Assembly (NCBI GenBank): GCA_016181965.1 | Contig: JACOYH010000003.1 | Coordinates: 129,013 to 193,012 of the forward strand | Direction: 5' to 3' | DNA from: Candidatus Nealsonbacteria bacterium | Lineage (GTDB): Bacteria; Patescibacteriota; Minisyncoccia; Minisyncoccales; MHMH01 | DNA: 64,000 nt | Notes under the pieces: generated by a model | Databases searched by the model: none | What the model was told of the DNA's origin: nothing | What the model saw: the letters and a program-made list of their open reading frames with translations, nothing else | Shown: positions 1-64,000 of the stretch, one piece after another | How positions within the stretch are numbered: position 1 is the first letter of the stretch | Layout: the number at the start of each line of letters is the position of its first letter | Program-made: the position numbers and the translations under genes

Positions 1-288
1 CCGTTTGTCGTCACCGGAATTATGGCCGGACTTATCGGATGTTTTGGGGAAATACTTGTGGTGCATAATTTTTCAGTCAATCCCAAGGGCCGCATTGGCG
101 ATGCGGTCACGGGTGTAGCTATGGACAATATTGTTACGACCTTGGGTGCGGCTATTGTCGCTATTATGGGCGGTATCTTTTTAGGGAGCAATTCGCTTAT
201 TCTAATTTTTGTCATCATTTTGGCAGCGAACACGCTCCTTATCGAGCAAATTTCTAAACTAAAAAATAGCTTGCAAGCCGCGAAGTAG
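1..288 (+). CDS. C-terminal part of a hydrophobic membrane protein (5' end outside window)
   Basis: The frame of ORF 22..288 is open from nt 1 (PFVVTGIMAG...), so the gene probably starts upstream. Hydrophobic, G/I/L-rich. No family recognised. Confidence 0.35.
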   Translation, partial: PFVVTGIMAGLIGCFGEILVVHNFSVNPKGRIGDAVTGVAMDNIVTTLGAAIVAIMGGIFLGSNSLILIFVIILAANTLLIEQISKLKNSLQAAK

Positions 289-308
289 GGGCTGCAAATT
301 TTATTTTG

Positions 309-317
309 TGCTACAAT
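309..317 (+). promoter_or_regulatory. extended -10 element TGcTACAAT, 6 nt upstream of ATG 324 (leaderless-type layout)
   Basis: TG at 309-310, TACAAT at 312-317, ggagta, then ATG at 324. Confidence 0.4.
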
Positions 318-323
318 GGAGTA

Positions 324-704
324 ATGAGGAGTATATTATTCCTATATTTGGAATGGCATTTTGTGGACCGGCCGAAAGTCATCCTTGAGGGCTGGCTGAA
401 TTGCCTAAAGTTCAACCTTAACTACTGGTCGGTTCCCGTTCTTCTAAAGACCTATTTCAGTCATTGGCGGAGATATCGCTACTCATACGGCAGGGGGTTC
501 AATTTTAGCCGCTATATCGAGGCGTTTGCTTTCAATATGATTTCCCGCGCCGTGGGAGCCGTGATGCGGACTATTTTTATTTTTTTGGGAATAGCGGCAG
601 AAATTTTAATATTGGCAATCGGAATTTTTGCGATTTTATTCTGGCTGGTTTTGCCCGGCCTTTTATTTTTGGGGCTTTTTTATGGATTCCAAATTATATT
701 TTAA
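324..704 (+). CDS. hypothetical membrane protein
   Basis: ORF 306..704; first ATG at 324 (MRSILFLYLEWHF...). The C-terminal half is hydrophobic helices (IFIFLGIAAEILILAIGIFAILFWLVLPGLLFLGLF). Confidence 0.5.
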   Translation: MRSILFLYLEWHFVDRPKVILEGWLNCLKFNLNYWSVPVLLKTYFSHWRRYRYSYGRGFNFSRYIEAFAFNMISRAVGAVMRTIFIFLGIAAEILILAIGIFAILFWLVLPGLLFLGLFYGFQIIF

Positions 705-3105
705 TCTAAAAAGGGCTGAAATTTATCGAGCCGTAAGATGGGAATGGTTGTTCTATCCGGCGCGAACCGCCAAACTCATTTTGTTTGCTTTATTTATTTT
801 GTCTTTAGCGCTGTTTTTCTACGGCTTTCTATCGGAAACATTCCCGCGGCAAATGAATTCCCTATTACTGGGGCTGGCCGTGATCTCGCTGACTTCGGCA
901 GGAATTGCAAATGTCTTATCCGGTTTTTTTGGTCAAAAATTAAAGAATCCGAAAATTAAAGATGCCCATAATTTAGCCGAAAACTTGAGTTTTGAAGCGG
1001 CTAAAATCGTTAAGACGGGCAAATTAGACGATCCCAATCTGGACATCATTTTTTTTCGCCTTTTACTTGACCCGAAAGAAATTAAAAAAATAAAAATTGA
1101 CTTCGGGCCCGACTTGATTTTTGAGGCCCTAACTACGGCGCAAAAAAGAGGACACGCAAAAATCGAGTCGAGCGATTTGTTGCTGTCTTTAGCGGAAAAG
1201 CATCCGGTTTTCCAGAAATTTTTTATTGAAAACGATTTAAGGCCCGATGATGTTGAAAATCTAACTTGGTGGCTGGAGGCGCTGAAAAAAATGGCCGCAG
1301 AAGATAAGAAATGGTGGAAATATGAAAACCTAATAAAGAAAGGAACATTAGCCAAAGAATGGACTGCCGGATACACTATTAATTTAGATAAATATTCCGT
1401 TGATTGGACGGAAATCGCCAAAAAGCAAAAGTTTCCCGAGACCATTGGCCACAAAGCGGAAATCGAACAAACGGAAGTTATTCTGGGGCGCCATGAGTTT
1501 AATAATGCTTTGCTGGTGGGGGAGCCGGGCATCGGCAGGAAATCGATAATACGAGGCATCGTCAGAAAGTCGGTTTTCGGACAGAGTTTGCCCGATGTGA
1601 ACTATAAAAGAGTGGTTGAGCTGGACTTACCCTCGCTTTTGTCGGCGCTTTCCGACCCCGAAGAAGTAGAAGCGGTCCTCAATGCGATTTTTCAAGAAGT
1701 CGTTGCGGCGGGAAACGTTATTTTAGTAATTGATGAGTTCCATAATTTCATCGGCGTAAAGCCGGGTCCCGGTAAAATAGATATTTCCGGAGTTATTTCT
1801 TCGTACCTTCATCTGCCCAAGTTTCAAGTCGTGGCAATCACCACCTATGGCGGCCTGCATAAAAATATTGAGCAGAACGCCTCAATTCTTAATCTTTTTG
1901 AAAAAGTGGAAGTTCCCGAAATATCGGAAAAAGAGACAATAATGATTTTAGAAAATTTTGCCCTACAGCTCGAAGCAAAGTACGGTCTTTTTGTCAGCTA
2001 CCCGGCTATTAGAGAAATTATTTCCTTGAGCAAGCGTTTTATCCCAGACATTCCTTTCCCCAAAAAGGCCCTCGATCTTCTGGACGAAGCGATGGTCTAT
2101 GCTAAAAAATCAGGCAAAGAAAAAGTGATTATTCCCCAGCAGATAGCCAAAGTAATTTCACAGAGAACGCAAGTGCCGGTAGGCGCTATAGAAGAAAAAG
2201 AAAAAGAAATATTGCTGAATTTGGAAGAGCTTATTCACCAGCGAATTATTAATCAAAATGAAGCAGTTAGAGAGGTTGCCGCGGCCTTGCGAAGGGCAAG
2301 AGCTCAAGTGCAAACCAAGTCGGCCCCCATGGGAACGTTCCTATTTTTAGGACCGACTGGTGTTGGTAAAACAGAGACCTCCAAGGCCTTGGCCCACATA
2401 TACTTTGGCTCTGAATCGCGCATGATTCGGCTGGATATGTCGGAGTTCCAGGCGGTTTCAGATATTCCGCGTTTGATAGGTTCGGCCGGGGAAGAGGGTC
2501 TTTTGACAACAGCTGTTCGTGAGAATCCTTTTTCCCTGATACTACTTGATGAAATAGAAAAAGCCCACCCCAATATTCTTAATCTATTTTTGCAGGTACT
2601 TGATGAGGGTTTTATAACCGATGGTTTGGGCAGAAAAGTTGATTTCAAAAATACCATTATCATCTCAACGAGCAATGCCGGCTATCAAATAATTCTTAAA
2701 GCGCTTAAAGAGCAAACCGATTGGACTGGCCTGAAGCAGAAAATGCTCGACTGGCTTTTTGAGCAGGGCACGTTTCGGCCGGAATTTATAAATCGTTTTG
2801 ATGCCGTAGTTATTTTCAGCCCTCTTAGCAAGGAAAATCTTTTGGATATTGCAGAATTGATGCTGAAAAAATTACAGAAGAATATTAGGGAGAAAGGCAT
2901 CGATTTTGTTATAACCGCTTCCCTGAAGGAAGTGATTGTTGAACTGGGATATGATCCGACATTCGGAGCGCGCCAAATGAAAAGGGTGGTGCAGGACAAG
3001 ATAGAAAACGCTTTGGCCTCTGCGCTGTTGTCGGGCCAGCTGAAAAGAGGAGATAGGGTAGAGATTAACCACGAGACATTTGCGCCCTTAATTAGCCGGC
3101 CATGA
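682..3105 (+). CDS. Clp/Hsp100-family AAA+ ATPase (two AAA modules) with N-terminal transmembrane anchor
   Basis: ORF 628..3105, start moved to ATG 682. D1: GEPGIGRKS plus VILVIDEFHNF. D2: FLFLGPTGVGKTETSKALA plus LILLDEIEKAHP. Clp_N-like repeat (IESSDLLLSLAEKHP). Two hydrophobic helices near the N-terminus. Confidence 0.85.
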   Translation: MDSKLYFNLKRAEIYRAVRWEWLFYPARTAKLILFALFILSLALFFYGFLSETFPRQMNSLLLGLAVISLTSAGIANVLSGFFGQKLKNPKIKDAHNLAENLSFEAAKIVKTGKLDDPNLDIIFFRLLLDPKEIKKIKIDFGPDLIFEALTTAQKRGHAKIESSDLLLSLAEKHPVFQKFFIENDLRPDDVENLTWWLEALKKMAAEDKKWWKYENLIKKGTLAKEWTAGYTINLDKYSVDWTEIAKKQKFPETIGHKAEIEQTEVILGRHEFNNALLVGEPGIGRKSIIRGIVRKSVFGQSLPDVNYKRVVELDLPSLLSALSDPEEVEAVLNAIFQEVVAAGNVILVIDEFHNFIGVKPGPGKIDISGVISSYLHLPKFQVVAITTYGGLHKNIEQNASILNLFEKVEVPEISEKETIMILENFALQLEAKYGLFVSYPAIREIISLSKRFIPDIPFPKKALDLLDEAMVYAKKSGKEKVIIPQQIAKVISQRTQVPVGAIEEKEKEILLNLEELIHQRIINQNEAVREVAAALRRARAQVQTKSAPMGTFLFLGPTGVGKTETSKALAHIYFGSESRMIRLDMSEFQAVSDIPRLIGSAGEEGLLTTAVRENPFSLILLDEIEKAHPNILNLFLQVLDEGFITDGLGRKVDFKNTIIISTSNAGYQIILKALKEQTDWTGLKQKMLDWLFEQGTFRPEFINRFDAVVIFSPLSKENLLDIAELMLKKLQKNIREKGIDFVITASLKEVIVELGYDPTFGARQMKRVVQDKIENALASALLSGQLKRGDRVEINHETFAPLISRP

Positions 3106-4304
3106 TTATAGCCAGTCCAAGGGCCCTGATCGCATTGTCATTTTTTCCTCTCGTTGTTTTGTTTGCGGGAGGATTTTTTGTTGCTACCAACTGGAAGACA
3201 GCTCTATATTATCCCGATGATTTTGAGGGGGAGGCGCAACAAGAGTCCAGTAAGACGACGGCAATAATCAAAGAGTCGCCGCGAGAGAGAAGCAAGCACG
3301 TAAAAGGCATATATATGAACGAACACGCGGCAAACTCTAAAAGCGCAAACGGCGCAGCTATTCGCGAGGAAATCGCGGCACTTTTAAGCCAAACCGAATT
3401 AAATGCCGTGGTTATTGATATAAAAGAAGCAGACGGCGCGTACCTTCCATCATCGCTTAAGAACTACATAAACGAGCTGCACGAAAAAGATGTTTGGGTC
3501 ATTGCCAGAATTTCCGCTTTCAGGGATTCATCGTTGCGCGAACAATATCCGGAGTGGTATCTTTGGAGCAAAAGAGCAGATAACTCATTGGAGATTTGGC
3601 AAGACGCGGCCGGCGGACACTGGCTCGACCCGAAAGGCCCTGGCGCGCAGAATTATATTATTGATTTCTCAAAAAAGGCCGTTGATTTTGGTTTCGACGA
3701 ATTGCAGTTTGACTACATAAGATTTCCCTCCGACGGCAGCGTAGGCGATGCCATCTATCCTTTTTATAACGCACAAGAGGAAGAAAAATACGATGTAATC
3801 GGCGAATTCTTTAATAAAATATCGCAAGATCTTCGCGAGTATGACCCCGATATCATTCTTTCTGTCGATTTGTTCGGATACGTGGCGGCTCATCAAAGCG
3901 CCGCGGAAATAGGACAGCGAACTTATGATGCGGCGCAGGCCTTTGATTATATTTCCTATATGCTTTATCCCAGCCATTTTTATAGCGGTTTGCAAGTTGG
4001 CCCGGACGAAAGACGCGATTTGCCGGCCATAAACCTATCCGGCGAAACCATTTCCAATAGTCCCTATTCTGTTATTGCCCGCTCTATTTTTATCGCTTCT
4101 GATTATCTCGCATCAATCGGTTCTGCGGCAAAAATCCGGCCATGGCTGCAGGACTTTAATATTAACAAAGATACGGAAAGAGGAATTTATTACGATGCCA
4201 AAAAAGTGAGAGAGCAGATTTTAGCCGCCGAAGAATCGGGAGCCAGCGGCTGGCTTTTGTGGAATCCATCCGCCGCATACACCAAATCCGCCCTTTCGCC
4301 ATAA
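3102..4304 (+). CDS. putative glycoside-hydrolase-like TIM-barrel protein (DUF4015/GHL-like), membrane anchored
   Basis: 400 aa. N-terminal TM helix, then GIYMNEHAA..VVIDIKEADG..WLDP..DELQFDYIRFPSDG, a pattern I associate with this family. Start overlaps the clp stop (ATGA). Confidence 0.5.
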   Translation: MIIASPRALIALSFFPLVVLFAGGFFVATNWKTALYYPDDFEGEAQQESSKTTAIIKESPRERSKHVKGIYMNEHAANSKSANGAAIREEIAALLSQTELNAVVIDIKEADGAYLPSSLKNYINELHEKDVWVIARISAFRDSSLREQYPEWYLWSKRADNSLEIWQDAAGGHWLDPKGPGAQNYIIDFSKKAVDFGFDELQFDYIRFPSDGSVGDAIYPFYNAQEEEKYDVIGEFFNKISQDLREYDPDIILSVDLFGYVAAHQSAAEIGQRTYDAAQAFDYISYMLYPSHFYSGLQVGPDERRDLPAINLSGETISNSPYSVIARSIFIASDYLASIGSAAKIRPWLQDFNINKDTERGIYYDAKKVREQILAAEESGASGWLLWNPSAAYTKSALSP

Positions 4305-4312
4305 ATAGGATT

Positions 4313-4335
4313 ATTGCTTCCTCCGAGGAAGCAAT
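4313..4335. repeat. perfect 9-bp hairpin ATTGCTTCC-tccga-GGAAGCAAT
   Basis: Read directly. First of three consecutive hairpins in the 4305-4555 gap. Confidence 0.7.
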
Positions 4336-4345
4336 AAGTAAGACG

Positions 4346-4378
4346 CTTACAGACGCCCGACGTCTGTAAGTTTTTTTT
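4346..4378 (+). terminator. intrinsic terminator
   Basis: CTTACAGACG-cccga-CGTCTGTAAG followed by T8 (4371-4378). Confidence 0.75.
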
Positions 4379-4394
4379 ACTGTCGGAAGGATTG

Positions 4395-4437
4395 CCGAGG
4401 ACTGTCCTTGCCAGATTCTGGCAAGGACAGTCCTCGG
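4395..4437. repeat. 43-nt palindrome, family A copy 1
   Basis: CCGAGGACTGTCCTTGCCAGA-T-TCTGGCAAGGACAGTCCTCGG, 21-nt perfect arms. Second copy at 31514..31556 with central A. Confidence 0.9.
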
Positions 4438-4465
4438 CAGCTCGGCATGTGGATAAGTAGGGTGG

Positions 4466-4494
4466 TTGACGTGTCTTCTTAAGTGGGCGATAAT
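4466..4494 (+). promoter_or_regulatory. sigma70-like promoter of the mraZ operon
   Basis: TTGACG (4466-4471), 17-nt spacer, GATAAT (4489-4494). Confidence 0.5.
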
Positions 4495-4504
4495 GGAGTT
4501 GCAG

Positions 4505-4529
4505 TGGGAAATTGTGGAAAACTCTGGGG
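4505..4529 (+). promoter_or_regulatory. candidate MraZ operator: three TGGRN pentamers at 10-bp spacing
   Basis: TGGGA 4505-4509, TGGAA 4515-4519, TGGGG 4525-4529. Lies between the -10 and the mraZ ATG. Confidence 0.45.
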
Positions 4530-4555
4530 ATAAGTCGTTAAGTGGGGGATAAATC

Positions 4556-4987
4556 ATGCTTATAGGTGAATACCGGCACAATATTGATACGAAAAAACGC
4601 CTCTCCGTTCCTGCTAAGTTCAGGAAGGATTTAGGCGAGAAAGCGGTTATTACCAAGGGTCTTGAAAAATGTCTGGTTGTTTACACTTTGTTAGAGTGGG
4701 AAAAACTCGCCCAAAAACTTAATAATCTACCGACAAGCCAAGCAGATGCCAGAAATTTCGCGCGATTGATGCTGTCGGGAGCTGCCGACGTTGAGTTGGA
4801 TAAGCTTGGCAGGGTCCTCATTCCCGACTATCTTAAAAATTATGCTTCTTTGAAAAAGAATGTTACCGTGCTCGGACTTTCCACAAAAATAGAAATATGG
4901 GACGCAGACAAATGGGAAGAACATAAGCAGAAAACAGAAACCGCTGCCGGCGACATCGCGGAACGCCTGAAAGAACTGGGGATTTGA
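4556..4987 (+). CDS. mraZ: transcriptional regulator MraZ
   Basis: MLIGEYRHNIDTKKRLSVPAKFRKDLG and a second SpoVT/AbrB-like half (LDKLGRVLIPDYL). First gene of the dcw block. Confidence 0.9.
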   Translation: MLIGEYRHNIDTKKRLSVPAKFRKDLGEKAVITKGLEKCLVVYTLLEWEKLAQKLNNLPTSQADARNFARLMLSGAADVELDKLGRVLIPDYLKNYASLKKNVTVLGLSTKIEIWDADKWEEHKQKTETAAGDIAERLKELGI

Positions 4988-4988
4988 T

Positions 4989-5870
4989 ATGCACATACCG
5001 GTTTTAAAAGAAGAGGTAATTCAATATCTGGATGTAAAGCCGAATGATAATTTCATTGACGCGACTTGCGGCAACGGGGGGCACAGCGCCGCTATTTTGG
5101 AGAAAAATGGACCCAAGGGCAAGGTACTGGCAATTGACAGAAGTCCGGAGCAAGCTGAAAATTGCAAGTTGAAAACAAAGAGTTATGGCGCGAGGATTAC
5201 AACGGTGTGCGATAATTTCGCTAATTTAGCGGATATTGCCGGTAGAGAGAGTTTTAAAAACATAAAGGGAATTTTGTTTGATCTGGGAGTATCCAGCTGG
5301 CATTTGGAGGAGTCAGGTCGGGGTTTTTCTTTTCAAAAAAGCGAGCCCTTGGACATGAGGTTCAATCCAGAAAACCAGTTGACGGCGCAGAAGATACTGA
5401 ACTTTTGGTCCAAGCCGGAATTGACAAAGATGTTCAAGGACTACGGAGAGGAAAGATTTGGCGAGCGCATTGCCCAAGAAATCGTCAACAGCAGGCAGGC
5501 AAAACCCATCACCGACACCCTGCAATTGGTGGAAGTTATCAGGAGAGCGGTACCGGGATTTTACAAGCGGCAGAAAATACACTTTGCCACCAAGGCATTC
5601 CAGGCCTTGCGAGTCGCTGTCAATCAAGAATTAGCCAATATTGAAAAAGTTCTTCCGCAGGCGCTGGATATTTTAGCGGCGGAAGGCAGAATGGTCGTGA
5701 TTTCCTTCCAGTCCCTGGAAGACAGAATAGCCAAAAATTTTTTCAGGGAAAAAGCCAAAGAGGGGAAGCTGGAGATATTAACCAAAAAACCGATTATTCC
5801 ATCGTTAAGGGAAATTAAAGCAAACCCTCGGGCAAGGTCAGCCAAATTGAGGGCAGCAATCAAAAAGTAA
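4989..5870 (+). CDS. rsmH: 16S rRNA (cytosine1402-N4)-methyltransferase RsmH
   Basis: HIPVLKEEV..DATCGNGGHS..ILFDLGVSSWHLE..RGFSF. Follows mraZ. Confidence 0.95.
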   Translation: MHIPVLKEEVIQYLDVKPNDNFIDATCGNGGHSAAILEKNGPKGKVLAIDRSPEQAENCKLKTKSYGARITTVCDNFANLADIAGRESFKNIKGILFDLGVSSWHLEESGRGFSFQKSEPLDMRFNPENQLTAQKILNFWSKPELTKMFKDYGEERFGERIAQEIVNSRQAKPITDTLQLVEVIRRAVPGFYKRQKIHFATKAFQALRVAVNQELANIEKVLPQALDILAAEGRMVVISFQSLEDRIAKNFFREKAKEGKLEILTKKPIIPSLREIKANPRARSAKLRAAIKK

Positions 5871-5883
5871 TACCATCCATTCA

Positions 5884-6168
5884 ATGATAAGTTCAAAAAG
5901 TTTTCTAATCACCGGAACTCCAGTTATTTTTCTCCTTCTGTCTCTTTACGTATATCAAGTGCAGGCCTATACCCAAGATGGTTTTGTTATTGCGCGTTAC
6001 GAAAAACAGATAGAAGAAATCTCGCGAACTCAAAAGGGCCTTGCGATTAATTTTTCGGAGACCAATTCTCTATCAAATTTGGAGACATTATTGAAATCAA
6101 TAAACTACCAAGACGTCGGGCGGGTGCGATACATTCAAATGACGGGCGCTCAAGTGGCCGTAAAGTAG
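5884..6168 (+). CDS. small bitopic membrane protein, FtsL-like by position
   Basis: 94 aa with one TM helix (FLITGTPVIFLLLSLYVY). Sits between rsmH and the PBP gene as ftsL does. No sequence motif. Confidence 0.4.
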   Translation: MISSKSFLITGTPVIFLLLSLYVYQVQAYTQDGFVIARYEKQIEEISRTQKGLAINFSETNSLSNLETLLKSINYQDVGRVRYIQMTGAQVAVK

Positions 6169-6180
6169 TTTGAGACGAAT

Positions 6181-7881
6181 ATGAGGCAGTGGAGAGCAAA
6201 CTTAGTTCTGTTTCTCATTTTCTTTGTTGGGGCGGTTATCATATACCGCTTGTTTTCTTTGCAAATTATCCAGCACGATCTATACGCCGCATTAGCATCG
6301 GGCCAGCAGAAATATTTTTTGAAAACGCAGGGAGAAAGGGGGGAAATTTTCTTTAAGAATTATAATTTGCCATTAGCCACGGAAAAAACTTCCTACTTTG
6401 CATATCTTTCTCCGGAGGAAACGCCCAGAGAAGAGAAAGAGCGGGTGGCTCGCTTATTATCTGAACTTATAGGAATAAAGGAGCAGGTTCTTTTGGAAAA
6501 AATTCAAAAAAACAGCCTTTATGAGCTGGTCGCAGAAAAGATAGATGAGGCGACGGGCCAAAAAGTTAAGGAGGCCCAGCTTCCGGGAGTTCACATTGGT
6601 GAGGAGAAAATGCGGGACTACCCTTATCAATCTTTTGCCTCGCGTCTCTTGGGATTTGTAAACAAGGACGGCGCGGGCCAATATGGGCTGGAGGAATACT
6701 GGAATGACATCTTGAGCGGCAAAGAAAATTATTTGGAAGGCGAAAGGGGGCCGCTTGGCTATCTCTTTTCATATAAAGACGCAGCGAGCAATGAGGGTTC
6801 CGATATTGTTTTGAGTATTGATTATAACATTCAATACATGGCCGAAAAATTGCTGTCTGCGGCCGCTAATCAACTAAATGCGGAGGGCGGCGCTATTATT
6901 GTCATTAATCCGCAGACGGGCGAAATCATGGCGCTGGCCGAATGGCCGAATTATGACGCCAATAAGTATGCGGTCGTTGACGACTTGAGCGTTTTTAAGG
7001 TGGGGTCTATTCAGGGCGTGTTTGAACCGGGCTCGGTTTTTAAGCCGCTTACTATGGCCGCTGCGCTCAATGAAGGCGATATTACGCCGCAGACAACCTA
7101 CTTTGACCCCGGGGTCTTGGAAATTGGCGGATGGCCCATTTACAACTATGATCAAAGAGTTTATCCGGGAGAAATAACAATGACCGGCGTTTTAGAAAAA
7201 TCAATCAATACAGGGGCTGTTTTTGCCGAGCAGCGAGTCGGGCATAAAAAGTTTTTGGAATATATTAAGCGTTTTGGAATTTTTGAAAAAACGGGCGTTG
7301 ATTTGGCCGGAGAAATCCTGCCTCAAAATAACGAGTTCAGGAAGGGCTACGAGATAAATTTCGCAACGGCCAGCTTTGGGCAGGGCATCGAAATGACTCC
7401 CATGCAGCTGGTAAGAGCGTTTTCTGTCATTGCCAACGGCGGAAAACTTATCACCCCCCATCTTGTAAAAGAAATTAAAAACAGCGATAATAAGACAATC
7501 GAAAGGGAACCAAGCGATGCGAGGGATGGCATTATTTCGGCAGGCACTTCGCAAAAACTCGCGGCGATGCTGGTTAGCGTGGTGGAAAACGGATTTGGCA
7601 AAGCGGCTAAAATACCGGGATACTATGTGGCTGGAAAAACGGGCACTGCCCAGGTTTCCTGGTCGTCTATGGGTGTTAGCAAAAGCGGCTATTCCGACAA
7701 GACGTGGCAAAGCTTTATCGGTTTTGCTCCCGCTTTCAACCCCAGATTTCTTATTCTCGTCAAGCTTGATAATCCGGCGACAAAAACAGCCGAATATTCG
7801 GCAACGCCAATTTTCAGGGACTTGGCAAAATATATAATTGATTATTATCAAATTCCCCCCGACTATGAAGAAACTTTTTGA
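6181..7881 (+). CDS. ftsI: penicillin-binding protein 2/3-type transpeptidase (FtsI-like)
   Basis: N-terminal TM. SxxK (GSVFKP), SxN (KSINTG) and KTG (GKTGTA) motifs. dcw context. Confidence 0.9.
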   Translation: MRQWRANLVLFLIFFVGAVIIYRLFSLQIIQHDLYAALASGQQKYFLKTQGERGEIFFKNYNLPLATEKTSYFAYLSPEETPREEKERVARLLSELIGIKEQVLLEKIQKNSLYELVAEKIDEATGQKVKEAQLPGVHIGEEKMRDYPYQSFASRLLGFVNKDGAGQYGLEEYWNDILSGKENYLEGERGPLGYLFSYKDAASNEGSDIVLSIDYNIQYMAEKLLSAAANQLNAEGGAIIVINPQTGEIMALAEWPNYDANKYAVVDDLSVFKVGSIQGVFEPGSVFKPLTMAAALNEGDITPQTTYFDPGVLEIGGWPIYNYDQRVYPGEITMTGVLEKSINTGAVFAEQRVGHKKFLEYIKRFGIFEKTGVDLAGEILPQNNEFRKGYEINFATASFGQGIEMTPMQLVRAFSVIANGGKLITPHLVKEIKNSDNKTIEREPSDARDGIISAGTSQKLAAMLVSVVENGFGKAAKIPGYYVAGKTGTAQVSWSSMGVSKSGYSDKTWQSFIGFAPAFNPRFLILVKLDNPATKTAEYSATPIFRDLAKYIIDYYQIPPDYEETF

Positions 7882-8899
7882 AAAAATTAAATTTATCTTT
7901 AGAAAACCTACATTGATACTGGTGGCTGGCGCCGCTCAAAAGACCGCAAGAGAAGCCATTGCCGGCGTGGCGGGCAAAGAGGTTCTTGTTTTTGAGGCAG
8001 CTTCAAAGACACCAAACGAATGGAAATTTTTTATAGAAAGATCGCAGCTGCCTATTTTGGTTGTCAGCCACATCGGGGAATATCATCCCGAAAAGGAGTT
8101 TTTTGCCGGCGAATTAAAAGACGCAAAAGAAATCAGCGTTCTCGCCAAGATGTTGCCCGCGCATGGGCATCTAATTTTGAACTACGACGATGAAACTGTT
8201 CGCGATATGCACGGCCAAAGCAAGGCCCATCCCTTGTTCTTTGGGCTGGGGGCGAGAGCCGACATTCAGGCGAGCGATATTGTTTTGACGCAATTTCCCG
8301 AGACAGGCACTAATTTCAAGATCAATTATGAGGGCAAAACCGTTCCCGTGTGGCTGGAAAAATTATTTGGCAAAGAGCATGTTTACGCGGCCTTGGCGGC
8401 CGCCGCCGCTGGTGAAATTTTGGGGCTGAATTTAGTAGAGATTTCAGGCTCGCTCAAGCGATATGTTGGAGTTGCCGGGCACATGAAGCTGACGGGGGGC
8501 ATTAAGCAGAGTTTTATTTTAGATGATTCCGAAAATGCTTCGGTTTTGTCTATGGCCGAGGGCCTGGATTTGCTTAAAAGAATCAAAGTGTCGGGCAAGA
8601 AAATCGCCGTTCTCGGCGATATTGTCGGAGTCGGCAAATATACTATTGAAGCGCATGAAGCAATCGGCGAGAATGTTGCCCTTTCAGCCGACTTGCTTTT
8701 TACGGTTGGAGATAGGGCTAAATTTTTTGCCGAAGGCGCCAGAAAAAGGGGCATGACAAACGACAGAATTTTTGAATTTTCCGAAGTCGGTCCATCTGGC
8801 TTGGCTCTGCAAGAGAAAATAGCCCAAGGCGATTTAATTCTGATTGACGGCTCCAAAGAAATGAGTATGATGGACGTAGTCACGGAGGTAAAAGCATAG
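7865..8899 (+). CDS. Mur ligase family protein, divergent MurF-like
   Basis: ORF 7838..8899, ATG at 7865. LILNYDDETV, GKEHVYAALAAAAAG and ILDDSENAS resemble MurF blocks. The P-loop position reads LVAGAAQKTA instead of GxxGKT. Confidence 0.6.
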   Translation: MKKLFEKIKFIFRKPTLILVAGAAQKTAREAIAGVAGKEVLVFEAASKTPNEWKFFIERSQLPILVVSHIGEYHPEKEFFAGELKDAKEISVLAKMLPAHGHLILNYDDETVRDMHGQSKAHPLFFGLGARADIQASDIVLTQFPETGTNFKINYEGKTVPVWLEKLFGKEHVYAALAAAAAGEILGLNLVEISGSLKRYVGVAGHMKLTGGIKQSFILDDSENASVLSMAEGLDLLKRIKVSGKKIAVLGDIVGVGKYTIEAHEAIGENVALSADLLFTVGDRAKFFAEGARKRGMTNDRIFEFSEVGPSGLALQEKIAQGDLILIDGSKEMSMMDVVTEVKA

Positions 8900-8907
8900 T
8901 TTCAATA

Positions 8908-8985
8908 GGCCCTATCGTCTAGCTCGGTTTAGGACACATGGTTCTCAACCATGTAACACCGGTTCAAATCCGGTTGGGGCCGCCA
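8908..8985 (+). tRNA. tRNA-Glu (anticodon CTC), CCA encoded
   Basis: Cloverleaf read by hand. Acceptor GGCCCTA/TGGGGCC, anticodon stem CATGG/CCATG with loop TTCTCAA, T-arm ACCGG-TTCAAAT-CCGGT, 3' GCCA. Confidence 0.85.
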
Positions 8986-9022
8986 GCAAATTGCCGCCTT
9001 TTTAATTTTTAACGGTCAATCT

Positions 9023-9070
9023 GGTTGAAGCCAGGCTCTAACCGAATTCGGTTAGAGCCTGGCTTCAACC
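9023..9070. repeat. 48-nt perfect palindrome, family B copy 1
   Basis: GGTTGAAGCCAGGCTCTAACCGAA|TTCGGTTAGAGCCTGGCTTCAACC. Related copy at 15175..15222. Confidence 0.9.
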
Positions 9071-9090
9071 AACTCACTACCGAACATTGA

Positions 9091-9146
9091 TATTAGCGGG
9101 ATCGTTTCTCGCTAGTAATTACTAGCGAGAAACGATCCCGCTAATA
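9091..9146. repeat. 56-nt perfect palindrome (family C, single copy in window)
   Basis: TATTAGCGGGATCGTTTCTCGCTAGTAA|TTACTAGCGAGAAACGATCCCGCTAATA. Confidence 0.9.
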
Positions 9147-9163
9147 CTCGTGCCCCATCGTTA

Positions 9164-9192
9164 TTGACAGGGTTTTTAATTTGTGCTAATCT
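9164..9192 (+). promoter_or_regulatory. sigma70-like promoter
   Basis: TTGACA (9164-9169), 17-nt spacer, TAATCT (9187-9192). Confidence 0.5.
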
Positions 9193-9367
9193 GGTTTTAG
9201 CACAATAAGCAGGGCAACTCCGCAAGTTCGCCGCTCGGGGAAATAGTCCTCGGGAGCCCCCAACGTGCCGGCGTTGAGGCGTTAGTTTCCGGCCGTTTTG
9301 CAAGATATTAGATGCTTCCGGCAATTAGCGGGGTTATTGCTGGATTAATCCATCAGTGGAGGCGGTG

Positions 9368-9559
9368 GTGAAAGTAGTTTGCCCTAACGGTTGCGATTCA
9401 GCGCAGCTGGATCGTCAATCGGGCGGTGGTTTCCGGGTTCGGGGGATATATTATCCTCCCGAGGTCGAGTATCGCTGTCGCGTTTGCGATTGGCATGCTA
9501 AATGGCTCGAAGAGAGCGGACTGCAAGTTCGTTTTCAGGGGGTCGGAAGAGACCTCTAA
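9368..9559 (+). CDS. small zinc-ribbon protein (CxxxC...CxxC), hypothetical
   Basis: ORF 9356..9559. GGAGG at 9358-9362 favours GTG 9368. CPNGC and CRVC pairs. GC-rich. Own terminator downstream. Confidence 0.4.
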   Translation: MKVVCPNGCDSAQLDRQSGGGFRVRGIYYPPEVEYRCRVCDWHAKWLEESGLQVRFQGVGRDL

Positions 9560-9570
9560 GCTAAGCGTTA

Positions 9571-9601
9571 AGGGCTTCGTTACACAACGAGGCCCTTTTT
9601 T
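9571..9601 (+). terminator. intrinsic terminator
   Basis: AGGGCTTCGT-tacaca-ACGAGGCCCT (one G.U pair) followed by a T-run. Confidence 0.7.
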
Positions 9602-9609
9602 GTTACAAT
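9601..9609 (+). promoter_or_regulatory. extended -10 TGtTACAAT, 6 nt upstream of ATG 9616
   Basis: TGT 9601-9603, TACAAT 9604-9609, gaaata, then ATG. No SD. Confidence 0.45.
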
Positions 9610-9615
9610 GAAATA

Positions 9616-12351
9616 ATGGCGCACACTTATTGGCATGCGCTTTCGTGGCAGGAAGCGATAAAAAAACTTGATTCGAATGCGGAAAACGGCCTGTCGCAAG
9701 ACGAGGTTCTTTTGAGGCAGAAAAAAATCGGCAAAAACACTCTTCCCGAAGAGAGACCGTTATCGGGCGTAATGATTTTTTTTGGTCAACTCAAAAGTCC
9801 GCTTATTTATATTTTGCTTGCCGCCGGAACCGTTGCGCTTTTTTTTAGGGAATGGCCCGACGCTACTGTAATTTTCGGCGCGGTTTTGCTCAACACCGCA
9901 GTCGGTTTTTTTCAGGAGCGAAAAGCCAGCCGCGCTCTTTTTGCCTTAAAAAAAGTTGTGAGAATTAAGGCCGATATTATCAGGGAGGGCCACGAAATAG
10001 AGATTGACCACCAAGAGATTGTACCGGGCGACATCGTCATTCTTTCCGCAGGCAAAAAGACACCAGCCGATGCCCGGCTCATAGAAGCGCGCGGTTTAAG
10101 TGTAAATGAAGCGCCGCTAACCGGGGAATGGCTTAGCGCCGTAAAGTCAACTCACGCGCTGAAAGAAGACACATCATTAGCCGACCGAGATAATATGGTT
10201 TATATGGGCACTGCGATTGTTGAGGGCAAGGGCAGGGCAGTAGCCGTAGCCACCGGAAACAAAACAGAAGTTGGCCGTATAGCTGTTTTAGTCAAGGAAA
10301 CGAAAGAGGAAAAAACCCCTTTACAGAAAAAATTAGCCAATTTCAGCAAGGTGATTGGCATTGTGGTTGTTTTTATGACCGGTTTTATTTTTCTTGGCGG
10401 CATTGCCAAAGGCGAGCCATTTTTGGAGATGTTTATGACTTCAGTGGCCGTGGCTGTGGCAGCCATTCCCGAGGGGTTGCCCGTGGCAATGACCGTAATT
10501 TTGACCCTGGGCATGCAACGAATTCTCAAAAGGAAGGGTTTGGTACGAAAGCTGGTGGCCGCAGAAATTTTAGGCAGTACTTCAATTATCGCCACCGATA
10601 AAACCCTAACACTAACCGAAGGTAAAATGCAGGTTGAGAAAACGTTCACCTGGGATGCCGCCATTGCCACTAACGCAAAACATGGCTGGGAAGATGTTTT
10701 TAAGCGTAACTTTAATGAAGAACAAAATTTCTTAATGAAAGCAGCGGCCCTATGCAGCCAAGCGTTTGTTGAAAATCCCGAAGAGCTCTATCCGTTTTGG
10801 CGCGTTAGGGGCGGGCCCACAGACAGCGCGCTTTTGCTGGCCGGCGCCATGGTGGGCATTCGAAAGCATGAATTGGAGATAGTTTACAAAAAGGAGGATG
10901 AAATTCCTTTTAATGCCGAAAATAAATATGTTGCCGCTTTGATTGGCGCGAAGCCCGCGTCAGAAATCACAAGGGAAACAAAAATATCACTAATCCGCGA
11001 CCCAATTCTTGAAGAAGCTGAGCGGGTGCTTTTCGTTTCGGGAGCTCCAGAAAAAATTATCGAAATATCTAATGGTGTTCTCCATGGCAGAGGAGTGGAA
11101 AAAATGAAGCCCGAAATGGCCCTGCGGCTTCAGGAGCAATTAGAAGAAATGACCAGCCGCGGACTGCGAGTGGTGGGTGTCGGTTACAAAGAAATGCGCG
11201 ACGAAAAATACAATCGGTTAGAGGACGAAGTAAATGATTTAATTTTTATTGGTTTTATAGGATTAAAAGACCCCCTAAGGCCCGAGGCAAAGGAGGCCAT
11301 AGGCCTTTGTCGGAAGGCCGGCATGAAACCAATTATTGTCACCGGCGACCATCTATTGACAGCCAAAGCGATAGGCGAAGAAATAGGCCTCAAAACCGGC
11401 GCTAAAAACATTATTAATGGCCCCGATATTGATGGAATGACAGAAAAAGAATTTCAGGAAAGAGTGAAAGAAATTGAAATATATTCCCGCGTGGAGCCAA
11501 GGCATAAACTAATGATAGTAGGGGCGTGGCAGAAAATGGGCAAAGTGGTGGCTATGACCGGCGACGGCATCAACGACGCGCCCGCCCTTAAGAAAGCCGA
11601 TATTGGAATTGCCCTCGGCTCGGGCACCGATGTGGCCAAGGAGGTGTCCGATCTCATTCTTTTGACCGATAATTTTAGCATTATCGTTGCGGCGATTGAA
11701 GAGGGCAGGGCGATTATTGATAACATCAGAAAGGTGATAACTTATTTGCTTTCCGACTCTTTTACCGAGACAATTTTAGTGGGAGCCAGTTTGCTTTTGG
11801 GTTGGCCGTTGCCCCTTACCGCCGTTCAGATTCTTTGGATTAATCTTATAGAAGACGGGTTGCCGGGAGTAGCTTTGGCCTTCGAACCAAAAGAGGCGGG
11901 TATTTTAGAAAGAAAGCCCAAAGATCACAACGCCCATCTTCTGACAAAAGAGATGAAAGTTATTATTTTTTTTATCGGCATCGCGACCGATATTCTCCTT
12001 CTCGGACTTTTATGGTGGCTTCTGAACGATAGCCGCGAGCTCAACCATATTAGGACGATAATGTTCGCCGCCCTCGGCATCGATTCTTTATTCTATATAT
12101 TCTCCTGCAAGAATCTTAGAAAAAATATCTGGCAGGTCAATCCTTTTTCTAATAAATTTTTAGTCCTTTCATGGTTAGTCGGAATGACTGCGCTGGCGGC
12201 GGCAGTTTACTTGCCTTTCTTGAATGTTCTACTGGAAACTGTTCCCCTGGATTTTGGAGAGTGGATTATAATTTTGGGACTGGGCGTTGCCAATATTTTA
12301 CTAATTGAAGCGGCAAAATATTATTTTATCGCGAGGCACCGAACGGAGTAA
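9616..12351 (+). CDS. P-type ATPase, P2 (Ca2+/cation-transporting) type
   Basis: 911 aa. LTGEW (TGE), DKTLTLT at the phosphorylation site, MTGDGINDAPALKKADIGIA, about 10 TM segments. N-terminus HALSWQEAIKKLDS is typical of Ca-ATPases. Confidence 0.9.
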   Translation: MAHTYWHALSWQEAIKKLDSNAENGLSQDEVLLRQKKIGKNTLPEERPLSGVMIFFGQLKSPLIYILLAAGTVALFFREWPDATVIFGAVLLNTAVGFFQERKASRALFALKKVVRIKADIIREGHEIEIDHQEIVPGDIVILSAGKKTPADARLIEARGLSVNEAPLTGEWLSAVKSTHALKEDTSLADRDNMVYMGTAIVEGKGRAVAVATGNKTEVGRIAVLVKETKEEKTPLQKKLANFSKVIGIVVVFMTGFIFLGGIAKGEPFLEMFMTSVAVAVAAIPEGLPVAMTVILTLGMQRILKRKGLVRKLVAAEILGSTSIIATDKTLTLTEGKMQVEKTFTWDAAIATNAKHGWEDVFKRNFNEEQNFLMKAAALCSQAFVENPEELYPFWRVRGGPTDSALLLAGAMVGIRKHELEIVYKKEDEIPFNAENKYVAALIGAKPASEITRETKISLIRDPILEEAERVLFVSGAPEKIIEISNGVLHGRGVEKMKPEMALRLQEQLEEMTSRGLRVVGVGYKEMRDEKYNRLEDEVNDLIFIGFIGLKDPLRPEAKEAIGLCRKAGMKPIIVTGDHLLTAKAIGEEIGLKTGAKNIINGPDIDGMTEKEFQERVKEIEIYSRVEPRHKLMIVGAWQKMGKVVAMTGDGINDAPALKKADIGIALGSGTDVAKEVSDLILLTDNFSIIVAAIEEGRAIIDNIRKVITYLLSDSFTETILVGASLLLGWPLPLTAVQILWINLIEDGLPGVALAFEPKEAGILERKPKDHNAHLLTKEMKVIIFFIGIATDILLLGLLWWLLNDSRELNHIRTIMFAALGIDSLFYIFSCKNLRKNIWQVNPFSNKFLVLSWLVGMTALAAAVYLPFLNVLLETVPLDFGEWIIILGLGVANILLIEAAKYYFIARHRTE

Positions 12352-12357
12352 ATTTAT

Positions 12358-13308
12358 ATGTGGCTTTATATTATAATTTTTTTGGTATCCTGCGCCATGC
12401 TGGTGCGATCGGGCGCCTGGGTGGTAAGGGCACTCACAAAAATTACCAAATACTTGCGCATGACGGAATTTATGGTGTCTTTTATGATAATGTCTTTTGC
12501 TACCACTATGCCCGAGCTTTTTGTGGGTGTTGTTTCGGCTCTTGGCGGCCAGCCGCAGCTTTCTTTCGGCAATGTCATTGGTTCCAATATTATCAATCTT
12601 ACTTTAGCGGTCGCTATAGCTGTTTTCGTGGCTAGGGGATTGAAATGCGAAGGCGCGGTCTTACGAAGAAGCGCAATTTATACTTTAATTATTGCCTCTT
12701 TACCTATGATTTTGATGCTGGACGGCGCCATATCGCGAGTGGATGGCATTATTTTGCTCTTGGCCTTAGCAATGTATATGCGGCTTCTTTTTTATCAGCG
12801 AGAAAAATTTACCAAAATTTTCAATCATGAATTCAATGGCGAGTGGCAGAAATTCAAGATTTTCCTAAAAAGTTTCCTCGTCTTTTTCGGCGCTTTGGCC
12901 CTGCTGTTGATTTCGGCAGAAGGTGTTGTTTGGTCGTCTACTCGCCTTGCTGAATTTTTCGGTTTGCCGTTAATGGTTATCGGGGCGATCGTAGTGGCTT
13001 TGGGCACGAATTTGCCGGAGATTACTTTTGGCATAAGGGCCATAACATTGGGGCATAAAGAAATGGTTTTGGGTAATTTACTGGGCGCTGTAGTTTCCAA
13101 CTCAACTTTAGTGCTCGGTATAACAGTGCTTATTTACCCATTGGAAGTGCCCGATCTCGCGCCCTACGCGGCCGGCATTATTTTTAGTATGGCGGCTCTG
13201 TTATTTTTTACTATCTTCTCCCGCACTGGTAGAGAGATAAATAAAAAAGAGGCATTTTTTCTCCTCTTGATTTATCTCGGTTTTGTCGCCGCCGAAATAT
13301 TCATATAA
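12358..13308 (+). CDS. Ca2+/Na+ antiporter (CaCA/YrbG family)
   Basis: 316 aa polytopic. Alpha-repeat motifs GNVIGSNIINLTL and GNLLGAVVSNSTLVLG. Confidence 0.85.
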   Translation: MWLYIIIFLVSCAMLVRSGAWVVRALTKITKYLRMTEFMVSFMIMSFATTMPELFVGVVSALGGQPQLSFGNVIGSNIINLTLAVAIAVFVARGLKCEGAVLRRSAIYTLIIASLPMILMLDGAISRVDGIILLLALAMYMRLLFYQREKFTKIFNHEFNGEWQKFKIFLKSFLVFFGALALLLISAEGVVWSSTRLAEFFGLPLMVIGAIVVALGTNLPEITFGIRAITLGHKEMVLGNLLGAVVSNSTLVLGITVLIYPLEVPDLAPYAAGIIFSMAALLFFTIFSRTGREINKKEAFFLLLIYLGFVAAEIFI

Positions 13309-13338
13309 AAGCGGCATCTTCATTGATGCCGCGTTTTA
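13307..13338. terminator. bidirectional terminator between convergent genes
   Basis: AAAA-GCGGCATC-ttcatt-GATGCCGC-GTTTTA. Confidence 0.7.
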
Positions 13339-13719
13339 TTATGGCTTCGGGGGTTGCTCCGATTGCGAAGAGTCATAGATCTCTTGGTATAATCTTTCTT
13401 GTTCTAATTGCCAGGCACGCGCCGCCTGATTAACATTCCAGTTGCCAGCTCTATCTTTTTGATTTTCTAAATCAATAGGAAAGTCAGTAATGCGACAGCT
13501 GATATTCTGGTCTAATGTCACCACGGGCTGTTGTTCAACAACGCTCCCGTCTTTGTCCAATATGATATTGATCCAGAGAATTTTTACGGCTACCGGTCCA
13601 TTTCTGGTCTCTTGGCCCCCAGTGAATCGCATCACGAGCACGACGATCCCGAGCAATAAAAGAACAGCTACGGCAAGCAGGACGAGTTGATTCCTTCGCT
13701 TTAGCTGTAGTAGTTGCAT
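13339..13719 (-). CDS. hypothetical membrane-anchored protein
   Basis: 126 aa. N-terminal TM (LVLLAVAVLLLLGIVVLVM). GGGGGTGG SD upstream. No family recognised. Confidence 0.5.
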   Translation of the reverse strand: MQLLQLKRRNQLVLLAVAVLLLLGIVVLVMRFTGGQETRNGPVAVKILWINIILDKDGSVVEQQPVVTLDQNISCRITDFPIDLENQKDRAGNWNVNQAARAWQLEQERLYQEIYDSSQSEQPPKP

Positions 13720-13782
13720 TTTTAGCCACCCCCTGTGAAAGTTCAGTCTTGATAATTAAATTGTAGCTCTCGTATGATTAGC

Positions 13783-13811
13783 TTGTCAATTGAGCAACCA
13801 ATTGTTAAAAT
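13783..13811 (+). promoter_or_regulatory. promoter TTGTCA-17-TGtTAAAAT, 6 nt upstream of rmuC ATG
   Basis: TTGTCA 13783-13788, TAAAAT 13806-13811 preceded by TGT, atctta, then ATG 13818. Confidence 0.5.
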
Positions 13812-13817
13812 ATCTTA

Positions 13818-14819
13818 ATGACTGATTTCTTTTTTATTTCATTGAGTATTTTCTCAATGATTGTAGTCGTGACAGTAGCTTTATTTTTCTGGAGAAAGAT
13901 AAATGTCGATCAGAATCAGTCGGCCAGCATTAAAGATCTGGAAAGGCGGCTTACCGACCTGATGATGGTTCAACTGAAAGAAATAAGAGATAGCCAGACG
14001 GGCACTTCCCGGGCAATGAACGAGCAGATTCGCTCGTTTACCCAAGAAGCGACTCGGATTAGAGAGGACATAAAACAAGTCCAGGAAAGAGTGAAAGACG
14101 TGTCTTCGTTTCAGGAAATTTTCAAAGCGCCAAAATTGAGGGGTCAGTGGGGCGAGGCATCGCTGGAACATATTCTTTCTCAACACTTCCCGCAAGAATT
14201 ATACGAAATGGAGCACTTATTTTTATCCGGAGAGAGGGTTGACGCGGTTCTGAAACTTCCTAACGGCCGGCTCTTGCCAATTGATGCCAAATTTCCGGCT
14301 GAAAACTTTGTTAGAATGATAGAGACGTCTGGCGAAGAAAGAGACGGCTTTCAGGCGAGGTTCGTCTCCGACCTGAAGGGGCATATTGATAAAATCGCAG
14401 GAAAGTATATAATACCTTCCGAGTCCACTGTTGAGTTTGCCTTAATGTATATCCCGGCCGAAGCCATATATTATGAGATAGTTAATAATATCGGCAGGGA
14501 TATTGACTTGACAAATTACGCCTGGACAAGGAAAATCATTCTGACTTCGCCAAACACCATTTATCTGACCCTGCGAACGATAGAGCATTGGTTCAAAGAC
14601 ACCCAGATTTCAAGGCAGACGCAGGAAATTCTAAAACGTCTGGACAGGGTTCAGCAGGATGCCGGCAAATTGACGCAGGATTTTCGCAAATTGGGCGCGC
14701 ACTTGAGAAATGCGGTTTCGTCATACGATACCTCGGAAAAACGCCTTACTTTATTTTCGGATAAAGTTGAACGGCTGAAAGAATTTAAAGAAGTTAAAAA
14801 ACTTAAACCCACAAAATAA
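13818..14819 (+). CDS. rmuC: DNA recombination protein RmuC
   Basis: N-terminal TM plus coiled coil, then VDAVLKLPNGRLLPIDAKFPAENF..ALMYIPAEAIYYE, typical of RmuC. Confidence 0.85.
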   Translation: MTDFFFISLSIFSMIVVVTVALFFWRKINVDQNQSASIKDLERRLTDLMMVQLKEIRDSQTGTSRAMNEQIRSFTQEATRIREDIKQVQERVKDVSSFQEIFKAPKLRGQWGEASLEHILSQHFPQELYEMEHLFLSGERVDAVLKLPNGRLLPIDAKFPAENFVRMIETSGEERDGFQARFVSDLKGHIDKIAGKYIIPSESTVEFALMYIPAEAIYYEIVNNIGRDIDLTNYAWTRKIILTSPNTIYLTLRTIEHWFKDTQISRQTQEILKRLDRVQQDAGKLTQDFRKLGAHLRNAVSSYDTSEKRLTLFSDKVERLKEFKEVKKLKPTK

Positions 14820-14820
14820 T

Positions 14821-15135
14821 ATGTTAGCTGTCATTAAAACCGGAGGCAAGCAATATCTTGTCAAACCGGGACAACAAATCAAAATCGAAAAACTGGAAGA
14901 GAAAGCGGGGAGTGAAGCGCACTTCTCTGATGTTTTGCTTGTGGAAAAAAATAAAAAGCTTGAGATTGGCAACCCGCTCGTTTCGGGGGCTAAAGTAACC
15001 AGTAGGGTCATTTCTCACGGCAAAGGCGAGAAGGTCATCATTTTCAAATATAAAGCCAAAAAGAGGTATAAAGTAAAAAAGGGCCATCGCCAGCCCTACA
15101 CTCTAGTCGAAATCACCGGAATAGAAACTAAATAA
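14821..15135 (+). CDS. rplU: 50S ribosomal protein L21
   Basis: MLAVIKTGGKQYLVKPGQ...KKGHRQPYT. Confidence 0.95.
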   Translation: MLAVIKTGGKQYLVKPGQQIKIEKLEEKAGSEAHFSDVLLVEKNKKLEIGNPLVSGAKVTSRVISHGKGEKVIIFKYKAKKRYKVKKGHRQPYTLVEITGIETK

Positions 15136-15174
15136 TACGGGAGCGCAGAGAGTTATTTAAGTTGGTTAGAAGTT

Positions 15175-15222
15175 GGTTAGAGCCAGGCTCTAACCGAACT
15201 CGGTTAGAGCCTGGCTCTAACC
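15175..15222. repeat. 48-nt palindrome, family B copy 2
   Basis: GGTTAGAGCCAGGCTCTAACCGA-ac-TCGGTTAGAGCCTGGCTCTAACC, preceded by a partial direct repeat GTTGGTTAGA (15161-15170). Confidence 0.9.
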
Positions 15223-15224
15223 AG

Positions 15225-15851
15225 TTACTTTCTGTTATCAAGAGAACTTTTTAGGGTTTCCGGGTCGGCGTATTCGAGTTCGCCGCCTATGGGCAGGCCT
15301 CTGCCCAAACGAGTAATTTTTTTGCCAAGGCCTTCCAGCTTTCTCTCAACATATAGAGCCGTATTTTCGCCTTCCGGTGTTGAATTAGTGGCTAATATAA
15401 TCTCGATTATTTCGGGGCCCTTGACCCTTTCCGCCAATTCTTTTGTTCGTAGCATTTCCAAATCTTCCTGTTTTAGCTTTTGGACAGTGCCTCCCAAGAT
15501 AAAATATCTGCCCTTATATTGTTTCGTGTTTTCGAGAGCCGCCAGATCGGATTCCTTTTCGACCACGCAAATAACCCGTTTTTCCCGTCCCGGGTTGCGG
15601 CAAATTTCGCATAGCCACTCCTGATGTTTTGAGGGTTTATCCTGAGCCGCGTCGAAGGGCTCGAATGGATTAAAACAAAAGGAGCAGAGCTTGACCCTTT
15701 CTTTCATTTGTAAAAGCGACTCGGCAAGTTTTTTTACTTCTTCGTCGGATGTCTTGAGCAGGTAGAACACGAAACGCGCGGCGGTGCGCGGGCCTATTGT
15801 TGGAAATTCCGAAAAATGGGCAATGAGTTTTTTTATTGCGGGGGGATACAT
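15225..15851 (-). CDS. recR: recombination protein RecR
   Basis: FPTIGPRTAARFVFYLL (HhH), C4 zinc finger CSFC...CEIC, Toprim (VICVVEKESDLAALE). Confidence 0.9.
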   Translation of the reverse strand: MYPPAIKKLIAHFSEFPTIGPRTAARFVFYLLKTSDEEVKKLAESLLQMKERVKLCSFCFNPFEPFDAAQDKPSKHQEWLCEICRNPGREKRVICVVEKESDLAALENTKQYKGRYFILGGTVQKLKQEDLEMLRTKELAERVKGPEIIEIILATNSTPEGENTALYVERKLEGLGKKITRLGRGLPIGGELEYADPETLKSSLDNRK

Positions 15852-15853
15852 TT

Positions 15854-17218
15854 TTAGAAAAATTCTTCTTCTTGTTGCTGTTTTGCAAGATTGCGGTAAC
15901 TGACTTTCTGGCTGTCAAAAAATAGTTTAATGGCTCCCACGGGTCCGTTTCTATGCTTGGCAATGAGAATTTCCGCCACATTTTGAGGTGTTTCCTCGCC
16001 CTTAACTTTTTCTCTGTAGATAAATAAAACCACATCGGCGTCTTGCTCGAGCGAGCCGCTTTGCCGCAAGTCGGCCAGCCGCGGCCTTGGGGGGGTTCGC
16101 ATTTCGACTGCTCTCGATAATTGCGAGAGGGCTAAAACCGGCACATTCAATTCCCGGGCTAGGGCCTTGAGCGAGCGTGAAATTTCCGTTACCTGCTGGA
16201 CTTCGCCGGCATTGGAGTTGCGCGGCTCCATTAACTGGAGATAGTCAACGATAATCAGGCCCAAGCCCTTTTCGGCTTGCAAACGTCGCGCCATGGCTCT
16301 CATCTGCAAGATGTTGGAGGTGAGCCCGTCGTCTATGTAAATAGGGGCCTCGGAAAGGTCGCCTAATCCCTGTTGGATCATTTGGAAATCATCGGCCGAA
16401 AGTTTGCCGGTTCGCAATTTCCAAAGATCCACTCCGGCTTGAGCGGCAATGAGACGGTCAACTATTTGGTCTTTTGACATTTCCAAGCTGAATATTCCCA
16501 CGGGAAGATTTTGATGGATGGCTATATTTCGCGCAATATCCACAGCCAGCGCCGATTTACCCATGCTGGGCCGGGCGGCAAGAATTATTAAATCGGATTT
16601 TTGAAGACCGGCCAGCATATTGTCTAAGTCGGCAAAGCCGGTGGGTATGCCCCGGATTTGTCCGCCTTGTTTCGAGAGAATGTCCATTCGTTCAAAGGCC
16701 TCAGCTAGCGTGGATTTTACGGGAATAAAGTTTTGACTCAAAGAATGTTGGGCTATGCCAAAAACAACTTTTTCCGCCTGATCCAGCAGTTGGTCAACGT
16801 CTTCGTCTTCTTTGTACCCCATGACGCCTATTTCATATGAGGCGGCAATCAGGTCGCGCAGAATTCTCTTCCTCTGAACAATTTTTGCGTAGGTTGGCGC
16901 ATTTGAGGCAGTCGGCACCGTATTGATAAGATCGGTGAGGTAGGCATTGCCCCCGATTGCCTCAAGCTGGCTCTCTTCGCGGAGTTTAGTCGCTACAGAA
17001 AGCAAATCAACTGGATCGCTTCTCTCAAAAAGTTTTTGTATGGCCGCGTATATTGCCTGATGCGTGCCTTTGTAGAAATCGCGCGGCTGTAAAAAATCTA
17101 CAACCTTAATAATGGCATTCTTATCCAACATTAAAGAACCCAAAAGGCATTGCTCGGCCTCGATATTTTGAGGAGGCACTTTATCGGGGAGTTCTTGGTT
17201 CGAATTTTTTTGCTGCAT
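15854..17218 (-). CDS. dnaB: replicative DNA helicase DnaB
   Basis: PPQNIEAEQCLLGSLM, Walker A ARPSMGKSALA, IIVDYLQLM, SQLSRAVE. Confidence 0.95.
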   Translation of the reverse strand: MQQKNSNQELPDKVPPQNIEAEQCLLGSLMLDKNAIIKVVDFLQPRDFYKGTHQAIYAAIQKLFERSDPVDLLSVATKLREESQLEAIGGNAYLTDLINTVPTASNAPTYAKIVQRKRILRDLIAASYEIGVMGYKEDEDVDQLLDQAEKVVFGIAQHSLSQNFIPVKSTLAEAFERMDILSKQGGQIRGIPTGFADLDNMLAGLQKSDLIILAARPSMGKSALAVDIARNIAIHQNLPVGIFSLEMSKDQIVDRLIAAQAGVDLWKLRTGKLSADDFQMIQQGLGDLSEAPIYIDDGLTSNILQMRAMARRLQAEKGLGLIIVDYLQLMEPRNSNAGEVQQVTEISRSLKALARELNVPVLALSQLSRAVEMRTPPRPRLADLRQSGSLEQDADVVLFIYREKVKGEETPQNVAEILIAKHRNGPVGAIKLFFDSQKVSYRNLAKQQQEEEFF

Positions 17219-17221
17219 TAA

Positions 17222-18628
17222 CTACAATGTAGCAGAGCGCATATCTTTTTTCAACTTTGGGCCGGCCTCCGTGTCTTCCACTTGCCAGCCAAGGCGGGCG
17301 ATTCTTTCTCTGATTTCGTCTGCCTTGGGCCAGTTTCTATCTTTTCGATATTTCTCTCTTTCTTCAGCGAGTTCCAAAACCACCGCAGGGATTGATTTTT
17401 TCTGCGGCCAGAATATAACTTTAAAAACGCGGTCAATTTTTTTCAAAAATGCCACGACATTTTGCGCATCGGTTTTGCTCAATAAATTTTGATCTATCAG
17501 GGCGTTGCCCTGCTTGATGAGTTCGAAAATAACAGCCATGGCTTTTGGGGTGTTAAAATCATCTTCCATGGCTTCGGCAAAATTCGTTTGAAATTCTGAT
17601 ATCTTGAGGTTCGACATCTGCGGAAGGCCGAACCCCCTTAATGACGATAACTTGTCCACAAACTCATCTATTCTCGCCAGCTCTCTTTCTGCCTGTAAAA
17701 GAGATGACTCCGCGTAATCCAACCCGGAGCGGTAATGGGTCTTCAGAACTAAGAATCTCAAGAGACGCGCTGAATATTTTTTAAGAAAGTCCTGTATCGC
17801 GATGAAGTTGCCGAGTGACTTCGACATTTTTTGCCCCCCGACCGTCAAAAAGCCCGTGTGCAGCCAGTATCTAACCATGGGCTTCTTTCCCGAGAGCGCT
17901 TCCATTTGGGCAATTTCTGCTTCGTGGTGCGGGAATATCAAATCCTTGGCGCCGCCGTGCATATCATATCGATAGCCGAAAAACTTTTGACTAATAGCGG
18001 TATCTTCTATGTGCCAGCCGGGTCTGCCAGGACCCCATGGACTGGGCCATGACGGCTCTCCGTCCCTAGATAATTTCCAAAGAGCAAAATCGCCCTTGTT
18101 TCTTTTTTCTTTGGAATCGTCAATCCGGGAAACAGCGTCCTCGGCCTGGAGAGCGGTTCGTAGGGAAAGTTCGCCGTAGTTCTTGAATTTCTTGATATCG
18201 TAATAAACGCCGTCTGAGATTTGATAAGCAAAACTTTTCGCCCTAAGCTTTTTTACTTGTACGATTATCTCTTTTATATAGTCGGTAGCTCTGGCGTATT
18301 TGGTGACCGAGTTTACTTTCAGCGCTTTCATATCCTTGAAATATTCCCGTTCGAAATTCCTGGCCATTTTTAAGGGAGGCATATTTTTTTCCTTGGCTCG
18401 CTGGATGATTTTGTCGTCTATGTCGGTGATATTTTGCAGATAGAAAACATCGAAGCCCTTCTCCTTGAGGTATCTTACGATTACGTCAAAAGCCACATAA
18501 GTGCGGGCATGGCCAATATGTGAAAAGTCATATACCGTCGGGCCGCAGACAAAAAGTTCGAGGAAGTCGCGTTTTCTCGTCTTTAATATTTCCTTATCGC
18601 GAGATAGCGTGTTATAGACCTTAAGCAT
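17222..18628 (-). CDS. cysS: cysteine--tRNA ligase
   Basis: HIGHARTY (HIGH) and KMSKSLGN (KMSKS) motifs. 468 aa. Confidence 0.95.
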   Translation of the reverse strand: MLKVYNTLSRDKEILKTRKRDFLELFVCGPTVYDFSHIGHARTYVAFDVIVRYLKEKGFDVFYLQNITDIDDKIIQRAKEKNMPPLKMARNFEREYFKDMKALKVNSVTKYARATDYIKEIIVQVKKLRAKSFAYQISDGVYYDIKKFKNYGELSLRTALQAEDAVSRIDDSKEKRNKGDFALWKLSRDGEPSWPSPWGPGRPGWHIEDTAISQKFFGYRYDMHGGAKDLIFPHHEAEIAQMEALSGKKPMVRYWLHTGFLTVGGQKMSKSLGNFIAIQDFLKKYSARLLRFLVLKTHYRSGLDYAESSLLQAERELARIDEFVDKLSSLRGFGLPQMSNLKISEFQTNFAEAMEDDFNTPKAMAVIFELIKQGNALIDQNLLSKTDAQNVVAFLKKIDRVFKVIFWPQKKSIPAVVLELAEEREKYRKDRNWPKADEIRERIARLGWQVEDTEAGPKLKKDMRSATL

Positions 18629-18635
18629 TAATTGT

Positions 18636-18644
18636 ATTTTAGCA
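18636..18644 (-). promoter_or_regulatory. extended -10 TGcTAAAAT, 7 nt upstream of cysS ATG (minus strand)
   Basis: Reverse complement of 18636-18644 is TGCTAAAAT, then acaatta, then ATG at 18628. Confidence 0.45.
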
Positions 18645-18651
18645 TTTTTAA

Positions 18652-18660
18652 TGATACTAT
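18652..18660 (+). promoter_or_regulatory. extended -10 TGaTACTAT, 6 nt upstream of gtrA-like ATG
   Basis: TGA 18652-18654, TACTAT 18655-18660, gacaaa, then ATG 18667. Confidence 0.45.
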
Positions 18661-18666
18661 GACAAA

Positions 18667-19095
18667 ATGCAACTCATATTTCGCCAGGCAATAAAATTTA
18701 TTTTGATCGGCATACTGAATACGGTCATTGATTTGGGCATACTAAACGTTTTAATCTTAATCTCGGGCGTATCCGCCGGCCTTAGCTATTCAATATTTAA
18801 GGGAATCAGTTTTACTGCGGCCGTCATCAACAGTTATTTTTTAAATAAATCTTGGACTTTTCAGAGAGGCGCGACAGGCGCGCCCCGAAAAGAATTTACG
18901 CAATTTTTTATAGCGAGCGTTATCGGCTTTGGCATAAATGTCAGCACAGCGTCTTTCGTGGTTAACTTTATCGGACCCCAACTCGGCGTTGGGGCTAATA
19001 TCTGGGCAAACGTTGGAGCAATTCTGGCAACGCTTACGGCTATGTTCTGGAACTTCCTTACTTATAAGTTTATTGTTTTCAAAAAATATGTCTAA
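18667..19095 (+). CDS. GtrA-family membrane protein
   Basis: 142 aa, 4 TM. KFILIGILNTVIDLGILN...WNFLTYKFIVF pattern of the GtrA family. Confidence 0.8.
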   Translation: MQLIFRQAIKFILIGILNTVIDLGILNVLILISGVSAGLSYSIFKGISFTAAVINSYFLNKSWTFQRGATGAPRKEFTQFFIASVIGFGINVSTASFVVNFIGPQLGVGANIWANVGAILATLTAMFWNFLTYKFIVFKKYV

Positions 19096-20179
19096 TTTGG
19101 TTTTATACCGAAAATATAGGCCGAAGACATTTGGCGAGGTAGTGGGCCAGAATCACGTTGTGCAGACGCTGACCAATGCGGTATCTTCCGGTTTGATTTC
19201 CCACGCTTATCTTTTTGCCGGCCCTCGCGGCTCTGGCAAAACCACTATTGCCCGCCTGCTGGCAAAGTCGCTAAACTGCGAAAGCCGGGAAGAGGGGCAA
19301 TTTGAGCCGTGCGGCAAGTGCTCCTCGTGTTTAGAAATCAGCGCCAATCGGGCTATGGATTTAATAGAAATTGACGCGGCGTCCAATAGGGGCGTTGATG
19401 ATATCCGCGAGCTGAGGGAGGGGGCTCGCTTTGCTCCCGCAAAGTCAAAGTATAAGATTTTCATCATAGACGAATCGCACCAGCTTTCAAAAGACGCGGC
19501 TAACGCCTTGCTTAAAACACTGGAAGAGCCGCCCAGCCACGCTGTTTTTATTTTAGCCACCACGGAGTTGCACAAAATGTTGCCGACTATCATTTCTCGC
19601 TGCCAAAGGTTTGACTTTCGGAAACTAACGATTCCGGAAATCGTGGGTAATCTTGAGGCGATTTCCAAAAAAGAAGGAACGAAGATGGAGAAGCCAGCTC
19701 TGGATCTTATTGCCGTTAATTCCGGCGGTTCTTTGAGAGATGCTTTGGGTTTGTTAAATCAGGTCATGACCTTTGGGGCTAAAAGCGCAGAAGAGATAAA
19801 GGACTTGTTGGGCATGGTGGACACGCAAACTGTCGCCCAATTTGCCGAGTTTCTTTGCCAAAAACAAGGCGCTGAAGCCATAAAGTATCTCAACGATATT
19901 TTGGAGAAGGGGAAAGACCCCCAGGACTTCACCAAAGCGCTCATTAATTATTTTAGGCAGAGTTTGGTTTTGAGAATATCTCCCGGGTTAACCAATCCTA
20001 TCTTGGTGGGATTTTCGCCGGAAGAAGAGCAGACGATCAAAGGGCAGGTTGAAAGATGGAACGAGAGCGATTTGCGAGTGGCCCTAAAGCTCTTTTTGGA
20101 TGCGGAGAACAAAATGCGCCACTCTTCCATAATTCAGCTGCCCCTTGAATTGGCCATTGTTGAATTATTAAGTCATTAA
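19088..20179 (+). CDS. dnaX: DNA polymerase III subunit gamma/tau (short form)
   Basis: ORF 18938..20179, start moved to ATG 19088 (MSNLVLYRKYRPKTFGEVVGQ). GPRGSGKTT, zinc module CGKCSSC, IIDESHQL, SRCQRF. Confidence 0.9.
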   Translation: MSNLVLYRKYRPKTFGEVVGQNHVVQTLTNAVSSGLISHAYLFAGPRGSGKTTIARLLAKSLNCESREEGQFEPCGKCSSCLEISANRAMDLIEIDAASNRGVDDIRELREGARFAPAKSKYKIFIIDESHQLSKDAANALLKTLEEPPSHAVFILATTELHKMLPTIISRCQRFDFRKLTIPEIVGNLEAISKKEGTKMEKPALDLIAVNSGGSLRDALGLLNQVMTFGAKSAEEIKDLLGMVDTQTVAQFAEFLCQKQGAEAIKYLNDILEKGKDPQDFTKALINYFRQSLVLRISPGLTNPILVGFSPEEEQTIKGQVERWNESDLRVALKLFLDAENKMRHSSIIQLPLELAIVELLSH

Positions 20180-20240
20180 GTCATTAAGTCATTAAGTCAT
20201 TAAGTCATTGAGTCATTAAGTCATTGAGTCATTAAGTCAT
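20169..20240. repeat. tandem array of nine 8-mers T(A/G)AGTCAT
   Basis: Units at 20169, 20177, ... 20233; units 6 and 8 are TGAGTCAT. The dnaX stop codon lies in unit 2 (TAA 20177-20179). The array ends 1 nt before ATG 20242. Confidence 0.95.
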
Positions 20241-20241
20241 T

Positions 20242-20604
20242 ATGAGCGAGATAAAGTCATTCCAAGATTTGAATGTCTGGAAAGAATCTCATTTTTTAAC
20301 ATTGGAAATATATAAAATTACAAAGAATTTTCCTAAAGAAGAAAACTACGGAATAATTTCGCAATTAAGAAGAGCGTCTTCTTCTGTCCCTGCTAACATT
20401 GCCGAGGGAATGGGCAAGAATACTACCAAAGAGTTATTAAACTTTATATATAATGCCAGAGGATCTTTATCAGAAACTATTTATCACTTGATTTTAAGTA
20501 ATGATTTGGGGTATATAAAAGAGGCCGAATTTGATACATTACATAGTCGATATAACGGATTAGCGAAGGGCGTTAATGTGTTTATTTCAAAGTTAAAAAC
20601 TTAA
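20242..20604 (+). CDS. four-helix-bundle protein (23S rRNA intervening-sequence protein / Avd-like family)
   Basis: 120 aa. YGIISQLRRASSSVPANIAEG...ARGSLSET is the signature I recognise for this family. Confidence 0.85.
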   Translation: MSEIKSFQDLNVWKESHFLTLEIYKITKNFPKEENYGIISQLRRASSSVPANIAEGMGKNTTKELLNFIYNARGSLSETIYHLILSNDLGYIKEAEFDTLHSRYNGLAKGVNVFISKLKT

Positions 20605-20632
20605 TCACTCAGTGACTTAATCACTCAGTGAC
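20601..20632. repeat. two tandem 16-mers TTAATCACTCAGTGAC, imperfect inverted copy of the upstream 8-mer array
   Basis: Units at 20601-20616 and 20617-20632. Reverse complement GTCACTGAGTGATTAA versus upstream GTCATTGAGTCATTAA. Confidence 0.9.
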
Positions 20633-20640
20633 TTAGTTAT

Positions 20641-20711
20641 TGCGGGGTCGTCTAACGGTAGGACATCAGGTTTTGGTCCTGAGTATCGGGGTTCGAATCC
20701 CTGCCCCGCAG
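20641..20711 (+). tRNA. tRNA-Gln (anticodon TTG), no encoded CCA
   Basis: Acceptor TGCGGGG/CCCCGCA with the U1:A72 pair typical of tRNA-Gln. Anticodon stem TCAGG/CCTGA, loop TTTTGGT. T-arm CGGGG-TTCGAAT-CCCTG. Confidence 0.85.
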
Positions 20712-20718
20712 CACTTCG

Positions 20719-21348
20719 ATGATGGTTATGATGGCGGTTGAACCTCCACCGTCCTATTTTATGGATTTTAACTTATTTATTCAGATTATTTTTATTTTTA
20801 TTTTCTCCGTGGTTTTGGCTGCCTTGGAATCGCAAATAGAAGGAGATGCGGGTTGGGCCGGAAATTTACCCACATGGAAGCCCTCTCTTGCTCATTGGTA
20901 CGTCCGTTTTTACAGGAGGATAATGTCCGGCAAGGATATGACTGGGTACCATTTGTTCATCTTTGGCTTGGTTTTCCTTTTTATGCATTATCCGTATTTT
21001 GCCGGTAAGGAGTGGAGTTGGTCTTCGGAGTGGGCCACACTTTCTTTATTTTTTCTATTAACTATTTTTTGGGATTTTTTATGGTTTGTAATCAATCCCC
21101 GTTATGACTTCCGTCATTTTTGGGCGCGAAAAGTTTGGTGGCACAAAAAATGGTTTTTGCATTTACCGATTGACTACTGGTTTGGCTTCATGTTTTCCGC
21201 CATACTCTATGTTAAATTTTCTTTAAATTGGTTATTGTTTCGGGAGTGGCTGGAGATAGTAGCTTTATTCCTTGCTCTTACTTTAACCGTAGTTATTTTT
21301 GCCATTAAAGTTGGCATATTCACTATAGACAGCCAAGAACAAAACTGA
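20719..21348 (+). CDS. hypothetical polytopic membrane protein, Trp/Phe-rich
   Basis: 209 aa, about 5 hydrophobic segments. No family recognised. Confidence 0.5.
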   Translation: MMVMMAVEPPPSYFMDFNLFIQIIFIFIFSVVLAALESQIEGDAGWAGNLPTWKPSLAHWYVRFYRRIMSGKDMTGYHLFIFGLVFLFMHYPYFAGKEWSWSSEWATLSLFFLLTIFWDFLWFVINPRYDFRHFWARKVWWHKKWFLHLPIDYWFGFMFSAILYVKFSLNWLLFREWLEIVALFLALTLTVVIFAIKVGIFTIDSQEQN

Positions 21349-21377
21349 TTTTGTTTACTAGTTCAAAATTCAAATAG

Positions 21378-21402
21378 AGGAGATTTATTCTCCTTTTTTT
21401 AT
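21378..21402 (+). terminator. intrinsic terminator
   Basis: AGGAGA-tttat-TCTCCT followed by T7. Confidence 0.6.
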
Positions 21403-21433
21403 TTTTCGTGTAATATAAAAAAAGTATATATTT

Positions 21434-21865
21434 ATGATGAAAATCATTGGCGGGTTCGTTGCGCTTTTGGCAATGCTATCATTTTTTGCTCATCAAGAGG
21501 AAGAGGCGTCGGTTTGTTTTGAAAGGCGCTGTTTTAATGTTGAGGTGGCTTCGGACGAGGAGGCGAGGCGCAAGGGGTTGATGTTTAGGGAAAAGTTAGA
21601 TGACAACCGCGGCATGCTTTTTGTGTTTGAGGACTCGGGGTTATACGATTTTTGGATGAAAAACACGTCTATGGTTTTAGATATTATCTGGATTGATGAA
21701 GATGGCCGGGTCGTCTATGTTTCAGAAAACGCCGAGCCATGTTCGACAACGTCATGCGCGCCCATATTGCCCGACAAAGCGGCAAAATATGTTTTAGAAA
21801 TAAAGGGGGGATTGGTTTCGGAACTCAATATAAAGGAAGGCGGTATAGCGAATTTACGCTATTAA
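21434..21865 (+). CDS. DUF192 (COG1430) domain protein with signal peptide
   Basis: RKGLMFREKLDDNRGMLFVFE..FWMKNTSMVLDIIWIDEDGRVVYV matches the DUF192 pattern. Confidence 0.75.
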   Translation: MMKIIGGFVALLAMLSFFAHQEEEASVCFERRCFNVEVASDEEARRKGLMFREKLDDNRGMLFVFEDSGLYDFWMKNTSMVLDIIWIDEDGRVVYVSENAEPCSTTSCAPILPDKAAKYVLEIKGGLVSELNIKEGGIANLRY

Positions 21866-21880
21866 TGTTCAGATTTATGC

Positions 21881-21909
21881 TTGACAGGTGCGGCATTTTG
21901 CTATATAAT
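21881..21909 (+). promoter_or_regulatory. consensus sigma70 promoter TTGACA-17-TATAAT
   Basis: TTGACA 21881-21886, TATAAT 21904-21909. GAGGAGG SD at 21928-21934, 7 nt before TTG 21942. Confidence 0.6.
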
Positions 21910-21941
21910 ACAGCCATCTAATCAGTTGAGGAGGAAGGGAA

Positions 21942-22481
21942 TTGAAAAAAATTCTGGAAGGAATTTGGCTGTTCATGCGCTATGGGCCATGCAAGGTTGT
22001 TGAGTGGCGAGAACAAGCAAGTTGTGATGCCTTAACCGGCCTTCGCAATCGCACTTTGTTTTGCGAAGTAGCAAGACATGAATTGGCGATGGCGGCGCGC
22101 AATGCCAGTCCGGTTGCCGTGTTGCTCATTGATATCAACGATTTCAAACAAATTAATGATGCCGAGGGGCATCAAGCTGGAGACCATGTTCTGCGGGATA
22201 CGGCAAAAATACTAACGCACATCTGCCGCCGCGAGGTTGACTTGGTTGCGCGTTGGGGCGGCGATGAATTCGTCGTCCTGCTGCCGCAAACCGACTTGCC
22301 AAAAGCTCGTGAGCTCGCTCAGCGCATAAACACGGCGGAGATAATGTCGCCGAAGGGTCGGCGAGTGACATTGAGTTGCGGCGCGTCTGTCAAGCATATG
22401 AAAAACGTTTCATTGGAGTGCTTGATTGACGAGGCAGATCGGGAGATGTACGCGCAAAAAAGGCCTAAGCAAAAAGCTTAG
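21942..22481 (+). CDS. stand-alone GGDEF-domain diguanylate cyclase
   Basis: 179 aa, TTG start. DALTGLRNR, GGDEF at nt 22257-22271, RxxD I-site (REVD) five residues upstream. No sensor domain. Confidence 0.85.
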   Translation: MKKILEGIWLFMRYGPCKVVEWREQASCDALTGLRNRTLFCEVARHELAMAARNASPVAVLLIDINDFKQINDAEGHQAGDHVLRDTAKILTHICRREVDLVARWGGDEFVVLLPQTDLPKARELAQRINTAEIMSPKGRRVTLSCGASVKHMKNVSLECLIDEADREMYAQKRPKQKA

Positions 22482-22489
22482 GCCTTTTG
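22461..22489 (+). terminator. intrinsic terminator (stop codon inside stem)
   Basis: AGGCCTAAGC-aaaaa-GCTTAGGCCT followed by TTTTGT. Confidence 0.7.
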
Positions 22490-22502
22490 TAATGTTAGAC
22501 AT

Positions 22503-23447
22503 TCAATGTCTAACATGCAGGACAAGATGGGCGGTATAGAGGTCTTGAAAAGCGAGGCCGGTGGAATCGAAGATAGTGATTTCTTCATCCGTTTCTCTGC
22601 CGACTATTTTTCCCGCAACGACATCCCCGAGCTCGGCATGGATGTTTTCTTTTGTAATCAGTCCTCTTTCTATGGGAACATTTATTTCTCCGCTGTGCGA
22701 GGCCTGCTCCCAATGGTCAACGACTATCTTGCTTCTTTTTAAAATTTCCGGCTCAAGCTCTTCCTTATCTTTGGCGTCGGCGCCGATAGCGTTGATATGA
22801 GTCCCGGGCAATATCCATTCATTTTTAACAATGGGATTTCTGGCCGGTGTCGTGGTGGCCAAGATATCTGTTTTCGCCGCTTCCTCCAAAGACGCCTTTT
22901 TTATTTTTATCCCCAATCTTTCTAAATTTTCGGCCAGACGCGCAATGCTTTCCGTATTAGTGTCGTAAACCAAGATTTCTTGTATTTCTCTGACCTTAAC
23001 CGCGGCTATTATTTGGAAAAACGCCTGTTGGCCGGCGCCGATTACTCCAAGTGTTTTTGAATTTTTTCTTGAAAGATATTTCGCTGCCACCGCTCCCGCA
23101 GCGCCGGTTCTTATGCCAGTCAACCAAGCCGCGTCCATTATGGCTAACGGTTGGCCGTCTTTGGCATCATTCAAAACAACGATAGCTCCGACCGTTGGCA
23201 GGCCTTTTTGAGGATTTTGCGGGTGGACATTGACTATCTTTGTGCCGGCTATTTTTAACACCGACGAATAGCAGGGCATTATTCTTAGGTCGCCCTGGTA
23301 TTCCTTAAAATCAAGATATTGTTTTGGCGGCATTTGGATTAAGCCGGCCGCGTAATCGGCAAAGCCCTTTTCAACCACGTCGATAATTTGCTGAATTTTT
23401 TCGGCAGATATGATTTCTTTGACCTCTTTTTCGCTTATGATTTTCAT
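22503..23447 (-). CDS. ornithine cyclodeaminase / mu-crystallin family protein
   Basis: 314 aa. Rossmann GVIGAGQQA. Family-typical LRIMPCY...AGTKIVNVHPQN and INAIGAD. Confidence 0.8.
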   Translation of the reverse strand: MKIISEKEVKEIISAEKIQQIIDVVEKGFADYAAGLIQMPPKQYLDFKEYQGDLRIMPCYSSVLKIAGTKIVNVHPQNPQKGLPTVGAIVVLNDAKDGQPLAIMDAAWLTGIRTGAAGAVAAKYLSRKNSKTLGVIGAGQQAFFQIIAAVKVREIQEILVYDTNTESIARLAENLERLGIKIKKASLEEAAKTDILATTTPARNPIVKNEWILPGTHINAIGADAKDKEELEPEILKRSKIVVDHWEQASHSGEINVPIERGLITKENIHAELGDVVAGKIVGRETDEEITIFDSTGLAFQDLYTAHLVLHVRH

Positions 23448-23563
23448 ATTTTTTTTATTATGTTTTGTTTATTAATTTATAACTTTGATTATAGCATGGC
23501 AGAAGATTATTGGACAGAAAAAGCAATTTGTGATACGTTTATTGACGAAGGAGGAAACATTAT

Positions 23564-23962
23564 ATGGCGCATTACTGTAAATATTTTATAGTCCACTGCA
23601 TTGATTTTAGATTTGGCAGGGCGATAAAAGATTATCTTGAAAAAGAAGAGATGCTTGGAGATTGCGATATTGTTTCCGTTGCCGGCGGCGTGAAGGATGC
23701 TGGCCTTATTTTGGGTCAACTTGAGATATCCCTGAAGCTGCACAATGTTCAAGAAGCCGTGCTGATTGGTCACATTGATTGCGGGGCTTACGGCGGCAGT
23801 GGCGAGTTTGTCTCTTTTGAGCAAGAACGCGAGTTCCAGCTTGGAGAACTAAAGAAAGCCAGAGATATGATTTTGGCAAAATATCCCTCATTGAAAGCGA
23901 GAATGGCGCTGGCAAAAATTGAACCTTCGGGAGAAGTTATATTTGAAGGTATTAATGCCTAA
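23564..23962 (+). CDS. small protein with beta-carbonic-anhydrase-like CxDxR...HxxCG motifs
   Basis: 132 aa. HCIDFRF and GHIDCGAYGG. GGAGG SD upstream. Assignment is by motif only. Confidence 0.4.
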   Translation: MAHYCKYFIVHCIDFRFGRAIKDYLEKEEMLGDCDIVSVAGGVKDAGLILGQLEISLKLHNVQEAVLIGHIDCGAYGGSGEFVSFEQEREFQLGELKKARDMILAKYPSLKARMALAKIEPSGEVIFEGINA

Positions 23963-23990
23963 ATCCGATTTCGGGTTTAGGTATTTTTTT
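23958..23990 (+). terminator. intrinsic terminator
   Basis: CCTAAATCCGA..TCGGGTTTAGG followed by TATTTTTTT. Confidence 0.6.
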
Positions 23991-24245
23991 ATGATTCAAG
24001 AAACCGAAAATAAAAGCAAAAAAGGTAGGCAAGCTCTTTATGGAGCCATTGGCTTGGCTTGGGAATTGGGATATATGATTACCTTGCCCTTGGTCGTTTT
24101 GGCTGTTTTGGGCAGATTTTTGGATAAAAATTACTCAACCTCGCCGCTTTTTCTGATTGCGGGCATTCTTCTGGCTATAGCCGTTTCCGGGTTATTGGTT
24201 TTCAGAAAAACCAAAAGGATTATGGATGAAGCAAGCAAGCAGTAA
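23991..24245 (+). CDS. AtpZ/AtpI-like small membrane protein of the ATP synthase operon
   Basis: ORF 23919..24245, start moved to ATG 23991, which lies after the terminator. Two TM helices (GLAWELGYMITLPLVVLAVLG...). Position upstream of atpB. Confidence 0.55.
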   Translation: MIQETENKSKKGRQALYGAIGLAWELGYMITLPLVVLAVLGRFLDKNYSTSPLFLIAGILLAIAVSGLLVFRKTKRIMDEASKQ

Positions 24246-24248
24246 TCT

Positions 24249-24974
24249 ATGCATATTTCCTTTTTTGCGGAGAAACTAATAGAGATTTGGGGGCTGCCGA
24301 TATCTGATACTCTGCTTATGTCTTGGGTTTCCATGTCTTTACTGATTATTTTAGGACTTTTTGTAAAAAGTAATTTGAAAACTGTGCCCGGTAAATTTCA
24401 ATGCTTAGTTGAGGCCCTAATCGAGGGAATGGCAAGCTTTATGACAACCGTTACGGGCGATAAAGACAAAACAAAAAAATTCTTCCCCCTGGTGGCGACT
24501 CTTTTTATTTTCATTTTAATTTCTAATTGGCTGGGCATCCTGCCGGGCGTAGGATCCATCGGTTTGGTCGAGCACGAAGAGTTTATTCCTCTTTTTCGTT
24601 CGACTAACAGCGATATCAATATGACCCTGGCTCTTTCTATAATTTCAGTGGCGGCTACGCAGATTTTTGGCATTGCCATGGTTGGTTTTTCCCATCATTT
24701 TTCCCGCTTTATTTCCATTAAGGGACCTATTCAATTCTTTACCGGTATTTTGGAACTCATTGCCGAAATAGCGAAAGTCATCTCTTTTTCCTTCCGGCTT
24801 TTCGGGAACATATTTGCAGGAGAGGTGCTTCTTATGGTAATTTTTTTCTTAGTGCCTGTAATCGTGCCTTTGCCCTTTTTGTTCTTGGAGATTTTCGTGG
24901 GTTTTATTCAGGCACTGGTCTTTGCAATGCTTACGCTGGTATTTCTAACCGTCGCTACCAGCAAGGAGCATTGA
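24249..24974 (+). CDS. atpB: F0F1 ATP synthase subunit a
   Basis: Polytopic. SFSFRLFGNIFAGEVLL contains the conserved Arg motif. Confidence 0.9.
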   Translation: MHISFFAEKLIEIWGLPISDTLLMSWVSMSLLIILGLFVKSNLKTVPGKFQCLVEALIEGMASFMTTVTGDKDKTKKFFPLVATLFIFILISNWLGILPGVGSIGLVEHEEFIPLFRSTNSDINMTLALSIISVAATQIFGIAMVGFSHHFSRFISIKGPIQFFTGILELIAEIAKVISFSFRLFGNIFAGEVLLMVIFFLVPVIVPLPFLFLEIFVGFIQALVFAMLTLVFLTVATSKEH

Positions 24975-24997
24975 GCAATAAATAATTAATAAAATAA

Positions 24998-25231
<234 letters not shown>

Positions 25232-25235
25232 ATTA

Positions 25236-25730
25236 GTGCTTGAAGCCCTCGGTATCGACTGGAAACTGCTTTTATTCCAGATAATAAATTTTTTGCTCTT
25301 GATGTTTATCCTAAAAAAGGTTTTGTACAAACCCATGCTTAGCTTTTTGGAAAACCGCAGCAAGAAAATCGAGGAGGGCTTGGCAAAGGCAGAAAAATTC
25401 GAGGCAGAGTGGCAGAAAATCAAGGAAGCGGAAAAAGAAAGAATTGCCGAGGTTGAGAAAAAGGCGACCCAGATGATGGAAAAAGCGAGAATAGACGCCG
25501 TCGCAAGAGAAAAGGAAATCCTGGAACTCGCCCAGCAAAAGTCGCTGAAAATCATCGATGAAGCAAAAAAAGAAATATCTCGGGAGAAAGAAAAGGCCTC
25601 CGAAGAATTAAAAAATGAAATGTCGGGATTTATCGTCTTTGCGACGGAGAAAATTTTAGGAAGGGAGATGAGGGATAAAGACGAAAAGGGATTCATTAAG
25701 GAAACTATTGAGGCGCTAAAAAACCAATGA
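25236..25730 (+). CDS. atpF: F0F1 ATP synthase subunit b
   Basis: GTG start. One TM, then a long charged helix. Operon position. Confidence 0.85.
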   Translation: MLEALGIDWKLLLFQIINFLLLMFILKKVLYKPMLSFLENRSKKIEEGLAKAEKFEAEWQKIKEAEKERIAEVEKKATQMMEKARIDAVAREKEILELAQQKSLKIIDEAKKEISREKEKASEELKNEMSGFIVFATEKILGREMRDKDEKGFIKETIEALKNQ

Positions 25731-26113
25731 AAAAAATAACCCCGCTCCAATATGCTATTTTTCTCTACGAGTTGACTTCCCAAGGCGCCAATATTACCAA
25801 ACAGATAAATGAATTTTTGGGGGTCTTGGCAAAAAATAACGATCTTAGCAAGATACGGGAAGTCATAAATGACTTTGAAAAATACGAAAAACGGCAGAGA
25901 GGGGCTCAAGATGTTGAAATCATTTCAGCCACGCCTCTTGCTAAAGATTTAAGGACGCAGATATTGAGCGCGATAGGCGGCAAAATTGACGTGAAAGAAA
26001 CCGTCAACCCGGAACTGCTCGGAGGGGCGATTGTGACCGTGGGCGATACTATGATAGATGGCAGTTTGAGGAGAAAATTAAAAGAACTTAGCAAGGTGTT
26101 AATATATGGATAA
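25727..26113 (+). CDS. atpH: F0F1 ATP synthase subunit delta (short, 128 aa)
   Basis: Operon position. C-terminal [22 protein letters not shown] is OSCP-like. Confidence 0.75.
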
Positions 26114-27618
26114 ACATTTTATCATTGAGACCCTGAAAAAACAGCTTGCAGAATACAAGCCGGAAATTGAACAGGCCAACATCGGTAAGGTTTTGAAAAT
26201 CGGCGATGGCATTGCCTCCGTTTCCGGACTTTCTGAAGTGATGGCCTCTGAAATGCTTGAATTCGTCACCCCAAACGAAAGCGTTTACGGAGTGGCTCTG
26301 AATCTTGAAGAGAATCAAGTGGGGGCTGTTATTCTCGGCGATTTCAAGGCAATCAAGGAAGGAGGTCTTGTTAAAAGCACAGGCAAGGTGCTGTCTGTGC
26401 CCGTTGGCAAAGAGCTTTTGGGACGAGTGGTAAATCCCCTTGGCCAGCCATTAGACAATAAAGGACCTATTTCTTTTAGAAAAGCGGAACTTTATCCCGT
26501 TGAGCGCAAAGCCCCGGGCGTCATTGTCAGAGAACCGGTCACCACACCCTTGCATACGGGCATTAAAGCAATTGATTCTGTCATTCCCATCGGCCGAGGT
26601 CAGAGAGAACTGATCATCGGCGACCGCCAAATCGGCAAGACCGCCTTGGTCATTGATACGATTATCAACCAGCTGCAAGACACCGGGCGCAAAGCCCCCG
26701 TTTGTATTTACGTGGCTATCGGCCAGAAGCAATCAAAAATAGCCAGAATAGTCGAAGAGTTAAAGAGCAGGGGAGCCATGGAGAGGACTATTGTGGTTTT
26801 GGCGTCAGCCGCAGATGCCGCGCCCATTTGGTATATTGCGCCCTACGCCGGCTGCGCCATGGGGGAATATTTTATGGATAAAGGCGAAGACGCTTTGGTC
26901 ATTTATGATGACCTTTCAAAGCACGCTTGGGCATATCGCCAAATTTCTTTGTTGTTAAGAAGGCCGCCGGGCAGAGAGGCCTATCCCGGCGATATTTTTT
27001 ATCTTCACTCTCGTCTTTTGGAAAGAGCCGCTAAGCTCAACAAAGCAAATGGCGGAGGATCTTTGACGGCCTTGCCTCTCATCGAAACACAACTCAGCGA
27101 TATTTCGGCTTACATCCCAACCAACGTTATTTCTATAACCGATGGCCAAATTTATTTGGACCCGGAACTTTTTTATCAAGGCACAAGGCCGGCCTTGAAC
27201 GTCGGGCTTTCTGTTTCCCGGGTGGGGTCTTCGGCGCAAACCAAGGCCATGAAAAAAGTGGCCTCGCGTTTGCGGCTTGAGCTTGCCCAACACAGGGAAT
27301 TGCAGAGTTTCGTCCAGTTTGCTTCAGAGCTCGACGAAGCGACCCGCAAAAGAATTGAAAGGGGACAGCGGCTCACGGAAATTTTAAAACAGCCCCCGTA
27401 CGCCCCCATACCCTTTGAAAAGCAAGTTTGTCTGATATATGCGGGAGTAAACGGATATTTGGACTCTCTGCCCCTTGAGAAGATCAGTGAATTTGAAAGC
27501 CAGTTCTTTCAATATTTAGAAGATCGCAAGGGAGATATGCTTTCAAAGATTAGAGAGACGGGGGATTTAACTGAAGAAATAGAGAAAGATCTTAAATCAG
27601 CCATTGAATTTCAAATAC

Positions 27619-27641
<23 letters not shown>
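26106..27641 (+). CDS. atpA: F0F1 ATP synthase subunit alpha
   Basis: [10 protein letters not shown] (P-loop), [34 protein letters not shown]. Confidence 0.97.
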
Positions 27642-30146
<2,505 letters not shown>

Positions 30147-30152
30147 AAAAGA

Positions 30153-30192
30153 AAAAGCCCTCGGCGCGGCATTCCTGCGCCGGGGGCTTTTT
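30153..30192. terminator. bidirectional terminator
   Basis: AAAAGCCCTCGGCGC-ggcattcct-GCGCCGGGGGCTTTT, between atpC (+) and the 30199..30801 gene (-). Confidence 0.75.
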
Positions 30193-30198
30193 GGCTTT

Positions 30199-30801
30199 TT
30201 ATTCTTTGTGAACAGCCGCGAAACGGCAGTTTTGCGTCCACCCTATCTCGATTTGGTTAAGGCCTAGGCAGCGTCTCAAGAGATCGCCATAAAGATACGC
30301 GACGTAGCGAGTTCCATTCCAGCTTTGCCAGACGGAATCGGCGAATATCTGGAAATCCCGCTGAACTCCGCGATATCTCCTGCCAAAAGCGAGAAGTTCG
30401 TGAAGGTTGGCAGGGCGGTAGCCCATTCCGTTGAGTCCGCCAATCGCCTCATTAAATGAGGTGTATCTTTCAATAGGGATAAGCTCCACCTGAACTTCTG
30501 TCTTTCCGCTTTGTGCCGTCGGAAAGTGTTCGGAGGTAATGTCTTGACTGAACCAATCGTAGCGTCCGACCCTCACCTCGTCTTCAATGCTCCTGTCGTA
30601 GTCAACGGCGATGGGATAGATGTTAATAGGATCAATGTTGCTTGACCCACTCTTGGGTGTGAGCGCTTCGCGGAGAATACTGCGGAGCAGCCATTGATTT
30701 TTGATCAATCTCTGCGCGACGTTCGCGTCGAGATCGTCTGGGAGCGAGCGGAGCACGGCTCCGGCCAGTTGCATGTATTGCCACCTCGACGCCCTTGGCA
30801 T
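30199..30801 (-). CDS. hypothetical protein (GC-richer orphan)
   Basis: 200 aa. AAGGGGG SD upstream. C-terminal block GYRPANLHELLAFG...CRFAAV. No family I can name. Confidence 0.6.
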   Translation of the reverse strand: MPRASRWQYMQLAGAVLRSLPDDLDANVAQRLIKNQWLLRSILREALTPKSGSSNIDPINIYPIAVDYDRSIEDEVRVGRYDWFSQDITSEHFPTAQSGKTEVQVELIPIERYTSFNEAIGGLNGMGYRPANLHELLAFGRRYRGVQRDFQIFADSVWQSWNGTRYVAYLYGDLLRRCLGLNQIEIGWTQNCRFAAVHKE

Positions 30802-30880
30802 AGCATTTCCCCCTTAAGGTGCTTTTTACTAACCCAAAATAACACACTGCAATCATTTGTCAAATTATAATTTTGCTTCC

Positions 30881-30909
30881 TTGCTTTTTTCCGGAGAATA
30901 TCCTACAAT
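30881..30909 (+). promoter_or_regulatory. promoter TTGCTT-17-TACAAT, 8 nt upstream of ATG 30918
   Basis: TTGCTT 30881-30886, TACAAT 30904-30909, aagatagg, then ATG. Confidence 0.4.
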
Positions 30910-30917
30910 AAGATAGG

Positions 30918-31133
30918 ATGACTCCAAAGCAAAAGTTCTTAGATGAACATAATAAATTGTCTCCCGAACATCTTCAAGCTACCAACGCCATGCTCTCTCG
31001 ATTTAGAGTCGAGCGAACGGCGCTTTTTCGAGACAATAATTGGTCGGTAGATAGATTGAGGAGGCCATTCATTTTATGGATTATGGCCCTTACGGCCACC
31101 GAGAAGAACGATATAAATAATAAGAAAAACTAA
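30918..31133 (+). CDS. hypothetical small protein
   Basis: 71 aa with its own promoter and terminator. No motif. Confidence 0.4.
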   Translation: MTPKQKFLDEHNKLSPEHLQATNAMLSRFRVERTALFRDNNWSVDRLRRPFILWIMALTATEKNDINNKKN

Positions 31134-31135
31134 AG

Positions 31136-31165
31136 AAAAACTCCGCATATTCTGCGGAGTTTTTC
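31136..31165. terminator. bidirectional terminator
   Basis: AAAAACTCCGCA-tattc-TGCGGAGTTTTT. Confidence 0.75.
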
Positions 31166-31182
31166 TTTGAGATTACTCTAGA

Positions 31183-31365
31183 TTAGTAGCGGTTGAATCT
31201 CTGTGGCCTTCGAGTTCTGTGGCACTCTCTGCAATAGATTGGTCTATCGCCGGAGGGCTCGAACGGAAGTTCAGTGATTTCAGCTCCGCAATCAGAGCAT
31301 TTCCAGCTCCCCTGAACCATTTTTCTGGGGAACTCTCTTTGGGAATCAAATTTCTTAAATTCCAT
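31183..31365 (-). CDS. CxxC-x17-CxxC zinc-ribbon protein
   Basis: 60 aa. KCSDCGAEITELPFEPSGDRPIYCRECHRTRR. Confidence 0.75.
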   Translation of the reverse strand: MEFKKFDSQREFPRKMVQGSWKCSDCGAEITELPFEPSGDRPIYCRECHRTRRPQRFNRY

Positions 31366-31469
31366 TTTCTTGTTATTTGCTTTTCAATAAAGCGACCTTT
31401 TAATTTCACTCTTAAGTCGCTTTACTTAATTTTTTACTCTTAAGATAGTTCGACTTATTAGCTGAAACC

Positions 31470-31497
31470 ATTATACTCCCTATCCAGAAAATGTCAA
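31470..31497 (-). promoter_or_regulatory. consensus promoter TTGACA-16-TATAAT (minus strand) with a leader of about 100 nt
   Basis: Reverse complement: TTGACA (31497-31492), TATAAT (31475-31470). The leader contains hairpin AAAGCGAC...GTCGCTTT. Confidence 0.5.
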
Positions 31498-31513
31498 TAG
31501 TGATTAGTGCGCA

Positions 31514-31556
31514 CCGAGGACTGTCCTTGCCAGAATCTGGCAAGGACAGTCCTCGG
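31514..31556. repeat. 43-nt palindrome, family A copy 2 (flipped centre)
   Basis: Arms identical to 4395..4437. Central base is A instead of T. Confidence 0.9.
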
Positions 31557-31588
31557 TAATCCTCGCAATGGACATGGTTTTAATTTTG

Positions 31589-31597
31589 TGGCAAAAT
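31589..31597 (+). promoter_or_regulatory. extended -10-like TGgCAAAAT, 6 nt upstream of ATG 31604
   Basis: TGG 31589-31591, CAAAAT 31592-31597, taagat, then ATG 31604. Confidence 0.3.
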
Positions 31598-31603
31598 TAA
31601 GAT

Positions 31604-31681
31604 ATGGGAATGAGCTGGTCAAACAAAAAAAGGCGCGATAGGAAAGTTAGAAGAAGACAGAGGAAGCGAGGATCTGCATAG
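31604..31681 (+). CDS. candidate 25-aa Arg/Lys-rich micro-ORF
   Basis: Hand-translated as MGMSWSNKKRRDRKVRRRQRKRGSA. TAG at 31679-31681, 1 nt before the ychF ATG. Not in the supplied track (too short). Confidence 0.3.
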   Translation: MGMSWSNKKRRDRKVRRRQRKRGSA

Positions 31682-31682
31682 C

Positions 31683-32723
31683 ATGCCTTTAAGCATAGGA
31701 ATTGTCGGTTTGCCAAATGTTGGCAAGTCAACTCTTTTTCAGACCATAACAAAAAAGCAGGTGGACTGCGCTAACTATCCATTTTGCACCATCGACCCAA
31801 ACGTTGGCGTTGTTGGGGTGCCCGATGAAAGGGTAGACAAGCTCGCGATATTAACTAATTCCGCCAAAAAGATTTATACCACCATTGACTTTGTTGATAT
31901 CGCGGGATTGGTCAAAGGGGCCCATAAAGGCGAAGGGTTGGGCAATAAGTTTCTTGCTAACATTAGGGAAACCGATGCCATTGTTTATGTTCTGCGCGCT
32001 TTTTTAAAACAAGATGTTGTTACTACGCAGTCGGGTATTAATCCTTTAGATGAGAAAGATACCCTTGATGCCGAATTGATTTTGAAGGATTTAGAGACAC
32101 TTGAAAAACGGCTTGCCAGCAAAGAAGCAGCCAAAGAAACCGATGTTTTAAAGAAAGCAATTCAAACATTGGAGGCGGGCAAAGTGTTAAGCGAGCAGGT
32201 CTTCACTGCGGAAGAAAATAAGATTATCGAACAATATCAGCTGCTTACCTCAAAACCCCGACTTTATCTGCTTAATGGCCGCGATGAAGAAGTGCCCGGA
32301 GAAATGGTAGACGGGTTTGAAAAGAACGGCTGGCCGTATTTAATAATTGACGTGTTGACCGAGTTTGAAGCCGCCGGCATGAGCGGCGAAGAGAGAAAAG
32401 CGCTTGGCCTCAAAGAGGAGCTGGAATTTGATTCGCTGATTAAAAAGGCCTACGAGGTTTTGGGCTTGATAACTTTTTTTACAACCGGGCCCGACGAAAC
32501 CCGCGCTTGGACATTGAGAAGGGGCCAAAAAGCTCCGCAAGCCGGCGGCGTTATTCACAGCGATTTCGAGGCGCGTTTTATTAAAGCGGAAGTGATAAAT
32601 TGGCGCGATTTGATAGAGGCCGGGGGATTTGCCAAGGCCAGAGAGAAAGGCCTCATCAGAACCGAGGGTAGGGAATATGTTATTCAAGACGGCGATGTTA
32701 TTGAAATCAAGCACGGGGCTTGA
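31683..32723 (+). CDS. ychF: redox-regulated ATPase YchF (Obg-family GTPase-like)
   Basis: [32 protein letters not shown]-terminal TGS-like domain. Confidence 0.95.
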
Positions 32724-32741
32724 TACGGTTTTTTGTATTTA

Positions 32742-32750
32742 TGCTATAAT
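32742..32750 (+). promoter_or_regulatory. extended -10 TGcTATAAT, 8 nt upstream of ATG 32759
   Basis: TGC 32742-32744, TATAAT 32745-32750, atttatac, then ATG. Confidence 0.45.
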
Positions 32751-32758
32751 ATTTATAC

Positions 32759-32968
32759 ATGGATAAATTAAAAATAATAATTATTATTGCCCTGTTGATT
32801 ATCGCGGTAGCCGCTGTCATGGTTTATTTTTCTGTAATAAAGCGAGGGGAGGCAGTACCAAATGTACCCTCAATCAACCCGACAGAGAATTTGCGTTCGG
32901 CAAACCCCTTTGAAAATGTTGAAAAATTAAATCCCTTTAAAGATGTTTATAAAAATCCATTTGAATAA
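32759..32968 (+). CDS. small membrane-anchored protein
   Basis: 69 aa. TM IIIIALLIIAVAAVMVYF. Overlaps the next ORF by 26 nt. Confidence 0.4.
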   Translation: MDKLKIIIIIALLIIAVAAVMVYFSVIKRGEAVPNVPSINPTENLRSANPFENVEKLNPFKDVYKNPFE

Positions 32969-34709
32969 AGTTTTAATATCTGCCGCAATTTTTTCTTTAT
33001 TCGGCCTTGCGGTTTTAGCGCAGGAAAATTCTTCATTTTCGGTTGTGCAGCGATTTCCCGGCCAGTACAATAATACTAAATTTTCTATTTATTTAGCTGA
33101 CCCACAAGGTATTGGCGCGGCTCAAGTTAAAAAATCCGGTGGCGATTGGGTGCTTTCAGCCGGCCGTTCCTGCTTAAAGGAATATTACAGCGGCACTGTC
33201 ACATTAGAGCCAGGAGATTTTCCGCTCTCCGCCTCATTAACAGACTGCCGGGGTAATAAATATGAAACATCTATTTGGGCACCCGGCACATTTCCCGTAG
33301 CCGAGTTGGGTAATTGTCAAAGCGAAGGCGAGTGCCGGGATTATTGTGAAATACCAGCCAATGCCGAGCCATGTTTGGATTATGCGGAGGAGCATAACTT
33401 GCTATCGCGGGAAGAAATAGATGGGGCCCGGCAAATGTTGAGCTTAGTGGAAGGTGGCCGCGGTCCGGGCGGCTGTCGGGGTGAACAGGAATGCGAGAAC
33501 TACTGCGATAGTCCTGACAATATGGAAGAATGCATTGTTTTTGCCCGCGATAATGGCCTGTTAGCCCCAGATGAACTTGAGGAAATCGAAATGGTTTTGC
33601 AGGCCATTCGGCAAGGAGCTACACCACCAGATTGCCGAGGCAAAACGGAATGCGATGAATATTGCTCGAGGCCTGAAAACCTGGAAGAGTGCATTGAGTT
33701 TGGTACTGCTGCTGGCTTTATTGCACCAGAAGAAGCCGAAATGATAAGAAAAACCGGCGGCAAGGGCCCAGGCGAGTGCACAGGTAAAGACGAGTGCGAG
33801 ACATACTGCAACGAGCCAAATAATATGGAAGAGTGTATTAATTTTGCCATAAAGTATGACTTGATGCCGCCCGACGAGGCAGAAGAAGCCAGAATGGCTC
33901 TGCGGGCCATCAAGAGTGGCGTGAAGATGCCCAATTGCCGAGGCAAAGACGAATGCGATACTTATTGTTCACAGCCCGAAAACACAAACGAGTGTATGGA
34001 TTTCGCTGTGGCTGCCGGCTTTATGACTGCCGAAGAAGCAGAAATGGTTAAAAAAACCGGCGGTGTGGGGCCGGGAGGTTGCCGTGGCGAGAGAGAGTGC
34101 GAAACATTTTGCGAAGATCAGGCTAACGAAGAGACCTGTTTTAGGTTTGGGTTGGAGCACGGTTTTGTTTCGGAAGAACAGTTCGCTGAAATGCAGCGGG
34201 GCGTTGAAGAAATGCGCCGCAATATAGAAGAAGCGCCGGAGGGAGTAGCTGATTGTCTCAAGAATAGAATTAGCCCAGAGATACTTCAGGGTATCCACGA
34301 GGGGTCTTTGATATTATTGCGAAGTACCGGTGAAATGGTTGGAAATGCAATGGAAAGCTGTGCTCAAGAATTCGGTGGCACGCAAGGCCGGGAAGCCGAG
34401 CAGAAAGTAAGAGCGTGTTTGGCAATGCCTTGCTCGGAGGCGCTTACTTGCCTGGAGAACGTTAGTCAGGACGAACAGGGAGAAGCTACGGGAGAAGAAG
34501 GCGGGGCCTCGGAAGTTCAGGCAAAAATTGAGTCATGTATTCAGGAGCAAATAGAACAGCAAATGGAGGTAATGATGAGGGGATTTGAGCCATCATCTGA
34601 AGAAGAAACAGAGCGCGACATAATGGAGGTTGAACCTAATGCAGAAGGAGGATCTTTAGATCCCTTTAGGTTATTATTAGCGAACATCTCATCAATTCTT
34701 GGTTTTTAG
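32943..34709 (+). CDS. secreted Cys-rich repeat protein (six C-x5-C-x3-C-x8-C modules) with acidic C-terminal region
   Basis: 588 aa. Signal-like N-terminus (ISAAIFSLFGLAVLAQE). Modules start at C125, C178, C231, C279, C332 and C380. Confidence 0.8.
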   Translation: MFIKIHLNKVLISAAIFSLFGLAVLAQENSSFSVVQRFPGQYNNTKFSIYLADPQGIGAAQVKKSGGDWVLSAGRSCLKEYYSGTVTLEPGDFPLSASLTDCRGNKYETSIWAPGTFPVAELGNCQSEGECRDYCEIPANAEPCLDYAEEHNLLSREEIDGARQMLSLVEGGRGPGGCRGEQECENYCDSPDNMEECIVFARDNGLLAPDELEEIEMVLQAIRQGATPPDCRGKTECDEYCSRPENLEECIEFGTAAGFIAPEEAEMIRKTGGKGPGECTGKDECETYCNEPNNMEECINFAIKYDLMPPDEAEEARMALRAIKSGVKMPNCRGKDECDTYCSQPENTNECMDFAVAAGFMTAEEAEMVKKTGGVGPGGCRGERECETFCEDQANEETCFRFGLEHGFVSEEQFAEMQRGVEEMRRNIEEAPEGVADCLKNRISPEILQGIHEGSLILLRSTGEMVGNAMESCAQEFGGTQGREAEQKVRACLAMPCSEALTCLENVSQDEQGEATGEEGGASEVQAKIESCIQEQIEQQMEVMMRGFEPSSEEETERDIMEVEPNAEGGSLDPFRLLLANISSILGF

Positions 34710-34710
34710 T

Positions 34711-34768
34711 TCTGCGCAGGTTTCTGTGCAGGTTTTCTGTGCAGGTTAAACCTGCACAGACTTTTTTA
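34711..34768 (+). terminator. terminator hairpin built from a triplicated 10-mer
   Basis: TCTG(C/T)GCAGG at 34711, 34723 and 34736. Inverted copy CCTGCACAGA at 34751-34760, then a T-run. Confidence 0.6.
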
Positions 34769-34848
34769 TGGGCTATTGACTTTTTCTGCGATATGTGCTT
34801 GACTGTACGTAGCAGCATTAAAATCTCAAAGAAAGGAGGGAAACCGTC

Positions 34849-35067
34849 GTGGACAAGGTTTACAGTATGGGTACCGAAATAGCTCGTGTCCTAGGGCACG
34901 GGGTTCGTTTCGCCGGACCCTATATTGACAAGACCGGGAACGTCTTCGCGTTGGAGTTTTTCGACGAGGAGACAGGGGGATTCACGGCCCGTGACTTGGC
35001 GCAAGCCAAGGAGAAGTTTGCGAAAACACGTGCGGCGTTCAAGAAGCCAGTGCCCGTATTTGCATGA
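34849..35067 (+). CDS. hypothetical small protein (GC-richer orphan)
   Basis: 72 aa. GTG start 9 nt after AGGAGG (34834-34839). Own terminator. Confidence 0.45.
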   Translation: MDKVYSMGTEIARVLGHGVRFAGPYIDKTGNVFALEFFDEETGGFTARDLAQAKEKFAKTRAAFKKPVPVFA

Positions 35068-35086
35068 GGGGCTCTGGCTAAGCTAA

Positions 35087-35117
35087 GATCCGAACCGAAA
35101 GGTCCGGGTCTTTTTTT
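35087..35117 (+). terminator. intrinsic terminator
   Basis: GATCCGAACC-gaaa-GGTCCGGGTC (imperfect) followed by T7. Confidence 0.55.
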
Positions 35118-35184
35118 GCAAAAAAGTTGAGGACTTGCTTTTTTTTGATTCTTGAGTATAATACCTAAGGAATAGGAGGATAAA

Positions 35185-35523
35185 ATGAAGCGAGATAGAC
35201 CCCAGCTCTTTGAAATGGCAAAAGAAATGGCACAGCGATGCCGCAGAATCGCAGACGAAAGCCCGAAGTTTCAGGGGCCAGTCAGCGAAGAATTTCTAAA
35301 GAAAAAAGAAAAGGACTTTAGTAATTACGTCAGAGAGCTCGGAGAATTTTTTGGCTTTTGCCGGGGCATGTTTGCGGCTGGTATCTTCACGGCTGGTGAT
35401 TTAGTCGAACTCAATAAATATGTTTTTGAAGAAAAACCAGCCGTTCCGCCAGAAATTATTTCTTTCATCAACGGGCTAAAAGTCATTGATGAACTGCCGC
35501 CCGCAATCAAGGGTGATTCATAG
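35185..35523 (+). CDS. hypothetical protein
   Basis: 112 aa. TATAAT at 35157-35162 and AGGAGG SD upstream. No motif recognised. Confidence 0.5.
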   Translation: MKRDRPQLFEMAKEMAQRCRRIADESPKFQGPVSEEFLKKKEKDFSNYVRELGEFFGFCRGMFAAGIFTAGDLVELNKYVFEEKPAVPPEIISFINGLKVIDELPPAIKGDS

Positions 35524-35551
35524 AATCGCCCTTTTTACTTAATTCAATTTT

Positions 35552-35560
35552 TGTTATAAT
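35552..35560 (+). promoter_or_regulatory. extended -10 TGtTATAAT, 6 nt upstream of ATG 35567
   Basis: TGT 35552-35554, TATAAT 35555-35560, gccgta, then ATG. Confidence 0.5.
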
Positions 35561-35566
35561 GCCGTA

Positions 35567-36193
35567 ATGGATATTCGCAATAATTTTGCATATCATTTAA
35601 TTGTTGCCCTTGGTTCGTTCGGTTTATTTTTCGCTTTGCGGTTATCGGGAATAGAGTCGCATCGGGCTTTGCCCGCAGTCGCCTTCACGCTTCTTTTTTT
35701 GACGCTCGCCATCGGACCCTTGATGCGGCTTTGGAAACCGGCCGTAAATGTTTTGCCCTGGAATCTGCCTTGGAGCTGGAGAGGCGAGCTGGGTATTTGG
35801 TTTGCCATCGTGTCAATTGCGCACATGCTTCTCGTTTTTAAAGGCGCGCAATGGGATGTCTTTGAATATTTGTCGGCAATGCGGGTGGGAAATTTAGTTG
35901 CTTTTATCGCTCTTTTTTGGGCGCTGATATTAACCGCCACTTCTTTTGGCAGCGTAATAAAATTTATTGGCGTGTCTTCTTGGCGCTGGCTTCACAGCTT
36001 CGCCTATGTTGTTTTTTATCTCGTCGGTATTCACGTGCTCAATCATGCCTTTTTCCGGCCCGGAAGACCGTCGGATTGGCTGGACTGGTCATATTTAGTC
36101 ATGATGCTCACGATTGTTTGCCTCCAACTTGCGGCTTTCCTGATAACCGTTAAGGAATACCGCAAAAGTTTGGCGAAAAAAGATGGCGATTGA
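35567..36193 (+). CDS. ferric-reductase-like transmembrane domain protein (MsrQ/YedZ-like)
   Basis: 208 aa, about 6 TM, with conserved-looking His in TM helices (SIAHMLLVF; WLHSFAYVVFYLVGIHVLNH). Confidence 0.5.
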   Translation: MDIRNNFAYHLIVALGSFGLFFALRLSGIESHRALPAVAFTLLFLTLAIGPLMRLWKPAVNVLPWNLPWSWRGELGIWFAIVSIAHMLLVFKGAQWDVFEYLSAMRVGNLVAFIALFWALILTATSFGSVIKFIGVSSWRWLHSFAYVVFYLVGIHVLNHAFFRPGRPSDWLDWSYLVMMLTIVCLQLAAFLITVKEYRKSLAKKDGD

Positions 36194-39095
36194 GTTGGAA
36201 AAATTAAACAGCGAGCAGAAAATAGCGGTAACTCATGGCGAGGGGCCGCTTTTAATTGTGGCCGGCGCCGGCACGGGAAAAACGGCGGTCATCACGCAGC
36301 GAATCGCCCATCTAATAGAGCAAAGCAAGGCAAAGCCAGAGGAAATTTTGGCTTTAACTTTTACCGAAAAAGCGGCCGGAGAAATGGAAGAGAGGGTTGA
36401 TGCCCTTTTGCCCATTGGCTATATCGACCTTTGGATTTCCACCTTTCATGCTTTTTGCGAAAGAATCTTACGCGACTATGCCCTGGAAATCGGCCTGCCC
36501 TCCGACTTCAAAATAATCGACCAGACCGCCGCTTGGCTGCTGGTTTATAAAAATTTCGACCGTCTCGACCTTAAATATTACAAGCCGCTGGGCAATCCAA
36601 GCAAGTTTATTCATGCGCTGCTTTCCCATTTTTCCCATTGCAAAGACCAAGAAATATATCCGGAAAATTATTTGAAGTACGCGGAAATGCTCAAAACGCG
36701 CGACGACGCTCCGGAATCGCAGGAAATCGAGCGAATAAAAGAAGTCGCAATTGCCTATCATGTATATCAACGCTTGCTTTTGGAAAATAGCGAACTTGAT
36801 TTTGGCGACCTGATAAACTATTGCCTTAAAGTTTTCCAGGAGAGGCCGCTTATTCTAAAAAAATATCGGGAGAAGTTCAAATATGTTTTAGTTGATGAAT
36901 TTCAAGACACTAACTGGGCGCAATATGAGCTTATCAAAAAAATAGCCGCCCCCAAAAATAATTTAACCGTTTGCGCCGACGATGATCAGGCAATTTATCG
37001 CTGGCGAGGCGCGTCATTCTCCAATATCGTCCAGTTTAAGAATGATTTTCCGGCAGCCCGTGAAATATCTTTAATAAAAAACTATCGTTCCTGTCAAGAT
37101 ATCTTAGATCTTTCCTATAATTTCATTAAAGGCAACGATCCAGATCGGTTGGAGTGCATCAGCCAGATAAGCAAAAAACTGCAGGCGGCGGCCGAATTTG
37201 CCAAAGCCGAGATTGAACATATCCACGCCAAGACCCTTGAGGAAGAAATTAATTTGGTTGTCAGGAAAATTCTTGAACTGCTCAAAAAAGATAAAAAAGC
37301 GAGCTTGGGTGACTTTTGCATTCTTGTCAGAGCAAACAATTCCGCCAATCCTTTTACAAAAGCCCTTGAGCGCGCCGGCCTGCCTTACCAGTTTTTGGCT
37401 TCAAGGGGCCTCTATGCAAAACATAGCGTGCTGGATGTTATCTCATATCTTAAGCTTTTGGATAATTACCATGAAAGCTCGGCCCTTTTCAGAATTTTCA
37501 GTTTGCCGTTTTTAGGCATTTCCCCGGAAGACGTAATGCTGCTTACGCATTATGCTTCCAAGAAAACCAAATCGCTTTTTGAGTCAGCTAAAGATCTCGC
37601 CTTAATCCCGGGCGTATCGCAAAACGGCCGGGAAAAAATTAATTTTATTCTGGGCTTAATCCAAAAGCATGCGGCAATGTCCAGGCAAAAGCCGGTCTCT
37701 GAAATCATGGTGCAATTTCTTGACGACTCGGGGTATCTCAAGCATCTAGTCAGGGGAGGCGAAGAGGAGCAGCTGGATTTACTAAACCAATTTTTCAGAA
37801 AAGTAAAGGCGTTTGAGAACTCGTCGCCCGAGACAACGCTCAATATCTTTATGCAGGAAATAAAACTTGAATTAGAATCGGGCGAAGAAGGCAAAATTAA
37901 TGTTGATCCTGAACAAGGTCCCGATGTTATCAAGGTGATGACAGTTCACGGCGCCAAGGGGTTGGAGTTTAAGTATGTATTTTTAGTGAATATGGTGGAC
38001 AAACGCTTTCCGTCGATTGAAAGAAGCGATCCCATCGAACTCCCCGATGAGCTTATTAAAGACATAAGGCCCGGCGGCGATGTCCATCTGCAGGAAGAAA
38101 GAAGAATATGCTATGTGGCTATGACCCGCGCCAAGAACGGGCTTTACCTGACTTCGGCGCAGGATTATGGCGGCAGCCGCAGTAAAAAACTCTCGCGTTT
38201 TTTGATTGAAATGGGCTACAGAGATAAATTACAGGCCACAAACAGCAAAACCAAAAATGAAATGCTTGAGCCAAAATATAAAATAAAGAATAAGCCACAC
38301 GCAACAAAATACCTGCCCGGCCATTTCTCGTATTCCCAATTAGCCGCTTTTGAAAAATGCCCCCTGCAATACAAGTTTAATTTTGTTTTAAAGGTGCCGG
38401 TGCGCGGCAGGGGCGCATTTTCCTTCGGCAAGACCATTCATAATACTTTTTATCGGTTTCTCGCGCGGGCAAATGAAATAGACGAAAAAAAGCAAGGCGA
38501 TTTGTTTGGAATGGCGCCGGCTCAATCAGCCGCTGGTTTTGAGGCATTAAACCAAATTTATGAAAATAATTGGATAGACGAGTGGTATGAGAACAAGAAA
38601 CAAAAAGAGGACTACCGCAAGTTGGGCAAGAAAATAATAAAAGAATTTTATGCTGATTTTATAGAAGCCCCGCCCAAGATCCTAAAAATAGATGGCGTAC
38701 CCGCTTTAGAGGCGCCTTTCAATCTTAAGGTTGAGGGACATACGGTCAAGGGCAAGATTGACCGCATCGATGAAACAGCCGATGGAGTGCTTTTGATTGA
38801 TTATAAAACTGGCAGCGCTAGGGATAAAATTTCTGCCGAAGAAAAAGAGCAGCTTTTGATATATCAATTGGCGGCCGAAGATGTTTTCGGCCTTCGTCCC
38901 ACCGGACTTGTCTATCACTATTTGGAGGAGAATAAAAAAATTGCCTTCGTGGGCTCGGAACAAGATAGGGTAAAGATCAAAGAGAAGATTGCAAAAACCA
39001 TAGAAGCCATCAAGGCGAGCGATTTTGCTCCAACGCCCGGCTGGCAGTGCTCGTTTTGCGACTTCAAAGATATTTGCGAATATTCAAAAGATTGA
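36183..39095 (+). CDS. UvrD/PcrA-type helicase fused to a C-terminal PD-(D/E)XK nuclease with Cys cluster (AddA/AddB/Cas4-like)
   Basis: AGAGTGKT, VDEFQDTN, TVHGAKGLEF. C-terminus: CPLQYKF ... IDRID..LIDYKTG ... CSFCDFKDIC. Confidence 0.9.
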   Translation: MAIELEKLNSEQKIAVTHGEGPLLIVAGAGTGKTAVITQRIAHLIEQSKAKPEEILALTFTEKAAGEMEERVDALLPIGYIDLWISTFHAFCERILRDYALEIGLPSDFKIIDQTAAWLLVYKNFDRLDLKYYKPLGNPSKFIHALLSHFSHCKDQEIYPENYLKYAEMLKTRDDAPESQEIERIKEVAIAYHVYQRLLLENSELDFGDLINYCLKVFQERPLILKKYREKFKYVLVDEFQDTNWAQYELIKKIAAPKNNLTVCADDDQAIYRWRGASFSNIVQFKNDFPAAREISLIKNYRSCQDILDLSYNFIKGNDPDRLECISQISKKLQAAAEFAKAEIEHIHAKTLEEEINLVVRKILELLKKDKKASLGDFCILVRANNSANPFTKALERAGLPYQFLASRGLYAKHSVLDVISYLKLLDNYHESSALFRIFSLPFLGISPEDVMLLTHYASKKTKSLFESAKDLALIPGVSQNGREKINFILGLIQKHAAMSRQKPVSEIMVQFLDDSGYLKHLVRGGEEEQLDLLNQFFRKVKAFENSSPETTLNIFMQEIKLELESGEEGKINVDPEQGPDVIKVMTVHGAKGLEFKYVFLVNMVDKRFPSIERSDPIELPDELIKDIRPGGDVHLQEERRICYVAMTRAKNGLYLTSAQDYGGSRSKKLSRFLIEMGYRDKLQATNSKTKNEMLEPKYKIKNKPHATKYLPGHFSYSQLAAFEKCPLQYKFNFVLKVPVRGRGAFSFGKTIHNTFYRFLARANEIDEKKQGDLFGMAPAQSAAGFEALNQIYENNWIDEWYENKKQKEDYRKLGKKIIKEFYADFIEAPPKILKIDGVPALEAPFNLKVEGHTVKGKIDRIDETADGVLLIDYKTGSARDKISAEEKEQLLIYQLAAEDVFGLRPTGLVYHYLEENKKIAFVGSEQDRVKIKEKIAKTIEAIKASDFAPTPGWQCSFCDFKDICEYSKD

Positions 39096-39108
39096 TAAAA
39101 TAAGGCGC

Positions 39109-40230
39109 ATGGAGATACCCGAGCAAAAAATATTTTCCGTTTCCGAATTCATTCAGCTGCTTAACATCGGTCTGAAAAGATCGCGGGCAAGAATTGTCGG
39201 CGAAGTGACGCAAGCGCAAGTGGCTTCTTCGGGCCACGGCTACTTTACTCTCAAAGACGAAAATAACGGCGCCGTTTTAAGCTGTATTATATGGAAATCG
39301 CGCTATAGCATGTACGGCATAAAGCTTGAGGCGGGCATGAAAATAATGGCCCAAGGTTACCCCGAGGTCTACGCCGCTTCCGGCCGGCTCTCTTTTATCG
39401 CTGAGACCATTGAGTTAGCCGGCGAAGGCGAATTAAAAAAACAATATGAAGCGCTAAAAAAGAAGTTGACGGCCGAAGGCCTTTTTGCCCCAGAAAGAAA
39501 AAGACCCATTCCCAAATACTGCCAGAAGATCGGCGTTATCACTTCAAAACACGGAGCGGTTTTAGCCGACTTTTTGAATAATTTGGGAAAGTTCGGATTT
39601 AAAATAAAGATGATAGATGCAAGAGTCGAGGGACAAGAAGCGGTGGAGGATCTGCTGTCTGCCATCAGAACTTTTCGAACCCAAGACATTGATGCGCTGG
39701 TTATCATTCGCGGCGGAGGGTCGTTAGAATCGCTGATGGCCTTTAATAATGAAATGCTGGTGCGGGAGGTGGCTGGTTTTAAGGTGCCGGTTATTGCGGG
39801 CGTGGGCCATCATCAAGACGAGCCGCTGGTTACCTTTGCCGCCGATGCCTCGGTTTCCACGCCCACTGCGGCCGCCAACTACCTCAACCGTTCGTGGCAG
39901 GAGGCCCTGCTATTTTTAGAAAAACAAGAAAGAATTATCTTCGGCTTCTTTGAGGAGATTTTTGAGATTCAGAGGTCAATAGAAAATAAGCTGATGATTT
40001 TTATGCAAAATTTTAAGGCGGCCTTGGCCAATCTTTCGCAAAAATTGTCCTACGCGGAAAAAGTGATAACTCTCAACAATCCCGAAAGACAGCTGGGTTT
40101 GGGATATTCTCTTGCGTATTCCGGTGGAAAAATCGTCAGGAGCGTCAAAGACGTTCTGCCGGGCCGCGAGCTTGAAATTCAGGTTTCTGATGGTAGAATC
40201 AATTCAGAAGTTAAAAAAATAATTAAATAA
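39109..40230 (+). CDS. xseA: exodeoxyribonuclease VII large subunit
   Basis: ORF 39025..40230, ATG at 39109 (MEIPEQKIFSVSEF). OB-fold N-terminus. IGVITSKHGAVLADF, IIRGGGSLESL. Confidence 0.9.
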   Translation: MEIPEQKIFSVSEFIQLLNIGLKRSRARIVGEVTQAQVASSGHGYFTLKDENNGAVLSCIIWKSRYSMYGIKLEAGMKIMAQGYPEVYAASGRLSFIAETIELAGEGELKKQYEALKKKLTAEGLFAPERKRPIPKYCQKIGVITSKHGAVLADFLNNLGKFGFKIKMIDARVEGQEAVEDLLSAIRTFRTQDIDALVIIRGGGSLESLMAFNNEMLVREVAGFKVPVIAGVGHHQDEPLVTFAADASVSTPTAAANYLNRSWQEALLFLEKQERIIFGFFEEIFEIQRSIENKLMIFMQNFKAALANLSQKLSYAEKVITLNNPERQLGLGYSLAYSGGKIVRSVKDVLPGRELEIQVSDGRINSEVKKIIK

Positions 40231-40231
40231 T

Positions 40232-40456
40232 ATGACAGAAACCAAAAATTCGTCGAAGACCCTAAGGGACGATTTGGCTCATCTTTCAAAAATCACCGAT
40301 TGGTTTGAAAACCAGGCGGAAATCGATGTGGAGGAGGGACTGAAAAAAGTTAAAGAGGCCGTTGCGCTGATTAAGGCCAGCAGAAAGCGTTTGAAAGACA
40401 TTGAGAACGAATTTGAAGAAATACAAAAAGAAGTAAACTTAGACGAAGATGAATAA
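40232..40456 (+). CDS. xseB: exodeoxyribonuclease VII small subunit
   Basis: 74-aa helical protein. Position after xseA. Confidence 0.85.
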
Positions 40457-40931
40457 AATAATTGCGGCAATTATTATAGTTATCATTACAGTTGTTGTCG
40501 GATATTATTTAATGTTTAAGCAAAAGCCCAAAGAACCGGCGGCAGATATCGGCGAAATTAAAATACAAACTAATGCGCAAACTAATATGCAAAGCAATAT
40601 GTCAAGTGAAGACAAAGTAAAAATAGAGGTGTTGGCGGAAGGCAGCGGCGTTGAGTCGGTTGCCGGCAATACCGTTGCGGTTCACTACACGGGTACCCTG
40701 GAAGATGGAACAAAATTTGATTCCAGTTTGGACAGGGGACAGCCCTTTGCTTTTCAATTGGGCGCGGGCACGGTCATTAAGGGTTGGGAGCTTGGCGTTT
40801 TGGGAATGAAAGCGGGGGAAAAGCGGAGGTTAATTATTCCTCCATCGCTTGGCTATGGCCAAACCGGCATCGGGCCGATTCCTGCCAATGCCACGCTCAT
40901 CTTTGAAGTCGAGCTTTTAGAGATTCAGTAA
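40449..40931 (+). CDS. FKBP-type peptidyl-prolyl isomerase, membrane anchored
   Basis: [62 protein letters not shown]. Confidence 0.9.
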
Positions 40932-41659
40932 TGAAAAATATATTTTTGGCATCCATTGCGATTTTAAGTTTGTTTGCTCTATTTTTAGAAGGAGCAATCG
41001 TTTACAGCCATATTTCGAGACCGGCTGAAATTATTGAAAAAAAAGAAGCCGAAAAAGAAGCGGCGGAACAGCCGTTTACTTTACCGGAAACGGTTGATTT
41101 GAATGTGCCCTTCATAGCTCAAGCACCCGGCGGCGACTGGAGCTACCCGTTTGCCTACACTTGCGAGGAAGCGGCGATATTAATGGCGCGCTATTTTTTT
41201 GAGGGAGAAGATTTTGTCGATGTGCCCAAAACAAAGATTGAGCTTCTGGGCTTGGTCAACTTCGAAGATAAAAATTATGGTTTCCACGAAGATACCTCCG
41301 CAGAGCAAACAGCACGATTGATCCGTGATTATTACGGTTACGAGGCCAGGGCTGTTTATGATATTTCTTTGGATGATATTAAGAAGGAACTGGCCTTGGG
41401 CCGGCCCGTGATTATCCCAGCCGCCGGGCGTTTGCTGCAAAACCCAAACTTCAAACCGCCCGGACCAGTTTATCACATCATTCTGCTCAAGGGCTACAAT
41501 GGGGATGGATTTTTAAGCCACGACCCCGGCACTGCCAACGGGGCAAATGTGCTTTACTCTTACGAAATTATAGAAAATGCCATTCACGATTTGGCTGAAG
41601 GTGATATAATGGAAGGCAGAAGGGCAATGGTTTCGTTTGGCGGCGAGAAAAAGAAATAG
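40931..41659 (+). CDS. peptidase C39-like domain protein (secreted/anchored)
   Basis: VPFIAQAP...YTCEEAAILM (Cys) and HIILLKGY...SHDPG (His) pattern. Confidence 0.65.
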   Translation: MKNIFLASIAILSLFALFLEGAIVYSHISRPAEIIEKKEAEKEAAEQPFTLPETVDLNVPFIAQAPGGDWSYPFAYTCEEAAILMARYFFEGEDFVDVPKTKIELLGLVNFEDKNYGFHEDTSAEQTARLIRDYYGYEARAVYDISLDDIKKELALGRPVIIPAAGRLLQNPNFKPPGPVYHIILLKGYNGDGFLSHDPGTANGANVLYSYEIIENAIHDLAEGDIMEGRRAMVSFGGEKKK

Positions 41660-41674
41660 AATTATTAAATAAAA

Positions 41675-41680
41675 TAATAT
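41675..41680 (+). promoter_or_regulatory. -10 TAATAT, 6 nt upstream of ATG 41687
   Basis: TAATAT, aaaaat, then ATG. No TG extension. Confidence 0.3.
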
Positions 41681-41686
41681 AAAAAT

Positions 41687-42082
41687 ATGAAAGGATATAT
41701 AACCAATATCGAAAAGGCAACTAAAGAAAATACTAATTTCAGAAAAGTCCTTTATACGGCACAGCACAGCCAACTGGTGCTGATGAGTTTGAAGCCCGAA
41801 GAAGAAATCGGCGAAGAAGTGCATAAACTGGACCAGTTTATCAGAATTGAAGCCGGCAGGGGAACGGCTATTTTAGACGGTATGGAGCATGCTATAGAAG
41901 ACGGTTCGGCCATTGTTATCCCTGCGGGTACCCGTCACAATGTTATCAATAACGCAGACGGCGAGATGAAGCTGTATACTATTTATTCTCCGCCAGAACA
42001 TAGGGATCAAGTTGTCCACGTCGCGAAAGAAGACGCTTTAGCCGACGAAAGCGACCACTTCGACGGAAAAACTACCGAATAA
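41687..42082 (+). CDS. cupin domain protein
   Basis: 131 aa. EEVHKLDQFIRIEAGRGTAILDG...IVIPAGTRHNVIN. Confidence 0.75.
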   Translation: MKGYITNIEKATKENTNFRKVLYTAQHSQLVLMSLKPEEEIGEEVHKLDQFIRIEAGRGTAILDGMEHAIEDGSAIVIPAGTRHNVINNADGEMKLYTIYSPPEHRDQVVHVAKEDALADESDHFDGKTTE

Positions 42083-42105
42083 ATACACCGGTGCCACCGG
42101 TGTAT
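42083..42105. repeat. REP-like palindrome, variant copy
   Basis: ATACACCGGTG-C-CACCGGTGTAT directly after the cupin stop, followed by the partial repeat TTCGGTGTATTTTT. Confidence 0.85.
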
Positions 42106-42193
42106 TTCGGTGTATTTTTACCCGTACGCTTGACATTCAGATTAAATATGCTACCCACCATAGTGGTACTCTATACACAAAAAGGAGGAACGA

Positions 42194-42526
42194 ATGTTCC
42201 GGACCATGCCACCGCACGCGGCTGTTTTATCCCATGGAAAAATCGCGAACAGGGGGCTAGTGCTTGACAAAAGCGCGATCTATTCAATCCCGCCGGGAAC
42301 GACTCATATAGGCGTGAAAGCGGGCATTTTGCGCTTTCTTTACCCCCAGAACGAAAAACTGCGATTGCCCGCCAAGTTTTATAGAAGCAGGAGTTGCTGG
42401 AAGTATTGGCCTATTCCCATGGATGTCCGAGTGGTCGCTTTTCCGGCTATGGCATATATTAGTCATCAAGACACATACGCGTACGGCCCGACCGGCTGGG
42501 TTTACGGCAAACCGCGGTTTGCTTGA
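42194..42526 (+). CDS. hypothetical protein (GC-richer orphan)
   Basis: 110 aa. AAAGGAGGA SD 4 nt before the ATG. Own terminator. No motif. Confidence 0.4.
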   Translation: MFRTMPPHAAVLSHGKIANRGLVLDKSAIYSIPPGTTHIGVKAGILRFLYPQNEKLRLPAKFYRSRSCWKYWPIPMDVRVVAFPAMAYISHQDTYAYGPTGWVYGKPRFA

Positions 42527-42535
42527 ACAGACGAA

Positions 42536-42570
42536 AGCAGGCAACAAAGTTGCCTGCTTTTATTTTTATT
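42536..42570 (+). terminator. intrinsic terminator
   Basis: AGCAGGCAAC-aaa-GTTGCCTGCT followed by TTTATTTTTATT. Confidence 0.75.
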
Positions 42571-42571
42571 A

Positions 42572-42601
42572 TTGACTTTCGGCTCTTTCTGTTCATATAA
42601 T
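42572..42601 (+). promoter_or_regulatory. promoter TTGACT-18-TATAAT for ftsZ
   Basis: TTGACT 42572-42577, TATAAT 42596-42601. ATG is 17 nt downstream. Confidence 0.55.
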
Positions 42602-42618
42602 CAAGGAAAGCAGAACTC

Positions 42619-44001
42619 ATGGCTAAAAAGAAAAAGAAGAAAGCTAAAAACAAGAAAATCAGAAAGGCAAAAAAAGCTAAACCGGTTTTGAAAAAAAAGA
42701 AACCGGATGTTTTGGTGTCTCAAGAGACCGTTCACCGCACCAGAATGAGAATTATTGGCATTGGCGGCGGAGGCAGTTCGATTGTTTCAGAAATCGCTCC
42801 ATTGATTAATAGGGTTGATTTTGTAACTGCCAACACCGATATTCAGGCCCTTAAAGAAGCCGCCCGCCAGGCGCGTAAATTTCATTTCGGAGAAAATATC
42901 ACCGATGGCTTGGGATGCGGCATGGATCCTCGCCTTGGACAGAAAGCAGCCAAAGATGAGAGGAGTAAAATAATCAAACTTTTTCAAGGTATTGACTTGG
43001 CTGTGATTGTGTCTTCTCTTGGCGGAGGCACTGGATCCGGGGCGGCTCCGGAGTTTGCCAGAATTGCCAGAGAAATGGGGGTGCTAACTATTGGAATTTT
43101 TACGCTTCCTTTTAAGTTTGAGGGCTCGAAACGCAGCCAGATCGCCCGAAGCAGTTTAGAGCGCCTTACGCCAAACCTTAACGTGGTTTCAATAATTTTA
43201 AACGAAAATATTTTCAAAATAATAGATAAAAATACCCCCCTGAAAGAAGCGTTTTCCTCAATCAATAAGCGACTGGCCGAAAATTTGCGGGGCCTGATTG
43301 AAATGGTTTATTTGCCCGGATTAATCAATATTGATTTTGCCGACCTCAAGACCGTTTTGGACGGCAAGGGAAAGCTGGCTTACCTGAACACCGCTTTGGC
43401 TTCGGGACCCAATCGCGCCGAAGAAGCAGTCAAAGAACTCCTGAAAAGCCCCCTTAACGAATACGGCATTCAAGGCGCTGAAAAGATTGTTTTTAATATT
43501 ACAGCCCCCCGACTCTTGGGAATGCAGGAGGTTGAACACATCAGCCGAAATATTTCTGATTTTAATCGTAGGGCCAAGATAATTTTCGGCGTTTCGCAAG
43601 ATAACGGCTACAAAGACCGGCTTCGGGTGACTTTGCTGGCCGTGGGAGTGGGCAAGGAACCGGCTAAAAAGAAGCCGAAGCCCAAGCAAGCTCCGGAAAT
43701 CAAACCGGAAGAAATTCCCGCGCCAAAAATCAAAAAAGAAATTCCAAAACCGAAAATGACCAAAAAAAAAGCAAAAATAAAAATAAAGACAAAACAGAAT
43801 CCAAGGCCCAAACAGAAAAAGCTTAAATTACTGGCAAAGCCGGAAACCAAAGAAATGCTCGATGGCGCAGCGCCGAAGCCACTTTTACGGAAAAACGCCT
43901 TAGAGTTGAGAAAAGAAGCGGAAAAAACAGAGGAGGACTTGCTGACTCAAGAAAAAAAGTGGGATATGCCTGCTTTTTTCAGGAAAAAGGAAGGCGAATA
44001 A
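42619..44001 (+). CDS. ftsZ: cell division protein FtsZ with Lys-rich N-terminal extension and Lys/Pro-rich linker
   Basis: IIGIGGGGSSIV, GGGTGSGAAPEFARIA. C-terminal peptide DMPAFFRKK. N-terminus MAKKKKKKAKNKKIRKAKKAKPVLKKKKP. Confidence 0.95.
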   Translation: MAKKKKKKAKNKKIRKAKKAKPVLKKKKPDVLVSQETVHRTRMRIIGIGGGGSSIVSEIAPLINRVDFVTANTDIQALKEAARQARKFHFGENITDGLGCGMDPRLGQKAAKDERSKIIKLFQGIDLAVIVSSLGGGTGSGAAPEFARIAREMGVLTIGIFTLPFKFEGSKRSQIARSSLERLTPNLNVVSIILNENIFKIIDKNTPLKEAFSSINKRLAENLRGLIEMVYLPGLINIDFADLKTVLDGKGKLAYLNTALASGPNRAEEAVKELLKSPLNEYGIQGAEKIVFNITAPRLLGMQEVEHISRNISDFNRRAKIIFGVSQDNGYKDRLRVTLLAVGVGKEPAKKKPKPKQAPEIKPEEIPAPKIKKEIPKPKMTKKKAKIKIKTKQNPRPKQKKLKLLAKPETKEMLDGAAPKPLLRKNALELRKEAEKTEEDLLTQEKKWDMPAFFRKKEGE

Positions 44002-44024
44002 CTCAAGAAAAATACTTCAAAAAA

Positions 44025-44046
44025 ATACCCCGAAAGGCCGGGGTAT
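44025..44046. terminator. bidirectional terminator between ftsZ and the DAHP synthase gene
   Basis: AAAAATACCCCG-aaaggc-CGGGGTATTTTA. Confidence 0.7.
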
Positions 44047-44056
44047 TTTACTTTAT

Positions 44057-45070
44057 TTAGATTTCTCTGCCAATCGCGGCAGTTAATCTTTTTAGGTCTG
44101 CCATGAGTTCGGTAAAGCCGGAAAAAGTTAATGACTGCGGGCCGTCTTTCAGGGCCTCCATCGGATTTGGATGCACCTCTATGAGTAAGCCATCGGCAAT
44201 CACTGCGGCGGCTCGCGCCATGTCGGGAACATAACGCCGATCTCCAGCCGCGTGACTCGGATCCACTATGACCGGCAGGTGGCTGAATCTTTTTATAACC
44301 GGCACGGCGCTGATATCAAGAGTGTACCGCGTGGACGGTTCAAATGTTTTGATGCCTCTTTCGCAGAGAATAAGATTCGGATTGTTTCTTCGCAGAATGT
44401 AGTCGGCCGCTTGGAGCCATTCGGTAATTGACATTCCAAAACCGCGCTTTAAGAGGATGGGTTTTCCGGCTTGACCAACCTCTTCCAATAAGTCGTAGTT
44501 TTGGCAATTCCGAGCGCCGATCTGAAGAATGTCGGCGCACTCTGAAACCAATTCCACATCCCGCGGGCTGAGCACTTCAGTGACGATTTTGAGGCCGGTT
44601 TCTTCTTTAGCCGCGGCAAGTATTCGCAAGCCGTCCTCACCCATTCCTTGGAATTTGAAAGGCGACGTGCTGGGCTTGTAAGCGCCGCCCCGCAGAATCT
44701 TGGCGCCCAATTTTTTGACCAGTCGCGCCGTAAGGAGAACTTGTTCTTCCGACTCGACGGCGCAAGGCCCGGCGATAATTATAACCGCCTGGCCGCCGAT
44801 TTCCACATCGCCAATTTTAACTACCGTTTTGTCTTGCTGAAAGTCGCGCGAGGCGAGTTTATGCGGCTGCATTATGCGGAATACCCGCTCCACTTCGGGA
44901 AGGGCTTCAAAAATCTCGGTGGCAATGCTGCCCGTATCTCTGCCCAAGACGGCGATAACCACTTTTTCTTGGCCGGCATTGATTTGGGCTTCGCACTCCA
45001 GACCTCTGATTTTGCCAATGACGCGGCGAATGCTGTCCTGTGACGCAGCTGTCTGCATCTCGATGATCAT
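44057..45070 (-). CDS. 3-deoxy-7-phosphoheptulonate (DAHP) synthase, type I-beta with N-terminal regulatory domain
   Basis: 337 aa. N-terminal ~70-aa ferredoxin-like domain, then IIAGPCAVESEEQ...LRGGAYKPSTSPFKFQG...PVIVDPSHA, like the Thermotoga-type enzyme. Confidence 0.8.
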   Translation of the reverse strand: MIIEMQTAASQDSIRRVIGKIRGLECEAQINAGQEKVVIAVLGRDTGSIATEIFEALPEVERVFRIMQPHKLASRDFQQDKTVVKIGDVEIGGQAVIIIAGPCAVESEEQVLLTARLVKKLGAKILRGGAYKPSTSPFKFQGMGEDGLRILAAAKEETGLKIVTEVLSPRDVELVSECADILQIGARNCQNYDLLEEVGQAGKPILLKRGFGMSITEWLQAADYILRRNNPNLILCERGIKTFEPSTRYTLDISAVPVIKRFSHLPVIVDPSHAAGDRRYVPDMARAAAVIADGLLIEVHPNPMEALKDGPQSLTFSGFTELMADLKRLTAAIGREI

Positions 45071-45141
45071 TGCGGCATTTCCCCCCTTTTTTGTAAAAAG
45101 CTATGCTGGATTATAGCCCTATTATACATTTTTTGTCAATG

Positions 45142-45150
45142 TGATATTAT
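45142..45150 (+). promoter_or_regulatory. extended -10 TGaTATTAT, 8 nt upstream of galU ATG
   Basis: TGA 45142-45144, TATTAT 45145-45150, gaaatcgt, then ATG 45159. Confidence 0.4.
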
Positions 45151-45158
45151 GAAATCGT

Positions 45159-46031
45159 ATGATTAATAAAGCGATTATTCTCACCGCCGGAGTCGGAACC
45201 AGATTCCTTCCGCTCTCTAAAGCCGTTTCCAAAGAACTTATGCCATTAGTTGATAAGCCGGTTATTCAGTACCTCTTGGAAGAGGCGATGGAGGCGGGCG
45301 TGACAGAGGCAATCTTCGTGGTTTCTCCCGGCAAAAAAAAGGAAATAGAGGGCTATTTCAAGAAGTCGCCGAAATTAGAGAAGCTTCTTAAAGAAAGAAA
45401 GCAGGACGGACTATTAGAGCGCGTTCAGCGCATCGAAGAAATTTCACAGAAAATTAATTTTGTCTTTGTTACCCAAAAACTGCCGCTTGGCGATGGCCAT
45501 GCCATACTTCAGGCGCGAAAATTTATTCAGGAGCCATGCGCTATTTTTACCAACGATGACATTATTGACTCGCCCACGCCTTGTCTTTCACAAATGATTC
45601 AGGTTTTTAAAACAAGCCAAAAGCCGTTGCTTGCCCTAAACCGCCTGTCAGAAGATAAACTCCCTCACTATGGAACTGTTGATGTTGAAAAAATCGCCTC
45701 AAGGGTCTACAAAATTAAAAAAATTGTAGAAAAGCCAAAGGCCGGCGAAGCCCCCTCCGACCTCGCTATCGTCGGCCGATATATTATTACGCCGGAGGTC
45801 TTTGAATATCTAAAAAAAGTTGAGCCAAACCAAAAAAACGAGATTATTTTGGCCGATGCTCTTTCGGCCATGATATTGGACGGAAAGATGGTTTACGGCC
45901 ACGAAATTGAAGGCCGCTGGCTGGAGTGCGGCGACATATTGCGCTGGCTGCAATCGACATTTTATTTTTCGCTTAAACACCCCGAATATGGAAATGTCCT
46001 TCGAAAATATTTAAAGGAGATTATTAAGTAA
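45159..46031 (+). CDS. galU: UTP--glucose-1-phosphate uridylyltransferase
   Basis: KAIILTAGVGTRFLPLSKAVSKELMPLVDKPVIQY. Confidence 0.9.
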   Translation: MINKAIILTAGVGTRFLPLSKAVSKELMPLVDKPVIQYLLEEAMEAGVTEAIFVVSPGKKKEIEGYFKKSPKLEKLLKERKQDGLLERVQRIEEISQKINFVFVTQKLPLGDGHAILQARKFIQEPCAIFTNDDIIDSPTPCLSQMIQVFKTSQKPLLALNRLSEDKLPHYGTVDVEKIASRVYKIKKIVEKPKAGEAPSDLAIVGRYIITPEVFEYLKKVEPNQKNEIILADALSAMILDGKMVYGHEIEGRWLECGDILRWLQSTFYFSLKHPEYGNVLRKYLKEIIK

Positions 46032-46038
46032 TTTTAAG

Positions 46039-46962
46039 ATGGCAAATAAAAAATACGACTTGATTATTATTGGCGGCGGACCGGCAGCGATTGCCGCCGG
46101 CATTTACGCTGCCCGGGCAAAAATAAATACTCTCATAATCGCCAAGACGTTTGGCGGCCAAATGACACGGAAAACCGTTAGTATTGAAAACTATCCCGGA
46201 TTTAAGTCCATTTCCGGCGCCGATTTAGTGAAAAAATTCGTCGAACATTTACAAGAATACAATGTTAAAATAGTCAGCGATTCGACGGGAGTTATAAAGA
46301 AAATCGGCAAAACATTCTCCGTAAAAACCGCTCACGAGGGATGGTTTGACGCGATGGCCGTTATCGTAGCGTCCGGAGCCGACCCGAGGCCGCTGGAAGT
46401 CCCGGGGGAGAAAGAGTTTATAGGCAGGGGGGTCTCTTACTGCACGGCTTGCGACGCTCCGATTTTCGCCGACAAAGCAGTGGCGGTCATTGGCGGAGGA
46501 AATTCTGGTTTTGAAGCCGCATTAGCCCTAACAAAATACGCGAAGAAAATTTATATTTTGGAATATGCCGCTGAAGTCAAAGCCGAAGAGAGCAATATTA
46601 ACTTGGCGCAAAAATCAAAAAAAATAAAAATCATGACATCGGTTGAGGTTAAGAAAATCTTGGGCGATAAATTTGTGTCTTCGGTTGAATATCAAAACCG
46701 CAGAACAGGCCAAGCGGCTGCGCTTGATGTTCAAGGCGTTTTTGTGGAAATCGGCAGCATTCCCGCTACCGGTTTTGTCAAGGATTTGGTGGATTTTAAC
46801 GAAAGAGACGAAATCATAATTGATTCGCGAACTTGCGCAACCAAAACCGCGGGTCTTTTTGCCGCCGGCGACGTAACCGACGTGCAATACAAACAAATTG
46901 GTATCGCGGCCGGGGAGGGGGTGAAGGCCCTGTTTTCCGTAGCTAATTATCTGAGAAAATAA
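46039..46962 (+). CDS. trxB: thioredoxin-disulfide reductase
   Basis: YDLIIIGGGPAAIAAGIYAAR, redox CTACDA, AVIGGGNSGFEAA, GLFAAGDV. Confidence 0.9.
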   Translation: MANKKYDLIIIGGGPAAIAAGIYAARAKINTLIIAKTFGGQMTRKTVSIENYPGFKSISGADLVKKFVEHLQEYNVKIVSDSTGVIKKIGKTFSVKTAHEGWFDAMAVIVASGADPRPLEVPGEKEFIGRGVSYCTACDAPIFADKAVAVIGGGNSGFEAALALTKYAKKIYILEYAAEVKAEESNINLAQKSKKIKIMTSVEVKKILGDKFVSSVEYQNRRTGQAAALDVQGVFVEIGSIPATGFVKDLVDFNERDEIIIDSRTCATKTAGLFAAGDVTDVQYKQIGIAAGEGVKALFSVANYLRK

Positions 46963-46965
46963 AAC

Positions 46966-48159
46966 ATGACACTGGTTAAAATCAGATCGATAAGGGCCAG
47001 AGAAATCCTTGATTCACGGGCTAATTTTACTTTGGAGGTAGAAGTAACAACCGACTCTGGCAGATATTCTGCCGGCGTTCCTTCGGGCGCTTCAAGGGGC
47101 AGGTATGAAGCAGTGGTTTTGGACGCAGATGCGGCCGCAGCAAATGTTAATAAACGCATTGCTTCGGAATTAAAGGGCAAAAATCCCGCGAATCAAGCAG
47201 AAATTGACCACCTGCTGATTGATTTAGATGGGAGCCGCGATAAATCAAACTTGGGGGCCAATGCCATAACCGGGGTTTCTATGGCAATCTGCCGGGCCGG
47301 CGCTGCTTCTCAAAAACTCCCGCTCTATCAATATATCGAGAAATTTTCCCGACTCCCGATGTCTGGAAAATTGCCGAGGCCTGTTTTTAATATGATTAAT
47401 GGCGGAGTCCATGCCACAAACGTTCTCGATTTTCAAGAGTTTATGGTGGCGCCTCAAGCCAACAGCGTTAAGAAGTCGCTTCAAATCGCTTCCGACATCT
47501 ACCAAAAATTGCGCAAAAAATTAGGAAAAAACGTAGGCGATGAGGGCGGCTTTGCTCCGCCGATTCATTTTCCGGAAGAGGCAATTGAGTTGATTCTAAC
47601 AGCGGCCAAAGATCTCGGCCTGCAGAAAAGCATAAAAATTGCGGTAGATGCGGCTGCCTCCCAATTTTATCGGGAAGGAAAGTATAAAACAGGCATGGGT
47701 GTCTTTACGCGCGAAGGACTTTTGAATTATTACGCCGAACTTATAAAAAAATACCCCATTATTTTCTTGGAAGACCCTTTTCACGAAGAGGACTGGCCGG
47801 GTTTTACGAGCATCACAAAGCAATTCGGAAAGAAAATTTCTATTATAGGCGACGATTTGCTGGTCACCAGCCCCAGAAGAGTCAAAGAGGCAAAAGAAAA
47901 AGATGCTTGCAATGGGCTTATTTTGAAAGTCAATCAAATAGGCACTGTCAGCGAAACGGTGGAAGCGGCCGGTTTAGCTCAATCGATGGGCTGGAAAATA
48001 ATTGTTTCGCACAGATCGGGTGAGACCAACGATGATTTTATTGCGGATTTGGCGGTTGGCTTGGGGGCTGATTTCTTAAAGGCAGGCGCCCCGGCTCGCG
48101 GAGAGAGAGTGGCAAAATATAACCGCCTGTTAAAAATAGAGGAGGAATTTAATTATTGA
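46966..48159 (+). CDS. eno: enolase (short form, 397 aa)
   Basis: AREILDSRANFTLEVEV, VPSGASRG, VSHRSGETNDDFIADLAVG. Confidence 0.95.
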   Translation: MTLVKIRSIRAREILDSRANFTLEVEVTTDSGRYSAGVPSGASRGRYEAVVLDADAAAANVNKRIASELKGKNPANQAEIDHLLIDLDGSRDKSNLGANAITGVSMAICRAGAASQKLPLYQYIEKFSRLPMSGKLPRPVFNMINGGVHATNVLDFQEFMVAPQANSVKKSLQIASDIYQKLRKKLGKNVGDEGGFAPPIHFPEEAIELILTAAKDLGLQKSIKIAVDAAASQFYREGKYKTGMGVFTREGLLNYYAELIKKYPIIFLEDPFHEEDWPGFTSITKQFGKKISIIGDDLLVTSPRRVKEAKEKDACNGLILKVNQIGTVSETVEAAGLAQSMGWKIIVSHRSGETNDDFIADLAVGLGADFLKAGAPARGERVAKYNRLLKIEEEFNY

Positions 48160-48821
48160 TTATGGGGAAACTAATTTTATTAAGGCATTTTAAATCGCAG
48201 TGGAATTTGGAAAATCGTTTTACGGGCTGGACCGATGTGCCGCTTGCCAAGGAAGATGCTGGCAAAATCAGCGAAATTTCCGCGTTTTTATCCAGCGCGA
48301 AAATTGATATCGTTTATACCTCGCCGCTCGTCAGAAATATGGCAAGTTGTTTATTGGCTCTTGAGAAAACGAATAAATACCCGATTTTCAGGCACTTCGG
48401 AGGCAAGATGAAAGAATGGGGTAATTTTGAGGAGCTGGCATCAGCTTATCTGCCGGTTTTCGTAAGCGAAGCATTAAATGAAAGATACTATGGCAAGCTG
48501 CAGGGGCTAGACAAAGAAGAAACAATGAATAAATACGGCGCGGAGCAAGTTCGTCTTTGGCGAAGAAGTTATGATGTAGCTCCTCCCGGCGGAGAAAGTT
48601 TAAAAGATGTTTATAAACGAACCATTCCCTTCTACCAAAAAAATACAGAAAATGCCCTGAAAGACGGTAAGAATATTTTAATAGTTGCCAGCCATAATTC
48701 TTTGAGGGCGATCATAAAATACATCGAGAGGATAGCTGACAATGATATCATCAATACAGAAGTGCCTTACGCAGGTCTTCTGGGGTATGAATTCCGGGAC
48801 GGAGTTTACAAAAAATTATAA
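48156..48821 (+). CDS. gpmA: 2,3-bisphosphoglycerate-dependent phosphoglycerate mutase family protein
   Basis: LILLRHFKSQWNLENRFTGWTDVPL (RH...WN motif), SHNSLRA. Start is TTG 48156 or ATG 48162. Confidence 0.8.
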   Translation: MIMGKLILLRHFKSQWNLENRFTGWTDVPLAKEDAGKISEISAFLSSAKIDIVYTSPLVRNMASCLLALEKTNKYPIFRHFGGKMKEWGNFEELASAYLPVFVSEALNERYYGKLQGLDKEETMNKYGAEQVRLWRRSYDVAPPGGESLKDVYKRTIPFYQKNTENALKDGKNILIVASHNSLRAIIKYIERIADNDIINTEVPYAGLLGYEFRDGVYKKL

Positions 48822-48827
48822 ATTAAC

Positions 48828-48833
48828 TAATAT
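48828..48833 (+). promoter_or_regulatory. -10 TAATAT, 6 nt upstream of ATG 48840
   Basis: TAATAT, aatcct, then ATG within an 18-nt intergenic gap. Could equally be read-through from gpmA. Confidence 0.25.
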
Positions 48834-48839
48834 AATCCT

Positions 48840-49187
48840 ATGGACAATATTAAAATAAATAACATGATTAATAGCGCCAAAAATTATAAGACCGTCATTA
48901 TCGCGGTTGTTATTTTGGCTGTAGTCGGAGTTGCGGCTTATTTTGAATCCGGCCTTTTTATTCGCCCGAATCTCACCAAGGCGCAGGCAGCGGATATAGC
49001 AATCAAATTCATTGATCAAAGCATTGATGAAAACGCGACTGCTTCTCTCATAGAAGCAACCGACGAAGGCCAGGTCTACGGACTTCATATCGAGATCGAA
49101 GGCACAGAATACCAGTCATACATTACCAAAGACGGGAAATTCCTTTTTCCCAATGGTTTTAATTTAAAGACAGAGCCGGGAAATTAA
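48840..49187 (+). CDS. hypothetical membrane-anchored protein
   Basis: 115 aa. One TM (TVIIAVVILAVVGVAAY). No motif recognised. Confidence 0.5.
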   Translation: MDNIKINNMINSAKNYKTVIIAVVILAVVGVAAYFESGLFIRPNLTKAQAADIAIKFIDQSIDENATASLIEATDEGQVYGLHIEIEGTEYQSYITKDGKFLFPNGFNLKTEPGN

Positions 49188-49209
49188 AATTAATTATCCA
49201 TAAAAAAAT

Positions 49210-49449
49210 ATGCCAAAAGTCAAAGTATTTTCGACGCCAACTTGTCCTTACTGCGTAACTCTCAAAGAATTTTTGAAAAAGAATAATATTGAGTTTGAAG
49301 ATGTGAATGTGGCCGAAGATGCCGCCGCTCGCGAAGAGATGATTGAAAAGAGCCAGCAAATGGGCGTGCCAGTGGTTGAAATAGACGGCCAAATAGTCAT
49401 AGGTTTTGATAAAGAAAAAATATCTCAACTATTGGGAATTAAAAAATAA
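49210..49449 (+). CDS. glutaredoxin-like protein (CPYC)
   Basis: 79 aa. VKVFSTPTCPYCVTLKEFL...GVPVVEIDGQIVIGFD. Confidence 0.85.
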   Translation: MPKVKVFSTPTCPYCVTLKEFLKKNNIEFEDVNVAEDAAAREEMIEKSQQMGVPVVEIDGQIVIGFDKEKISQLLGIKK

Positions 49450-49456
49450 AATTATT

Positions 49457-50476
49457 ATGAGAATTGCCATCAATGGCTTTGGCCGTATCGGCCGCACTTT
49501 TTTCAGGCAGGCATTTGGCCGCAAAGATGCGGAAATTATCGCTGTTAATGACCTGACCGATGCAGAAAATTTAGCTTATCTTTTAAAATACGATACAGTT
49601 TACGGCAGATACGCCAAAGATGTAACAGTGAAGCGAGAACAAGGAAGAAGCTATCTGGTTGTCGAAGGTAAAAAAATTCTAAGTTTATCCGAAAAAAATC
49701 CGGCAAATCTGCCGTGGAAAGAGTTAAATATTGATGTCGTAGTTGAGTCCACAGGCGTTTTTGATTCAAAAGAAGGGTCCGAGCAACACTTGAAAGCGGG
49801 GGCACAAAGAGTGGTGATTTCAGCGCCCGCCAAGGGCGAAGTTGAGCACGCCGTGTGCGGCGCAAATGATGACAGGTTGTCTTCGCCGTCTTTGGCGCCC
49901 ATCACCTCTAACACTTCGTGCACAACTAATGCCGTTATTCCGGTAGCCGCAGTTTTAATGGAGAATCCCGGAGTGGAGAAGGCGATACTCAATACTGTTC
50001 ATGGATACACTGCCAGTCAGGCATTGGTAGACGCGCCCGACAAGAAGGATTTTAGAAGGGGGCGCGCCGCCGCGCAAAATATTATTCCATCCAGCACGGG
50101 GGCTGCCAAAGCCACGGCAAAATCATTGCCCGCATACAAGGGGATATTTGACGGTATCGCCATTAGGGTGCCAGTTGCCGCCGGCTCAATTATTGACTTT
50201 ACTTTTATTTCTAAAAAAAATACCTCGGTTGACGAAATCAATGCAATTTTAAAAGAAGCCGCCACGCAAGATAAATGGAAGAACGTTCTGAAGGCAACCG
50301 AGCAGCCATTGGTTTCTTCCGATATCATCGGCGAACCGTATAGCTCTATTGTTGACCTTTCGTCCACAAGGGTAGTTGATGGTAATCTGGTCAAGGTCTT
50401 ATCGTGGTATGACAACGAATGGGGTTATTCCCACACCTTATTAATGCACGTCCTCCAAGTAGGAAAACTGAAATAA
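49457..50476 (+). CDS. gap: glyceraldehyde-3-phosphate dehydrogenase (type I)
   Basis: ORF 49406..50476, ATG at 49457 (MRIAINGFGRIGR). SNTSCTTNA catalytic Cys. WYDNEWGYS. Confidence 0.95.
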   Translation: MRIAINGFGRIGRTFFRQAFGRKDAEIIAVNDLTDAENLAYLLKYDTVYGRYAKDVTVKREQGRSYLVVEGKKILSLSEKNPANLPWKELNIDVVVESTGVFDSKEGSEQHLKAGAQRVVISAPAKGEVEHAVCGANDDRLSSPSLAPITSNTSCTTNAVIPVAAVLMENPGVEKAILNTVHGYTASQALVDAPDKKDFRRGRAAAQNIIPSSTGAAKATAKSLPAYKGIFDGIAIRVPVAAGSIIDFTFISKKNTSVDEINAILKEAATQDKWKNVLKATEQPLVSSDIIGEPYSSIVDLSSTRVVDGNLVKVLSWYDNEWGYSHTLLMHVLQVGKLK

Positions 50477-51114
50477 TGGAAAGTTTGGGCTTTGAAGAAA
50501 CAAGAGATTTACTTGAGCGATATAAGATTCCCCTATGTCCCACGAAGCTTGCTGCCTACAAAAATGAGGCAGCGGCTTTTGCAAAATCGGTCGGATATCC
50601 GGCTGTTTTAAAAGTTTTTTCACGGGGAGTTATCCACAAAACCGATTTAGGACTAGTAAAAACAGACCTTAAGAACGAAGTTGATTTAAAAAATACCTGG
50701 GACGAGATTATAAAGAAGACGAGAGGAATCAAAACGGAAGGAATCCTGGTTCAGAAACAAATTTCGGGAGTTGAGACGGTCATTGGCATGAAAAGGGACG
50801 CCCAATTTGGTCCGGTTATAATGTTTGGCCTCGGGGGCATTTTGGTTGAGATTATAAAGGATGTTTCCTTTAGAATTGCGCCGCTTGAGAGAGCCGATGC
50901 CATGACCATGATGCAAGAAGTGAGGGGATATAAATTACTTAAAGGATTTCGTTCAACAAAACCGGTCGATATCAAAAAATTGGCATCGATGATTATTGCG
51001 CTTTCCCGCCTTTCGCTGGAAAACAATGAAATTGCAGAGATTGACTTAAATCCGGTCATTGCCAACGAGAAAGGAGCTTGGGTTGTTGACCCGCGTTTTT
51101 TGAAATCACCATAA
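50476..51114 (+). CDS. ADP-forming acetyl-CoA synthetase, beta (ATP-grasp) subunit
   Basis: ORF 50419..51114, ATG at 50476 (TAATG overlap with gap). ATP-grasp pattern YPAVLKV...VQKQISGVETVIGMKRDAQFGPVIMFGLGG. Confidence 0.8.
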   Translation: MESLGFEETRDLLERYKIPLCPTKLAAYKNEAAAFAKSVGYPAVLKVFSRGVIHKTDLGLVKTDLKNEVDLKNTWDEIIKKTRGIKTEGILVQKQISGVETVIGMKRDAQFGPVIMFGLGGILVEIIKDVSFRIAPLERADAMTMMQEVRGYKLLKGFRSTKPVDIKKLASMIIALSRLSLENNEIAEIDLNPVIANEKGAWVVDPRFLKSP

Positions 51115-52494
51115 ATGAAAACCACAAGCGCAAAATTAAATAGGATTTTCAATCCCAAGACAGTGGCCGTTATTGGCGCTAAACCGGAAGAAAAAAGCGT
51201 GGGTTGGGGTTTGATAAAAAATCTCTTGGCCGGAAAATCCGAAAGAAAAATTTTCGCCGTGAATCCAAACTATACGGAGGTTTTGGGGGTAAAATGCGTA
51301 TCTTCTATAAATTTCATTCAAGATGATATTGATTTGGCTATTATTGCGGTGCCGGCAAAAATAGTTCCGAACGTTATTAAAGAATGCTGCGAAAAAAAGG
51401 TAGGCGGAATAATCGTAATTTCTTCGGGGTTCGGCGAAAGCGGTAAAACGGGCCGAATCCTGGAAAAAGAAATAGTTAAATTGACCGAGGCCGCCGATAT
51501 TCCTTTGATAGGGCCAAACTGTCTTGGAATTATCAGGCCGGCTAATCATTTGAATGCTACTTTTGCTCCGGCCATGCCAAAAAACGGTGAAATAGCTTTT
51601 CTTTCTCAATCTGGCGCATTAATCGACTCTGTGATAGATGAGAATTTAAAAGAGAATTACGGATTTTCTGCATTAATTTCTTACGGCAATGAGGCGGGCG
51701 TTACCCTTGCAGATTTTCTTAAATGGGCGGCAAATGACGAACAAACTAAAGTTATTGCCCTTTATCTTGAGGGCGTAAAAGATGGACGGGAAATCATCAA
51801 TGTTTTTAAAGAGGTCTCGGCGAAAAAACCTATTATAGTTGTTAAAGCGGGCAGAACTAAAGCAGGCAGGGAAGCGGTTGCTAGCCACACCGGATCTTTA
51901 GCGGGTGATTATCGGGTCTACCAAGCTCTTTTCGGGCAAACTGGCGTTATTGAAACCGATACTATTAGGGAACTCTTCGGTTTGGCTAAGGCCTTGTCTT
52001 GGCAGCCAAAATGCAAAAACGGTATCGGTATTATTACCAATGGCGGCAGTTGCGGCGTTTTATTGGCGGATTATTGCCAAGCGTTAGGCGTAAAATTGAC
52101 GCCATTGAGCAAAAAGACCCTCGATAAATTGGCAGTTCCCGGAGTGATGCATCCCGCCTATTCCAAAAGAAATCCATTAGACGTTGTGGGCGACGCTCTT
52201 TCGGATAAGTACAAGGCAGCCGCTGATACTTTGTTGGAACAACCGGATATTCACGGTTTAATTGTTGTTCAGACCTTGCAGATTATGACTGATCCGGAAA
52301 AAAATGCTAAAATTATTATAGAGGCAAAAAATCGATTTAAAGAAAAACCGATTGTTGCGGCTTTTCTAGGAGGCGCCGTTACCGAACCCGGGGCAAAGCT
52401 GTTGGAAGAAAATCACATTCCCAATTATAGCGACTTAAAGGGAGCCGCTTCGGCTATGAACGCATTAATAAAGAAAAATTCATTGAAGCCATGA
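51115..52494 (+). CDS. ADP-forming acetyl-CoA synthetase, alpha (CoA-binding/ligase-CoA) subunit
   Basis: FNPKTVAVIGA, VPAKIVPNVIKEC, IGPNCLGI, FLSQSGAL, SHTGSLAG. Confidence 0.85.
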   Translation: MKTTSAKLNRIFNPKTVAVIGAKPEEKSVGWGLIKNLLAGKSERKIFAVNPNYTEVLGVKCVSSINFIQDDIDLAIIAVPAKIVPNVIKECCEKKVGGIIVISSGFGESGKTGRILEKEIVKLTEAADIPLIGPNCLGIIRPANHLNATFAPAMPKNGEIAFLSQSGALIDSVIDENLKENYGFSALISYGNEAGVTLADFLKWAANDEQTKVIALYLEGVKDGREIINVFKEVSAKKPIIVVKAGRTKAGREAVASHTGSLAGDYRVYQALFGQTGVIETDTIRELFGLAKALSWQPKCKNGIGIITNGGSCGVLLADYCQALGVKLTPLSKKTLDKLAVPGVMHPAYSKRNPLDVVGDALSDKYKAAADTLLEQPDIHGLIVVQTLQIMTDPEKNAKIIIEAKNRFKEKPIVAAFLGGAVTEPGAKLLEENHIPNYSDLKGAASAMNALIKKNSLKP

Positions 52495-52919
52495 GTCAGC
52501 GAGCCTTTACGCTTATAGAATTATTGGTCGTTGTTGCTATAATCGGTTTAATGGCAACCATTGTGACCCTCAATATGTGGGGCCAGAGGCCAAAGGCGCA
52601 TGACGCTAATATCAAGTCGTATATGCATCAAGTCAGAAATGCGGCGGAATTTAGTTATATTCAAAACAGCGAATCCTATGCAGGTGTTTGCGACGAAACT
52701 GATAATACATTAAGCAATGCCGGTGATTTTCAGCTTCTGGAAAACGCTATCAAAACCGAAAACGGCAATCAGCCGGTTAAGTGTTATGAGAGCGACAATA
52801 GGCGGGACTACGCTGTTTCTTCTCCGCTTGTAAGCAGTACCGGCAAACATTGGTGCTTAGAAACAGCAGGAGCCACCACAGAGATCGATGCGGCTATAAC
52901 TGCGGCAAGCTGTCAATAA
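52491..52919 (+). CDS. type IV pilin-like protein (prepilin N-terminal methylation motif)
   Basis: MSQRAFTLIELLVVVAIIGLMA. 4 Cys in the globular part. ATGA overlap with the preceding gene. Confidence 0.8.
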   Translation: MSQRAFTLIELLVVVAIIGLMATIVTLNMWGQRPKAHDANIKSYMHQVRNAAEFSYIQNSESYAGVCDETDNTLSNAGDFQLLENAIKTENGNQPVKCYESDNRRDYAVSSPLVSSTGKHWCLETAGATTEIDAAITAASCQ

Positions 52920-52938
52920 AATAAACATATATATTGAT

Positions 52939-55299
52939 ATGAAAAAAGGTAACATTTTCTGGTTCAGGGATCTTTCTTCGGGCGACGTGCCGTTGGTGGG
53001 AGGAAAGAACGCTTCATTGGGAGAAATGCACCAGCGTCTCGCGGCAAAAGGAGTCAATCTGCCGGATGGTTTTGTTTTGACAGCCGACGCCTATTGGCAC
53101 TATTTGTCGGAAAATAAAATAGATGAGAAACTAAAGGAATTATTTAAAAAACTTGAGGCCTCAAATTTAGCGAGCTTAAAAAAAACCGGTGCGGCAGCTC
53201 GCCGTCTCATAATGGAAGGGAGCATGCCAAGCGATTTGGAGGACGGCATTATCCGGAATTATCAAGAGCTTTCTCGAGAATACAAGATGAAAAACGCTGA
53301 TGTGGCGGTTCGGTCTTCTGCTACCGCCGAAGACCTGCCATCGGCCTCTTTTGCCGGACAGCATGAGACATATTTGAATGTTGTTGGAGTAGAAGAGTTG
53401 CTTGAAGCGGTGAAGAAATGCATGGCCTCGCTTTTTACGGACCGAGCCATTGCTTATCGGGAAGAAAAGGGCTTTGAGCATTTAAAAATCGCGCTTTCGG
53501 TTGGGATTCAAAAAATGGTTCGCTCCGATTTGGCATCAGCCGGCGTCATATTTACATTAGATACCGAGACGGGCTTTGATAAGGTGGTTTTAGTTAATTC
53601 CATTTGGGGTGTTGGCGAAATGATTGTTAAGGGAAAAATTACACCCGACGAATTTTTTGTTTTCAAACCAACCCTAAAACAGGGCTTTAAGCCAATCATT
53701 GTAAAGAATCTGGGGAGGAAAAATAAAAAATATATTTATGGCGACGGAGGCCTTAAAGAAGAAGCGGTCTCATTAAGCCAGCAGCTGAAATTTTCCCTAA
53801 CAGATGAAGATGTGTTAAAGCTGGCAGAGTGGGCTTGCCTGATTGAAGACCACTATAAGCTCGCTCAAGATATTGAGTGGGCTAAAGACGGAAAAACCGG
53901 CCAGCTTTTTATTGTGCAATCCCGACCAGAGACCGTCTTTACCCCAAAGACAGTTAAAACATACGAAGAATACCAAATCAAAACACAGAAGAAGCCGCTC
54001 CTTTTTGGCATTGCTATCGGCAACAAGATAGGAACGGGCAGGGTTAGGATCATTTCCAGTATTAAAAATGCGGGGTCTTTTCAAAAAGGAGAGGTTTTGG
54101 TAACCGCTATGACCGACCCCGACTGGGTGCCCATCATGCGGCTGGCTTCGGCTATTGTGACCAACGAAGGCGGAAAAACAGCTCATGCCGCTATTGTCAG
54201 CAGAGAACTGGGATTGCCTGCGATTGTGGGCACGGGCAAGGCCACGCAGGTTTTAAAAACCGGGCAAACAATAACCGTAGATTGCACGCAAGGTCTTAAG
54301 GGAAGAATATATGAGGGGAGGATTCCTTTTGAAATTAAAAAGTATAACTTCGACAAAATTGCTAAGACGCGAAGCAAGCTTATGGTGAATATCGGAGCCC
54401 CGGAAATCGCCTTCAAAACATCATTTCTTCCAGTCGAAGGCGTTGGTTTGGCCAGGGAAGAATTCATTATCGCCGAAAAAATACGAGTTCATCCTTTGGC
54501 GCTTTATCACTTTGAAAAATTAAAAGACAAAAAACTAAAGAAGAAAATTGAAGAAATAACAGTAGAACATAAGGATAAAAAAGAGTTTTTTGTAAAAGAA
54601 CTGGCTGAAGGCGTAGCACAGATAGCCGCGGCTTTTTGGCCAAACGAAGTTATTGTAAGGTTTTCCGACTTCAAAACCAACGAATACAAGAATTTAGTCG
54701 GCGGCGAACTGTACGAGCAAGAAGAGTCGAATCCCATGCTCGGTTTCAGGGGCGCCTCGCGTTATTTGGACAAGGATTTTGAGCCGGCTTTTAATATGGA
54801 ATGTCAGGCGGTGAAAAGGGCTAGGGAGGTTTTTGGGCTGAAAAATATTTCTGTAATGGTGCCTTTTTGCAGAACCGTTGAAGAAGGAAGCAGGGTTGTC
54901 GAGTTAATCAAGAAATTCGGACTCGAAGACAAAAATCTCAAAATATACGTCATGGCCGAGATTCCCTCAAATATTATTTTGGCCGAGCAATTCCTCGAGG
55001 TCTTTGACGGCATGTCCATCGGTTCCAACGACCTGACGCAACTTATGCTTGGTATCGACAGAGATAATGCCAAGATTGCCGGCATCGGAGACGAAAGAAA
55101 TGAGGCGGTCAAACGCATGATAGCGGAAGTAATAAAAATATGCCGATTGAAAAATAAATATGTCGGCATATGCGGACAGGCCCCATCTGATTTTCCGGAA
55201 TTTGCCGAATTTCTCGAAGAACAGGGCATTAGTTCAATTTCGCTCAACCCCGATACGGTCATTAAAACGCTTTTACATCTTACAAAAGCTAAGACATAA
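52939..55299 (+). CDS. ppsA: phosphoenolpyruvate synthase (pyruvate, water dikinase)
   Basis: 786 aa. GGKNASLGEM, VAVRSSATAEDLPSASFAGQ, TNEGGKTAHAAIVSRELGLPAIVG, GSNDLTQL. Confidence 0.95.
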   Translation: MKKGNIFWFRDLSSGDVPLVGGKNASLGEMHQRLAAKGVNLPDGFVLTADAYWHYLSENKIDEKLKELFKKLEASNLASLKKTGAAARRLIMEGSMPSDLEDGIIRNYQELSREYKMKNADVAVRSSATAEDLPSASFAGQHETYLNVVGVEELLEAVKKCMASLFTDRAIAYREEKGFEHLKIALSVGIQKMVRSDLASAGVIFTLDTETGFDKVVLVNSIWGVGEMIVKGKITPDEFFVFKPTLKQGFKPIIVKNLGRKNKKYIYGDGGLKEEAVSLSQQLKFSLTDEDVLKLAEWACLIEDHYKLAQDIEWAKDGKTGQLFIVQSRPETVFTPKTVKTYEEYQIKTQKKPLLFGIAIGNKIGTGRVRIISSIKNAGSFQKGEVLVTAMTDPDWVPIMRLASAIVTNEGGKTAHAAIVSRELGLPAIVGTGKATQVLKTGQTITVDCTQGLKGRIYEGRIPFEIKKYNFDKIAKTRSKLMVNIGAPEIAFKTSFLPVEGVGLAREEFIIAEKIRVHPLALYHFEKLKDKKLKKKIEEITVEHKDKKEFFVKELAEGVAQIAAAFWPNEVIVRFSDFKTNEYKNLVGGELYEQEESNPMLGFRGASRYLDKDFEPAFNMECQAVKRAREVFGLKNISVMVPFCRTVEEGSRVVELIKKFGLEDKNLKIYVMAEIPSNIILAEQFLEVFDGMSIGSNDLTQLMLGIDRDNAKIAGIGDERNEAVKRMIAEVIKICRLKNKYVGICGQAPSDFPEFAEFLEEQGISSISLNPDTVIKTLLHLTKAKT

Positions 55300-55301
55300 C
55301 T

Positions 55302-56288
55302 ATGTACGACGTTGTTACTTTCGGATCGGCCACCAGGGATATTTTAGTGAAACCAAAAACCGCCGTTGCCCGCGATGGTTTTTGCTTACCGGTAGGGGCT
55401 AAGGTTGAAATTGATAATCTGGTTCTGTCTTCGGGAGGCGGCGGAACCAATACGGCCGCCACCTTCGCTAAACAGGGTTTTTTTACGGCTTTCTGCGGCA
55501 TGGTGGGCGATGATTTAGCTGGGGCAGCCATTATAGAAGAGTTAAAGAAGCTGGGTGTAGGCGCCGGCATGGTTAAAAAGAATGCCAATAAGGCAACGAA
55601 TCATTCAATTGTTTTGGCGCCTGAGGGTATTGACCGAACAATATTGGTTTGGCGGGGAGCTTCTGATTTTCTTCAAAAAAAAGACATTCCTTGGCAGGCA
55701 ATAAAAGAGAGCCGTTGGTTTTACTTGGCTCCTTTCGCAAAGACCCTTTCAAATATGACCGGAACATTGATAAATTTCGCGCATAAAAATAAAATTAAAA
55801 TTGCCATGAATCCCGGATACGACCAGCTAAGCTTCCCCGAAAAAAAAATAGCAGGAATGCTGAAGAAAGTTGATGTGTTAATAATCAATCGGGAAGAAGC
55901 CGGTAAATTGACAGGCATAAACCATCAAAATGAGGAAGATATTTTTCGAAAATTAGACGAGATGGCCGGTGGCATTGTGATTATGACAAAAGGCAAGGAA
56001 GGGGCGGTCGCTTCCGATGGGCAATATCTTTACCGGGCGCCGATTCTTGAAAAAAAAGTAGTTGACCGAACGGGAGCCGGCGATAGTTTTGGCTCGGGTT
56101 TTGTGGCCGGCCTGATACATGAAAAGGGCAATATTGAGAAAGCCCTGCAATTGGCCGTAGCTAATTCGGCGTTCTGCTTAAGCAAAAGCGGCGCTAAGGA
56201 GGGTCTTTTAATAAAAGGGCAAAAGTACGCGCGAGTGAAGATAGGCAGACAACAATGCCAAGGTACAAAATACTGCAAAATCAAATGA
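55302..56288 (+). CDS. PfkB-family carbohydrate kinase
   Basis: GGGGTNTA, C-terminal VDRTGAGDSFGSGF motif. Confidence 0.85.
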   Translation: MYDVVTFGSATRDILVKPKTAVARDGFCLPVGAKVEIDNLVLSSGGGGTNTAATFAKQGFFTAFCGMVGDDLAGAAIIEELKKLGVGAGMVKKNANKATNHSIVLAPEGIDRTILVWRGASDFLQKKDIPWQAIKESRWFYLAPFAKTLSNMTGTLINFAHKNKIKIAMNPGYDQLSFPEKKIAGMLKKVDVLIINREEAGKLTGINHQNEEDIFRKLDEMAGGIVIMTKGKEGAVASDGQYLYRAPILEKKVVDRTGAGDSFGSGFVAGLIHEKGNIEKALQLAVANSAFCLSKSGAKEGLLIKGQKYARVKIGRQQCQGTKYCKIK

Positions 56289-57055
56289 CCGCTCTCGGGA
56301 ATTATTTAAAAAAAGCCGAAAAAGAGAAATGGGCCATCGGGCAATTCAATTTCTACAACCCCGATCAGTTGTCAGCTATAATTGAGACCGCAAGAAAGCT
56401 GAAAAGCCCGATTATTTTGGGCAGTTCCGAGCGCCAAAATAAAGTGTTTGGTTTGGAGCAAACCGTAGCTCTCGTAACGGAGCAAAAGAAAAAATTTCGG
56501 CACCCTTTCTTTTTGCATCTTGACCACAGCCATTCTTTCGACTATATTAAGATGGCGATTGATGCGGGGTATGATTCTATTCATTTTGACGGCTCTCATC
56601 TGCCCCTAGATGAAAATATCAATGAAGCCAAAAAAATAGTTAAATATGCGAAAGAAAATGGCTTGCCGGTAGAGGGTGAAATAGAAGCGATTAAAGCTGT
56701 CGGAGTTAGCGCGGGCATTATGACCAATCCAGCGAAAGCCCGCCAATTTCTAAAAGAAAGCCACGTAGATACCTTGGCGGTTAATATAGGCAATTTCCAC
56801 GGCATAAGCGCATCGGGCGTCAATCCGAAACTGGATTTAGAGCGACTTAAAAAAATTAAAGAAGCAGTCGGCGAGTTTCCCTTAGTGCTGCATGGCGGTT
56901 CAGGTATTCGCCCCGCGGATATTAAAGAAGCCATAAAATGGGGGATAGCTAAAATCAATATCGCCACCGAAATCAGGCAAGCGAAAGGCCTTACGGAAGT
57001 TAAAAAAGTCGTTGAAAAGAAAATTATGTTATTTGGAAGTCACAATAAGGCCTAA
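56285..57055 (+). CDS. fba: class II fructose-bisphosphate aldolase family protein
   Basis: ORF 56255..57055, ATG at 56285 (ATGA overlap). FLHLDHS, HFDGS, LVLHGGSG. Confidence 0.8.
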   Translation: MTALGNYLKKAEKEKWAIGQFNFYNPDQLSAIIETARKLKSPIILGSSERQNKVFGLEQTVALVTEQKKKFRHPFFLHLDHSHSFDYIKMAIDAGYDSIHFDGSHLPLDENINEAKKIVKYAKENGLPVEGEIEAIKAVGVSAGIMTNPAKARQFLKESHVDTLAVNIGNFHGISASGVNPKLDLERLKKIKEAVGEFPLVLHGGSGIRPADIKEAIKWGIAKINIATEIRQAKGLTEVKKVVEKKIMLFGSHNKA

Positions 57056-57056
57056 T

Positions 57057-57269
57057 ATGCCAAAGATTATATTAGAAAGAGAAAAATGCATTGGCTGCGG
57101 CGCTTGCGAAGCCGTTTGCCCCGAATATTGGCGAATGGCAGATGACGGCAAAACGAATTTGATAGGGGCTGAAAAACAAGGCGAGAATGAAATTTTAGAG
57201 GTCAGGAAAGCAGCTGGCAATAAAGACGCCGCCGAAGCTTGCCCCGTGCAATGCATACTTATTAAATAA
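57057..57269 (+). CDS. ferredoxin
   Basis: ORF 57012..57269, ATG at 57057. CIGCGACEAVCP plus a distal C...CP. 70 aa. Confidence 0.8.
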   Translation: MPKIILEREKCIGCGACEAVCPEYWRMADDGKTNLIGAEKQGENEILEVRKAAGNKDAAEACPVQCILIK

Positions 57270-57272
57270 AAC

Positions 57273-57920
57273 ATGCTTACCTTAATTGCGAAAACTAGAA
57301 AAATAATCGGTAAAAAAACGAAAGGTCTTCGTCAAAAAGGCCTCTTGCCGGCTGTTTTATACGGACCAAAAACTAAAAGCCAGCCCATAGAAGTGAATAT
57401 TAAGGATTTTGAGAATGCTTACAGAAATGCCGGAGAGAGCTCCTTGATTTCTTTAGAAGTTGAAGGACGCAAGCACCTTGTGTTGATTCATGATTTGGCC
57501 AAGGATCCGGTTAGCGGTTTGCCTATGCATGTTGACTTCTATCAGCCAGACCTCGAGAAAAAGATCGAGGCCCAGGTGCCTATTTTACTGGAAGGAGAAG
57601 CGCCGGCAGTTAAGACACTCGGTGGAACCTTATATAAGAATATCTCCGAAATTCATGTAAAAGCGCTTCCGCAAAATCTGCCAAAAGAAATTAGAGTGGA
57701 TATTAGCGGATTATCTACTTTTGAAGACCACATTAAGGTAAGGGACTTAGCGGTGTCGGAAGGCGTGGAGATTTTGAGAGAGCCGGAAGAAATTGTGGTT
57801 TCGATTTCCGCTCCCGAAAAAGTTGAGGAAGAACTAGAGAAACCAATCGAGGAGAAAGTTGAAGAAGTTGAAAAGGTTAAAAAAGAAAAGAAAGAAGAAA
57901 TTGCAGAAGAACAAGAATAA
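57273..57920 (+). CDS. rplY: 50S ribosomal protein L25/Ctc with acidic C-terminal tail
   Basis: KGLRQKGLLPAVLYG...HVDFYQ. Glu/Lys-rich tail. Confidence 0.9.
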   Translation: MLTLIAKTRKIIGKKTKGLRQKGLLPAVLYGPKTKSQPIEVNIKDFENAYRNAGESSLISLEVEGRKHLVLIHDLAKDPVSGLPMHVDFYQPDLEKKIEAQVPILLEGEAPAVKTLGGTLYKNISEIHVKALPQNLPKEIRVDISGLSTFEDHIKVRDLAVSEGVEILREPEEIVVSISAPEKVEEELEKPIEEKVEEVEKVKKEKKEEIAEEQE

Positions 57921-57948
57921 TAATTTAATCTCGCTATCTCGCATAAAG

Positions 57949-59253
57949 ATGCTCTTCGCCGTCCTTTTGGCCTCGGCTTTGATTTTACCGGGGCTTTTTG
58001 TTTTCGCTGCATTGTCTCCTTCCGAGGAGCGGACGCAGTTGGAAGAGGAATTAAAAAAACTCGAGGAGCAAATTGCCGCATACGACCAAAAATTAGACAT
58101 GAGCGCAAAAGAAAAGAAGACCCTGGAAAACAGAATTTACACGCTAAGAAATACAATTAAGAAATTAGATCTCCAGATTTACCAAAGCAATATACTCATT
58201 GATGATTTGGGGTTGCAAATTGACGATACCGAAGAATCCATAGAACAAACAACCTTGCAGATTGAGAAGGCAAGAGATCGTCTCGCGCTTATTATCCGCA
58301 CAATCGACGAGGAAGATCAGCGGCCTCTTCTTGGCGTGCTCCTATCAGAGGGCTTTTCCGAATTTTTTGACAATCTGGCGTCTTTGGAGGCCTTAAATAT
58401 TGATAATCAAAAACTTTTAGAGGATATAAAGTCCATGAAGATTTATCTTGAAGACGAAAAGGCCTCGTTAGACGAAGAACGAGAGGGCATGGAAAAACAA
58501 GTAACCGTTCAGACGCTGCAGAGACAACAGTCCGCCTCTGCTAAATCAGAAGAAGAACGATTACTTCGGCTTACAGAAGCCGAATATCAAAAATTTCTCA
58601 AGCAACGAGAGCAAACCCAGCTTCAAGCGCAGCAAATCCGTTCGAGGATATTCGAATTAATCGGCGTGCCCGAAGCCCCCACCTTTGGCGAGGCGTATGA
58701 AATAGCAAAATTTGTGGGAACAGCTACGGGGGTTCGTCCCGCTCTTGTGCTCGCTGTTCTAACGCAAGAATCAAATATAGGGAAAAATGTCGGCCAGTGT
58801 TATCTGAAGGTGCCATCAACCGGAGCCGGCGTGGTGGCCTATAATGGAAAGCAAATTGATAGAGTGATGAACCCGACAAGAGATGTTCCTCATTTTCTTA
58901 AAATTACAGCAAGTTCGGGCCGCGATCCGTACAGCACTCCGGTTTCTTGCCCAATGAGCATTGGTTGGGGAGGGGCGATGGGGCCAGCTCAATTTATTCC
59001 TTCAACTTGGGCATTATACGAACAGAAAATCGCTGCTGCCGCTGGCCACACGCCAGACCCTTGGAACATCGCCGACGCGTTTATGGCATCTGGTTTATAC
59101 TTAAAGGACTTAGGCGCTCAATCTAACGAATTTAACGCCGTAATGAAATATTTCTCGGGAGCCAGTTGGTCTAAATGGGAGGAATTTTACGGCAGATCGG
59201 TACTATCCATCGCCACTCAGTACGAATCCGACATCGCCGAACTCGAAAAATAA
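57949..59253 (+). CDS. secreted coiled-coil protein with C-terminal lysozyme-like/lytic-transglycosylase-like domain
   Basis: ORF 57859..59253, ATG at 57949 (signal peptide MLFAVLLASALILPGLFVFA). Long coiled coil. LAVLTQESNIGKNVGQC ... GPAQFIPSTW. Confidence 0.6.
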   Translation: MLFAVLLASALILPGLFVFAALSPSEERTQLEEELKKLEEQIAAYDQKLDMSAKEKKTLENRIYTLRNTIKKLDLQIYQSNILIDDLGLQIDDTEESIEQTTLQIEKARDRLALIIRTIDEEDQRPLLGVLLSEGFSEFFDNLASLEALNIDNQKLLEDIKSMKIYLEDEKASLDEEREGMEKQVTVQTLQRQQSASAKSEEERLLRLTEAEYQKFLKQREQTQLQAQQIRSRIFELIGVPEAPTFGEAYEIAKFVGTATGVRPALVLAVLTQESNIGKNVGQCYLKVPSTGAGVVAYNGKQIDRVMNPTRDVPHFLKITASSGRDPYSTPVSCPMSIGWGGAMGPAQFIPSTWALYEQKIAAAAGHTPDPWNIADAFMASGLYLKDLGAQSNEFNAVMKYFSGASWSKWEEFYGRSVLSIATQYESDIAELEK

Positions 59254-59274
59254 AAATAAAATAAAGCCACAAAG

Positions 59275-59297
59275 ATACACCGGTTCAACCGGTGTAT
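59275..59297. repeat. REP palindrome copy (loop TCA)
   Basis: ATACACCGGT-TCA-ACCGGTGTAT, 21 nt upstream of the RAYT ATG. Confidence 0.9.
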
Positions 59298-59306
59298 TGA
59301 TTATCC

Positions 59307-59312
59307 TATCAT
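59307..59312 (+). promoter_or_regulatory. -10 TATCAT, 6 nt upstream of RAYT ATG
   Basis: TATCAT, agaaca, then ATG 59319. Confidence 0.35.
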
Positions 59313-59318
59313 AGAACA

Positions 59319-60032
59319 ATGAAACGTCCAAAGTTTGCTAACGGCGAATTTTATCATATTTATAACAGGGGAGTAGAGAAAAGAAATATCTTTCAGCAGA
59401 TTTCTGATTATTTTCGATTTATTTCCTGTTTATATGAACTAAACGATAAAAAATTAATTAAAATGCGTGATCGTTTCGATGAACGTCAAAAAAGTAAATA
59501 CACCGGTTCAACCGGTGTATCTCGGGAACCGCTACTAGAGATTGTAGTATTTTGCCTAATGCCAAATCATTACCATTTAATTGTGCGTCAATTGGCAGAT
59601 GGAGGAATTTCACTTTTCATGAAAAAATTATCAAATGGTTATACCGGATACTTTAATGAAAAATATCATAGAAAGGGGATCGGGTCATTATTCCAGGGAC
59701 GCTTTAAAGCTGTACATGTAAAAAATAATAGGCAGTTGATGGCTTTAGTGTGTTATATTTTTACTAACCCCGTTGAATTAATGGAAAAAAATTGGAAAGA
59801 GAGAGGAGTGAAAGATTTTAAGAAAACTATTAAATTTTTAAAATCTTATCGTTGGTCCAGTTATTTAGACTATATTGGAATACCAAATTTTTCATCTGTA
59901 ACGAAAAGAAATTTTGTAACAGAATTTTTCGGCGGACCTGATAAGATACAAAAAGCCGTGGAAGATTGGATTCTTTATAAAACAGAACTCAATAGTGGTT
60001 TAGGGGGAATAGGAAGTATGGTTTTAGATTAA
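59319..60032 (+). CDS. IS200-like Y1 (HUH) transposase, RAYT type
   Basis: GEFYHIYNRGVEKRNIF, HUH block MPNHYHLIV, YRWSSYLDY (Tyr region). Very AT-rich gene. Confidence 0.85.
   Translation: MKRPKFANGEFYHIYNRGVEKRNIFQQISDYFRFISCLYELNDKKLIKMRDRFDERQKSKYTGSTGVSREPLLEIVVFCLMPNHYHLIVRQLADGGISLFMKKLSNGYTGYFNEKYHRKGIGSLFQGRFKAVHVKNNRQLMALVCYIFTNPVELMEKNWKERGVKDFKKTIKFLKSYRWSSYLDYIGIPNFSSVTKRNFVTEFFGGPDKIQKAVEDWILYKTELNSGLGGIGSMVLD
59498..59520. repeat. REP palindrome copy inside the RAYT coding sequence
   Basis: The same 23-mer, read in frame: with the flanking codons it encodes KYTGSTGVS. Confidence 0.9.
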
Positions 60033-60033
60033 A

Positions 60034-60070
60034 ATACACCGGTTAAAATACACCGGTTCAACCGGTGTAT
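60034..60070. repeat. REP half-site plus full REP copy
   Basis: ATACACCGGTT (60034-60044), then ATACACCGGTTCAACCGGTGTAT (60048-60070). Confidence 0.9.
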
Positions 60071-60090
60071 TTTGGGTTGATAGTGGAAAG

Positions 60091-60126
60091 AAAAAAGCGG
60101 CTTTGCCCTTTGGGACGGGTGCCGCT
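60091..60126 (-). terminator. terminator of pyrF (minus strand)
   Basis: Stem AGCGGC...GCCGCT. On the minus strand it is followed by TTTTTT. Confidence 0.5.
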
Positions 60127-60140
60127 AAACCCTTTTTTAT

Positions 60141-60869
60141 TCAGCTCTTTTCTGCAAGAGCCGATGCGATTTCTTCCGCGATCTTCTTGGCCGCGTCTAC
60201 GGGCGTTCCTATTTCAGTAGGTGGCTTTGTAATTGGGCGACCGATGACCAGAGCCGTTGCGCCGGCTTTGATTGCTTCTGTCGGAGTCATGATGCGCTTC
60301 TGATCACCGGCCGCCGCCCATTCAGGACGAACACCGGGTGTAATTTTCATTAGACCAGCAAGTTCTTTTTGTTTGCCGAGGAGTTCGAGCTCTTGGGGCG
60401 AACAGATGATTCCGTCGCAGCCAGCTATTTTTGCGTCTCGCGTTAGCTGCAAAACTTTCGCCTTGCTCGGCGCGCCGAAGATCAAATGAGCATTGTTCTC
60501 CTCAAGTGAGGTGAGAACAGTGACCGCGAGGACGAGCGATCGTCCCTTATTGGCAACAGCGGCCATCATTGCCTCAACGCCTGCCGAGGCGTGAACGTTG
60601 AACATTGTGACGTTCAATCCGGCGACTGCTTTGGCCGCGCCACCGACCGTGTTGGGAATGTCGTCGAACTTGCCGTCGTAGAAGACCTTTCCACCGAACG
60701 AATGGACGAACTCAACGACTTTAGGGGCCCCAATGGCTGTGAGTAATTCCAGTCCCACCTTGAAGCATCCGACATATGGTGCAAGGCCCGCCACTATGTG
60801 CATGGCCTTGTCCAGACCGTCTACGTCCAAGGCGACGATAATCCTGTCTTTTGCAGTTGTTGCTTCCAC
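60141..60869 (-). CDS. pyrF: orotidine 5'-phosphate decarboxylase
   Basis: IVALDV..., FKVG, DGKFDDIPNTV, LVIGRPI. GTG start 6 nt after AGGAGG. GC-rich. Confidence 0.9.
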   Translation of the reverse strand: MEATTAKDRIIVALDVDGLDKAMHIVAGLAPYVGCFKVGLELLTAIGAPKVVEFVHSFGGKVFYDGKFDDIPNTVGGAAKAVAGLNVTMFNVHASAGVEAMMAAVANKGRSLVLAVTVLTSLEENNAHLIFGAPSKAKVLQLTRDAKIAGCDGIICSPQELELLGKQKELAGLMKITPGVRPEWAAAGDQKRIMTPTEAIKAGATALVIGRPITKPPTEIGTPVDAAKKIAEEIASALAEKS

Positions 60870-60971
60870 GGCTGTGCCTCCTTAGGTTTATTTTTTTAAG
60901 GTATAAACCTACACTACACCAAATCAAGAGGAAGTAAAGAGTTCGCGCAACTAAAGATACGGAGATTGCGA

Positions 60972-60994
60972 ATACACCGGTTGAACCGGTGTAT
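60972..60994. repeat. REP palindrome copy, flipped loop (TGA), nested in a larger imperfect palindrome
   Basis: ATACACCGGT-TGA-ACCGGTGTAT, with outer arms AAAGATAC (60953-60960) and GTATCTTT (61007-61014). Confidence 0.9.
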
Positions 60995-61015
60995 TTTGGA
61001 GTTCGTGTATCTTTT

Positions 61016-62086
61016 TTATTTTGTTTCTGATGAGGAGGTGGCTTTCTCGGAGACGGCTTTTAGCAATGGATCGAGATTGCCGTTCATGATTGATTCAATA
61101 TCGTGGAAGTTTTCCTTTATCCGATGGTCGGTGACCCTGTCTTGCGGAAAGTTGTAGGTTCTTATTTTGTCGGCTCTTTGGGCGCGTTTAATTTGCGCTT
61201 TTCGGGTTTCACCCATTTTTTCCATCTCTTGTTCTTCTTGCATCTCTTTGAGTTTAGCCGAGAGGATTGCCATGGCATTTTCCTTGTTTTGCTGAAGATT
61301 TCTCTCGGTTTGAGAAGCCACGGCAAGTCCGGAAGGCAGGTGGACAATTCTGACTGCGGTCATTCGTTTGTTGACATTTTGTCCGCCGGGACCTCCCGAT
61401 TTTGAGATCTCTATTTTCAAATCGTTGGGATTAATTCTGAACTCCGTGGCTTTTGGTTTTGGCAGTACGGCGACAGACGCGGTGGAGGTGTGCACACGCC
61501 CGGCTTTTTCGGTATGGGGAATCCTTTGCACCCGGTGAACTCCGCCTTCGTATTGCATTTTTTCAAAAACATCTCCGCCCCTGCCGGCTAACTCAAAAGT
61601 AATCTGCTTAAAACCGCCCAACTCCGTGGGTTGTGAATCGAGGGTATTTATTTTCCATCCCTGGCTGGCTGCATATCTTGAATACATTCTGTAGAGGTCG
61701 GCAGCGAAGAGCGAGGCCTCGTCTCCGCCGGCTCCAGCTCTTATTTCAACAATAACCGAGCTGATTTGACTCGTTTTTCTGCTTTCCCCGGTAAAAATTT
61801 CTTCTAATTCCTTCTCGGTTTGTTTTAATTTTTCCTGAAGTTGCACCAGTTCGGTCTCGGCTAAAGATAAAAGTTCCCGGTCTTCCTGCGCTTTTATAAT
61901 TTCTTTGTTTTCTGCAATTTTATTGCGTATTTCCTCAATTTCTTCGTGCTTTTGGATTATTTTTTCCAGATGGGCTTTCTTTTTAGAGAGCTCCTCCATT
62001 TTTTGCCAATCCGAAATTAACTCAGGGTCACTAAGCTCGTTGAGCACCGCTTGATATTCATTTTTTATCTCCTCAATACTCACCAT
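61016..62086 (-). CDS. prfA: peptide chain release factor 1
   Basis: GGPGGQNVNK (GGQ), RVQRIPHTEKAGRVHTS (PxT-type tripeptide). Confidence 0.95.
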   Translation of the reverse strand: MVSIEEIKNEYQAVLNELSDPELISDWQKMEELSKKKAHLEKIIQKHEEIEEIRNKIAENKEIIKAQEDRELLSLAETELVQLQEKLKQTEKELEEIFTGESRKTSQISSVIVEIRAGAGGDEASLFAADLYRMYSRYAASQGWKINTLDSQPTELGGFKQITFELAGRGGDVFEKMQYEGGVHRVQRIPHTEKAGRVHTSTASVAVLPKPKATEFRINPNDLKIEISKSGGPGGQNVNKRMTAVRIVHLPSGLAVASQTERNLQQNKENAMAILSAKLKEMQEEQEMEKMGETRKAQIKRAQRADKIRTYNFPQDRVTDHRIKENFHDIESIMNGNLDPLLKAVSEKATSSSETK

Positions 62087-62092
62087 CTCGAA

Positions 62093-62302
62093 TTATCGGC
62101 TCTTTTTGGCAAGCCGCTTCCTGTATTTCTCAACGCGTCCCATGCTGTCAATCACCTTTTCTTTGCCAGTGTAGAGCGGGTGGCAGGCGGAACAAATTTC
62201 CACATCAATAAGTTCCTTAGTTGAGCCCACGCTAAAATTGGCGCCGCAGGCGCATTGAACTTTTGCCTTGTTGTAGTATTTAGGATGAATGTCTTTCTTC
62301 AT
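62093..62302 (-). CDS. rpmE: 50S ribosomal protein L31
   Basis: [10 protein letters not shown]...CACG...[11 protein letters not shown]. Confidence 0.95.
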
Positions 62303-62309
62303 GTTTTTT

Positions 62310-62318
62310 AATATAACA
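62310..62318 (-). promoter_or_regulatory. extended -10 TGtTATATT, 7 nt upstream of rpmE ATG (minus strand)
   Basis: Reverse complement of 62310-62318 is TGTTATATT, then aaaaaac, then ATG at 62302. Confidence 0.45.
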
Positions 62319-62368
62319 TGTTGCGGTAATTTAGTAAATATGATAGACTAAAAATCGAGTTAAAATTT

Positions 62369-63115
62369 ATGTCGGAAAACAAACAAACCAATAAAGAAAT
62401 CAAGACGAGCGATTTTAAATTGGACACGGAGGAAATGGCTAAAGCCGGCGTTCACTTCGGACACAAAACATCCAAGGTGCATCCCAAAATGCAGCCATAC
62501 CTATTTGGCTCGCGAAATAGCATCCACATTCTTGATTTAGATAAAACAAAGCAAAAATTTGCCGAGGCCCTTGATTTTGTAAAACAGATCATAGGCGAGG
62601 GCAAGGTTTTGCTTCTTGTGGGCACTAAAGTTCAAACAAAGGGTTTGCTGCAGAAAACCGCAAAAGAGTGCGGCCTGCCCTACGTGTCGGAGCGCTGGCT
62701 CGGGGGAACTTTTACCAATTTTCAATCCATCCAAAAAAGGATAGAATACTATAAGAACCTTGAGCGGCAAAAGGAAGATGGAGAGTGGGAGAAATACACT
62801 AAAAAGGAAAGGGCTCAGCTTGAAAAAGAACTCGCCCGGCTTACGATTAAATTCGAAGGCATCAGGAATCTTAACCGAATGCCAGATGCGATATTCGTTT
62901 GCGATATGAAAAAGGACGAACTCGCCGTTAAAGAAGCAAAGGACAGACGCATCAAAATTATCGCAGTTGCCGACACCAATGTAAATCCGGCTGATGCGGA
63001 CTATCCGATTCCCGCCAACGACGACGCGTTTTCATCGCTTGAATATCTACTCGAAAAACTCAAAGAAGTAGTGCTAAAAAATAAGCCAAAAGAAAAAGAA
63101 GAAAAAAATGGCTGA
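62369..63115 (+). CDS. rpsB: 30S ribosomal protein S2
   Basis: MAKAGVHFGHKTSKVHPKM...ERWLGGTFTNF. Confidence 0.95.
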   Translation: MSENKQTNKEIKTSDFKLDTEEMAKAGVHFGHKTSKVHPKMQPYLFGSRNSIHILDLDKTKQKFAEALDFVKQIIGEGKVLLLVGTKVQTKGLLQKTAKECGLPYVSERWLGGTFTNFQSIQKRIEYYKNLERQKEDGEWEKYTKKERAQLEKELARLTIKFEGIRNLNRMPDAIFVCDMKKDELAVKEAKDRRIKIIAVADTNVNPADADYPIPANDDAFSSLEYLLEKLKEVVLKNKPKEKEEKNG

Positions 63116-63692
63116 TATTGAGCAGGTAAAAAAACTTAGGGAGGAAACCGGCGTTTCTGTGAGCGAATGCAAAATGGCTTTGGACGAAGCTAGAGGAGAG
63201 TTGGAGAAAGCCAAGGAAATTTTACGGAAAAAGGGAGTGGAATTGGCCGGCAAGCGATCGGGCCGAGCAGCTGCCCAAGGCATGGTTGAAAGCTATATTC
63301 ACCCCAACAAAAGGGTAGGCGTTTTGTTGGAACTTCGCTGCGAATCCGATTTTGTTGCCCGATCTGCCGAATTTCAAAAACTAGCCCACGATATTTGTTT
63401 GCAGATTGCCGCGATGAAGCCGATTTTTATCGGCGAAGATATGATTCCCGATGAGTTTATTGACGGAGAGCGAAAGATTTATCGCGAGCAGTTTGCCGGC
63501 TCCGGCAAGCCGGAGAAAATAGTTGAACAAATCATTGAGGGCAAACTTTCGAAATACAAACAAGAGGTCTCGCTTTTGTCGCAGCCGTGGATAAAAGATC
63601 CGCAAAAAACCATTAAACTTTTGCTTGATGAGGCCATGGCCGCAATAGGCGAAAATATCATTGTTAAGGCCTTTGCCCGCTACGAGATATAG
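63108..63692 (+). CDS. tsf: elongation factor Ts (short form)
   Basis: VKKLREETGVSVSECKMALDEARGELEKAKEILRKKG. Confidence 0.95.
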   Translation: MADIEQVKKLREETGVSVSECKMALDEARGELEKAKEILRKKGVELAGKRSGRAAAQGMVESYIHPNKRVGVLLELRCESDFVARSAEFQKLAHDICLQIAAMKPIFIGEDMIPDEFIDGERKIYREQFAGSGKPEKIVEQIIEGKLSKYKQEVSLLSQPWIKDPQKTIKLLLDEAMAAIGENIIVKAFARYEI

Positions 63693-63694
63693 AG

Positions 63695-64000
63695 ATGTTA
63701 GAAGTCATCCTTATAATATTTGTTGTATTTTCTTTTGCCGGCATAACGGCTATTGTGTTTAGAAAAATACCCGCCTTGATAAATCTGCCGGCTGTTTCTT
63801 CTCCAAAAGATCCGTTATTGCTCCGCCTGAAAAATAAAATAAAAAATTTGCCGGGCGCAGAGACCATTGATTATGAATTTTATCTGCAGAAGGTCTTGTC
63901 TAAAATTCGAGTTCTCACGCTGAAAACCGAACAAAAAACCGGGCATTGGCTGGAGAAACTCCGCCAAAAATCGCGGCAGAAACAGATTGACCGCCAAGAT
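63695..64000 (+). CDS. N-terminal part of a membrane-anchored hypothetical protein (3' end outside window)
   Basis: ATG at 63695 (MLEVILIIFVVFSFAGITAIVF...), open to the window end. Not in the track because it has no stop codon in the window. Confidence 0.4.
   Translation, partial: MLEVILIIFVVFSFAGITAIVFRKIPALINLPAVSSPKDPLLLRLKNKIKNLPGAETIDYEFYLQKVLSKIRVLTLKTEQKTGHWLEKLRQKSRQKQIDRQD

Follow-up and report, generated by a model that had tools for sequence, protein, structure and literature searches.

Ordinary sigma-70 promoters placed directly at ATG codons probably give rise, in a Candidatus Nealsonbacteria genome, to mRNAs that lack a 5' UTR and a Shine-Dalgarno (SD) site and that are translated by leaderless initiation. 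The window analyzed is a 64,000-nt stretch of a genome assembled from a metagenome (Parcubacteria, CPR; ultra-small), from a lineage with ~45% GC and a tiny genome. About 15 of its ~33 transcription-unit heads (~45%) are leaderless-type. At about 11 further heads the same promoter, with an identical hexamer, stands 17-40 nt upstream, and a strong SD lies between it and the start. Most internal operon genes lack both signals; their distance to the preceding stop codon is -4 to +5 nt, which fits translational coupling.

In the proposed mechanism, the promoters are of the housekeeping sigma-70 type, their extended -10 element (TGnTAnAAT) being strong and their -35 element (TTGnnn, 16-18 nt upstream) weak to moderate, and would direct RNA polymerase to start at the A of the ATG or 1-2 nt before it. 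The resulting mRNAs would carry neither a 5' UTR nor an SD site, and their 5'-terminal AUG would be bound directly by the ribosome and initiator tRNA. The initial annotation had proposed that leaderless mRNAs are widespread in this DNA, and the proposal is computationally well supported. Sequence comparison demonstrates the motif and its spacing, its character as a promoter, the exclusion of SD sites and the recurrence in relatives; from these we infer the leaderless status itself, that is, the position of transcription start and the mode of translation.

Sites and their genomic setting

The 14 motif/spacer/ATG strings listed at the outset are all present at their coordinates and strands (Table 1). 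Their -10-like hexamers have the form TAnnnT apart from that of 31604, which is CAAAAT. Most lie at gene or operon heads as claimed, but the ATG at 31604 does not belong to an operon head gene, the match at 41687 may well be chance, and 48840 has an ambiguous start. Two sites had been overlooked, those of dnaB (17218, minus strand) and xseA (39109, plus strand).

Table 1. Leaderless-type sites of the window, with three leadered promoters for contrast (spacer lengths stand between the elements)
Gene	Coordinates	Strand	Elements and start
126-aa hypothetical gene	288..326	+	weak -35 GGGGCT; TGcTACAAT (309-317), 6 nt, ATG 324
P-type cation ATPase	9581..9618	+	TACACA, 17 nt, TGtTACAAT, 6 nt, ATG 9616
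rmuC	13783..13820	+	TTGTCA, 17 nt, TGtTAAAAT, 6 nt, ATG 13818
dnaB (added beyond the 14)	17216..17254	-	TTGAAA, 17 nt, TGcTACATT (TGCTACATT), 7 nt, ATG 17218
cysS	18626..18665	-	TTGTCA, 18 nt, TGcTAAAAT, 7 nt, ATG 18628
GtrA-family gene	18632..18669	+	TGaTACTAT, 6 nt, ATG 18667; divergent from cysS promoter
71-aa gene (NCBI-annotated ORF)	30881..30920	+	-35 TTGCTT; TACAAT without TG, 8 nt, ATG 30918; moderate confidence
Upstream of ychF	31569..31681	+	TGGACA, 17 nt, TGgCAAAAT, 6 nt, ATG 31604; weak site
Candidate 69-aa ORF	32720..32761	+	-35 TTGATA; TGcTATAAT, 8 nt, ATG 32759
208-aa membrane protein gene	35534..35569	+	TGtTATAAT, 6 nt, ATG 35567; right after terminator 35509-35533
xseA (added beyond the 14)	39074..39111	+	TTGCGA, 16 nt, TGaTAAAAT (TGATAAAAT), 7 nt, ATG 39109
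Cupin (weak candidate)	41651..41689	+	TAATAT without TG or -35, 6 nt, ATG 41687; very A/T-rich DNA
GalU-like nucleotidyltransferase	45123..45161	+	TATACA, 16 nt, TGaTATTAT, 8 nt, ATG 45159
Ambiguous-start gene	48805..48842	+	TTTACA, 17 nt, TAATAT, 6 nt, ATG 48840
Y1 (IS200-like) transposase	59284..59321	+	TATCAT, 6 nt, ATG 59319; right after REP-like palindrome
rpmE (L31)	62300..62338	-	TTTACT, 17 nt, TGtTATATT, 7 nt, ATG 62302
Contrast, leadered, SD-dependent	21881..21944	+	TTGACA, 17 nt, TATAAT (12/12), ~25-nt leader with GAGGAGG, TTG start 21942
Contrast, leadered	45068..45139	-	TTGACA, 18 nt, TATAAT (12/12), leader with GGGGGG, ATG 45070
Contrast, leadered	35154..35187	+	TGAGTATAAT, ~15-nt leader with AGGAGG, ATG 35185

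The setting of the sites bears on an alternative in which the promoters are real but most expression depends on transcripts begun further upstream, whether through read-through or at promoters within the neighboring gene, and the leaderless form is a minor isoform. The dnaB and xseA starts lie 3-13 nt after a gene on the same strand, which makes read-through plausible at both; the dnaB promoter is internal, within the 3' end of cysS, and that of xseA overlaps the end of the preceding gene (stop 39095). ATG 324 likewise follows a same-strand ORF that ends 35 nt before it. At several other sites, strong terminator hairpins (9570-9597, 35509-35533, 32706-32724) or divergent genes (before 13818, 18628/18667, 30918, 45159 and 62302) come directly before the promoter, which argues against transcripts from upstream. 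The P-type ATPase promoter overlaps the T-tract of its terminator hairpin, and the -35 element of 32759 sits in the 3' arm of the hairpin before it. The cysS and gtrA promoters overlap back-to-back with both -10 elements inside the 38-bp intergenic region, which leaves leaders no room, and the 45159 promoter overlaps a divergent leadered promoter (45139-45110, minus strand). A leadered form of these mRNAs would, moreover, have no SD for its translation. Transcription mainly from further upstream thus has a small chance of being the general rule.

Promoter anatomy and Shine-Dalgarno use

The motif has the parts of a sigma-70 promoter: a TAnnnT hexamer with TG one base upstream and a TTGACA-like -35 element at 16-18 nt. 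When 132 sites from the window and relatives were aligned, positions -23 to -21, counted from the hexamer, held T, T and G in 76, 75 and 48 sites, which places the -35 TTG 17 nt upstream of the -10, and TG was present in 58. The mean best -35 match was 3.27/6 with a 16-18 nt spacer vs. 2.49 and 2.36 at control spacers. Among the 16 tabulated window sites, 11 have a -35 score of at least 4/6 and 12 have TGn. Because the -35 TTG stands at 17 nt, the -10 is extended by TG, and the same motif lies upstream of SD genes, the motif is, judged by its anatomy, a sigma-70 promoter and not a ribosome-binding signal. In a survey of 49 species, transcription typically began 7 bp downstream of the -10 element (PMC12641261). 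The commonest -10-to-ATG spacing here is 6 nt, so the predicted canonical +1 is the A of the ATG.

SD sites were scored as SD-like motifs of at least 4 nt located 4-13 nt upstream of the start. As had been claimed, none was found at the leaderless-type starts of the window (0/15), and only 3/109 such starts in relatives have one. SD is present in 11/24 other window heads and 2/31 internal genes, and SD-like 5-mers peak 5-9 nt before starts. Motif and SD are mutually exclusive at window starts; the SD depletion that had been suggested as a check therefore falls at exactly the leaderless-type starts. A point against the leaderless reading is that coding regions of the leaderless type show no less structure over their first 30 nt than other genes do.

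Low SD use (13/70 window genes vs. 38/55 in E. coli) could also mean that the A/T-rich motif is no promoter but acts in translation on a leadered mRNA, as a ribosome-binding or enhancer element of the non-SD kind known from Bacteroidota (GeneMarkS-2 "group B"). The anti-SD of close relatives' 16S rRNAs reads GGAUCACUACAUUU and GGAUCAUAUCCUUU in place of GGAUCACCUCCUUA, and some lack CCUCC, so that some non-SD mechanism must exist there; the anti-SD motif is missing from about half of Parcubacteria 16S rRNAs (PMC9297842). The motif also precedes a few "internal" genes. A translation signal should, however, be equally frequent before internal genes, whereas the strict motif is found at 11% of heads vs. 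4% of internal genes (7/162), largely but not only at operon heads. The TTG at exactly 17 nt and the TG at -15/-14 are RNA-polymerase contacts, and the identical motif recurs at leader distance upstream of SD-led genes. A ribosome-binding element is thus an improbable reading of the motif.

Start codons, spacing and recurrence in relatives

At about 10 of the 16 sites the start is supported as genuine by profile or orthologue N-termini and by NCBI starts. NCBI annotates the same ATG for 324, 30918, 35567, 59319, cysS, xseA (373 aa) and dnaB. Pfam domains start within residues 1-21 in L31 (profile positions 1-64 align with residues 1-64), the P-type ATPase (residue 6), CysS, GtrA (complete domain, residues 10-138; in-frame stop 15 nt upstream of the ATG), the NTP transferase (residue 4), XseA (OB-fold from residue 11) and DnaB (residue 15). 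Conservation of CysS and L31 among relatives begins at residue 1, and most orthologues have a single ATG between the preceding stop and the aligned region.

These matches make it very unlikely that the starts were generally mis-called, i.e., that the true starts lie downstream and ordinary leaders were read as N-terminal coding sequence. Several hypothetical genes have no family to anchor the N-terminus, and three sites are uncertain or fail. The 48840 gene encodes 115 aa from ATG 48840, or 107 aa from ATG 48864, where NCBI begins it 8 codons later and which would leave a leader of 24 nt. ATG 31604 opens a very basic ORF of 25 codons that ends 1 nt before ychF (ATG 31683); ychF has its own GAGGA 10 nt upstream and its YchF domain begins at residue 5. 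The 25-codon peptide has no entry in the protein collection, and the site may be either a leaderless uORF or merely the ychF 5' UTR. The 69-aa ORF at 32759 likewise has no entry there and is a putative gene, its hydrophobic N-terminal stretch being read as a probable membrane anchor.

The initial remark that all sites use ATG is circular for the sites given, since ATG was what they had been selected on, but a start-agnostic count in this lineage gave an ATG-only peak, with 34, 18 and 14 at spacers of 6, 7 and 8 nt and zero for GTG and TTG at the same spacers. Its addition that leaderless initiation requires ATG was too strong. In mycobacteria, leaderless mRNAs commonly begin with GTG.

The extended motif TGNTANNNT (TGnTAnnnT) followed by N6-8-ATG has 16 matches in the window vs. 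~4.5 in the dinucleotide shuffles that define chance expectation for the whole window (6+6+4 at spacers of 6, 7 and 8 nt vs. 1.51+1.33+1.65). Eleven of the matches coincide with the first ATG of an ORF of 69 aa or more. The remaining five, at non-start positions (13500, 42883, 52535, 12576, 17551), are about the chance number; the excess is located at gene starts. For the head-gene test, ORFs were chosen automatically and scored at their first ATG, with positions 12-47 nt upstream as background. An extended -10 ends 6-8 nt before the ATG in 8/35 window head genes vs. 0.5 expected (P = 6e-8), and plain TANNNT in 12 vs. 3.4. In 40 related Parcubacteria loci the strict motif is found at 39/358 heads vs. 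4.0 expected (P = 3e-25). Enrichment over positional background is 16-fold in the window and 10-fold in the relatives, while adjacent spacings of 0-5 and 9-12 nt are flat. The TAnnnT peak before starts that had been proposed as a check was thus recovered, sharp at 6-8 nt with a mode of 6 in the window and relatives; no TGNTANNNT peak at 6-8 nt was present in the controls, 747 archaeal genes and E. coli. In E. coli, TANNNT lies 6-8 nt before the start in 3/55 annotated CDS, about the chance level, and the extended motif at 6-8 nt in none of the chosen ORFs.

The layout is kept in orthologues despite differing flanking sequence. Of 39 cysS orthologues that share the conserved MLKxYNTL start, about 18 retain a -10 hexamer, mostly TGnTAnnnT, 6-8 nt upstream, and the same layout occurs in orthologues of the P-type ATPase (6/8), rmuC (6/9) and dnaB (10/24) and in 2/3 distinct relatives for rpmE. 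Both homologues found of the 59319 transposase (L043 and L007) have TGaTAnnnT 6-8 nt before the ATG. The L003 homologue of the 30918 gene is SD-led, the L013 orthologue of the 41687 cupin gene is without the motif, and in L082 the layout is found at 0/16 genes; it is not universal among relatives.

The association of motif and start is not chance. Chance alone would account for about three of the plain-TANNNT sites. The notion that A/T-rich intergenic DNA simply yields TAnnnT near ATGs, from which the 6-8 nt cases were picked, is viable for 2-3 individual weak sites such as 41687, but is refuted for the whole set, where it has next to no credibility against the fold excess, the flat spacings of 0-5 nt, the peakless controls, the co-occurrence of the hexamer with -35 and TG, and the spacing kept in orthologues.

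Implications and comparison with known systems

Other bacteria are well known to make leaderless mRNAs, and the mechanism is textbook; the advance therefore lies in the range of taxa covered rather than in a new principle. A literature search found no paper linking Parcubacteria/CPR to leaderless mRNAs. These bacteria are almost entirely uncultivated, and their gene expression is known from sequence alone. Tentatively, SD-independent initiation may be the default in Parcubacteria, about half of the transcripts being leaderless and most internal genes being translated by SD-less termination-reinitiation coupling. If true, this default would go hand in hand with the eroded or missing 16S anti-SD of close relatives and the reduced CPR ribosome, and would offer a functional setting for the published finding that about one in two Parcubacteria 16S rRNAs lacks the anti-SD motif (PMC9297842). 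If true lineage-wide, one of the largest bacterial radiations would join Actinobacteria, Deinococcus and archaea as leaderless-rich, with consequences for CPR gene calling and heterologous expression. Since the -10 box would pin the start, gene finders should model it in CPR metagenome-assembled genomes, and CPR expression constructs could use a TGnTAnAAT-N6-ATG cassette. Leaderless genes without a 5' UTR would leave little for 5' UTR-based regulation to act on; if about half of the units are leaderless and fewer than one-fifth of genes use SD, riboswitches and sRNA pairing at the ribosome-binding site would have little target there.

The extended -10 sigma-70 promoters of E. coli and Firmicutes resemble those described here in their TGnTAnAAT, their weak -35 at 16-18 nt and a start expected 7 bp on, but they are normally followed by a 5' UTR with an SD, unlike those of the window. 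Archaeal leaderless transcription (GeneMarkS-2 "group D") likewise yields many AUG-start transcripts and SD-independent initiation; the archaeal TATA box, however, lies ~26 nt upstream, and the fetched archaeal loci have no TGNTANNNT peak at 6-8 nt. Bacteroidota (group B) share the low SD use, but their motif precedes all genes, internal ones included, and acts on the mRNA, whereas the motif here is head-enriched, though not confined to heads, and has promoter anatomy. Assignment to group B was rejected on the 11% vs. 4% difference and the -35 partner.

The closest counterpart is GeneMarkS-2 "group C", defined by a Pribnow box 6-8 nt from the first genes of operons and no SD there, in 25-50% of operons (PMC6028130). 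The window, with a Pribnow-like motif 6-8 nt upstream at ~15 of ~33 heads (~45%), and the relatives, with 39/358 heads by the strict motif, resemble the group C genomes of Actinobacteria (e.g., Mycobacterium, Streptomyces and Corynebacterium) and Deinococcus-Thermus. Nealsonbacteria differs from them as a member of the Parcubacteria/CPR with ~45% GC and a tiny genome. Its peak is ATG-only, whereas mycobacteria use GTG as well. Its internal genes are mostly without SD, whereas group C genomes are described with ribosome-binding sites there, and its promoter depends on the extended -10 TG.

A promoter motif at gene starts

A -10-like hexamer of the form TAnnnT, often preceded by TGn, had been placed 6-8 nt before the ATG at 14 gene or operon heads in the initial annotation, and all 14 motif, spacer and ATG strings are present exactly as given there. 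On the two strands of the window (G+C 44.7%), the extended motif (TGNTANNNT) is followed by ATG after 6, 7 or 8 nt in 6+6+4 = 16 cases, where dinucleotide-preserving shuffles predict 1.5+1.3+1.65. Eleven of these 16 matches hit a gene's first ATG; the remaining five are dispersed at non-start positions, the number due to chance. Since the motif occurs 122 times in the window, ~0.2 coincidences would be expected with ~70 gene starts. Enrichment was also scored on an automatic ORF set, taking the first ATG of each ORF as its start and positions 12-47 nt upstream as background. Among the 35 head genes (the first genes of transcription units), eight have the extended motif ending 6-8 nt before the start vs 0.5 predicted (P = 6e-8), and 12 have the plain motif TANNNT there vs 3.4 predicted. 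The spacing between motif and ATG has its mode at 6 and is flat at 0-5 and from 9 on. Two leaderless-type sites (hexamer 6-8 nt before ATG) missing from the original list, at dnaB and xseA, were added (see table). Copying of one repeated promoter cassette as the source of the sites was rejected, as a repeat search links none of them.

When 132 sites, drawn from the window and from related loci, were aligned by their hexamer, T, T and G proved enriched at -23 to -21 (76, 75 and 48 of 132), which puts a TTG 17 nt before the hexamer, and a TG stood one base ahead of the hexamer in 58 sites. The mean best -35 match is 3.27/6 at 16-18 nt spacing vs 2.49 and 2.36 at control spacings, and 11 of 16 window sites have a -35 element scoring at least 4/6 at 15-19 nt. 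A generic promoter and terminator scan, weakly above shuffles, was used only to confirm individual -35/-10 pairs and promoter-adjoining terminators. The strict (extended) motif is present at 11% of head genes vs 4% of genes lying <25 nt behind an upstream gene. The motif is built like a sigma-70 extended -10 promoter and not like a ribosome-binding site (RBS); its preference for head genes and its -35 and TG partners rule out a "non-SD RBS" of the Bacteroidota type. Genes with a strong Shine-Dalgarno (SD) sequence carry the same hexamer 17-40 nt upstream (starts 21942, 23564, 34849, 35185 and 42194 and, on the minus strand, 45070, 30801 and 13719). The distance from promoter to ATG is thus bimodal: 6-8 nt without SD or 17-40 nt with SD.

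The layout recurs in relatives of the window, which belongs to Parcubacteria/Paceibacteria in the Candidate Phyla Radiation (CPR). Across 559 genes on 40 Parcubacteria loci that are related, TGNTANNNT is found 27, 8 and 13 times at spacings 6, 7 and 8 over a background of ~1.5 per position, and 39 of 358 head genes carry the motif vs 4.0 expected (P = 3e-25). No such peak appears in 40 archaeal loci from the same search (747 genes) or in 50 kb of E. coli sequence. When the DNA behind every TGNTANNNT was scanned regardless of called starts, ATGs heading ORFs of 80 aa or more numbered 34, 18, 14, 9 and 14 at spacings of 6 to 10 vs ~3 elsewhere, with no such peak for GTG and TTG. The positional -10 peak before starts, proposed earlier as a genome-wide check, is seen in the window and the related loci, with mode 6. 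The layout is retained in orthologues whose neighbouring sequence is otherwise different: cysS (~18 of 39, each bearing a conserved MLKxYNTL N-terminus), P-type ATPase (6/8), rmuC (6/9), dnaB (10/24), the transposase (2/2 homologues) and rpmE (two of three distinct relatives). There is also turnover; related locus L082 has no motif-bearing start in 16 genes, and the homologue of gene 30918 in locus L003 is SD-led. The best CysS relatives, on one-genome-per-species contigs, are 55-66% identical, with labels including Paceibacterota, Wildermuthbacteria, Nealsonbacteria and Yanofskybacteria. In the window and loci L027-L080, CysS is of archaeal type; next after the CPR matches come DPANN and methanogen archaea at 47-56% identity, not other bacteria. 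At least 120 L31 homologues were found, 72-91% identical to the query among the matches listed, and the few source-named ones are Parcubacteria.

Predicted leaderless mRNAs and their start codons

In 49 bacterial species with mapped starts, transcription start positions centre 7 bp past the -10 element (PMC12641261). With a six-base spacer the A of ATG is the seventh base and hence the predicted start; spacers of 7-8 bases would give a leader of 1-2 nt. The 15 window starts of leaderless type all lack an SD-like motif, as had been claimed for the 14 listed heads, and 3 of 109 in relatives have one. At several places the predicted geometry leaves no alternative to a leaderless start: cysS and the gtrA-family gene are divergent, and the 38 bp between them hold both -10 elements, each -35 overlapping the partner's promoter. 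The T-tract of the terminator hairpin in front of the ATPase gene forms part of its promoter, and the promoters of 35567 and 32759 adjoin or overlap terminators. Folding of the first 30 nt gave no sign of less structured 5' ends (MFE -1.84 for leaderless-type vs -2.04 kcal/mol for other genes, P = 0.56). Promoter geometry, the spacing peak, the absence of SD and recurrence in relatives all support the leaderless interpretation, the 5' ends being predicted ones; most of the strong sites probably give mRNAs with predicted leaders of 5 nt or less.

Most of the ATGs are backed as true starts. Pfam profiles begin at residue 1 (L31), 4 (nucleotidyltransferase), 6 (ATPase), 10-11 (GtrA and XseA), 15 (DnaB) and 21 (CysS), and seven of the checked genes have their NCBI start at this same ATG. 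Four sites are exceptions. The NCBI start of 48840 lies eight codons downstream, the 69-aa ORF at 32759 is absent from the protein collection, and 41687 is without TG or -35 in A/T-rich DNA. At 31604, where the hexamer is CAAAAT, a 25-codon, extremely basic ORF at the predicted +1 stops 1 nt before the start of ychF, a gene with its own GAGGA at 10 nt. The small ORF may be translated as a leaderless uORF and coupled to ychF. YchF has been reported to modulate leaderless translation, according to work cited in PMC12641178.

Shine-Dalgarno usage and other elements

With an SD scored, alike in both organisms, as 4 nt or more matching the AGGAGG/GGGGG family at 4-13 nt before the start, 13 of 70 window genes have one vs 38 of 55 annotated E. 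coli genes. SD-like 5-mers peak 5-9 nt before starts; therefore a working anti-SD is probably kept in the window organism. SD sequences are mainly at leadered heads (11/24) and hardly at internal, later operon genes (2/31). The other 29 internal genes lack an SD-like motif, and about half (16/35) start within -4 to +5 nt of the stop codon before them, which suggests translational coupling by termination-reinitiation. TAATG/ATGA-type junctions are common in relatives. The 16S rRNA 3' ends of two close relatives (GGAUCACUACAUUU and GGAUCAUAUCCUUU) are without CCUCC, in agreement with the detection of the anti-SD motif in only 48% of Parcubacteria (PMC9297842). The 16S 3' end of related locus L084 does not align at all to the usual helix 45 and tail, and in both L084 and L086 LAGLIDADG ORFs are called beside or within the 16S rRNA gene.

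Several other elements lie in the window. Five copies of a REP-like palindrome cluster round a Y1 (IS200-like) transposase gene, one of them in frame within its coding sequence; the arrangement resembles a RAYT/REP-type system, here in a CPR genome. There are two more families of long perfect palindromes in intergenic DNA, some acting as terminator-like hairpins between genes. Tandem octamers reach into ATG 20242, the start of a gene for a "23S rRNA-intervening sequence protein", and no promoter or SD is visible before that ATG in the repeat region. Gene 20719 starts 7 nt past the 3' end of tRNA-Gln, and tRNA-Glu starts 9 nt past the stop of the preceding gene; speculatively, tRNA processing could yield near-leaderless 5' ends. 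The stretch after tRNA-Glu includes one 50-nt palindrome; no ORF in it is convincing, and no Rfam family scores above threshold. On the minus strand, a perfect consensus promoter is followed by a ~100-nt SD-less leader, a 60-aa CxxC...CxxC ORF, read as a putative zinc ribbon, and a strong terminator; this element has no Pfam or Rfam match. The Rfam search returned two tRNAs and otherwise nothing relevant.

Features of the window and 16S rRNA 3' ends of relatives
Feature	Coordinates	Strand	Detail
dnaB start	ATG 17218	minus	TGCTACATT-7
xseA start	ATG 39109	plus	TGATAAAAT-7
cysS	17222-18628, ATG 18628	minus	
gtrA-family start	ATG 18667	plus	
Terminator hairpin before ATPase	9570-9597		
Terminator at promoter of 35567	35509-35533		
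Terminator at promoter of 32759	32706-32724		
ORF up to ychF start	31604-31683		MGMSWSNKKRRDRKVRRRQRKRGSA
Junction of tRNA-Gln and gene 20719	20641-20721		
Junction of preceding gene and tRNA-Glu	8899-8985		
Stretch after tRNA-Glu	8986-9615		630 nt
Tandem octamers	20160-20255		~ten, TTAAGTCA (some TTGAGTCA)
Minus-strand element	31132-31497	minus	
Its promoter	31497-31470	minus	TTGACA-16-TATAAT
Its ORF	31355-31173	minus	60 aa
Its terminator	31168-31132	minus	
REP-like palindromes	42082-42110, 59274-59302, 59497-59525, 60047-60075, 60971-60999		AATACACCGGTTCAACCGGTGTATTT
Y1 transposase gene	59319-60032		
Long palindromes	9022-9071, 15174-15223		50 nt, 90% identity
Long palindromes	4395-4437, 31514-31556		43 nt, 98% identity
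16S 3' end, L082	6317-6350		
16S 3' end, L086	4657-4690		
16S 3' end, L084	5014-5050		

Relation to known systems

No publication among the papers searched links leaderless mRNAs to Patescibacteria, CPR, Parcubacteria or Saccharibacteria; an unpublished assignment, or one given only in GeneMarkS-2 genome tables, may exist. The finding is suggestive of a largely SD-independent translation in Parcubacteria and of use in interpreting and annotating CPR genomes. Mechanistically the leaderless-type layout is not new. In GeneMarkS-2 group C, described for Actinobacteria and Deinococcus-Thermus, a Pribnow box lies 6-8 nt from the starts of first operon genes and 25-50% of operons are leaderless (PMC6028130). 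The window layout is exactly as defined for that group in the promoter and leaderless features that sequence can test, and would place it there. The remaining genes of group C use an RBS, which holds here in part, for 11 of 24 other heads and 2 of 31 internal genes.

Follow-up and report, generated by a model that had tools for sequence, protein, structure and literature searches.

The dnaX/tRNA-Gln cassette

The window (the whole 64-kb stretch of DNA analysed here), from a CPR (Candidatus Nealsonbacteria-like) genome, carries a small gene for a four-helix-bundle (4HB) protein between dnaX and a tRNA-Gln gene (Table 1). The genes around this cassette are cysS, a GtrA-like gene, dnaX, tRNA-Gln, a membrane ORF, a DUF192 gene and a GGDEF gene. 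The 4HB ORF is bracketed by short tandem repeats. The upstream array reads, over 20169-20240, as five copies of TAAGTCAT followed by TGAGTCAT, TAAGTCAT, TGAGTCAT and TAAGTCAT; TRF places it at 20167-20242 (period 8, 9.5 copies, score 138) and it is the top-scoring TRF array of the whole 64 kb. Units 1 and 2 supply the final two sense codons of dnaX (Ser-His) and its stop, the TAA at 20177-20179 lying within unit 2. The C-terminus of DnaX ends in IVELLSH in the window vs IVELLRTQEK in an 86% relative (L186). At the other end of the array, the ATG of the 4HB ORF (20242) stands one T past unit 9. Downstream, TTAATCACTCAGTGAC occurs twice in 20601-20632 (TRF 20599-20635, 100% match), next to the ORF stop (TAA, 20602-20604). 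The first-pass annotation had described the nine 8-mers, the dnaX stop in unit 2, the ATG 1 nt after unit 9 and two 16-mers running from the ORF stop to just before tRNA-Gln; the sequence, TRF, the ORF calls and the ARAGORN start of the tRNA all agree with it.

Table 1. Coordinates of the cassette and of the genes at its borders, as positions in the window
Feature	Position	Strand	Basis and remarks
dnaX (DNA polymerase III gamma/tau)	19088..20179	+	Pfam DNA_pol3_delta2, DNAX_ATPase_lid, DNA_pol3_gamma3; named after P0121, 100% identical
Upstream array, nine 8-nt units T(A/G)AGTCAT	20169..20240	+	units 1-4 unpaired; units 4/5-9 form the 5' arm
5' arm of the long-range stem	20199..20237	+	RNAfold MFE and centroid
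Four-helix-bundle gene, 120 aa, PF05635/TIGR02436, occupying the hairpin loop	20242..20604	+	Pfam, NCBIfam
3' arm: two 16-mers TTAATCACTCAGTGAC plus TTAG, i.e. reverse-complement 8-nt units; contains the ORF stop	20599..20637	+	
tRNA-Gln(UUG)	20641..20712	+	ARAGORN; Rfam RF00005, 58.8 bits; begins 4 nt past the last paired stem base

The product matches Pfam PF05635 (E 2e-38; 131.3 bits, cut-off 33.8; residues 8-110 on profile positions 1-103 of 106) and NCBIfam TIGR02436 (1.7e-35; 121.5 bits, cut-off 24), which bears out its earlier assignment to the 23S-IVS family. It also matches the sequence of a solved homologue, XCC0516 (PDB 2GSC, E 1.6e-17). In a 34-sequence alignment N52, I53, E55, G56, R73, G74, S75 and E78 are invariant, and the family motifs NIAEG and RGSxxE are present. 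Among orthologues dN ranges from 0.14 to 0.24 and dS is saturated; the resulting dN/dS of at most 0.13 shows that the 4HB gene is under purifying selection, implying that the protein must be translated in some way. This 120-aa helical-bundle protein is the sole ORF of the cassette, which encodes no transposase or recombinase; neither PADLOC (defence) nor PHROGs (phage) yielded a match.

RNAfold applied to 20160-20720 predicts, in both the MFE and the centroid structure, a long-range stem of 37 pairs joining 20199-20237 to 20599-20637, with C.C mismatches at 20214/20622 and 20230/20606. This is the stem that the first-pass annotation had anticipated, and its hand count for 20204-20235 against 20601-20632 was reproduced (28 Watson-Crick pairs, 2 U.G and 2 C.C). 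The mean pair probability is 0.92 over 42 long-range pairs (the 37-bp stem and 5 outer pairs). Joined by a short linker into a mini-hairpin, the arms reach -47.8 kcal/mol vs -18.4 +/- 3.3 for shuffles (z -8.9), and the 16-nt double unit has 12 matches (at most 2 mismatches) in the window vs 0.07 expected, every one at the cassette locus. Neither the arrays nor the stem can therefore be attributed to chance. Within the 64-kb window the array unit is confined to this single locus, and neither a second 8-mer array nor a second 4HB gene was found there. The cassette is, as described earlier, a PF05635 gene forming the loop of a hairpin made of inverted 8-nt arrays.

Two G.U pairs had been taken as a sign that the stem acts at the RNA level. 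This argument fails, since the minus strand folds as well as the plus strand (z -4.5 vs -3.8) and mismatches over 43 family loci comprise 33 sense wobble-type, 38 antisense wobble-type and 87 transversions. With no sense over antisense wobble excess, the complementarity could be kept at the DNA level. Between dnaX and tRNA-Gln, neither a sigma-70-like promoter (+ strand) nor a terminator-like site was found, and an Rfam search of 19800-21000 at a permissive threshold returned the tRNA only.

The same junction in related genomes

In many relatives the junction is empty, tRNA-Gln lying 3-24 nt after the dnaX stop; the first-pass annotation had singled out genomes that lack the gene for comparison, and there are no arrays at their junctions. 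Other relatives have different small ORFs in the gap. Examples of empty sites are L188, whose dnaX is 74% identical to that of the window (18-nt spacer, near-identical tRNA-Gln), and L010, whose dnaX is 66% identical to that of the window and 78% to that of the cassette-bearing L002 (5-nt spacer). Compared with relatives whose dnaX and tRNA-Gln are only 3-24 nt apart, the cassette is an insertion. A tRNA promoter of its own would not fit into a spacer of this size.

Cassettes orthologous to that of the window, built with the same 8-nt arrays, precede tRNA-Gln in L001, L002, L088, L168 and L171, and also in L176, where the upstream gene is ftsX. Presence between species is patchy: the site is filled in the window and in the former five, and is empty or otherwise occupied in L008-L014 and L186-L188. 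Among 80 species-representative dnaX loci, none has a 4HB gene at dnaX. No strain-level case of presence and absence was found, and the three contigs whose dnaX is identical to that of the window all stop after 17 nt of the array. The array is a breakpoint for short-read assemblies. Inspection against the empty sites L010, L014, L021, L033 and L188 revealed no target-site duplication at the array boundaries. Contigs encoding an identical 4HB protein (L171-L175) carry from 2 to 7 16-mers. The dnaX/tRNA-Gln junction of Parcubacteria is a hotspot at which several kinds of small selfish ORFs take turns.

Flanking arrays across the PF05635 family

Sixty-two distinct PF05635 loci were compared with control ORFs, arrays being sought within 80 nt. 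Complementary (inverted-dominant) short tandem arrays lie next to the start and the stop in 41 of them vs 5% of controls, in line with the expectation of the first-pass annotation that other family members would have flanking inverted arrays. In 39/62 loci the inverted-repeat score is above the 95th percentile of the controls (Mann-Whitney p 5e-14). The exceptions are four loci with direct arrays and 17 with no array within 80 nt; a Pseudanabaena plasmid (L182) provides a fifth direct-array case. The period is mostly 7, period 8 being found in the clade of the window. Nostoc and Riemerella plasmids are independent cultured examples. Differing and non-palindromic units (GGGAACA, GTGAATA, AGTAGCG, GATTTAA) still form complementary arms. 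Flanking tandem arrays with a period of 7 or 8 nt are thus a trait of the family as a whole, and two thirds of the surveyed loci have them in inverted orientation. No paper stating this architecture was found by a search whose coverage leaves out most subscription journals.

The arrays have a fixed polarity in the loci compared, G exceeding C in the 5' arm of 36/37. Stop codons in all three frames, which had been pointed out at the window locus and are indeed present there, are usual for the 5' arm as judged from these sequences (26/37 loci, 70%, vs 41/253 controls). One stop triplet per unit covers all frames because neither 7 nor 8 is divisible by 3, and this gives the odd repeat period a rationale. 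Neighbouring genes are largely co-oriented with the 4HB gene, in 50/56 cases upstream and in 41/52 downstream, and the gaps to them have medians of 43 and 38 nt, respectively. Seven lineages keep the unit core RAGTSA despite saturated synonymous sites, which suggests sequence-specific recognition. Repeat-unit similarity tracks protein similarity (Mantel r 0.23, 0/999 permutations): repeated 5-mers are shared by 93% of protein pairs with at least 70% identity vs 11% of pairs below 45%. A gene-less array hairpin follows atpD in L095.

Relation to known elements and possible origin

IVS elements are recognised by a long stem of terminal inverted repeats with an ORF in the loop, and by a location in helix 25 or helix 45 of the 23S rRNA gene. 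The cassette has the former (37 bp around the ORF at 20242-20604), whereas its site is the dnaX/tRNA-Gln gap. In the Coxiella 23S IVS a terminal stem of 28 bp encloses a PF05635 ORF in its loop, and three to four tandem heptamers (GACAGAT) directly precede the S23p ATG. The first of these heptamers is where RNase III cuts; the ribosome-binding region is lost with this cut, and the protein is believed not to be produced (PMC4990558). Related IVS of Leptospira, Brucella and Haemophilus are cited in the same paper (PMC4990558). The window cassette resembles the Coxiella element in having its ORF in a stem loop (37 bp vs 28 bp), short tandem repeats directly 5' of the ATG (T(A/G)AGTCAT x9 vs GACAGAT x3-4), a repeat copy number that varies between strains (for the window, among its relatives L171-L175) and, probably, a place in the precursor transcript of a stable RNA. 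It differs in its period (8 vs 7), in its host site (a protein-gene/tRNA junction vs helix 45 of 23S rRNA) and in its ORF, which is under strong purifying selection whereas that of Coxiella is decaying and probably untranslated. The earlier view that the 23S IVS architecture occurs here outside rRNA therefore stands for the layout; a non-rRNA site is however unexceptional, as none of 20 sampled family loci is located in rRNA and most cassettes lie between co-oriented protein genes.

Rehm et al. (2015, PMC4692102) describe an over-representation of heptameric arrays in Xanthomonas and Nostoc and cite, as ref. 39, the tandem heptanucleotide repeats of Calothrix PCC 7601. Like the window arrays, these heptamers stand in tandem, vary in copy number and occupy short spacers between genes that mostly point the same way; about 70 convergent (inverted) pairs occur per genome. 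The 4HB gene L180 of a Nostoc plasmid is bracketed by exactly such GGGAACA arrays. The Calothrix repeats go by the name STRR and are attributed to Mazel 1990. The heptameric arrays differ from those of the window in period (7 vs 8, although most other PF05635 loci have 7) and in number, one unit type being found at about 180 sites per genome vs once in 64 kb. The papers draw no link to PF05635 genes, and many arrays have no gene between them.

Other systems are more distant. bAvd is a pentamer that binds nucleic acid and a reverse transcriptase (RT), and we know of no Avd gene of a diversity-generating retroelement (DGR) within inverted repeat arrays. It is a homologous four-helix-bundle protein, its homology to PF05635 having been noted previously (PMC10053308), whereas the cassette has no RT among its called neighbours. 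REP/RAYT units (REPtrons) also comprise a small gene bracketed by inverted short repeats, which the RAYT product recognises. However, the window protein lacks a catalytic motif whereas RAYT, a Y1 transposase, has a known DNA-cleaving fold; a REP is palindromic by itself, and the window repeats are tandem arrays pairing across the gene. A REP/RAYT unit is present in the same window (59319-60032). Eukaryotic Foldback (FB) transposons have terminal inverted repeats composed of tandem short units in variable copy number. They are far larger and non-homologous, and the resemblance is an analogy only.

The Coxiella IVS combines the same layout with an RNase III cut. The most likely reading (probability about 0.55) is therefore a cassette of IVS type that is cut out of a transcript shared by dnaX and the tRNA. 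The cassette would have no promoter or terminator of its own and be transcribed by read-through from dnaX. The 5' array would halt dnaX translation in any frame because its period is not a multiple of 3, and with the stop about 20 nt ahead of the stem, terminating ribosomes would not melt it. The two arrays would pair in the transcript to give a long dsRNA, the standard substrate of RNase III. Cleavage, demonstrated in Coxiella and which we infer at the window locus from this precedent, would produce dnaX mRNA, a cassette RNA and a pre-tRNA-Gln whose short leader would then be trimmed by RNase P. With the parts freed, the host genes would stay functional, like 23S rRNA after IVS excision. The arrays may also be recognised by their sequence, the cassette's own protein being the most plausible reader. 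No RNase III gene occurs among the scanned ORFs of the window, which says nothing on the rest of the genome. Since the Coxiella protein is thought not to be made and the window protein is under selection, excision cannot be the whole story. Against it also stand the equal folding of both strands, the lack of a sense wobble excess that could have revealed selection on the RNA, the four loci with direct arrays and the 17 without arrays within 80 nt, and the fact that a plain stem needs neither tandem periodicity nor a conserved unit sequence.

The arrays may instead act mainly at the DNA level, as inverted terminal binding-site arrays of a foldback-type mobile or recombining element recognised by the 4HB protein, a reading that we consider possible though doubtful. 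Through them the cassette would insert, persist or change its copy number, and the RNA hairpin would merely accompany this, which is compatible with RNase III processing. G.U pairs are no commoner than A.C mismatches (33 vs 38), the RAGTSA core is conserved, the units follow the protein and the inward polarity is fixed; seventy convergent heptamer-array pairs are reported in Xanthomonas (PMC4692102). Moreover, the closest dnaX relatives looked up (86, 79 and 74% identity) are devoid of the cassette, whereas the most similar 4HB proteins among those looked up (P0002 and P0003, 78-79% identical) belong to hosts whose dnaX is about 60% identical where measured (L168). The ftsX-linked cassette of L176, the variable number of 16-mers beside an identical protein and the gene-less hairpin of L095 point in the same direction. 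However, no transposase, recombinase or RT lies in or beside the cassette, the unit is present once in 64 kb, a target-site duplication is not visible, and the saturated dS between cassettes documents no recent transfer. Repeated loss, or displacement by other occupants of the site, would also explain the patchiness, and the correlation between protein and repeats is confounded by common descent of whole cassettes.

An uncleaved hairpin acting in cis, either hiding the 4HB start region for translational control or stabilising or insulating the dnaX 3' end and the tRNA precursor, appears quite improbable. In its favour, only 5 nt separate the 5' arm from the ATG and the stop sits within the 3' arm, so that initiation needs the stem to open; the 8-mers lack any Shine-Dalgarno-like motif, and the protein must be translated in some way. 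Yet 37 bp far exceeds the needs of a regulatory hairpin, the homologous rRNA stems are cleaved (PMC4990558), and the tandem periodicity, polarity and conserved unit sequence would be left unexplained. These same last properties, polarity and conserved core, would be unexpected for functionless slippage repeats whose complementarity stems by accident from the near-palindromic unit TGAGTCA. The downstream array does match the upstream one at 60-63% in direct orientation and copy number is unstable, but the A/G alternation of upstream units 5-9 is mirrored in the 3' arm and non-palindromic units elsewhere are still complementary (41/62 loci vs 5% of controls), so that slippage is strongly disfavoured and has very little chance of being correct. 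An Avd accessory protein of a DGR has hardly any chance at all. Some close homologues of the window protein do show a weak match to PF22296 (bAvd), in keeping with the homology between the two families (PMC10053308), but the called neighbours at the window locus and in L001, L002, L171 and L176 include no RT, the neighbourhood consisting of housekeeping genes and a tRNA; on the evidence of the adjacent genes, a DGR context is excluded.

The function of the 23S-IVS/four-helix-bundle family has been a puzzle since the early 1990s, and the excess of heptameric repeats in bacterial genomes also lacks an explanation (PMC4692102). Genes annotated as 'four helix bundle protein' or 'S23 ribosomal protein' occur in several phyla. 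The window locus and the survey tie both puzzles together through an inverted tandem-array hairpin around the gene in two thirds of loci and a repeat unit that co-varies with the protein. The arrays offer a handle on a family of obscure function. It is conceivable, if rather unlikely, that PF05635 proteins and their flanking 7/8-nt arrays form one self-contained and very widespread element. Its protein, a putative pentameric ring, would recognise its own unit, and polar stop-rich arrays would keep the element harmless in operon junctions, tRNA leaders and 23S rRNA; the heptameric-array excess in cyanobacteria, Xanthomonas and other bacteria would largely represent footprints or gene-less derivatives. 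If true, this would provide a function for the 30-year-old 'IVS protein' and define a class of elements without a transposase.

The cassette at the dnaX/tRNA-Gln junction

A PF05635 four-helix-bundle (4HB) gene with flanking 8-nt repeat arrays lies between dnaX and tRNA-Gln (see table). The feature is real: the nine upstream 8-mers, the dnaX stop in unit 2, the single T separating unit 9 from the 4HB ATG (20242) and the two downstream 16-mers ahead of the tRNA, as reported in the first-pass annotation, are all seen in the sequence. The upstream array is the top-scoring one of the window in TRF (period 8, 9.5 copies, score 138), and the double unit, searched throughout the window, occurs 12 times vs 0.07 expected and is confined to this locus. 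The dnaX product is 100% identical to a Candidatus Nealsonbacteria protein named DNA polymerase III gamma/tau. The 4HB protein also matches Xanthomonas XCC0516 (solved structure 2GSC), and defence and phage libraries gave no match. On the opposite strand near dnaX lies recR, with a 454-aa ORF, cysS and a GtrA-like gene intervening, a placement that differs from the common dnaX-ybaB-recR order.

Features of the cassette and of other elements in the window
Feature	Position	Strand	Basis
recR	15225-15851	-	
dnaX	true start near 19088; TAA stop 20177-20179, within unit 2		Pfam clamp-loader domains
Upstream array, nine 8-nt units T(A/G)AGTCAT	20169-20240		sequence, TRF
4HB gene, 120 aa	20242-20604		PF05635 (E 2e-38), TIGR02436
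Downstream array, TTAATCACTCAGTGAC x2	20601-20632		
tRNA-Gln(UUG)	20641-20712		
IS200-like Y1 transposase, 237 aa	59319-60032	+	PF01797, E 3e-7
REP-like palindromes ATACACCGG-N5-CCGGTGTAT, five in window	42083-42105, 59275-59297, 59498-59520, 60048-60070, 60972-60994		

Sequence comparison shows that the cassette was inserted into a conserved junction. None of 80 dnaX loci from species-representative genomes has a 4HB gene within 3 kb, and in many Parcubacteria tRNA-Gln follows the dnaX stop by 3-24 nt, without arrays. The closest dnaX relatives looked up agree with this: the spacer is 18 nt in L188 (dnaX 74%), whose tRNA-Gln is nearly the same as that of the window, and other ORFs are found in L186 and L187 (described below). 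Comparison of the dnaX tails (IVELLSH* in the window vs IVELLRTQEK* in L186, dnaX 86%) shows that the array took the place of the final dnaX codons and provides the stop. The array also breaks assemblies: L183, L184 and L185, the three short-read contigs whose dnaX is identical to that of the window, all terminate 17 nt past its stop, within the array, so MAGs may understate how common these cassettes are.

Orthologous 4HB proteins, 68-79% identical to that of the window, were found in L001, L002-7, L088, L168, L171-175 and P0002 (protein only). Their genes are likewise placed downstream of dnaX and directly 5' of tRNA-Gln, with degenerate 8-nt arrays on both sides at every locus with DNA. In L176 and L177 ftsX replaces dnaX as upstream gene, tRNA-Gln still being directly downstream. 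Cassette loci are intermixed on the dnaX tree with empty or otherwise filled sites (L002 dnaX is 78% identical to those of L008 and L010, both lacking the cassette), so several site-specific gains or many losses are needed. Among cassettes, dN is 0.14-0.24 with saturated dS (dN/dS ≤ 0.13), so the protein is functional and the copies are old. Despite this saturation the unit core RAGT(G/C)A is retained in every lineage. Array length is unstable: downstream 16-mers (CACTTGAGCACTTGTT) number from about 2 to 7 among L171, L172, L174 and L175, which encode an identical 4HB protein. In L175 the 5' half of tRNA-Gln is unchanged while the 3' half (anticodon CUG) and the downstream gene differ, suggesting recombination inside the tRNA.

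Other sequences occupy the same junction. Insertions at tRNA-Gln that encode a GIY-YIG ORF (84-114 aa) are seen in L001 (3460-3880), L002 (1565-1945), L025 and L187 (2494-2901, within the dnaX/tRNA-Gln gap of a dnaX 79% relative). In the first three, the ORF lies between a 5' fragment of the tRNA and a complete downstream tRNA-Gln, the fragment being split in L002 and L025 by a G+C-rich hairpin; the insertion looks like a homing-type element duplicating the tRNA 5' part. A ~230-aa ORF with an LYWAEG motif fills the gap in L008 (3385-4070; no Pfam match), L022, L024, L030 and L186 (2656-3348; 230 aa). The ORF follows a hairpin (GAACCACGG...CCGTGGTTC) whose loop is TATAAT-like, and in L008, L022 and L186 the tRNA-Gln 5' end supplies its final codons. 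Elsewhere in the window, the Y1 transposase is bracketed by the REP-like palindromes and together they look like a RAYT/REP unit; L128 carries a homologue with its own palindromes.

Flanking arrays across the PF05635 family

A further 80 loci were fetched around homologues 39-71% identical. By eye, a short tandem array abuts the ATG at most of them and its reverse complement abuts the stop at two thirds. The unit varies by locus (GATTTAA, GTGAATA, AGTAGCG, TAGTAAT, CGTGGCC and others), as does flank G+C, widely; period 7 is commonest, while period 8 is found in the clade of the window and occasionally elsewhere. In each of 62 distinct full-length genes, the 80-90 nt ahead of the start codon were compared with a stretch of equal size past the stop, 253 other ORFs of the same DNA serving as controls. 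The inverted-repeat score exceeded the control 95th percentile at 39 loci (p 5e-14). With family contaminants removed from the controls, 41 of the 62 are inverted-dominant, 4 are direct, and no array is seen within 80 nt at the other 17. Flanking arrays are a trait of the family at large. The pattern extends to cultured organisms: 4HB genes lie between inverted GGGAACA arrays on a Nostoc plasmid and inverted AAGGTTY arrays on a Riemerella plasmid. An exception to the hairpin rule is Pseudanabaena galeata plasmid pPg_01 (L182, 1370-2000), where the gene lies between cas6 and cas4 with direct arrays (CTAAAAG x ~15 upstream, CCAAAAG x ~9 downstream); a Calothrix 4HB gene has no flanking arrays. 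In L115 a second, divergent PF05635 gene (3226-3591, E 7e-13), sharing its contig with another family member, has distinct arrays of about 8 nt (TAATTAAC/TAGAAATT).

Neighbours are mostly co-oriented with the 4HB gene (upstream 50/56, downstream 41/52), at median gaps of 43 nt upstream and 38 nt downstream. None of 20 sampled loci lies in rRNA; the window's position is therefore the family norm. The first-pass annotation had pointed to a design like that of 23S rRNA intervening sequences (IVS) outside rRNA: the layout is borne out, the rRNA-free site is not unusual.

Some loci show further arrangements. In L095 (2850-4480) atpD has the 3' array of a cassette on one side and, on the other, an inverted pair of the same GTGACTA-type heptamer arrays that encloses no gene, possibly an 'empty' hairpin. 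A thioredoxin-reductase-like gene (so labelled from an N-terminal GGGPAG-type sequence) is directly downstream of five cassettes (L140, L116, L121, L097 and L110), and in the first four the 3' array overlaps its ATG (…atcATGAATCC…). The similar upstream-gene tail in L140, L116 and L110 makes this a second conserved cassette site. L107 (2330-2830) has two apparent tandem 4HB genes, the second known by its N-terminal residues only, with an AGTAGGT-type array before each; the entire upstream array is directly repeated.

Possible role of the arrays

RNAfold on 20160-20720 predicts the long-range stem that the first-pass annotation proposed, 20199-20237 pairing with 20599-20637 through 37 pairs with two C.C mismatches (mean pair probability 0.92 for 42 long-range pairs). 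Connected through a short linker, the two arms alone reach -47.8 kcal/mol (z = -8.9), and a recount agrees with the earlier 28 Watson-Crick pairs, 2 U.G pairs and 2 C.C mismatches. The two G.U pairs were taken as an argument for an RNA-level stem, which fails: under a strand-neutral alignment score, the arms of 43 loci show 913 Watson-Crick positions, 33 mismatches that could wobble in sense RNA, 38 that could do so in antisense RNA only, and 87 transversions. Selection on RNA pairing in itself is thus not evident, and folding is as good for the minus strand as for the plus strand.

At 36 of 37 loci G outnumbers C in the 5' arm (256 G vs 63 C). As an inverted repeat is identical from both strands, this polarity belongs to the element and is not strand bias. 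Stops in all three frames, remarked on earlier for the 8-nt period, are enriched family-wide within 48 nt before the ATG (26/37 loci vs 41/253 controls). With a period indivisible by three, a single stop triplet in each unit serves all frames, and this coverage gives a rationale for period 7 or 8; the absence of C from stop codons gives one for the arm polarity.

Neither a promoter-like site (plus strand) nor a terminator-like site was found between dnaX and the tRNA, and the ancestral spacer could not accommodate a promoter, so dnaX, cassette and tRNA-Gln are most likely co-transcribed. We favour, with a probability of roughly 0.55, an excision model. The stop-rich 5' array would terminate dnaX translation, the terminating ribosome falling short of the stem since the stop lies 20 nt ahead of it; the arrays would pair in the transcript into a 37-bp dsRNA, which RNase III would cleave by precedent of the rRNA homologues, and RNase P would trim the tRNA leader. 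The 4HB start codon is only 5 nt from the stem.

Pairing selection by itself would not yield the conservation of RAGT(G/C)A, and protein identity correlates with shared repeat 5-mers (Mantel r 0.23, 0/999), a correlation confounded by common descent. Together with copy-number instability, these findings fit a sequence-specific reading of the arrays, possibly by the cassette's own protein, and also a DNA-level process keeping the arms alike; none conflicts with a stem forming in the transcript. A primarily DNA-level role of the arrays is rather unlikely. The small remaining probability is shared by a regulatory hairpin that escapes cleavage, a neutral repeat and a link to a diversity-generating retroelement (DGR), the DGR reading being excluded by the context of adjacent genes, which include no reverse transcriptase.

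In the Coxiella burnetii 23S IVS, the S23p (PF05635) ORF lies in a loop closed by a 28-bp terminal stem, with 3-4 tandem GACAGAT heptamers of strain-variable copy number directly before the ATG, the first being the RNase III cleavage site (PMC4990558). The window locus shares this design but differs in site type. Heptamer arrays are over-represented in Xanthomonas and Nostoc, with about 70 convergent pairs per genome (Rehm et al., PMC4692102), and were not tied there to the PF05635 family; an incomplete literature search found no published statement of a family-wide association. The locus is a typical IVS-type PF05635 cassette, of a known kind, in a variant setting (period 8, tRNA leader). Its chief value is to expose an architecture that is general in the PF05635 family, has apparently gone undescribed and carries testable consequences.

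Follow-up and report, generated by a model that had tools for sequence, protein, structure and literature searches.

REP sequences and RAYT enzymes are the textbook example of how a bacterial transposase becomes domesticated. REPtrons reportedly consist of tnpA_REP/RAYT genes flanked by their cognate REPs, as Nunvar in 2010, Bertels and Rainey in 2011 and Ton-Hoang in 2012 are said to have described. To our knowledge, the route by which REPs are copied and the reason why they stay matched to their enzyme are still unknown in the field. In IS200, the upstream hairpin can block read-through transcription, and in rolling-circle replicons (pT181 repC, phiX174 gene A) the hairpin nicked by the HUH initiator lies within the initiator's own gene.

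In vitro, TnpA_REP enzymes cleave their cognate single-stranded REPs and perform strand transfer (PMC8266576). In-frame REPs inside tnpA_REP genes have been reported for subclass 2.4, and subclass 2.1 was reported without REP-like sequences (Quentin et al., 2018, PMC6006769). In addition, Rickettsia palindromic elements (RPE) and intragenic REPs are in-frame palindromes that leave the ORFs functional and add short surface peptides (De Nocera et al., 2013, PMC3733652).

The RAYT-like gene and its palindrome

Our analysis covered a 64-kb stretch of DNA from a Patescibacteria MAG, assigned to Candidatus Nealsonbacteria (hereafter the window), in which a small HUH gene is surrounded by copies of a short palindrome (Table 1). 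The protein contains the motifs YHIYNRG (aa 12-18), NHYH (aa 83-86, with HYH at aa 84-86, nt 59568-59576), YIFTNP (aa 146-151), which includes the catalytic Tyr146 (codon at nt 59754-59756), and a WSS tail. Its identity as a RAYT-like Y1 HUH enzyme, proposed in the initial annotation, is borne out by the invariance of H84, H86, Y146, N150 and P151 in an alignment of 34 homologues, by a match to Pfam Y1_Tnp (31 bits, cut-off 23), the sole Pfam domain in the query, and by the top Foldseek match of the predicted fold, 4er8_A, from the structure of E. coli TnpA_REP in complex with a REP hairpin (PDB 4er8). Judged by these motifs and the structure model, the gene product is a RAYT/TnpA_REP-like class-2 Y1 HUH enzyme. 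The NCBIfam equivalog model REP_Tyr_transpos was not reached (37.4 bits, under the cut-off of 80), and a profile search against PDB sequences gave marginal matches only. A tblastn search with 87 family members as queries found no further paralogues within the window, and the other assemblies encoding the same protein had 100% identical sequences, with no population variants.

Table 1. Coordinates of the gene, the palindrome copies and associated features in the window
Feature	Position	Strand	Remarks
Upstream copy (U)	59275..59297	.	exact 23-nt perfect palindrome ATACACCGGT-TCA-ACCGGTGTAT
Possible -10 element TATCAT	59307..59312	+	between U hairpin and ATG; no Shine-Dalgarno sequence
Y1 HUH CDS	59319..60032	+	237 aa, class-2, RAYT/TnpA_REP-like
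Internal copy (I)	59498..59520	.	exact; in frame within CDS 59319-60032
Half-site	60031..60044	.	first unit of 14-nt tandem duplication AAAATACACCGGTT
Downstream copy (D)	60045..60073	.	A4/T4 extensions giving a 13-bp stem, bidirectional-terminator shape
pyrF (OMP decarboxylase)	60141..60869	-	55% GC
Solo copy	60972..60994	.	flipped loop (TGA); between pyrF start and prfA stop
Solo copy	42083..42105	.	loop GCC; directly after cupin gene stop

Each of the five palindrome sites noted in the initial annotation holds the sequence given there, including the copies that bracket the gene and the one in frame inside it. A pattern search of the window returned 10 strand-matches, which are these five sites read on both strands, with 0.00 expected (100 shuffles), and the 8-mer arm was found 12 times where 0.48 would be expected. 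The one extra match of the 8-mer arm, at 8956, lies in the T-arm of tRNA-Glu; mimicry of a tRNA T-arm by the GGTTCAACC apex was considered and rejected, as the loop varies freely across loci. The U copy lies 22 nt past the stop of an SLT-domain gene and 21 nt ahead of the ATG. The D palindrome proper (60048-60070) is exact and begins 15 nt past the stop codon, at a tandem duplication whose second unit spans 60045-60058; the left-arm half-site in its first unit (60034-60043) is missing in the L001 locus, which otherwise matches the window. In the solo copy next to pyrF, the central loop base is flipped relative to U, I and D, and the one after the cupin gene is followed by a partial right-arm repeat CGGTGTATTT (42108-42117) and then a T-run. 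Single copies fold as DNA hairpins of 10-11 bp (-10 to -12 kcal/mol, z-scores -4.6 to -7.8), and the D copy folded jointly with the half-site reaches -13.2 kcal/mol (z -4.2). An Rfam E-value scan of 58800-61200 gave sub-threshold chance matches only (sroD, a snoRNA) and no known RNA family. The sequence TATCAT could be a -10 element, by comparison with the clearer extended -10 boxes (TGnTATAAT) that homologues have at the same place, just past the U hairpin; a consensus promoter scan of the window locus called no sense promoter, TATCAT included.

With its flanking codons, the internal copy reads K-Y-T-G-S-T-G-V-S (aa 59-67) between YHIYNRG and HYH, the same peptide as noted initially. The hairpin itself encodes YTGSTGV (aa 60-66), is centred on codon position 2 and falls in the linker that joins helix 49-58 to strand 73-80, about 20 residues ahead of the HUH. 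The initial suggestion of a self-insertion into a tolerant loop held as far as the loop is concerned, since aa 60-66 are the only segment with pLDDT <50 in the predicted model; a lineage-specific insertion is contradicted by the hairpin in the linker of most homologues. The internal peptide is best read as a tolerated passenger. A -1 ribosomal frameshift at the A6G run and hairpin was rejected, as the A-run is out of X XXY YYZ register and not conserved, and no other forward frame has a long ORF.

The locus shares with REPtrons a class-2 Y1 HUH enzyme (HuH and Y---NP), a gene bracketed by a specific palindrome, a palindrome family of its own for each paralogue, and a low gene copy number with vertical inheritance at a syntenic site, in addition to the structural match to the E. 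coli complex. Cognate copies lie on both sides of the gene (59275, 60048), and the same is true of most homologous loci. It differs from REPtrons in its short, perfect hairpin, which starts with ATAC and finishes with GTAT and is without the GT[AG]G foot of canonical REPs, in the very few dispersed copies seen, in its low REP_Tyr_transpos score and in its host, which is a Patescibacteria MAG; the small genomes concerned each contain several to many divergent paralogues. The initial annotation singled out the intragenic copy. An in-frame REP within a RAYT gene has already been described for subclass 2.4, in which a cognate REP likewise lies in a peripheral region of its own transposase with the frame intact (PMC6006769). 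However, the main site here is a fixed linker before the HuH, conserved over a large clade, a second site is found just after the Y motif (L048, L046), and the motifs (NHYH, FQ, YIFTNP, WSS) and the insertion 20 aa before the HuH place the protein outside that subclass. Its NH[YF]H, FQ and Ser-Ser tail and its length (~238 aa) resemble subclass 2.1 (Bertels group 1; TIRYT-like), as judged by comparing motifs with Table 1 of PMC6006769, and the nearest non-Patescibacteria relatives retrieved bear Bac_DnaA_C, a marker of subclass 2.1. By contrast, the proteins described here are without the C-terminal HTH (Bac_DnaA_C-like), their genes are hairpin-flanked, and their linker is a variable insertion of 17-44 aa between helix A and strand 2 that is missing in subclass-2.1 relatives. 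The distant relatives L078, L075 and L069 have the Bac_DnaA_C domain and no hairpins. As with RPEs and intragenic REPs, a palindromic repeat sits in frame within an intact ORF; theirs are found in many unrelated genes, whereas here it lies in the gene of the element's own putative enzyme and is matched to the flanks. As in rolling-circle replicons, the putative substrate hairpin of an HUH enzyme lies inside its own coding sequence, but those hairpins are plasmid or phage replication origins and nothing here points to a replicon. We found no paper on REP/RAYT systems in Patescibacteria, in agreement with the initial remark that they are uncharacterised in CPR-like genomes. Apparently new are the fixity of the site, the concerted evolution of the copies, and the presence of such a system in Patescibacteria and in a subclass-2.1-like clade.

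Hairpins of homologous genes

The comparison set comprised 48 homologous genes (38-100% identity, nearly all labelled Patescibacteria), picked by protein similarity from MAGs, so that they are not phylogenetically independent and some bins may be mislabelled. The U-I-D layout is present in most of them, with the U copy usually 26-100 nt upstream of the start and the D copy at the stop or within ~20 nt. In 36 of the 48, a hairpin occupies the same linker, 8-40 codons before the HUH. The other genes (~12) have kept both flanking copies, U and D, and their ORF is intact; the I copy is dispensable, because about one quarter of the homologues do without it. A perfect stem of at least 8 bp was found at the I site in 24/48 genes, compared with 5/236 other CDS windows of the same size.

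The stems are locus-specific and match within each gene. In 29 of 36 genes, the arm of the I copy is the one found in the gene's own flanks, against 15% in between-gene comparisons, and 25 of these 29 also have an identical or reverse-complementary loop. Double-sided (compensatory) changes affect nine of the ten base pairs, and 91.7% of the cells in the stem alignment are paired, a level reached by none of 500 shuffles. Among 119 homologous proteins, 84 have a palindrome-compatible peptide at the I site (2 of 119 in a control window), with more than 50 distinct peptides. The initial annotation had asked whether homologues carry the same nine residues; they do so only in the sense that each bears the peptide dictated by its own palindrome. 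Within the clade of at least 50% identity the hairpin is centred on codon position 2, but its centre is at position 1 in L037, L040, L042, L041, L038, L043 and L032. As the reading frame differs among sub-clades, conservation acts on nucleotides.

Several loci bear on how the copies change together. L023 has a 47-nt composite palindrome, identical at its I and D sites, and in L003, L042, L038 and L041 hairpins were found with one arm of each type. The U hairpins of L048 and L046 are identical over 27 nt although the genes are only ~80% identical; L048 has two in-frame sites that bear one and the same hairpin. Identity between paralogues of a single MAG is 30-76%, every one of them has a hairpin of its own, and no genome had near-identical copies. 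The paralogues L005 and L007 have the hairpin variant ATACACGGGT, and 'double-foot' GTAG...CTAC hairpins, a likeness to subclass 2.4, were seen only in the distant relatives L037, L040 and L042.

The gene order L25-SLT-RAYT-prfA-L31-rpsB is common to the window, L004, L005, L007 and L035, while their stems differ, and the same chromosomal slot is filled in at least five genomes, one of them a Wildermuthbacteria MAG. Judging from this synteny, the gene would be best explained as a resident whose hairpins change in place. In the window, the space from the D copy to the solo copy at 60972 is taken up by a pyrF cassette, which the syntenic loci of relatives lack. Solo copies numbered two in the 64-kb window and ~15 in 706 kb of related loci, so the label 'REP' given initially overstates the copy number. 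In the sequence covered, the rarity of solo copies suggests a minimal REPtron more than a high-copy REP system. A metagenome scan for ATACACCGGTNNNACCGGTGTAT retrieved one contig, with a solo copy between convergent genes, which is too little to speak of genome-wide dispersal.

Maintenance of the internal copy

The interpretation we lean towards, with moderate confidence, is that of a hairpin-bounded module around a domesticated enzyme of the RAYT/TnpA_REP kind, in a form characteristic of a large clade of Patescibacteria, in which the I copy is a passenger that recurrent copying holds identical to the flanks. The 23-nt perfect palindrome would be the cognate hairpin of the encoded protein, a putative enzyme-substrate pairing. 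Repeated copying between the three copies would hold them identical, loop included, and the whole set would change together as the protein diverges. The copying would most likely be done by the gene's own enzyme, which would cleave single-stranded hairpins in cis and transfer strands, and template switching inside the palindrome would hold both arms of each copy perfectly matched. The U copy is placed so that it may terminate the preceding gene, and would abut the module's own promoter; the D copy, with its A-tract and T-tract, may serve as a bidirectional terminator, and a few solo copies sit at the 3' ends of other genes. Any feedback of the I copy on expression would be hypothetical. Some points speak against enzyme-driven copying: characterised TnpA_REPs use a GT[AG]G foot, which the window hairpin lacks, and a perfect palindrome gives little basis for the strand discrimination shown by those enzymes (PMC8266576). 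The repeats lie 200-550 bp apart, and recombination by the host or slippage during replication could homogenise them equally well.

The high prevalence of the I copy could also reflect selection for a function rather than copying. Specifically, the I hairpin may be a selected autoregulatory site, at which the protein would bind its own gene's hairpin, either in the mRNA or in ssDNA laid bare during transcription or replication, and lower expression; in a variant, the A-tract and hairpin would terminate an antisense RNA, and the U copy beside the -10 box would be an operator. Perfect stems are indeed kept at orthologous sites in proteins only ~70% identical, many homologues have an extended -10 box right next to the U copy, and on the minus strand the I hairpin followed by a T-run was called terminator-like, with an A-rich 5' flank (Lys/Arg codons in the window) general in the family. 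The orientation of the internal loop is also constrained, which indicates that the ORF is under purifying selection, but protein-level selection alone explains this constraint. Moreover, antisense promoter-like sites were not enriched (2 found, 4.0 expected), no G-U wobble bias appeared on either strand (imperfect copies being too few to separate RNA from DNA), and the genes that lack an I copy keep their flanking copies and their ORF. Identical loops and composite palindromes at I and D indicate copying, and structural selection would not need them. The sequence data decide neither for nor against autoregulation, which we hold to be a serious contender but an unlikely one. Slightly more doubtful still is a conserved self-targeting device, in which each of the many paralogous Y1 enzymes of these reduced genomes would recognise no hairpin but its own and, through the copy in its gene, would sense and limit itself; solo copies would be terminators at gene ends, installed and maintained by the enzyme. 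To limit itself, the enzyme might bind or nick the coding strand of its own gene, or cut out the stretch from U to I, of which the truncated gene of L012 would be a remnant.

Like IS200/IS605 elements, the locus is a small Y1 HUH gene between subterminal hairpins, and an active insertion sequence would make U and D its ends and I an accidental extra end giving rise to deletion derivatives. Consistent with mobility, the window and L001 bear the same hairpin in different genomic contexts, and their homology begins at U and stops at D; the gene tree intermingles syntenic with non-syntenic copies; the AT content of the gene is markedly above that of its surroundings; and L012 resembles a U-to-I deletion product. 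Nevertheless, this origin is improbable: the Y motif is the Y---NP of class 2 and not the Y---Q of IS200 (PMC6006769), the divergent paralogues with private hairpins include no identical copies, the gene resides at a syntenic site across genomes, no tnpB is adjacent to it in the window, and the viral contigs searched held no relatives of the gene. Finally, a conserved protein motif x-x-G-x-T-x-x, with palindromy and flank resemblance as by-products or chance, would fit the near-invariance of G63 and T65 in the 34-sequence alignment but is refuted by the change of frame among sub-clades and by the match to U and D, which are non-coding and bear the same GGT-NNN-ACC apex, and is scarcely credible given that each change in a residue around G-x-T is the one that reverse-complementary codons demand, that the segment has pLDDT <50 and that zero palindrome matches are expected by chance.

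Implications for Patescibacteria and the RAYT family

This clade offers an unusually clean natural experiment, with dozens of gene and hairpin sets in which three copies per gene change together, one of the three under protein-coding constraint. The copying mechanism and the specificity code thereby become directly testable with small proteins and short oligonucleotides, and one genome supplies several orthogonal pairs. These loci extend REPtron-like systems to Patescibacteria and to the 2.1-like subclass reported without REPs, and suggest a source for some terminator hairpins in very compact genomes. If the self-targeting account were true, these genes would encode orthogonal, self-limiting ssDNA editors, domesticated to shape transcription-unit boundaries in Patescibacteria.

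The RAYT-like gene and its palindromes

The product of the gene has more than 3,000 relatives, the best 120 of which share 53-100% identity and are mostly ~240 aa long; an identical protein is recorded as 'transposase' in a Candidatus Nealsonbacteria MAG. Its Pfam Y1_Tnp match (31 bits) covers aa 72-147 only, and its NCBIfam REP_Tyr_transpos score of 37 bits is below the cut-off of 80. In an alignment of 34 homologues, N83, H84, H86, Q126, Y146, N150, P151 and W179, among others, were invariant, corresponding to the class-2 signature HuH plus Y---NP. An AlphaFold2 model (pLDDT 81, pTM 0.78) was most similar in structure to E. coli TnpA_REP in complex with a REP hairpin (4er8), and next to the transposases of IS608 and ISDra2. 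The single segment with pLDDT below 50, aa 60-66, located between helix 49-58 and strand 73-80, is precisely the hairpin-encoded peptide. The motifs, the fold match and the flanking palindromes support the initial annotation of a RAYT (a Y1 HUH transposase-like protein) accompanied by hairpins, which were then called REPs (repetitive extragenic palindromes). The GC content of the gene is 31-36%, compared with 40-50% in neighbouring genes.

The exact 23-mer ATACACCGGT-TCA-ACCGGTGTAT occurs upstream (U), inside (I) and downstream (D) of the gene, and two variant solo copies lie away from it. All five sites reported from the sequence alone hold the palindrome, and the internal copy is in frame as proposed, encoding KYTGSTGVS (aa 59-67). 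Shuffled sequence gave an expectation of zero matches to the 23-mer, and the 8-nt arm was found 12 times in the window against 0.48 expected, its sole additional match being at 8956 in the T-arm of tRNA-Glu. Each copy in the window folds into a DNA hairpin of 10-11 bp (-10 to -12 kcal/mol). The half-site noticed before D is real and belongs to a 14-nt tandem duplication, AAAATACACCGGTT, which is missing at the closest related locus. Solo copies are scarce (two over the full 64 kb of the window, ~15 among related loci totalling 706 kb), so the term REP in its high-copy sense is unsupported.

Other palindromes were also observed in the window. A long perfect one, (T)GCCGAGGACTGTCCTTGCCAGA / TCTGGCAAGGACAGTCCTCGGC(A), is present in two copies, each a REPIN-like inverted doublet of an imperfect hairpin; its core CAAGGACAGTCCTTG resembles the hairpin flanking a Saccharibacteria-type homologue (L065), and no matching Y1 gene was found in the 64-kb window. 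A second family, TGGTT(G/A)(A/G)AGCCAGGCTCTAACCGA, forms inverted doublets at two intergenic sites, and an unrelated perfect palindrome lies just 3' of a tRNA-Glu gene.

Positions of the gene, the palindromes and associated features in the window
Feature	Position	Strand	Remark
RAYT-like gene	59319-60032	+	sole long ORF; 237 aa
U copy	59275-59297		exact 23-mer
I copy	59498-59520		exact 23-mer, in frame
D copy	60048-60070		exact 23-mer
Half-site	60034-60043		within tandem duplication
Tandem duplication	60031-60044, 60045-60058		14-nt units
Solo copy	60972-60994		central loop base flipped
Solo copy	42083-42105		loop GCC
Terminator-like segment	59485-59522	-	internal hairpin, then T-run
pyrF	60141-60869	-	OMP decarboxylase
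pyrF cassette	60071-60971		55% GC; own terminator-like hairpin
Long perfect palindrome	4393-4439, 31513-31557		two copies
Second palindrome family	9022-9071, 15174-15223		intergenic
Perfect palindrome	9091-9146		56 nt
tRNA-Glu	8908-8985

The internal hairpin across the family

We inspected the DNA of 80 loci taken from species-representative genomes. A perfect hairpin occupies gene nt 165-215 in most genes with identities as low as ~40%, and the same one recurs 26-100 nt ahead of the start codon and again at the stop or shortly after it. Stems vary by locus (ATACACCGGT, ATGCCGGGGT, ACAGGGGT, ATACACGGGT, ATACACAGGT, TTCCCGAGGT, ATGCACAGGT, CTCCATAGGT, TGTCAAAGGT, GTTTAGAGGT and ATGTAGGGGT, among others), and the apex GGT-NNN-ACC is mostly kept, whether a copy is coding or not. 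The palindrome N6-GGT-NNN-ACC-N6' accounts for the peptide x-x-G-x-T-x'-x' at the internal site of nearly all 34 aligned homologues (YTGATRV, CRGSTPA, NRGATPV, SIGSTYG and YIGDTYV, for example). Among 48 genes at 38% identity or higher, a hairpin lies 8-40 codons ahead of HUH in 36. The 7-nt inner arm was that of the gene's own flank in 29 of 36 internal hairpins (15% in between-gene comparisons), the loop also being identical or reverse-complementary in 25 of these 29. Perfect stems of at least 8 bp occurred in the I window of 24/48 genes versus 5/236 same-size windows elsewhere in those CDSs. Among 30 internal hairpins, two-sided changes were seen at 9 of 10 pairs with 91.7% of cells paired, a covariation reached by none of 500 shuffles; as these hairpins were chosen as the best in their window, the same-CDS comparison controls for that bias. 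More than 50 distinct peptides occupy the site in 119 homologues, 84 of which have at least three reverse-complement-compatible residue pairs about a centre; a control window yielded 2 such proteins among the 119. These comparisons indicate that the internal hairpin is a feature of the family. A contig binned as Nanoarchaeota also bears a complete U-I-D module (L032, 7193-7912; 41% identity, GTTTAGAGGT hairpin), owing either to transfer between domains among episymbionts or to faulty binning.

Genes of the clade at 50% identity or more have the hairpin centre at codon position 2 (G-x-T). In seven other loci (L032, L037, L038, L040, L041, L042 and L043) the centre is at codon position 1, giving unrelated peptides. 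The linker is a variable insertion of 17-44 aa relative to the nearest non-Patescibacteria relatives, in which HUH lies at aa 60, Bac_DnaA_C is present and hairpins are missing. The internal hairpin is thus conserved at the nucleotide level and not as a peptide. Selection at the protein level is still visible in loop orientation: the internal loop codon always specifies S, A, D, E, P, Q, T, R or G, all of them small or hydrophilic, a flipped loop would encode C, V, F, L or a stop, and loops of the non-coding flanks occur in both orientations. In a by-eye count uncorrected for phylogeny, loop orientations agreed by ~17 to 6 between I and D and by ~11 to 10 between I and U.

With regard to gene ends, D copies are bordered by A- and T-tracts and seem to resemble bidirectional terminators, and solo copies lie at 3' gene ends (past a cupin gene, in the pyrF/prfA interval and, at L081, between convergent genes). 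In many homologues an extended -10 box comes after U, and then a short leader that lacks a Shine-Dalgarno sequence, so U probably lies outside the mRNA, beside the promoter. The internal hairpin together with the A-rich tract 5' of it scored as terminator-like on the minus strand, and that tract, which accounts for the score, encodes a conserved Lys/Arg-rich helix found throughout the family. We regard a selected autoregulatory role for the internal hairpin as a rather unlikely explanation of its presence.

Probable copying between sites and relocation of the gene

Several loci bear composite hairpins. In L023 the I and D sites share one and the same composite palindrome of 47 nt, internal doublets also occur in L020, L021 and L039, and hairpins mixing one arm of each type were found at I in L003, L038 and L041 and at U in L042. 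Arm duplications akin to the window half-site were seen in L007 (I), L002 (U), L004 and L005 (D) and the solo copy at 42083. Besides U and D, L048 (9992-10654) carries two in-frame copies of one hairpin, the first at aa 58-66 and the second directly past the Y motif at aa 151-159 (QLGGETPKL). Its ~80% identical relative L046 (1722-2387), which shares the U hairpin over 27 nt, has one only at the second site, the first being a same-length, non-palindromic segment. Along the protein tree, stems change by single compensated steps. A truncated member in L012 (16920-17400) has hairpin CTTAGGGACTTAGTCCCTAAG, 9 nt, then ...SFVCYCFNPNHYH, the strand preceding HUH resuming 9 nt past the hairpin, and at its stop a hairpin that matches; a deletion between U and I copies would be expected to leave just such a gene.

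The order L25 - SLT-domain gene - RAYT - prfA - L31 - rpsB is common to the window, L004, L005, L007 and the Wildermuthbacteria MAG locus L035. The hairpins at these syntenic sites are not alike, so every copy has changed in situ. L001, which at 76% identity is the nearest relative of the window gene, has an identical hairpin in another genomic context, in a MAG that also carries the syntenic L005, and its nucleotide homology with the window extends from the U hairpin to the D hairpin and no further. These loci indicate that the gene is a resident, relocated now and then. Several MAGs contain numerous divergent paralogues of the gene, every one with its own distinctive hairpin: at least nine in JBBTTI01 (including L006, L012, L025, L031 and L063) and three in JACPGX01 (L001, L005 and L010). 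We found no near-identical gene copies among the homologous loci compared, no tnpB, and zero copies of the gene on viral contigs; that the module is an active IS is improbable, and the less likely of the alternatives.

The pyrF cassette sits exactly between the D copy and the flipped-loop solo copy. At L004, L005 and L007 the cassette is absent and the transposase-like gene faces prfA directly; pyrF looks like a gene gained at a hairpin site, or moved through there.

Relation to known RAYT systems

In the TnpA_Y1 classification of Quentin et al. (2018; PMC6006769), in-frame REPs within tnpA_REP genes are unique to subclass 2.4 and generally lie between HuH and Y, whereas here the main site precedes HUH. 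The window protein shares with subclass 2.1 the motif set NH[YF]H, FQ and Ser-Ser tail and a length of ~238 aa, and its nearest outgroup relatives bear the 2.1-type DnaA_C domain; however, no REP-like sequences were found in that subclass (PMC6006769), and the window gene is hairpin-flanked. The intragenic REPs and Rickettsia RPEs of De Nocera et al. (2013; PMC3733652) are in unrelated genes, unlike this copy inside its own RAYT-like gene. Our literature search found no paper connecting RAYT or REP systems with Patescibacteria.

TnpA_REPs cleave and strand-transfer cognate single-stranded REPs, with the loop and GTAG as determinants (Corneloup et al., 2021; PMC8266576). We slightly favor reading the internal copy as a tolerated in-frame cognate hairpin: repeated copying among U, I and D would keep it matched to the flanks, and the encoded enzyme would be the likeliest agent of that copying. 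The main value of the family is as a tractable system for RAYT-hairpin co-evolution.
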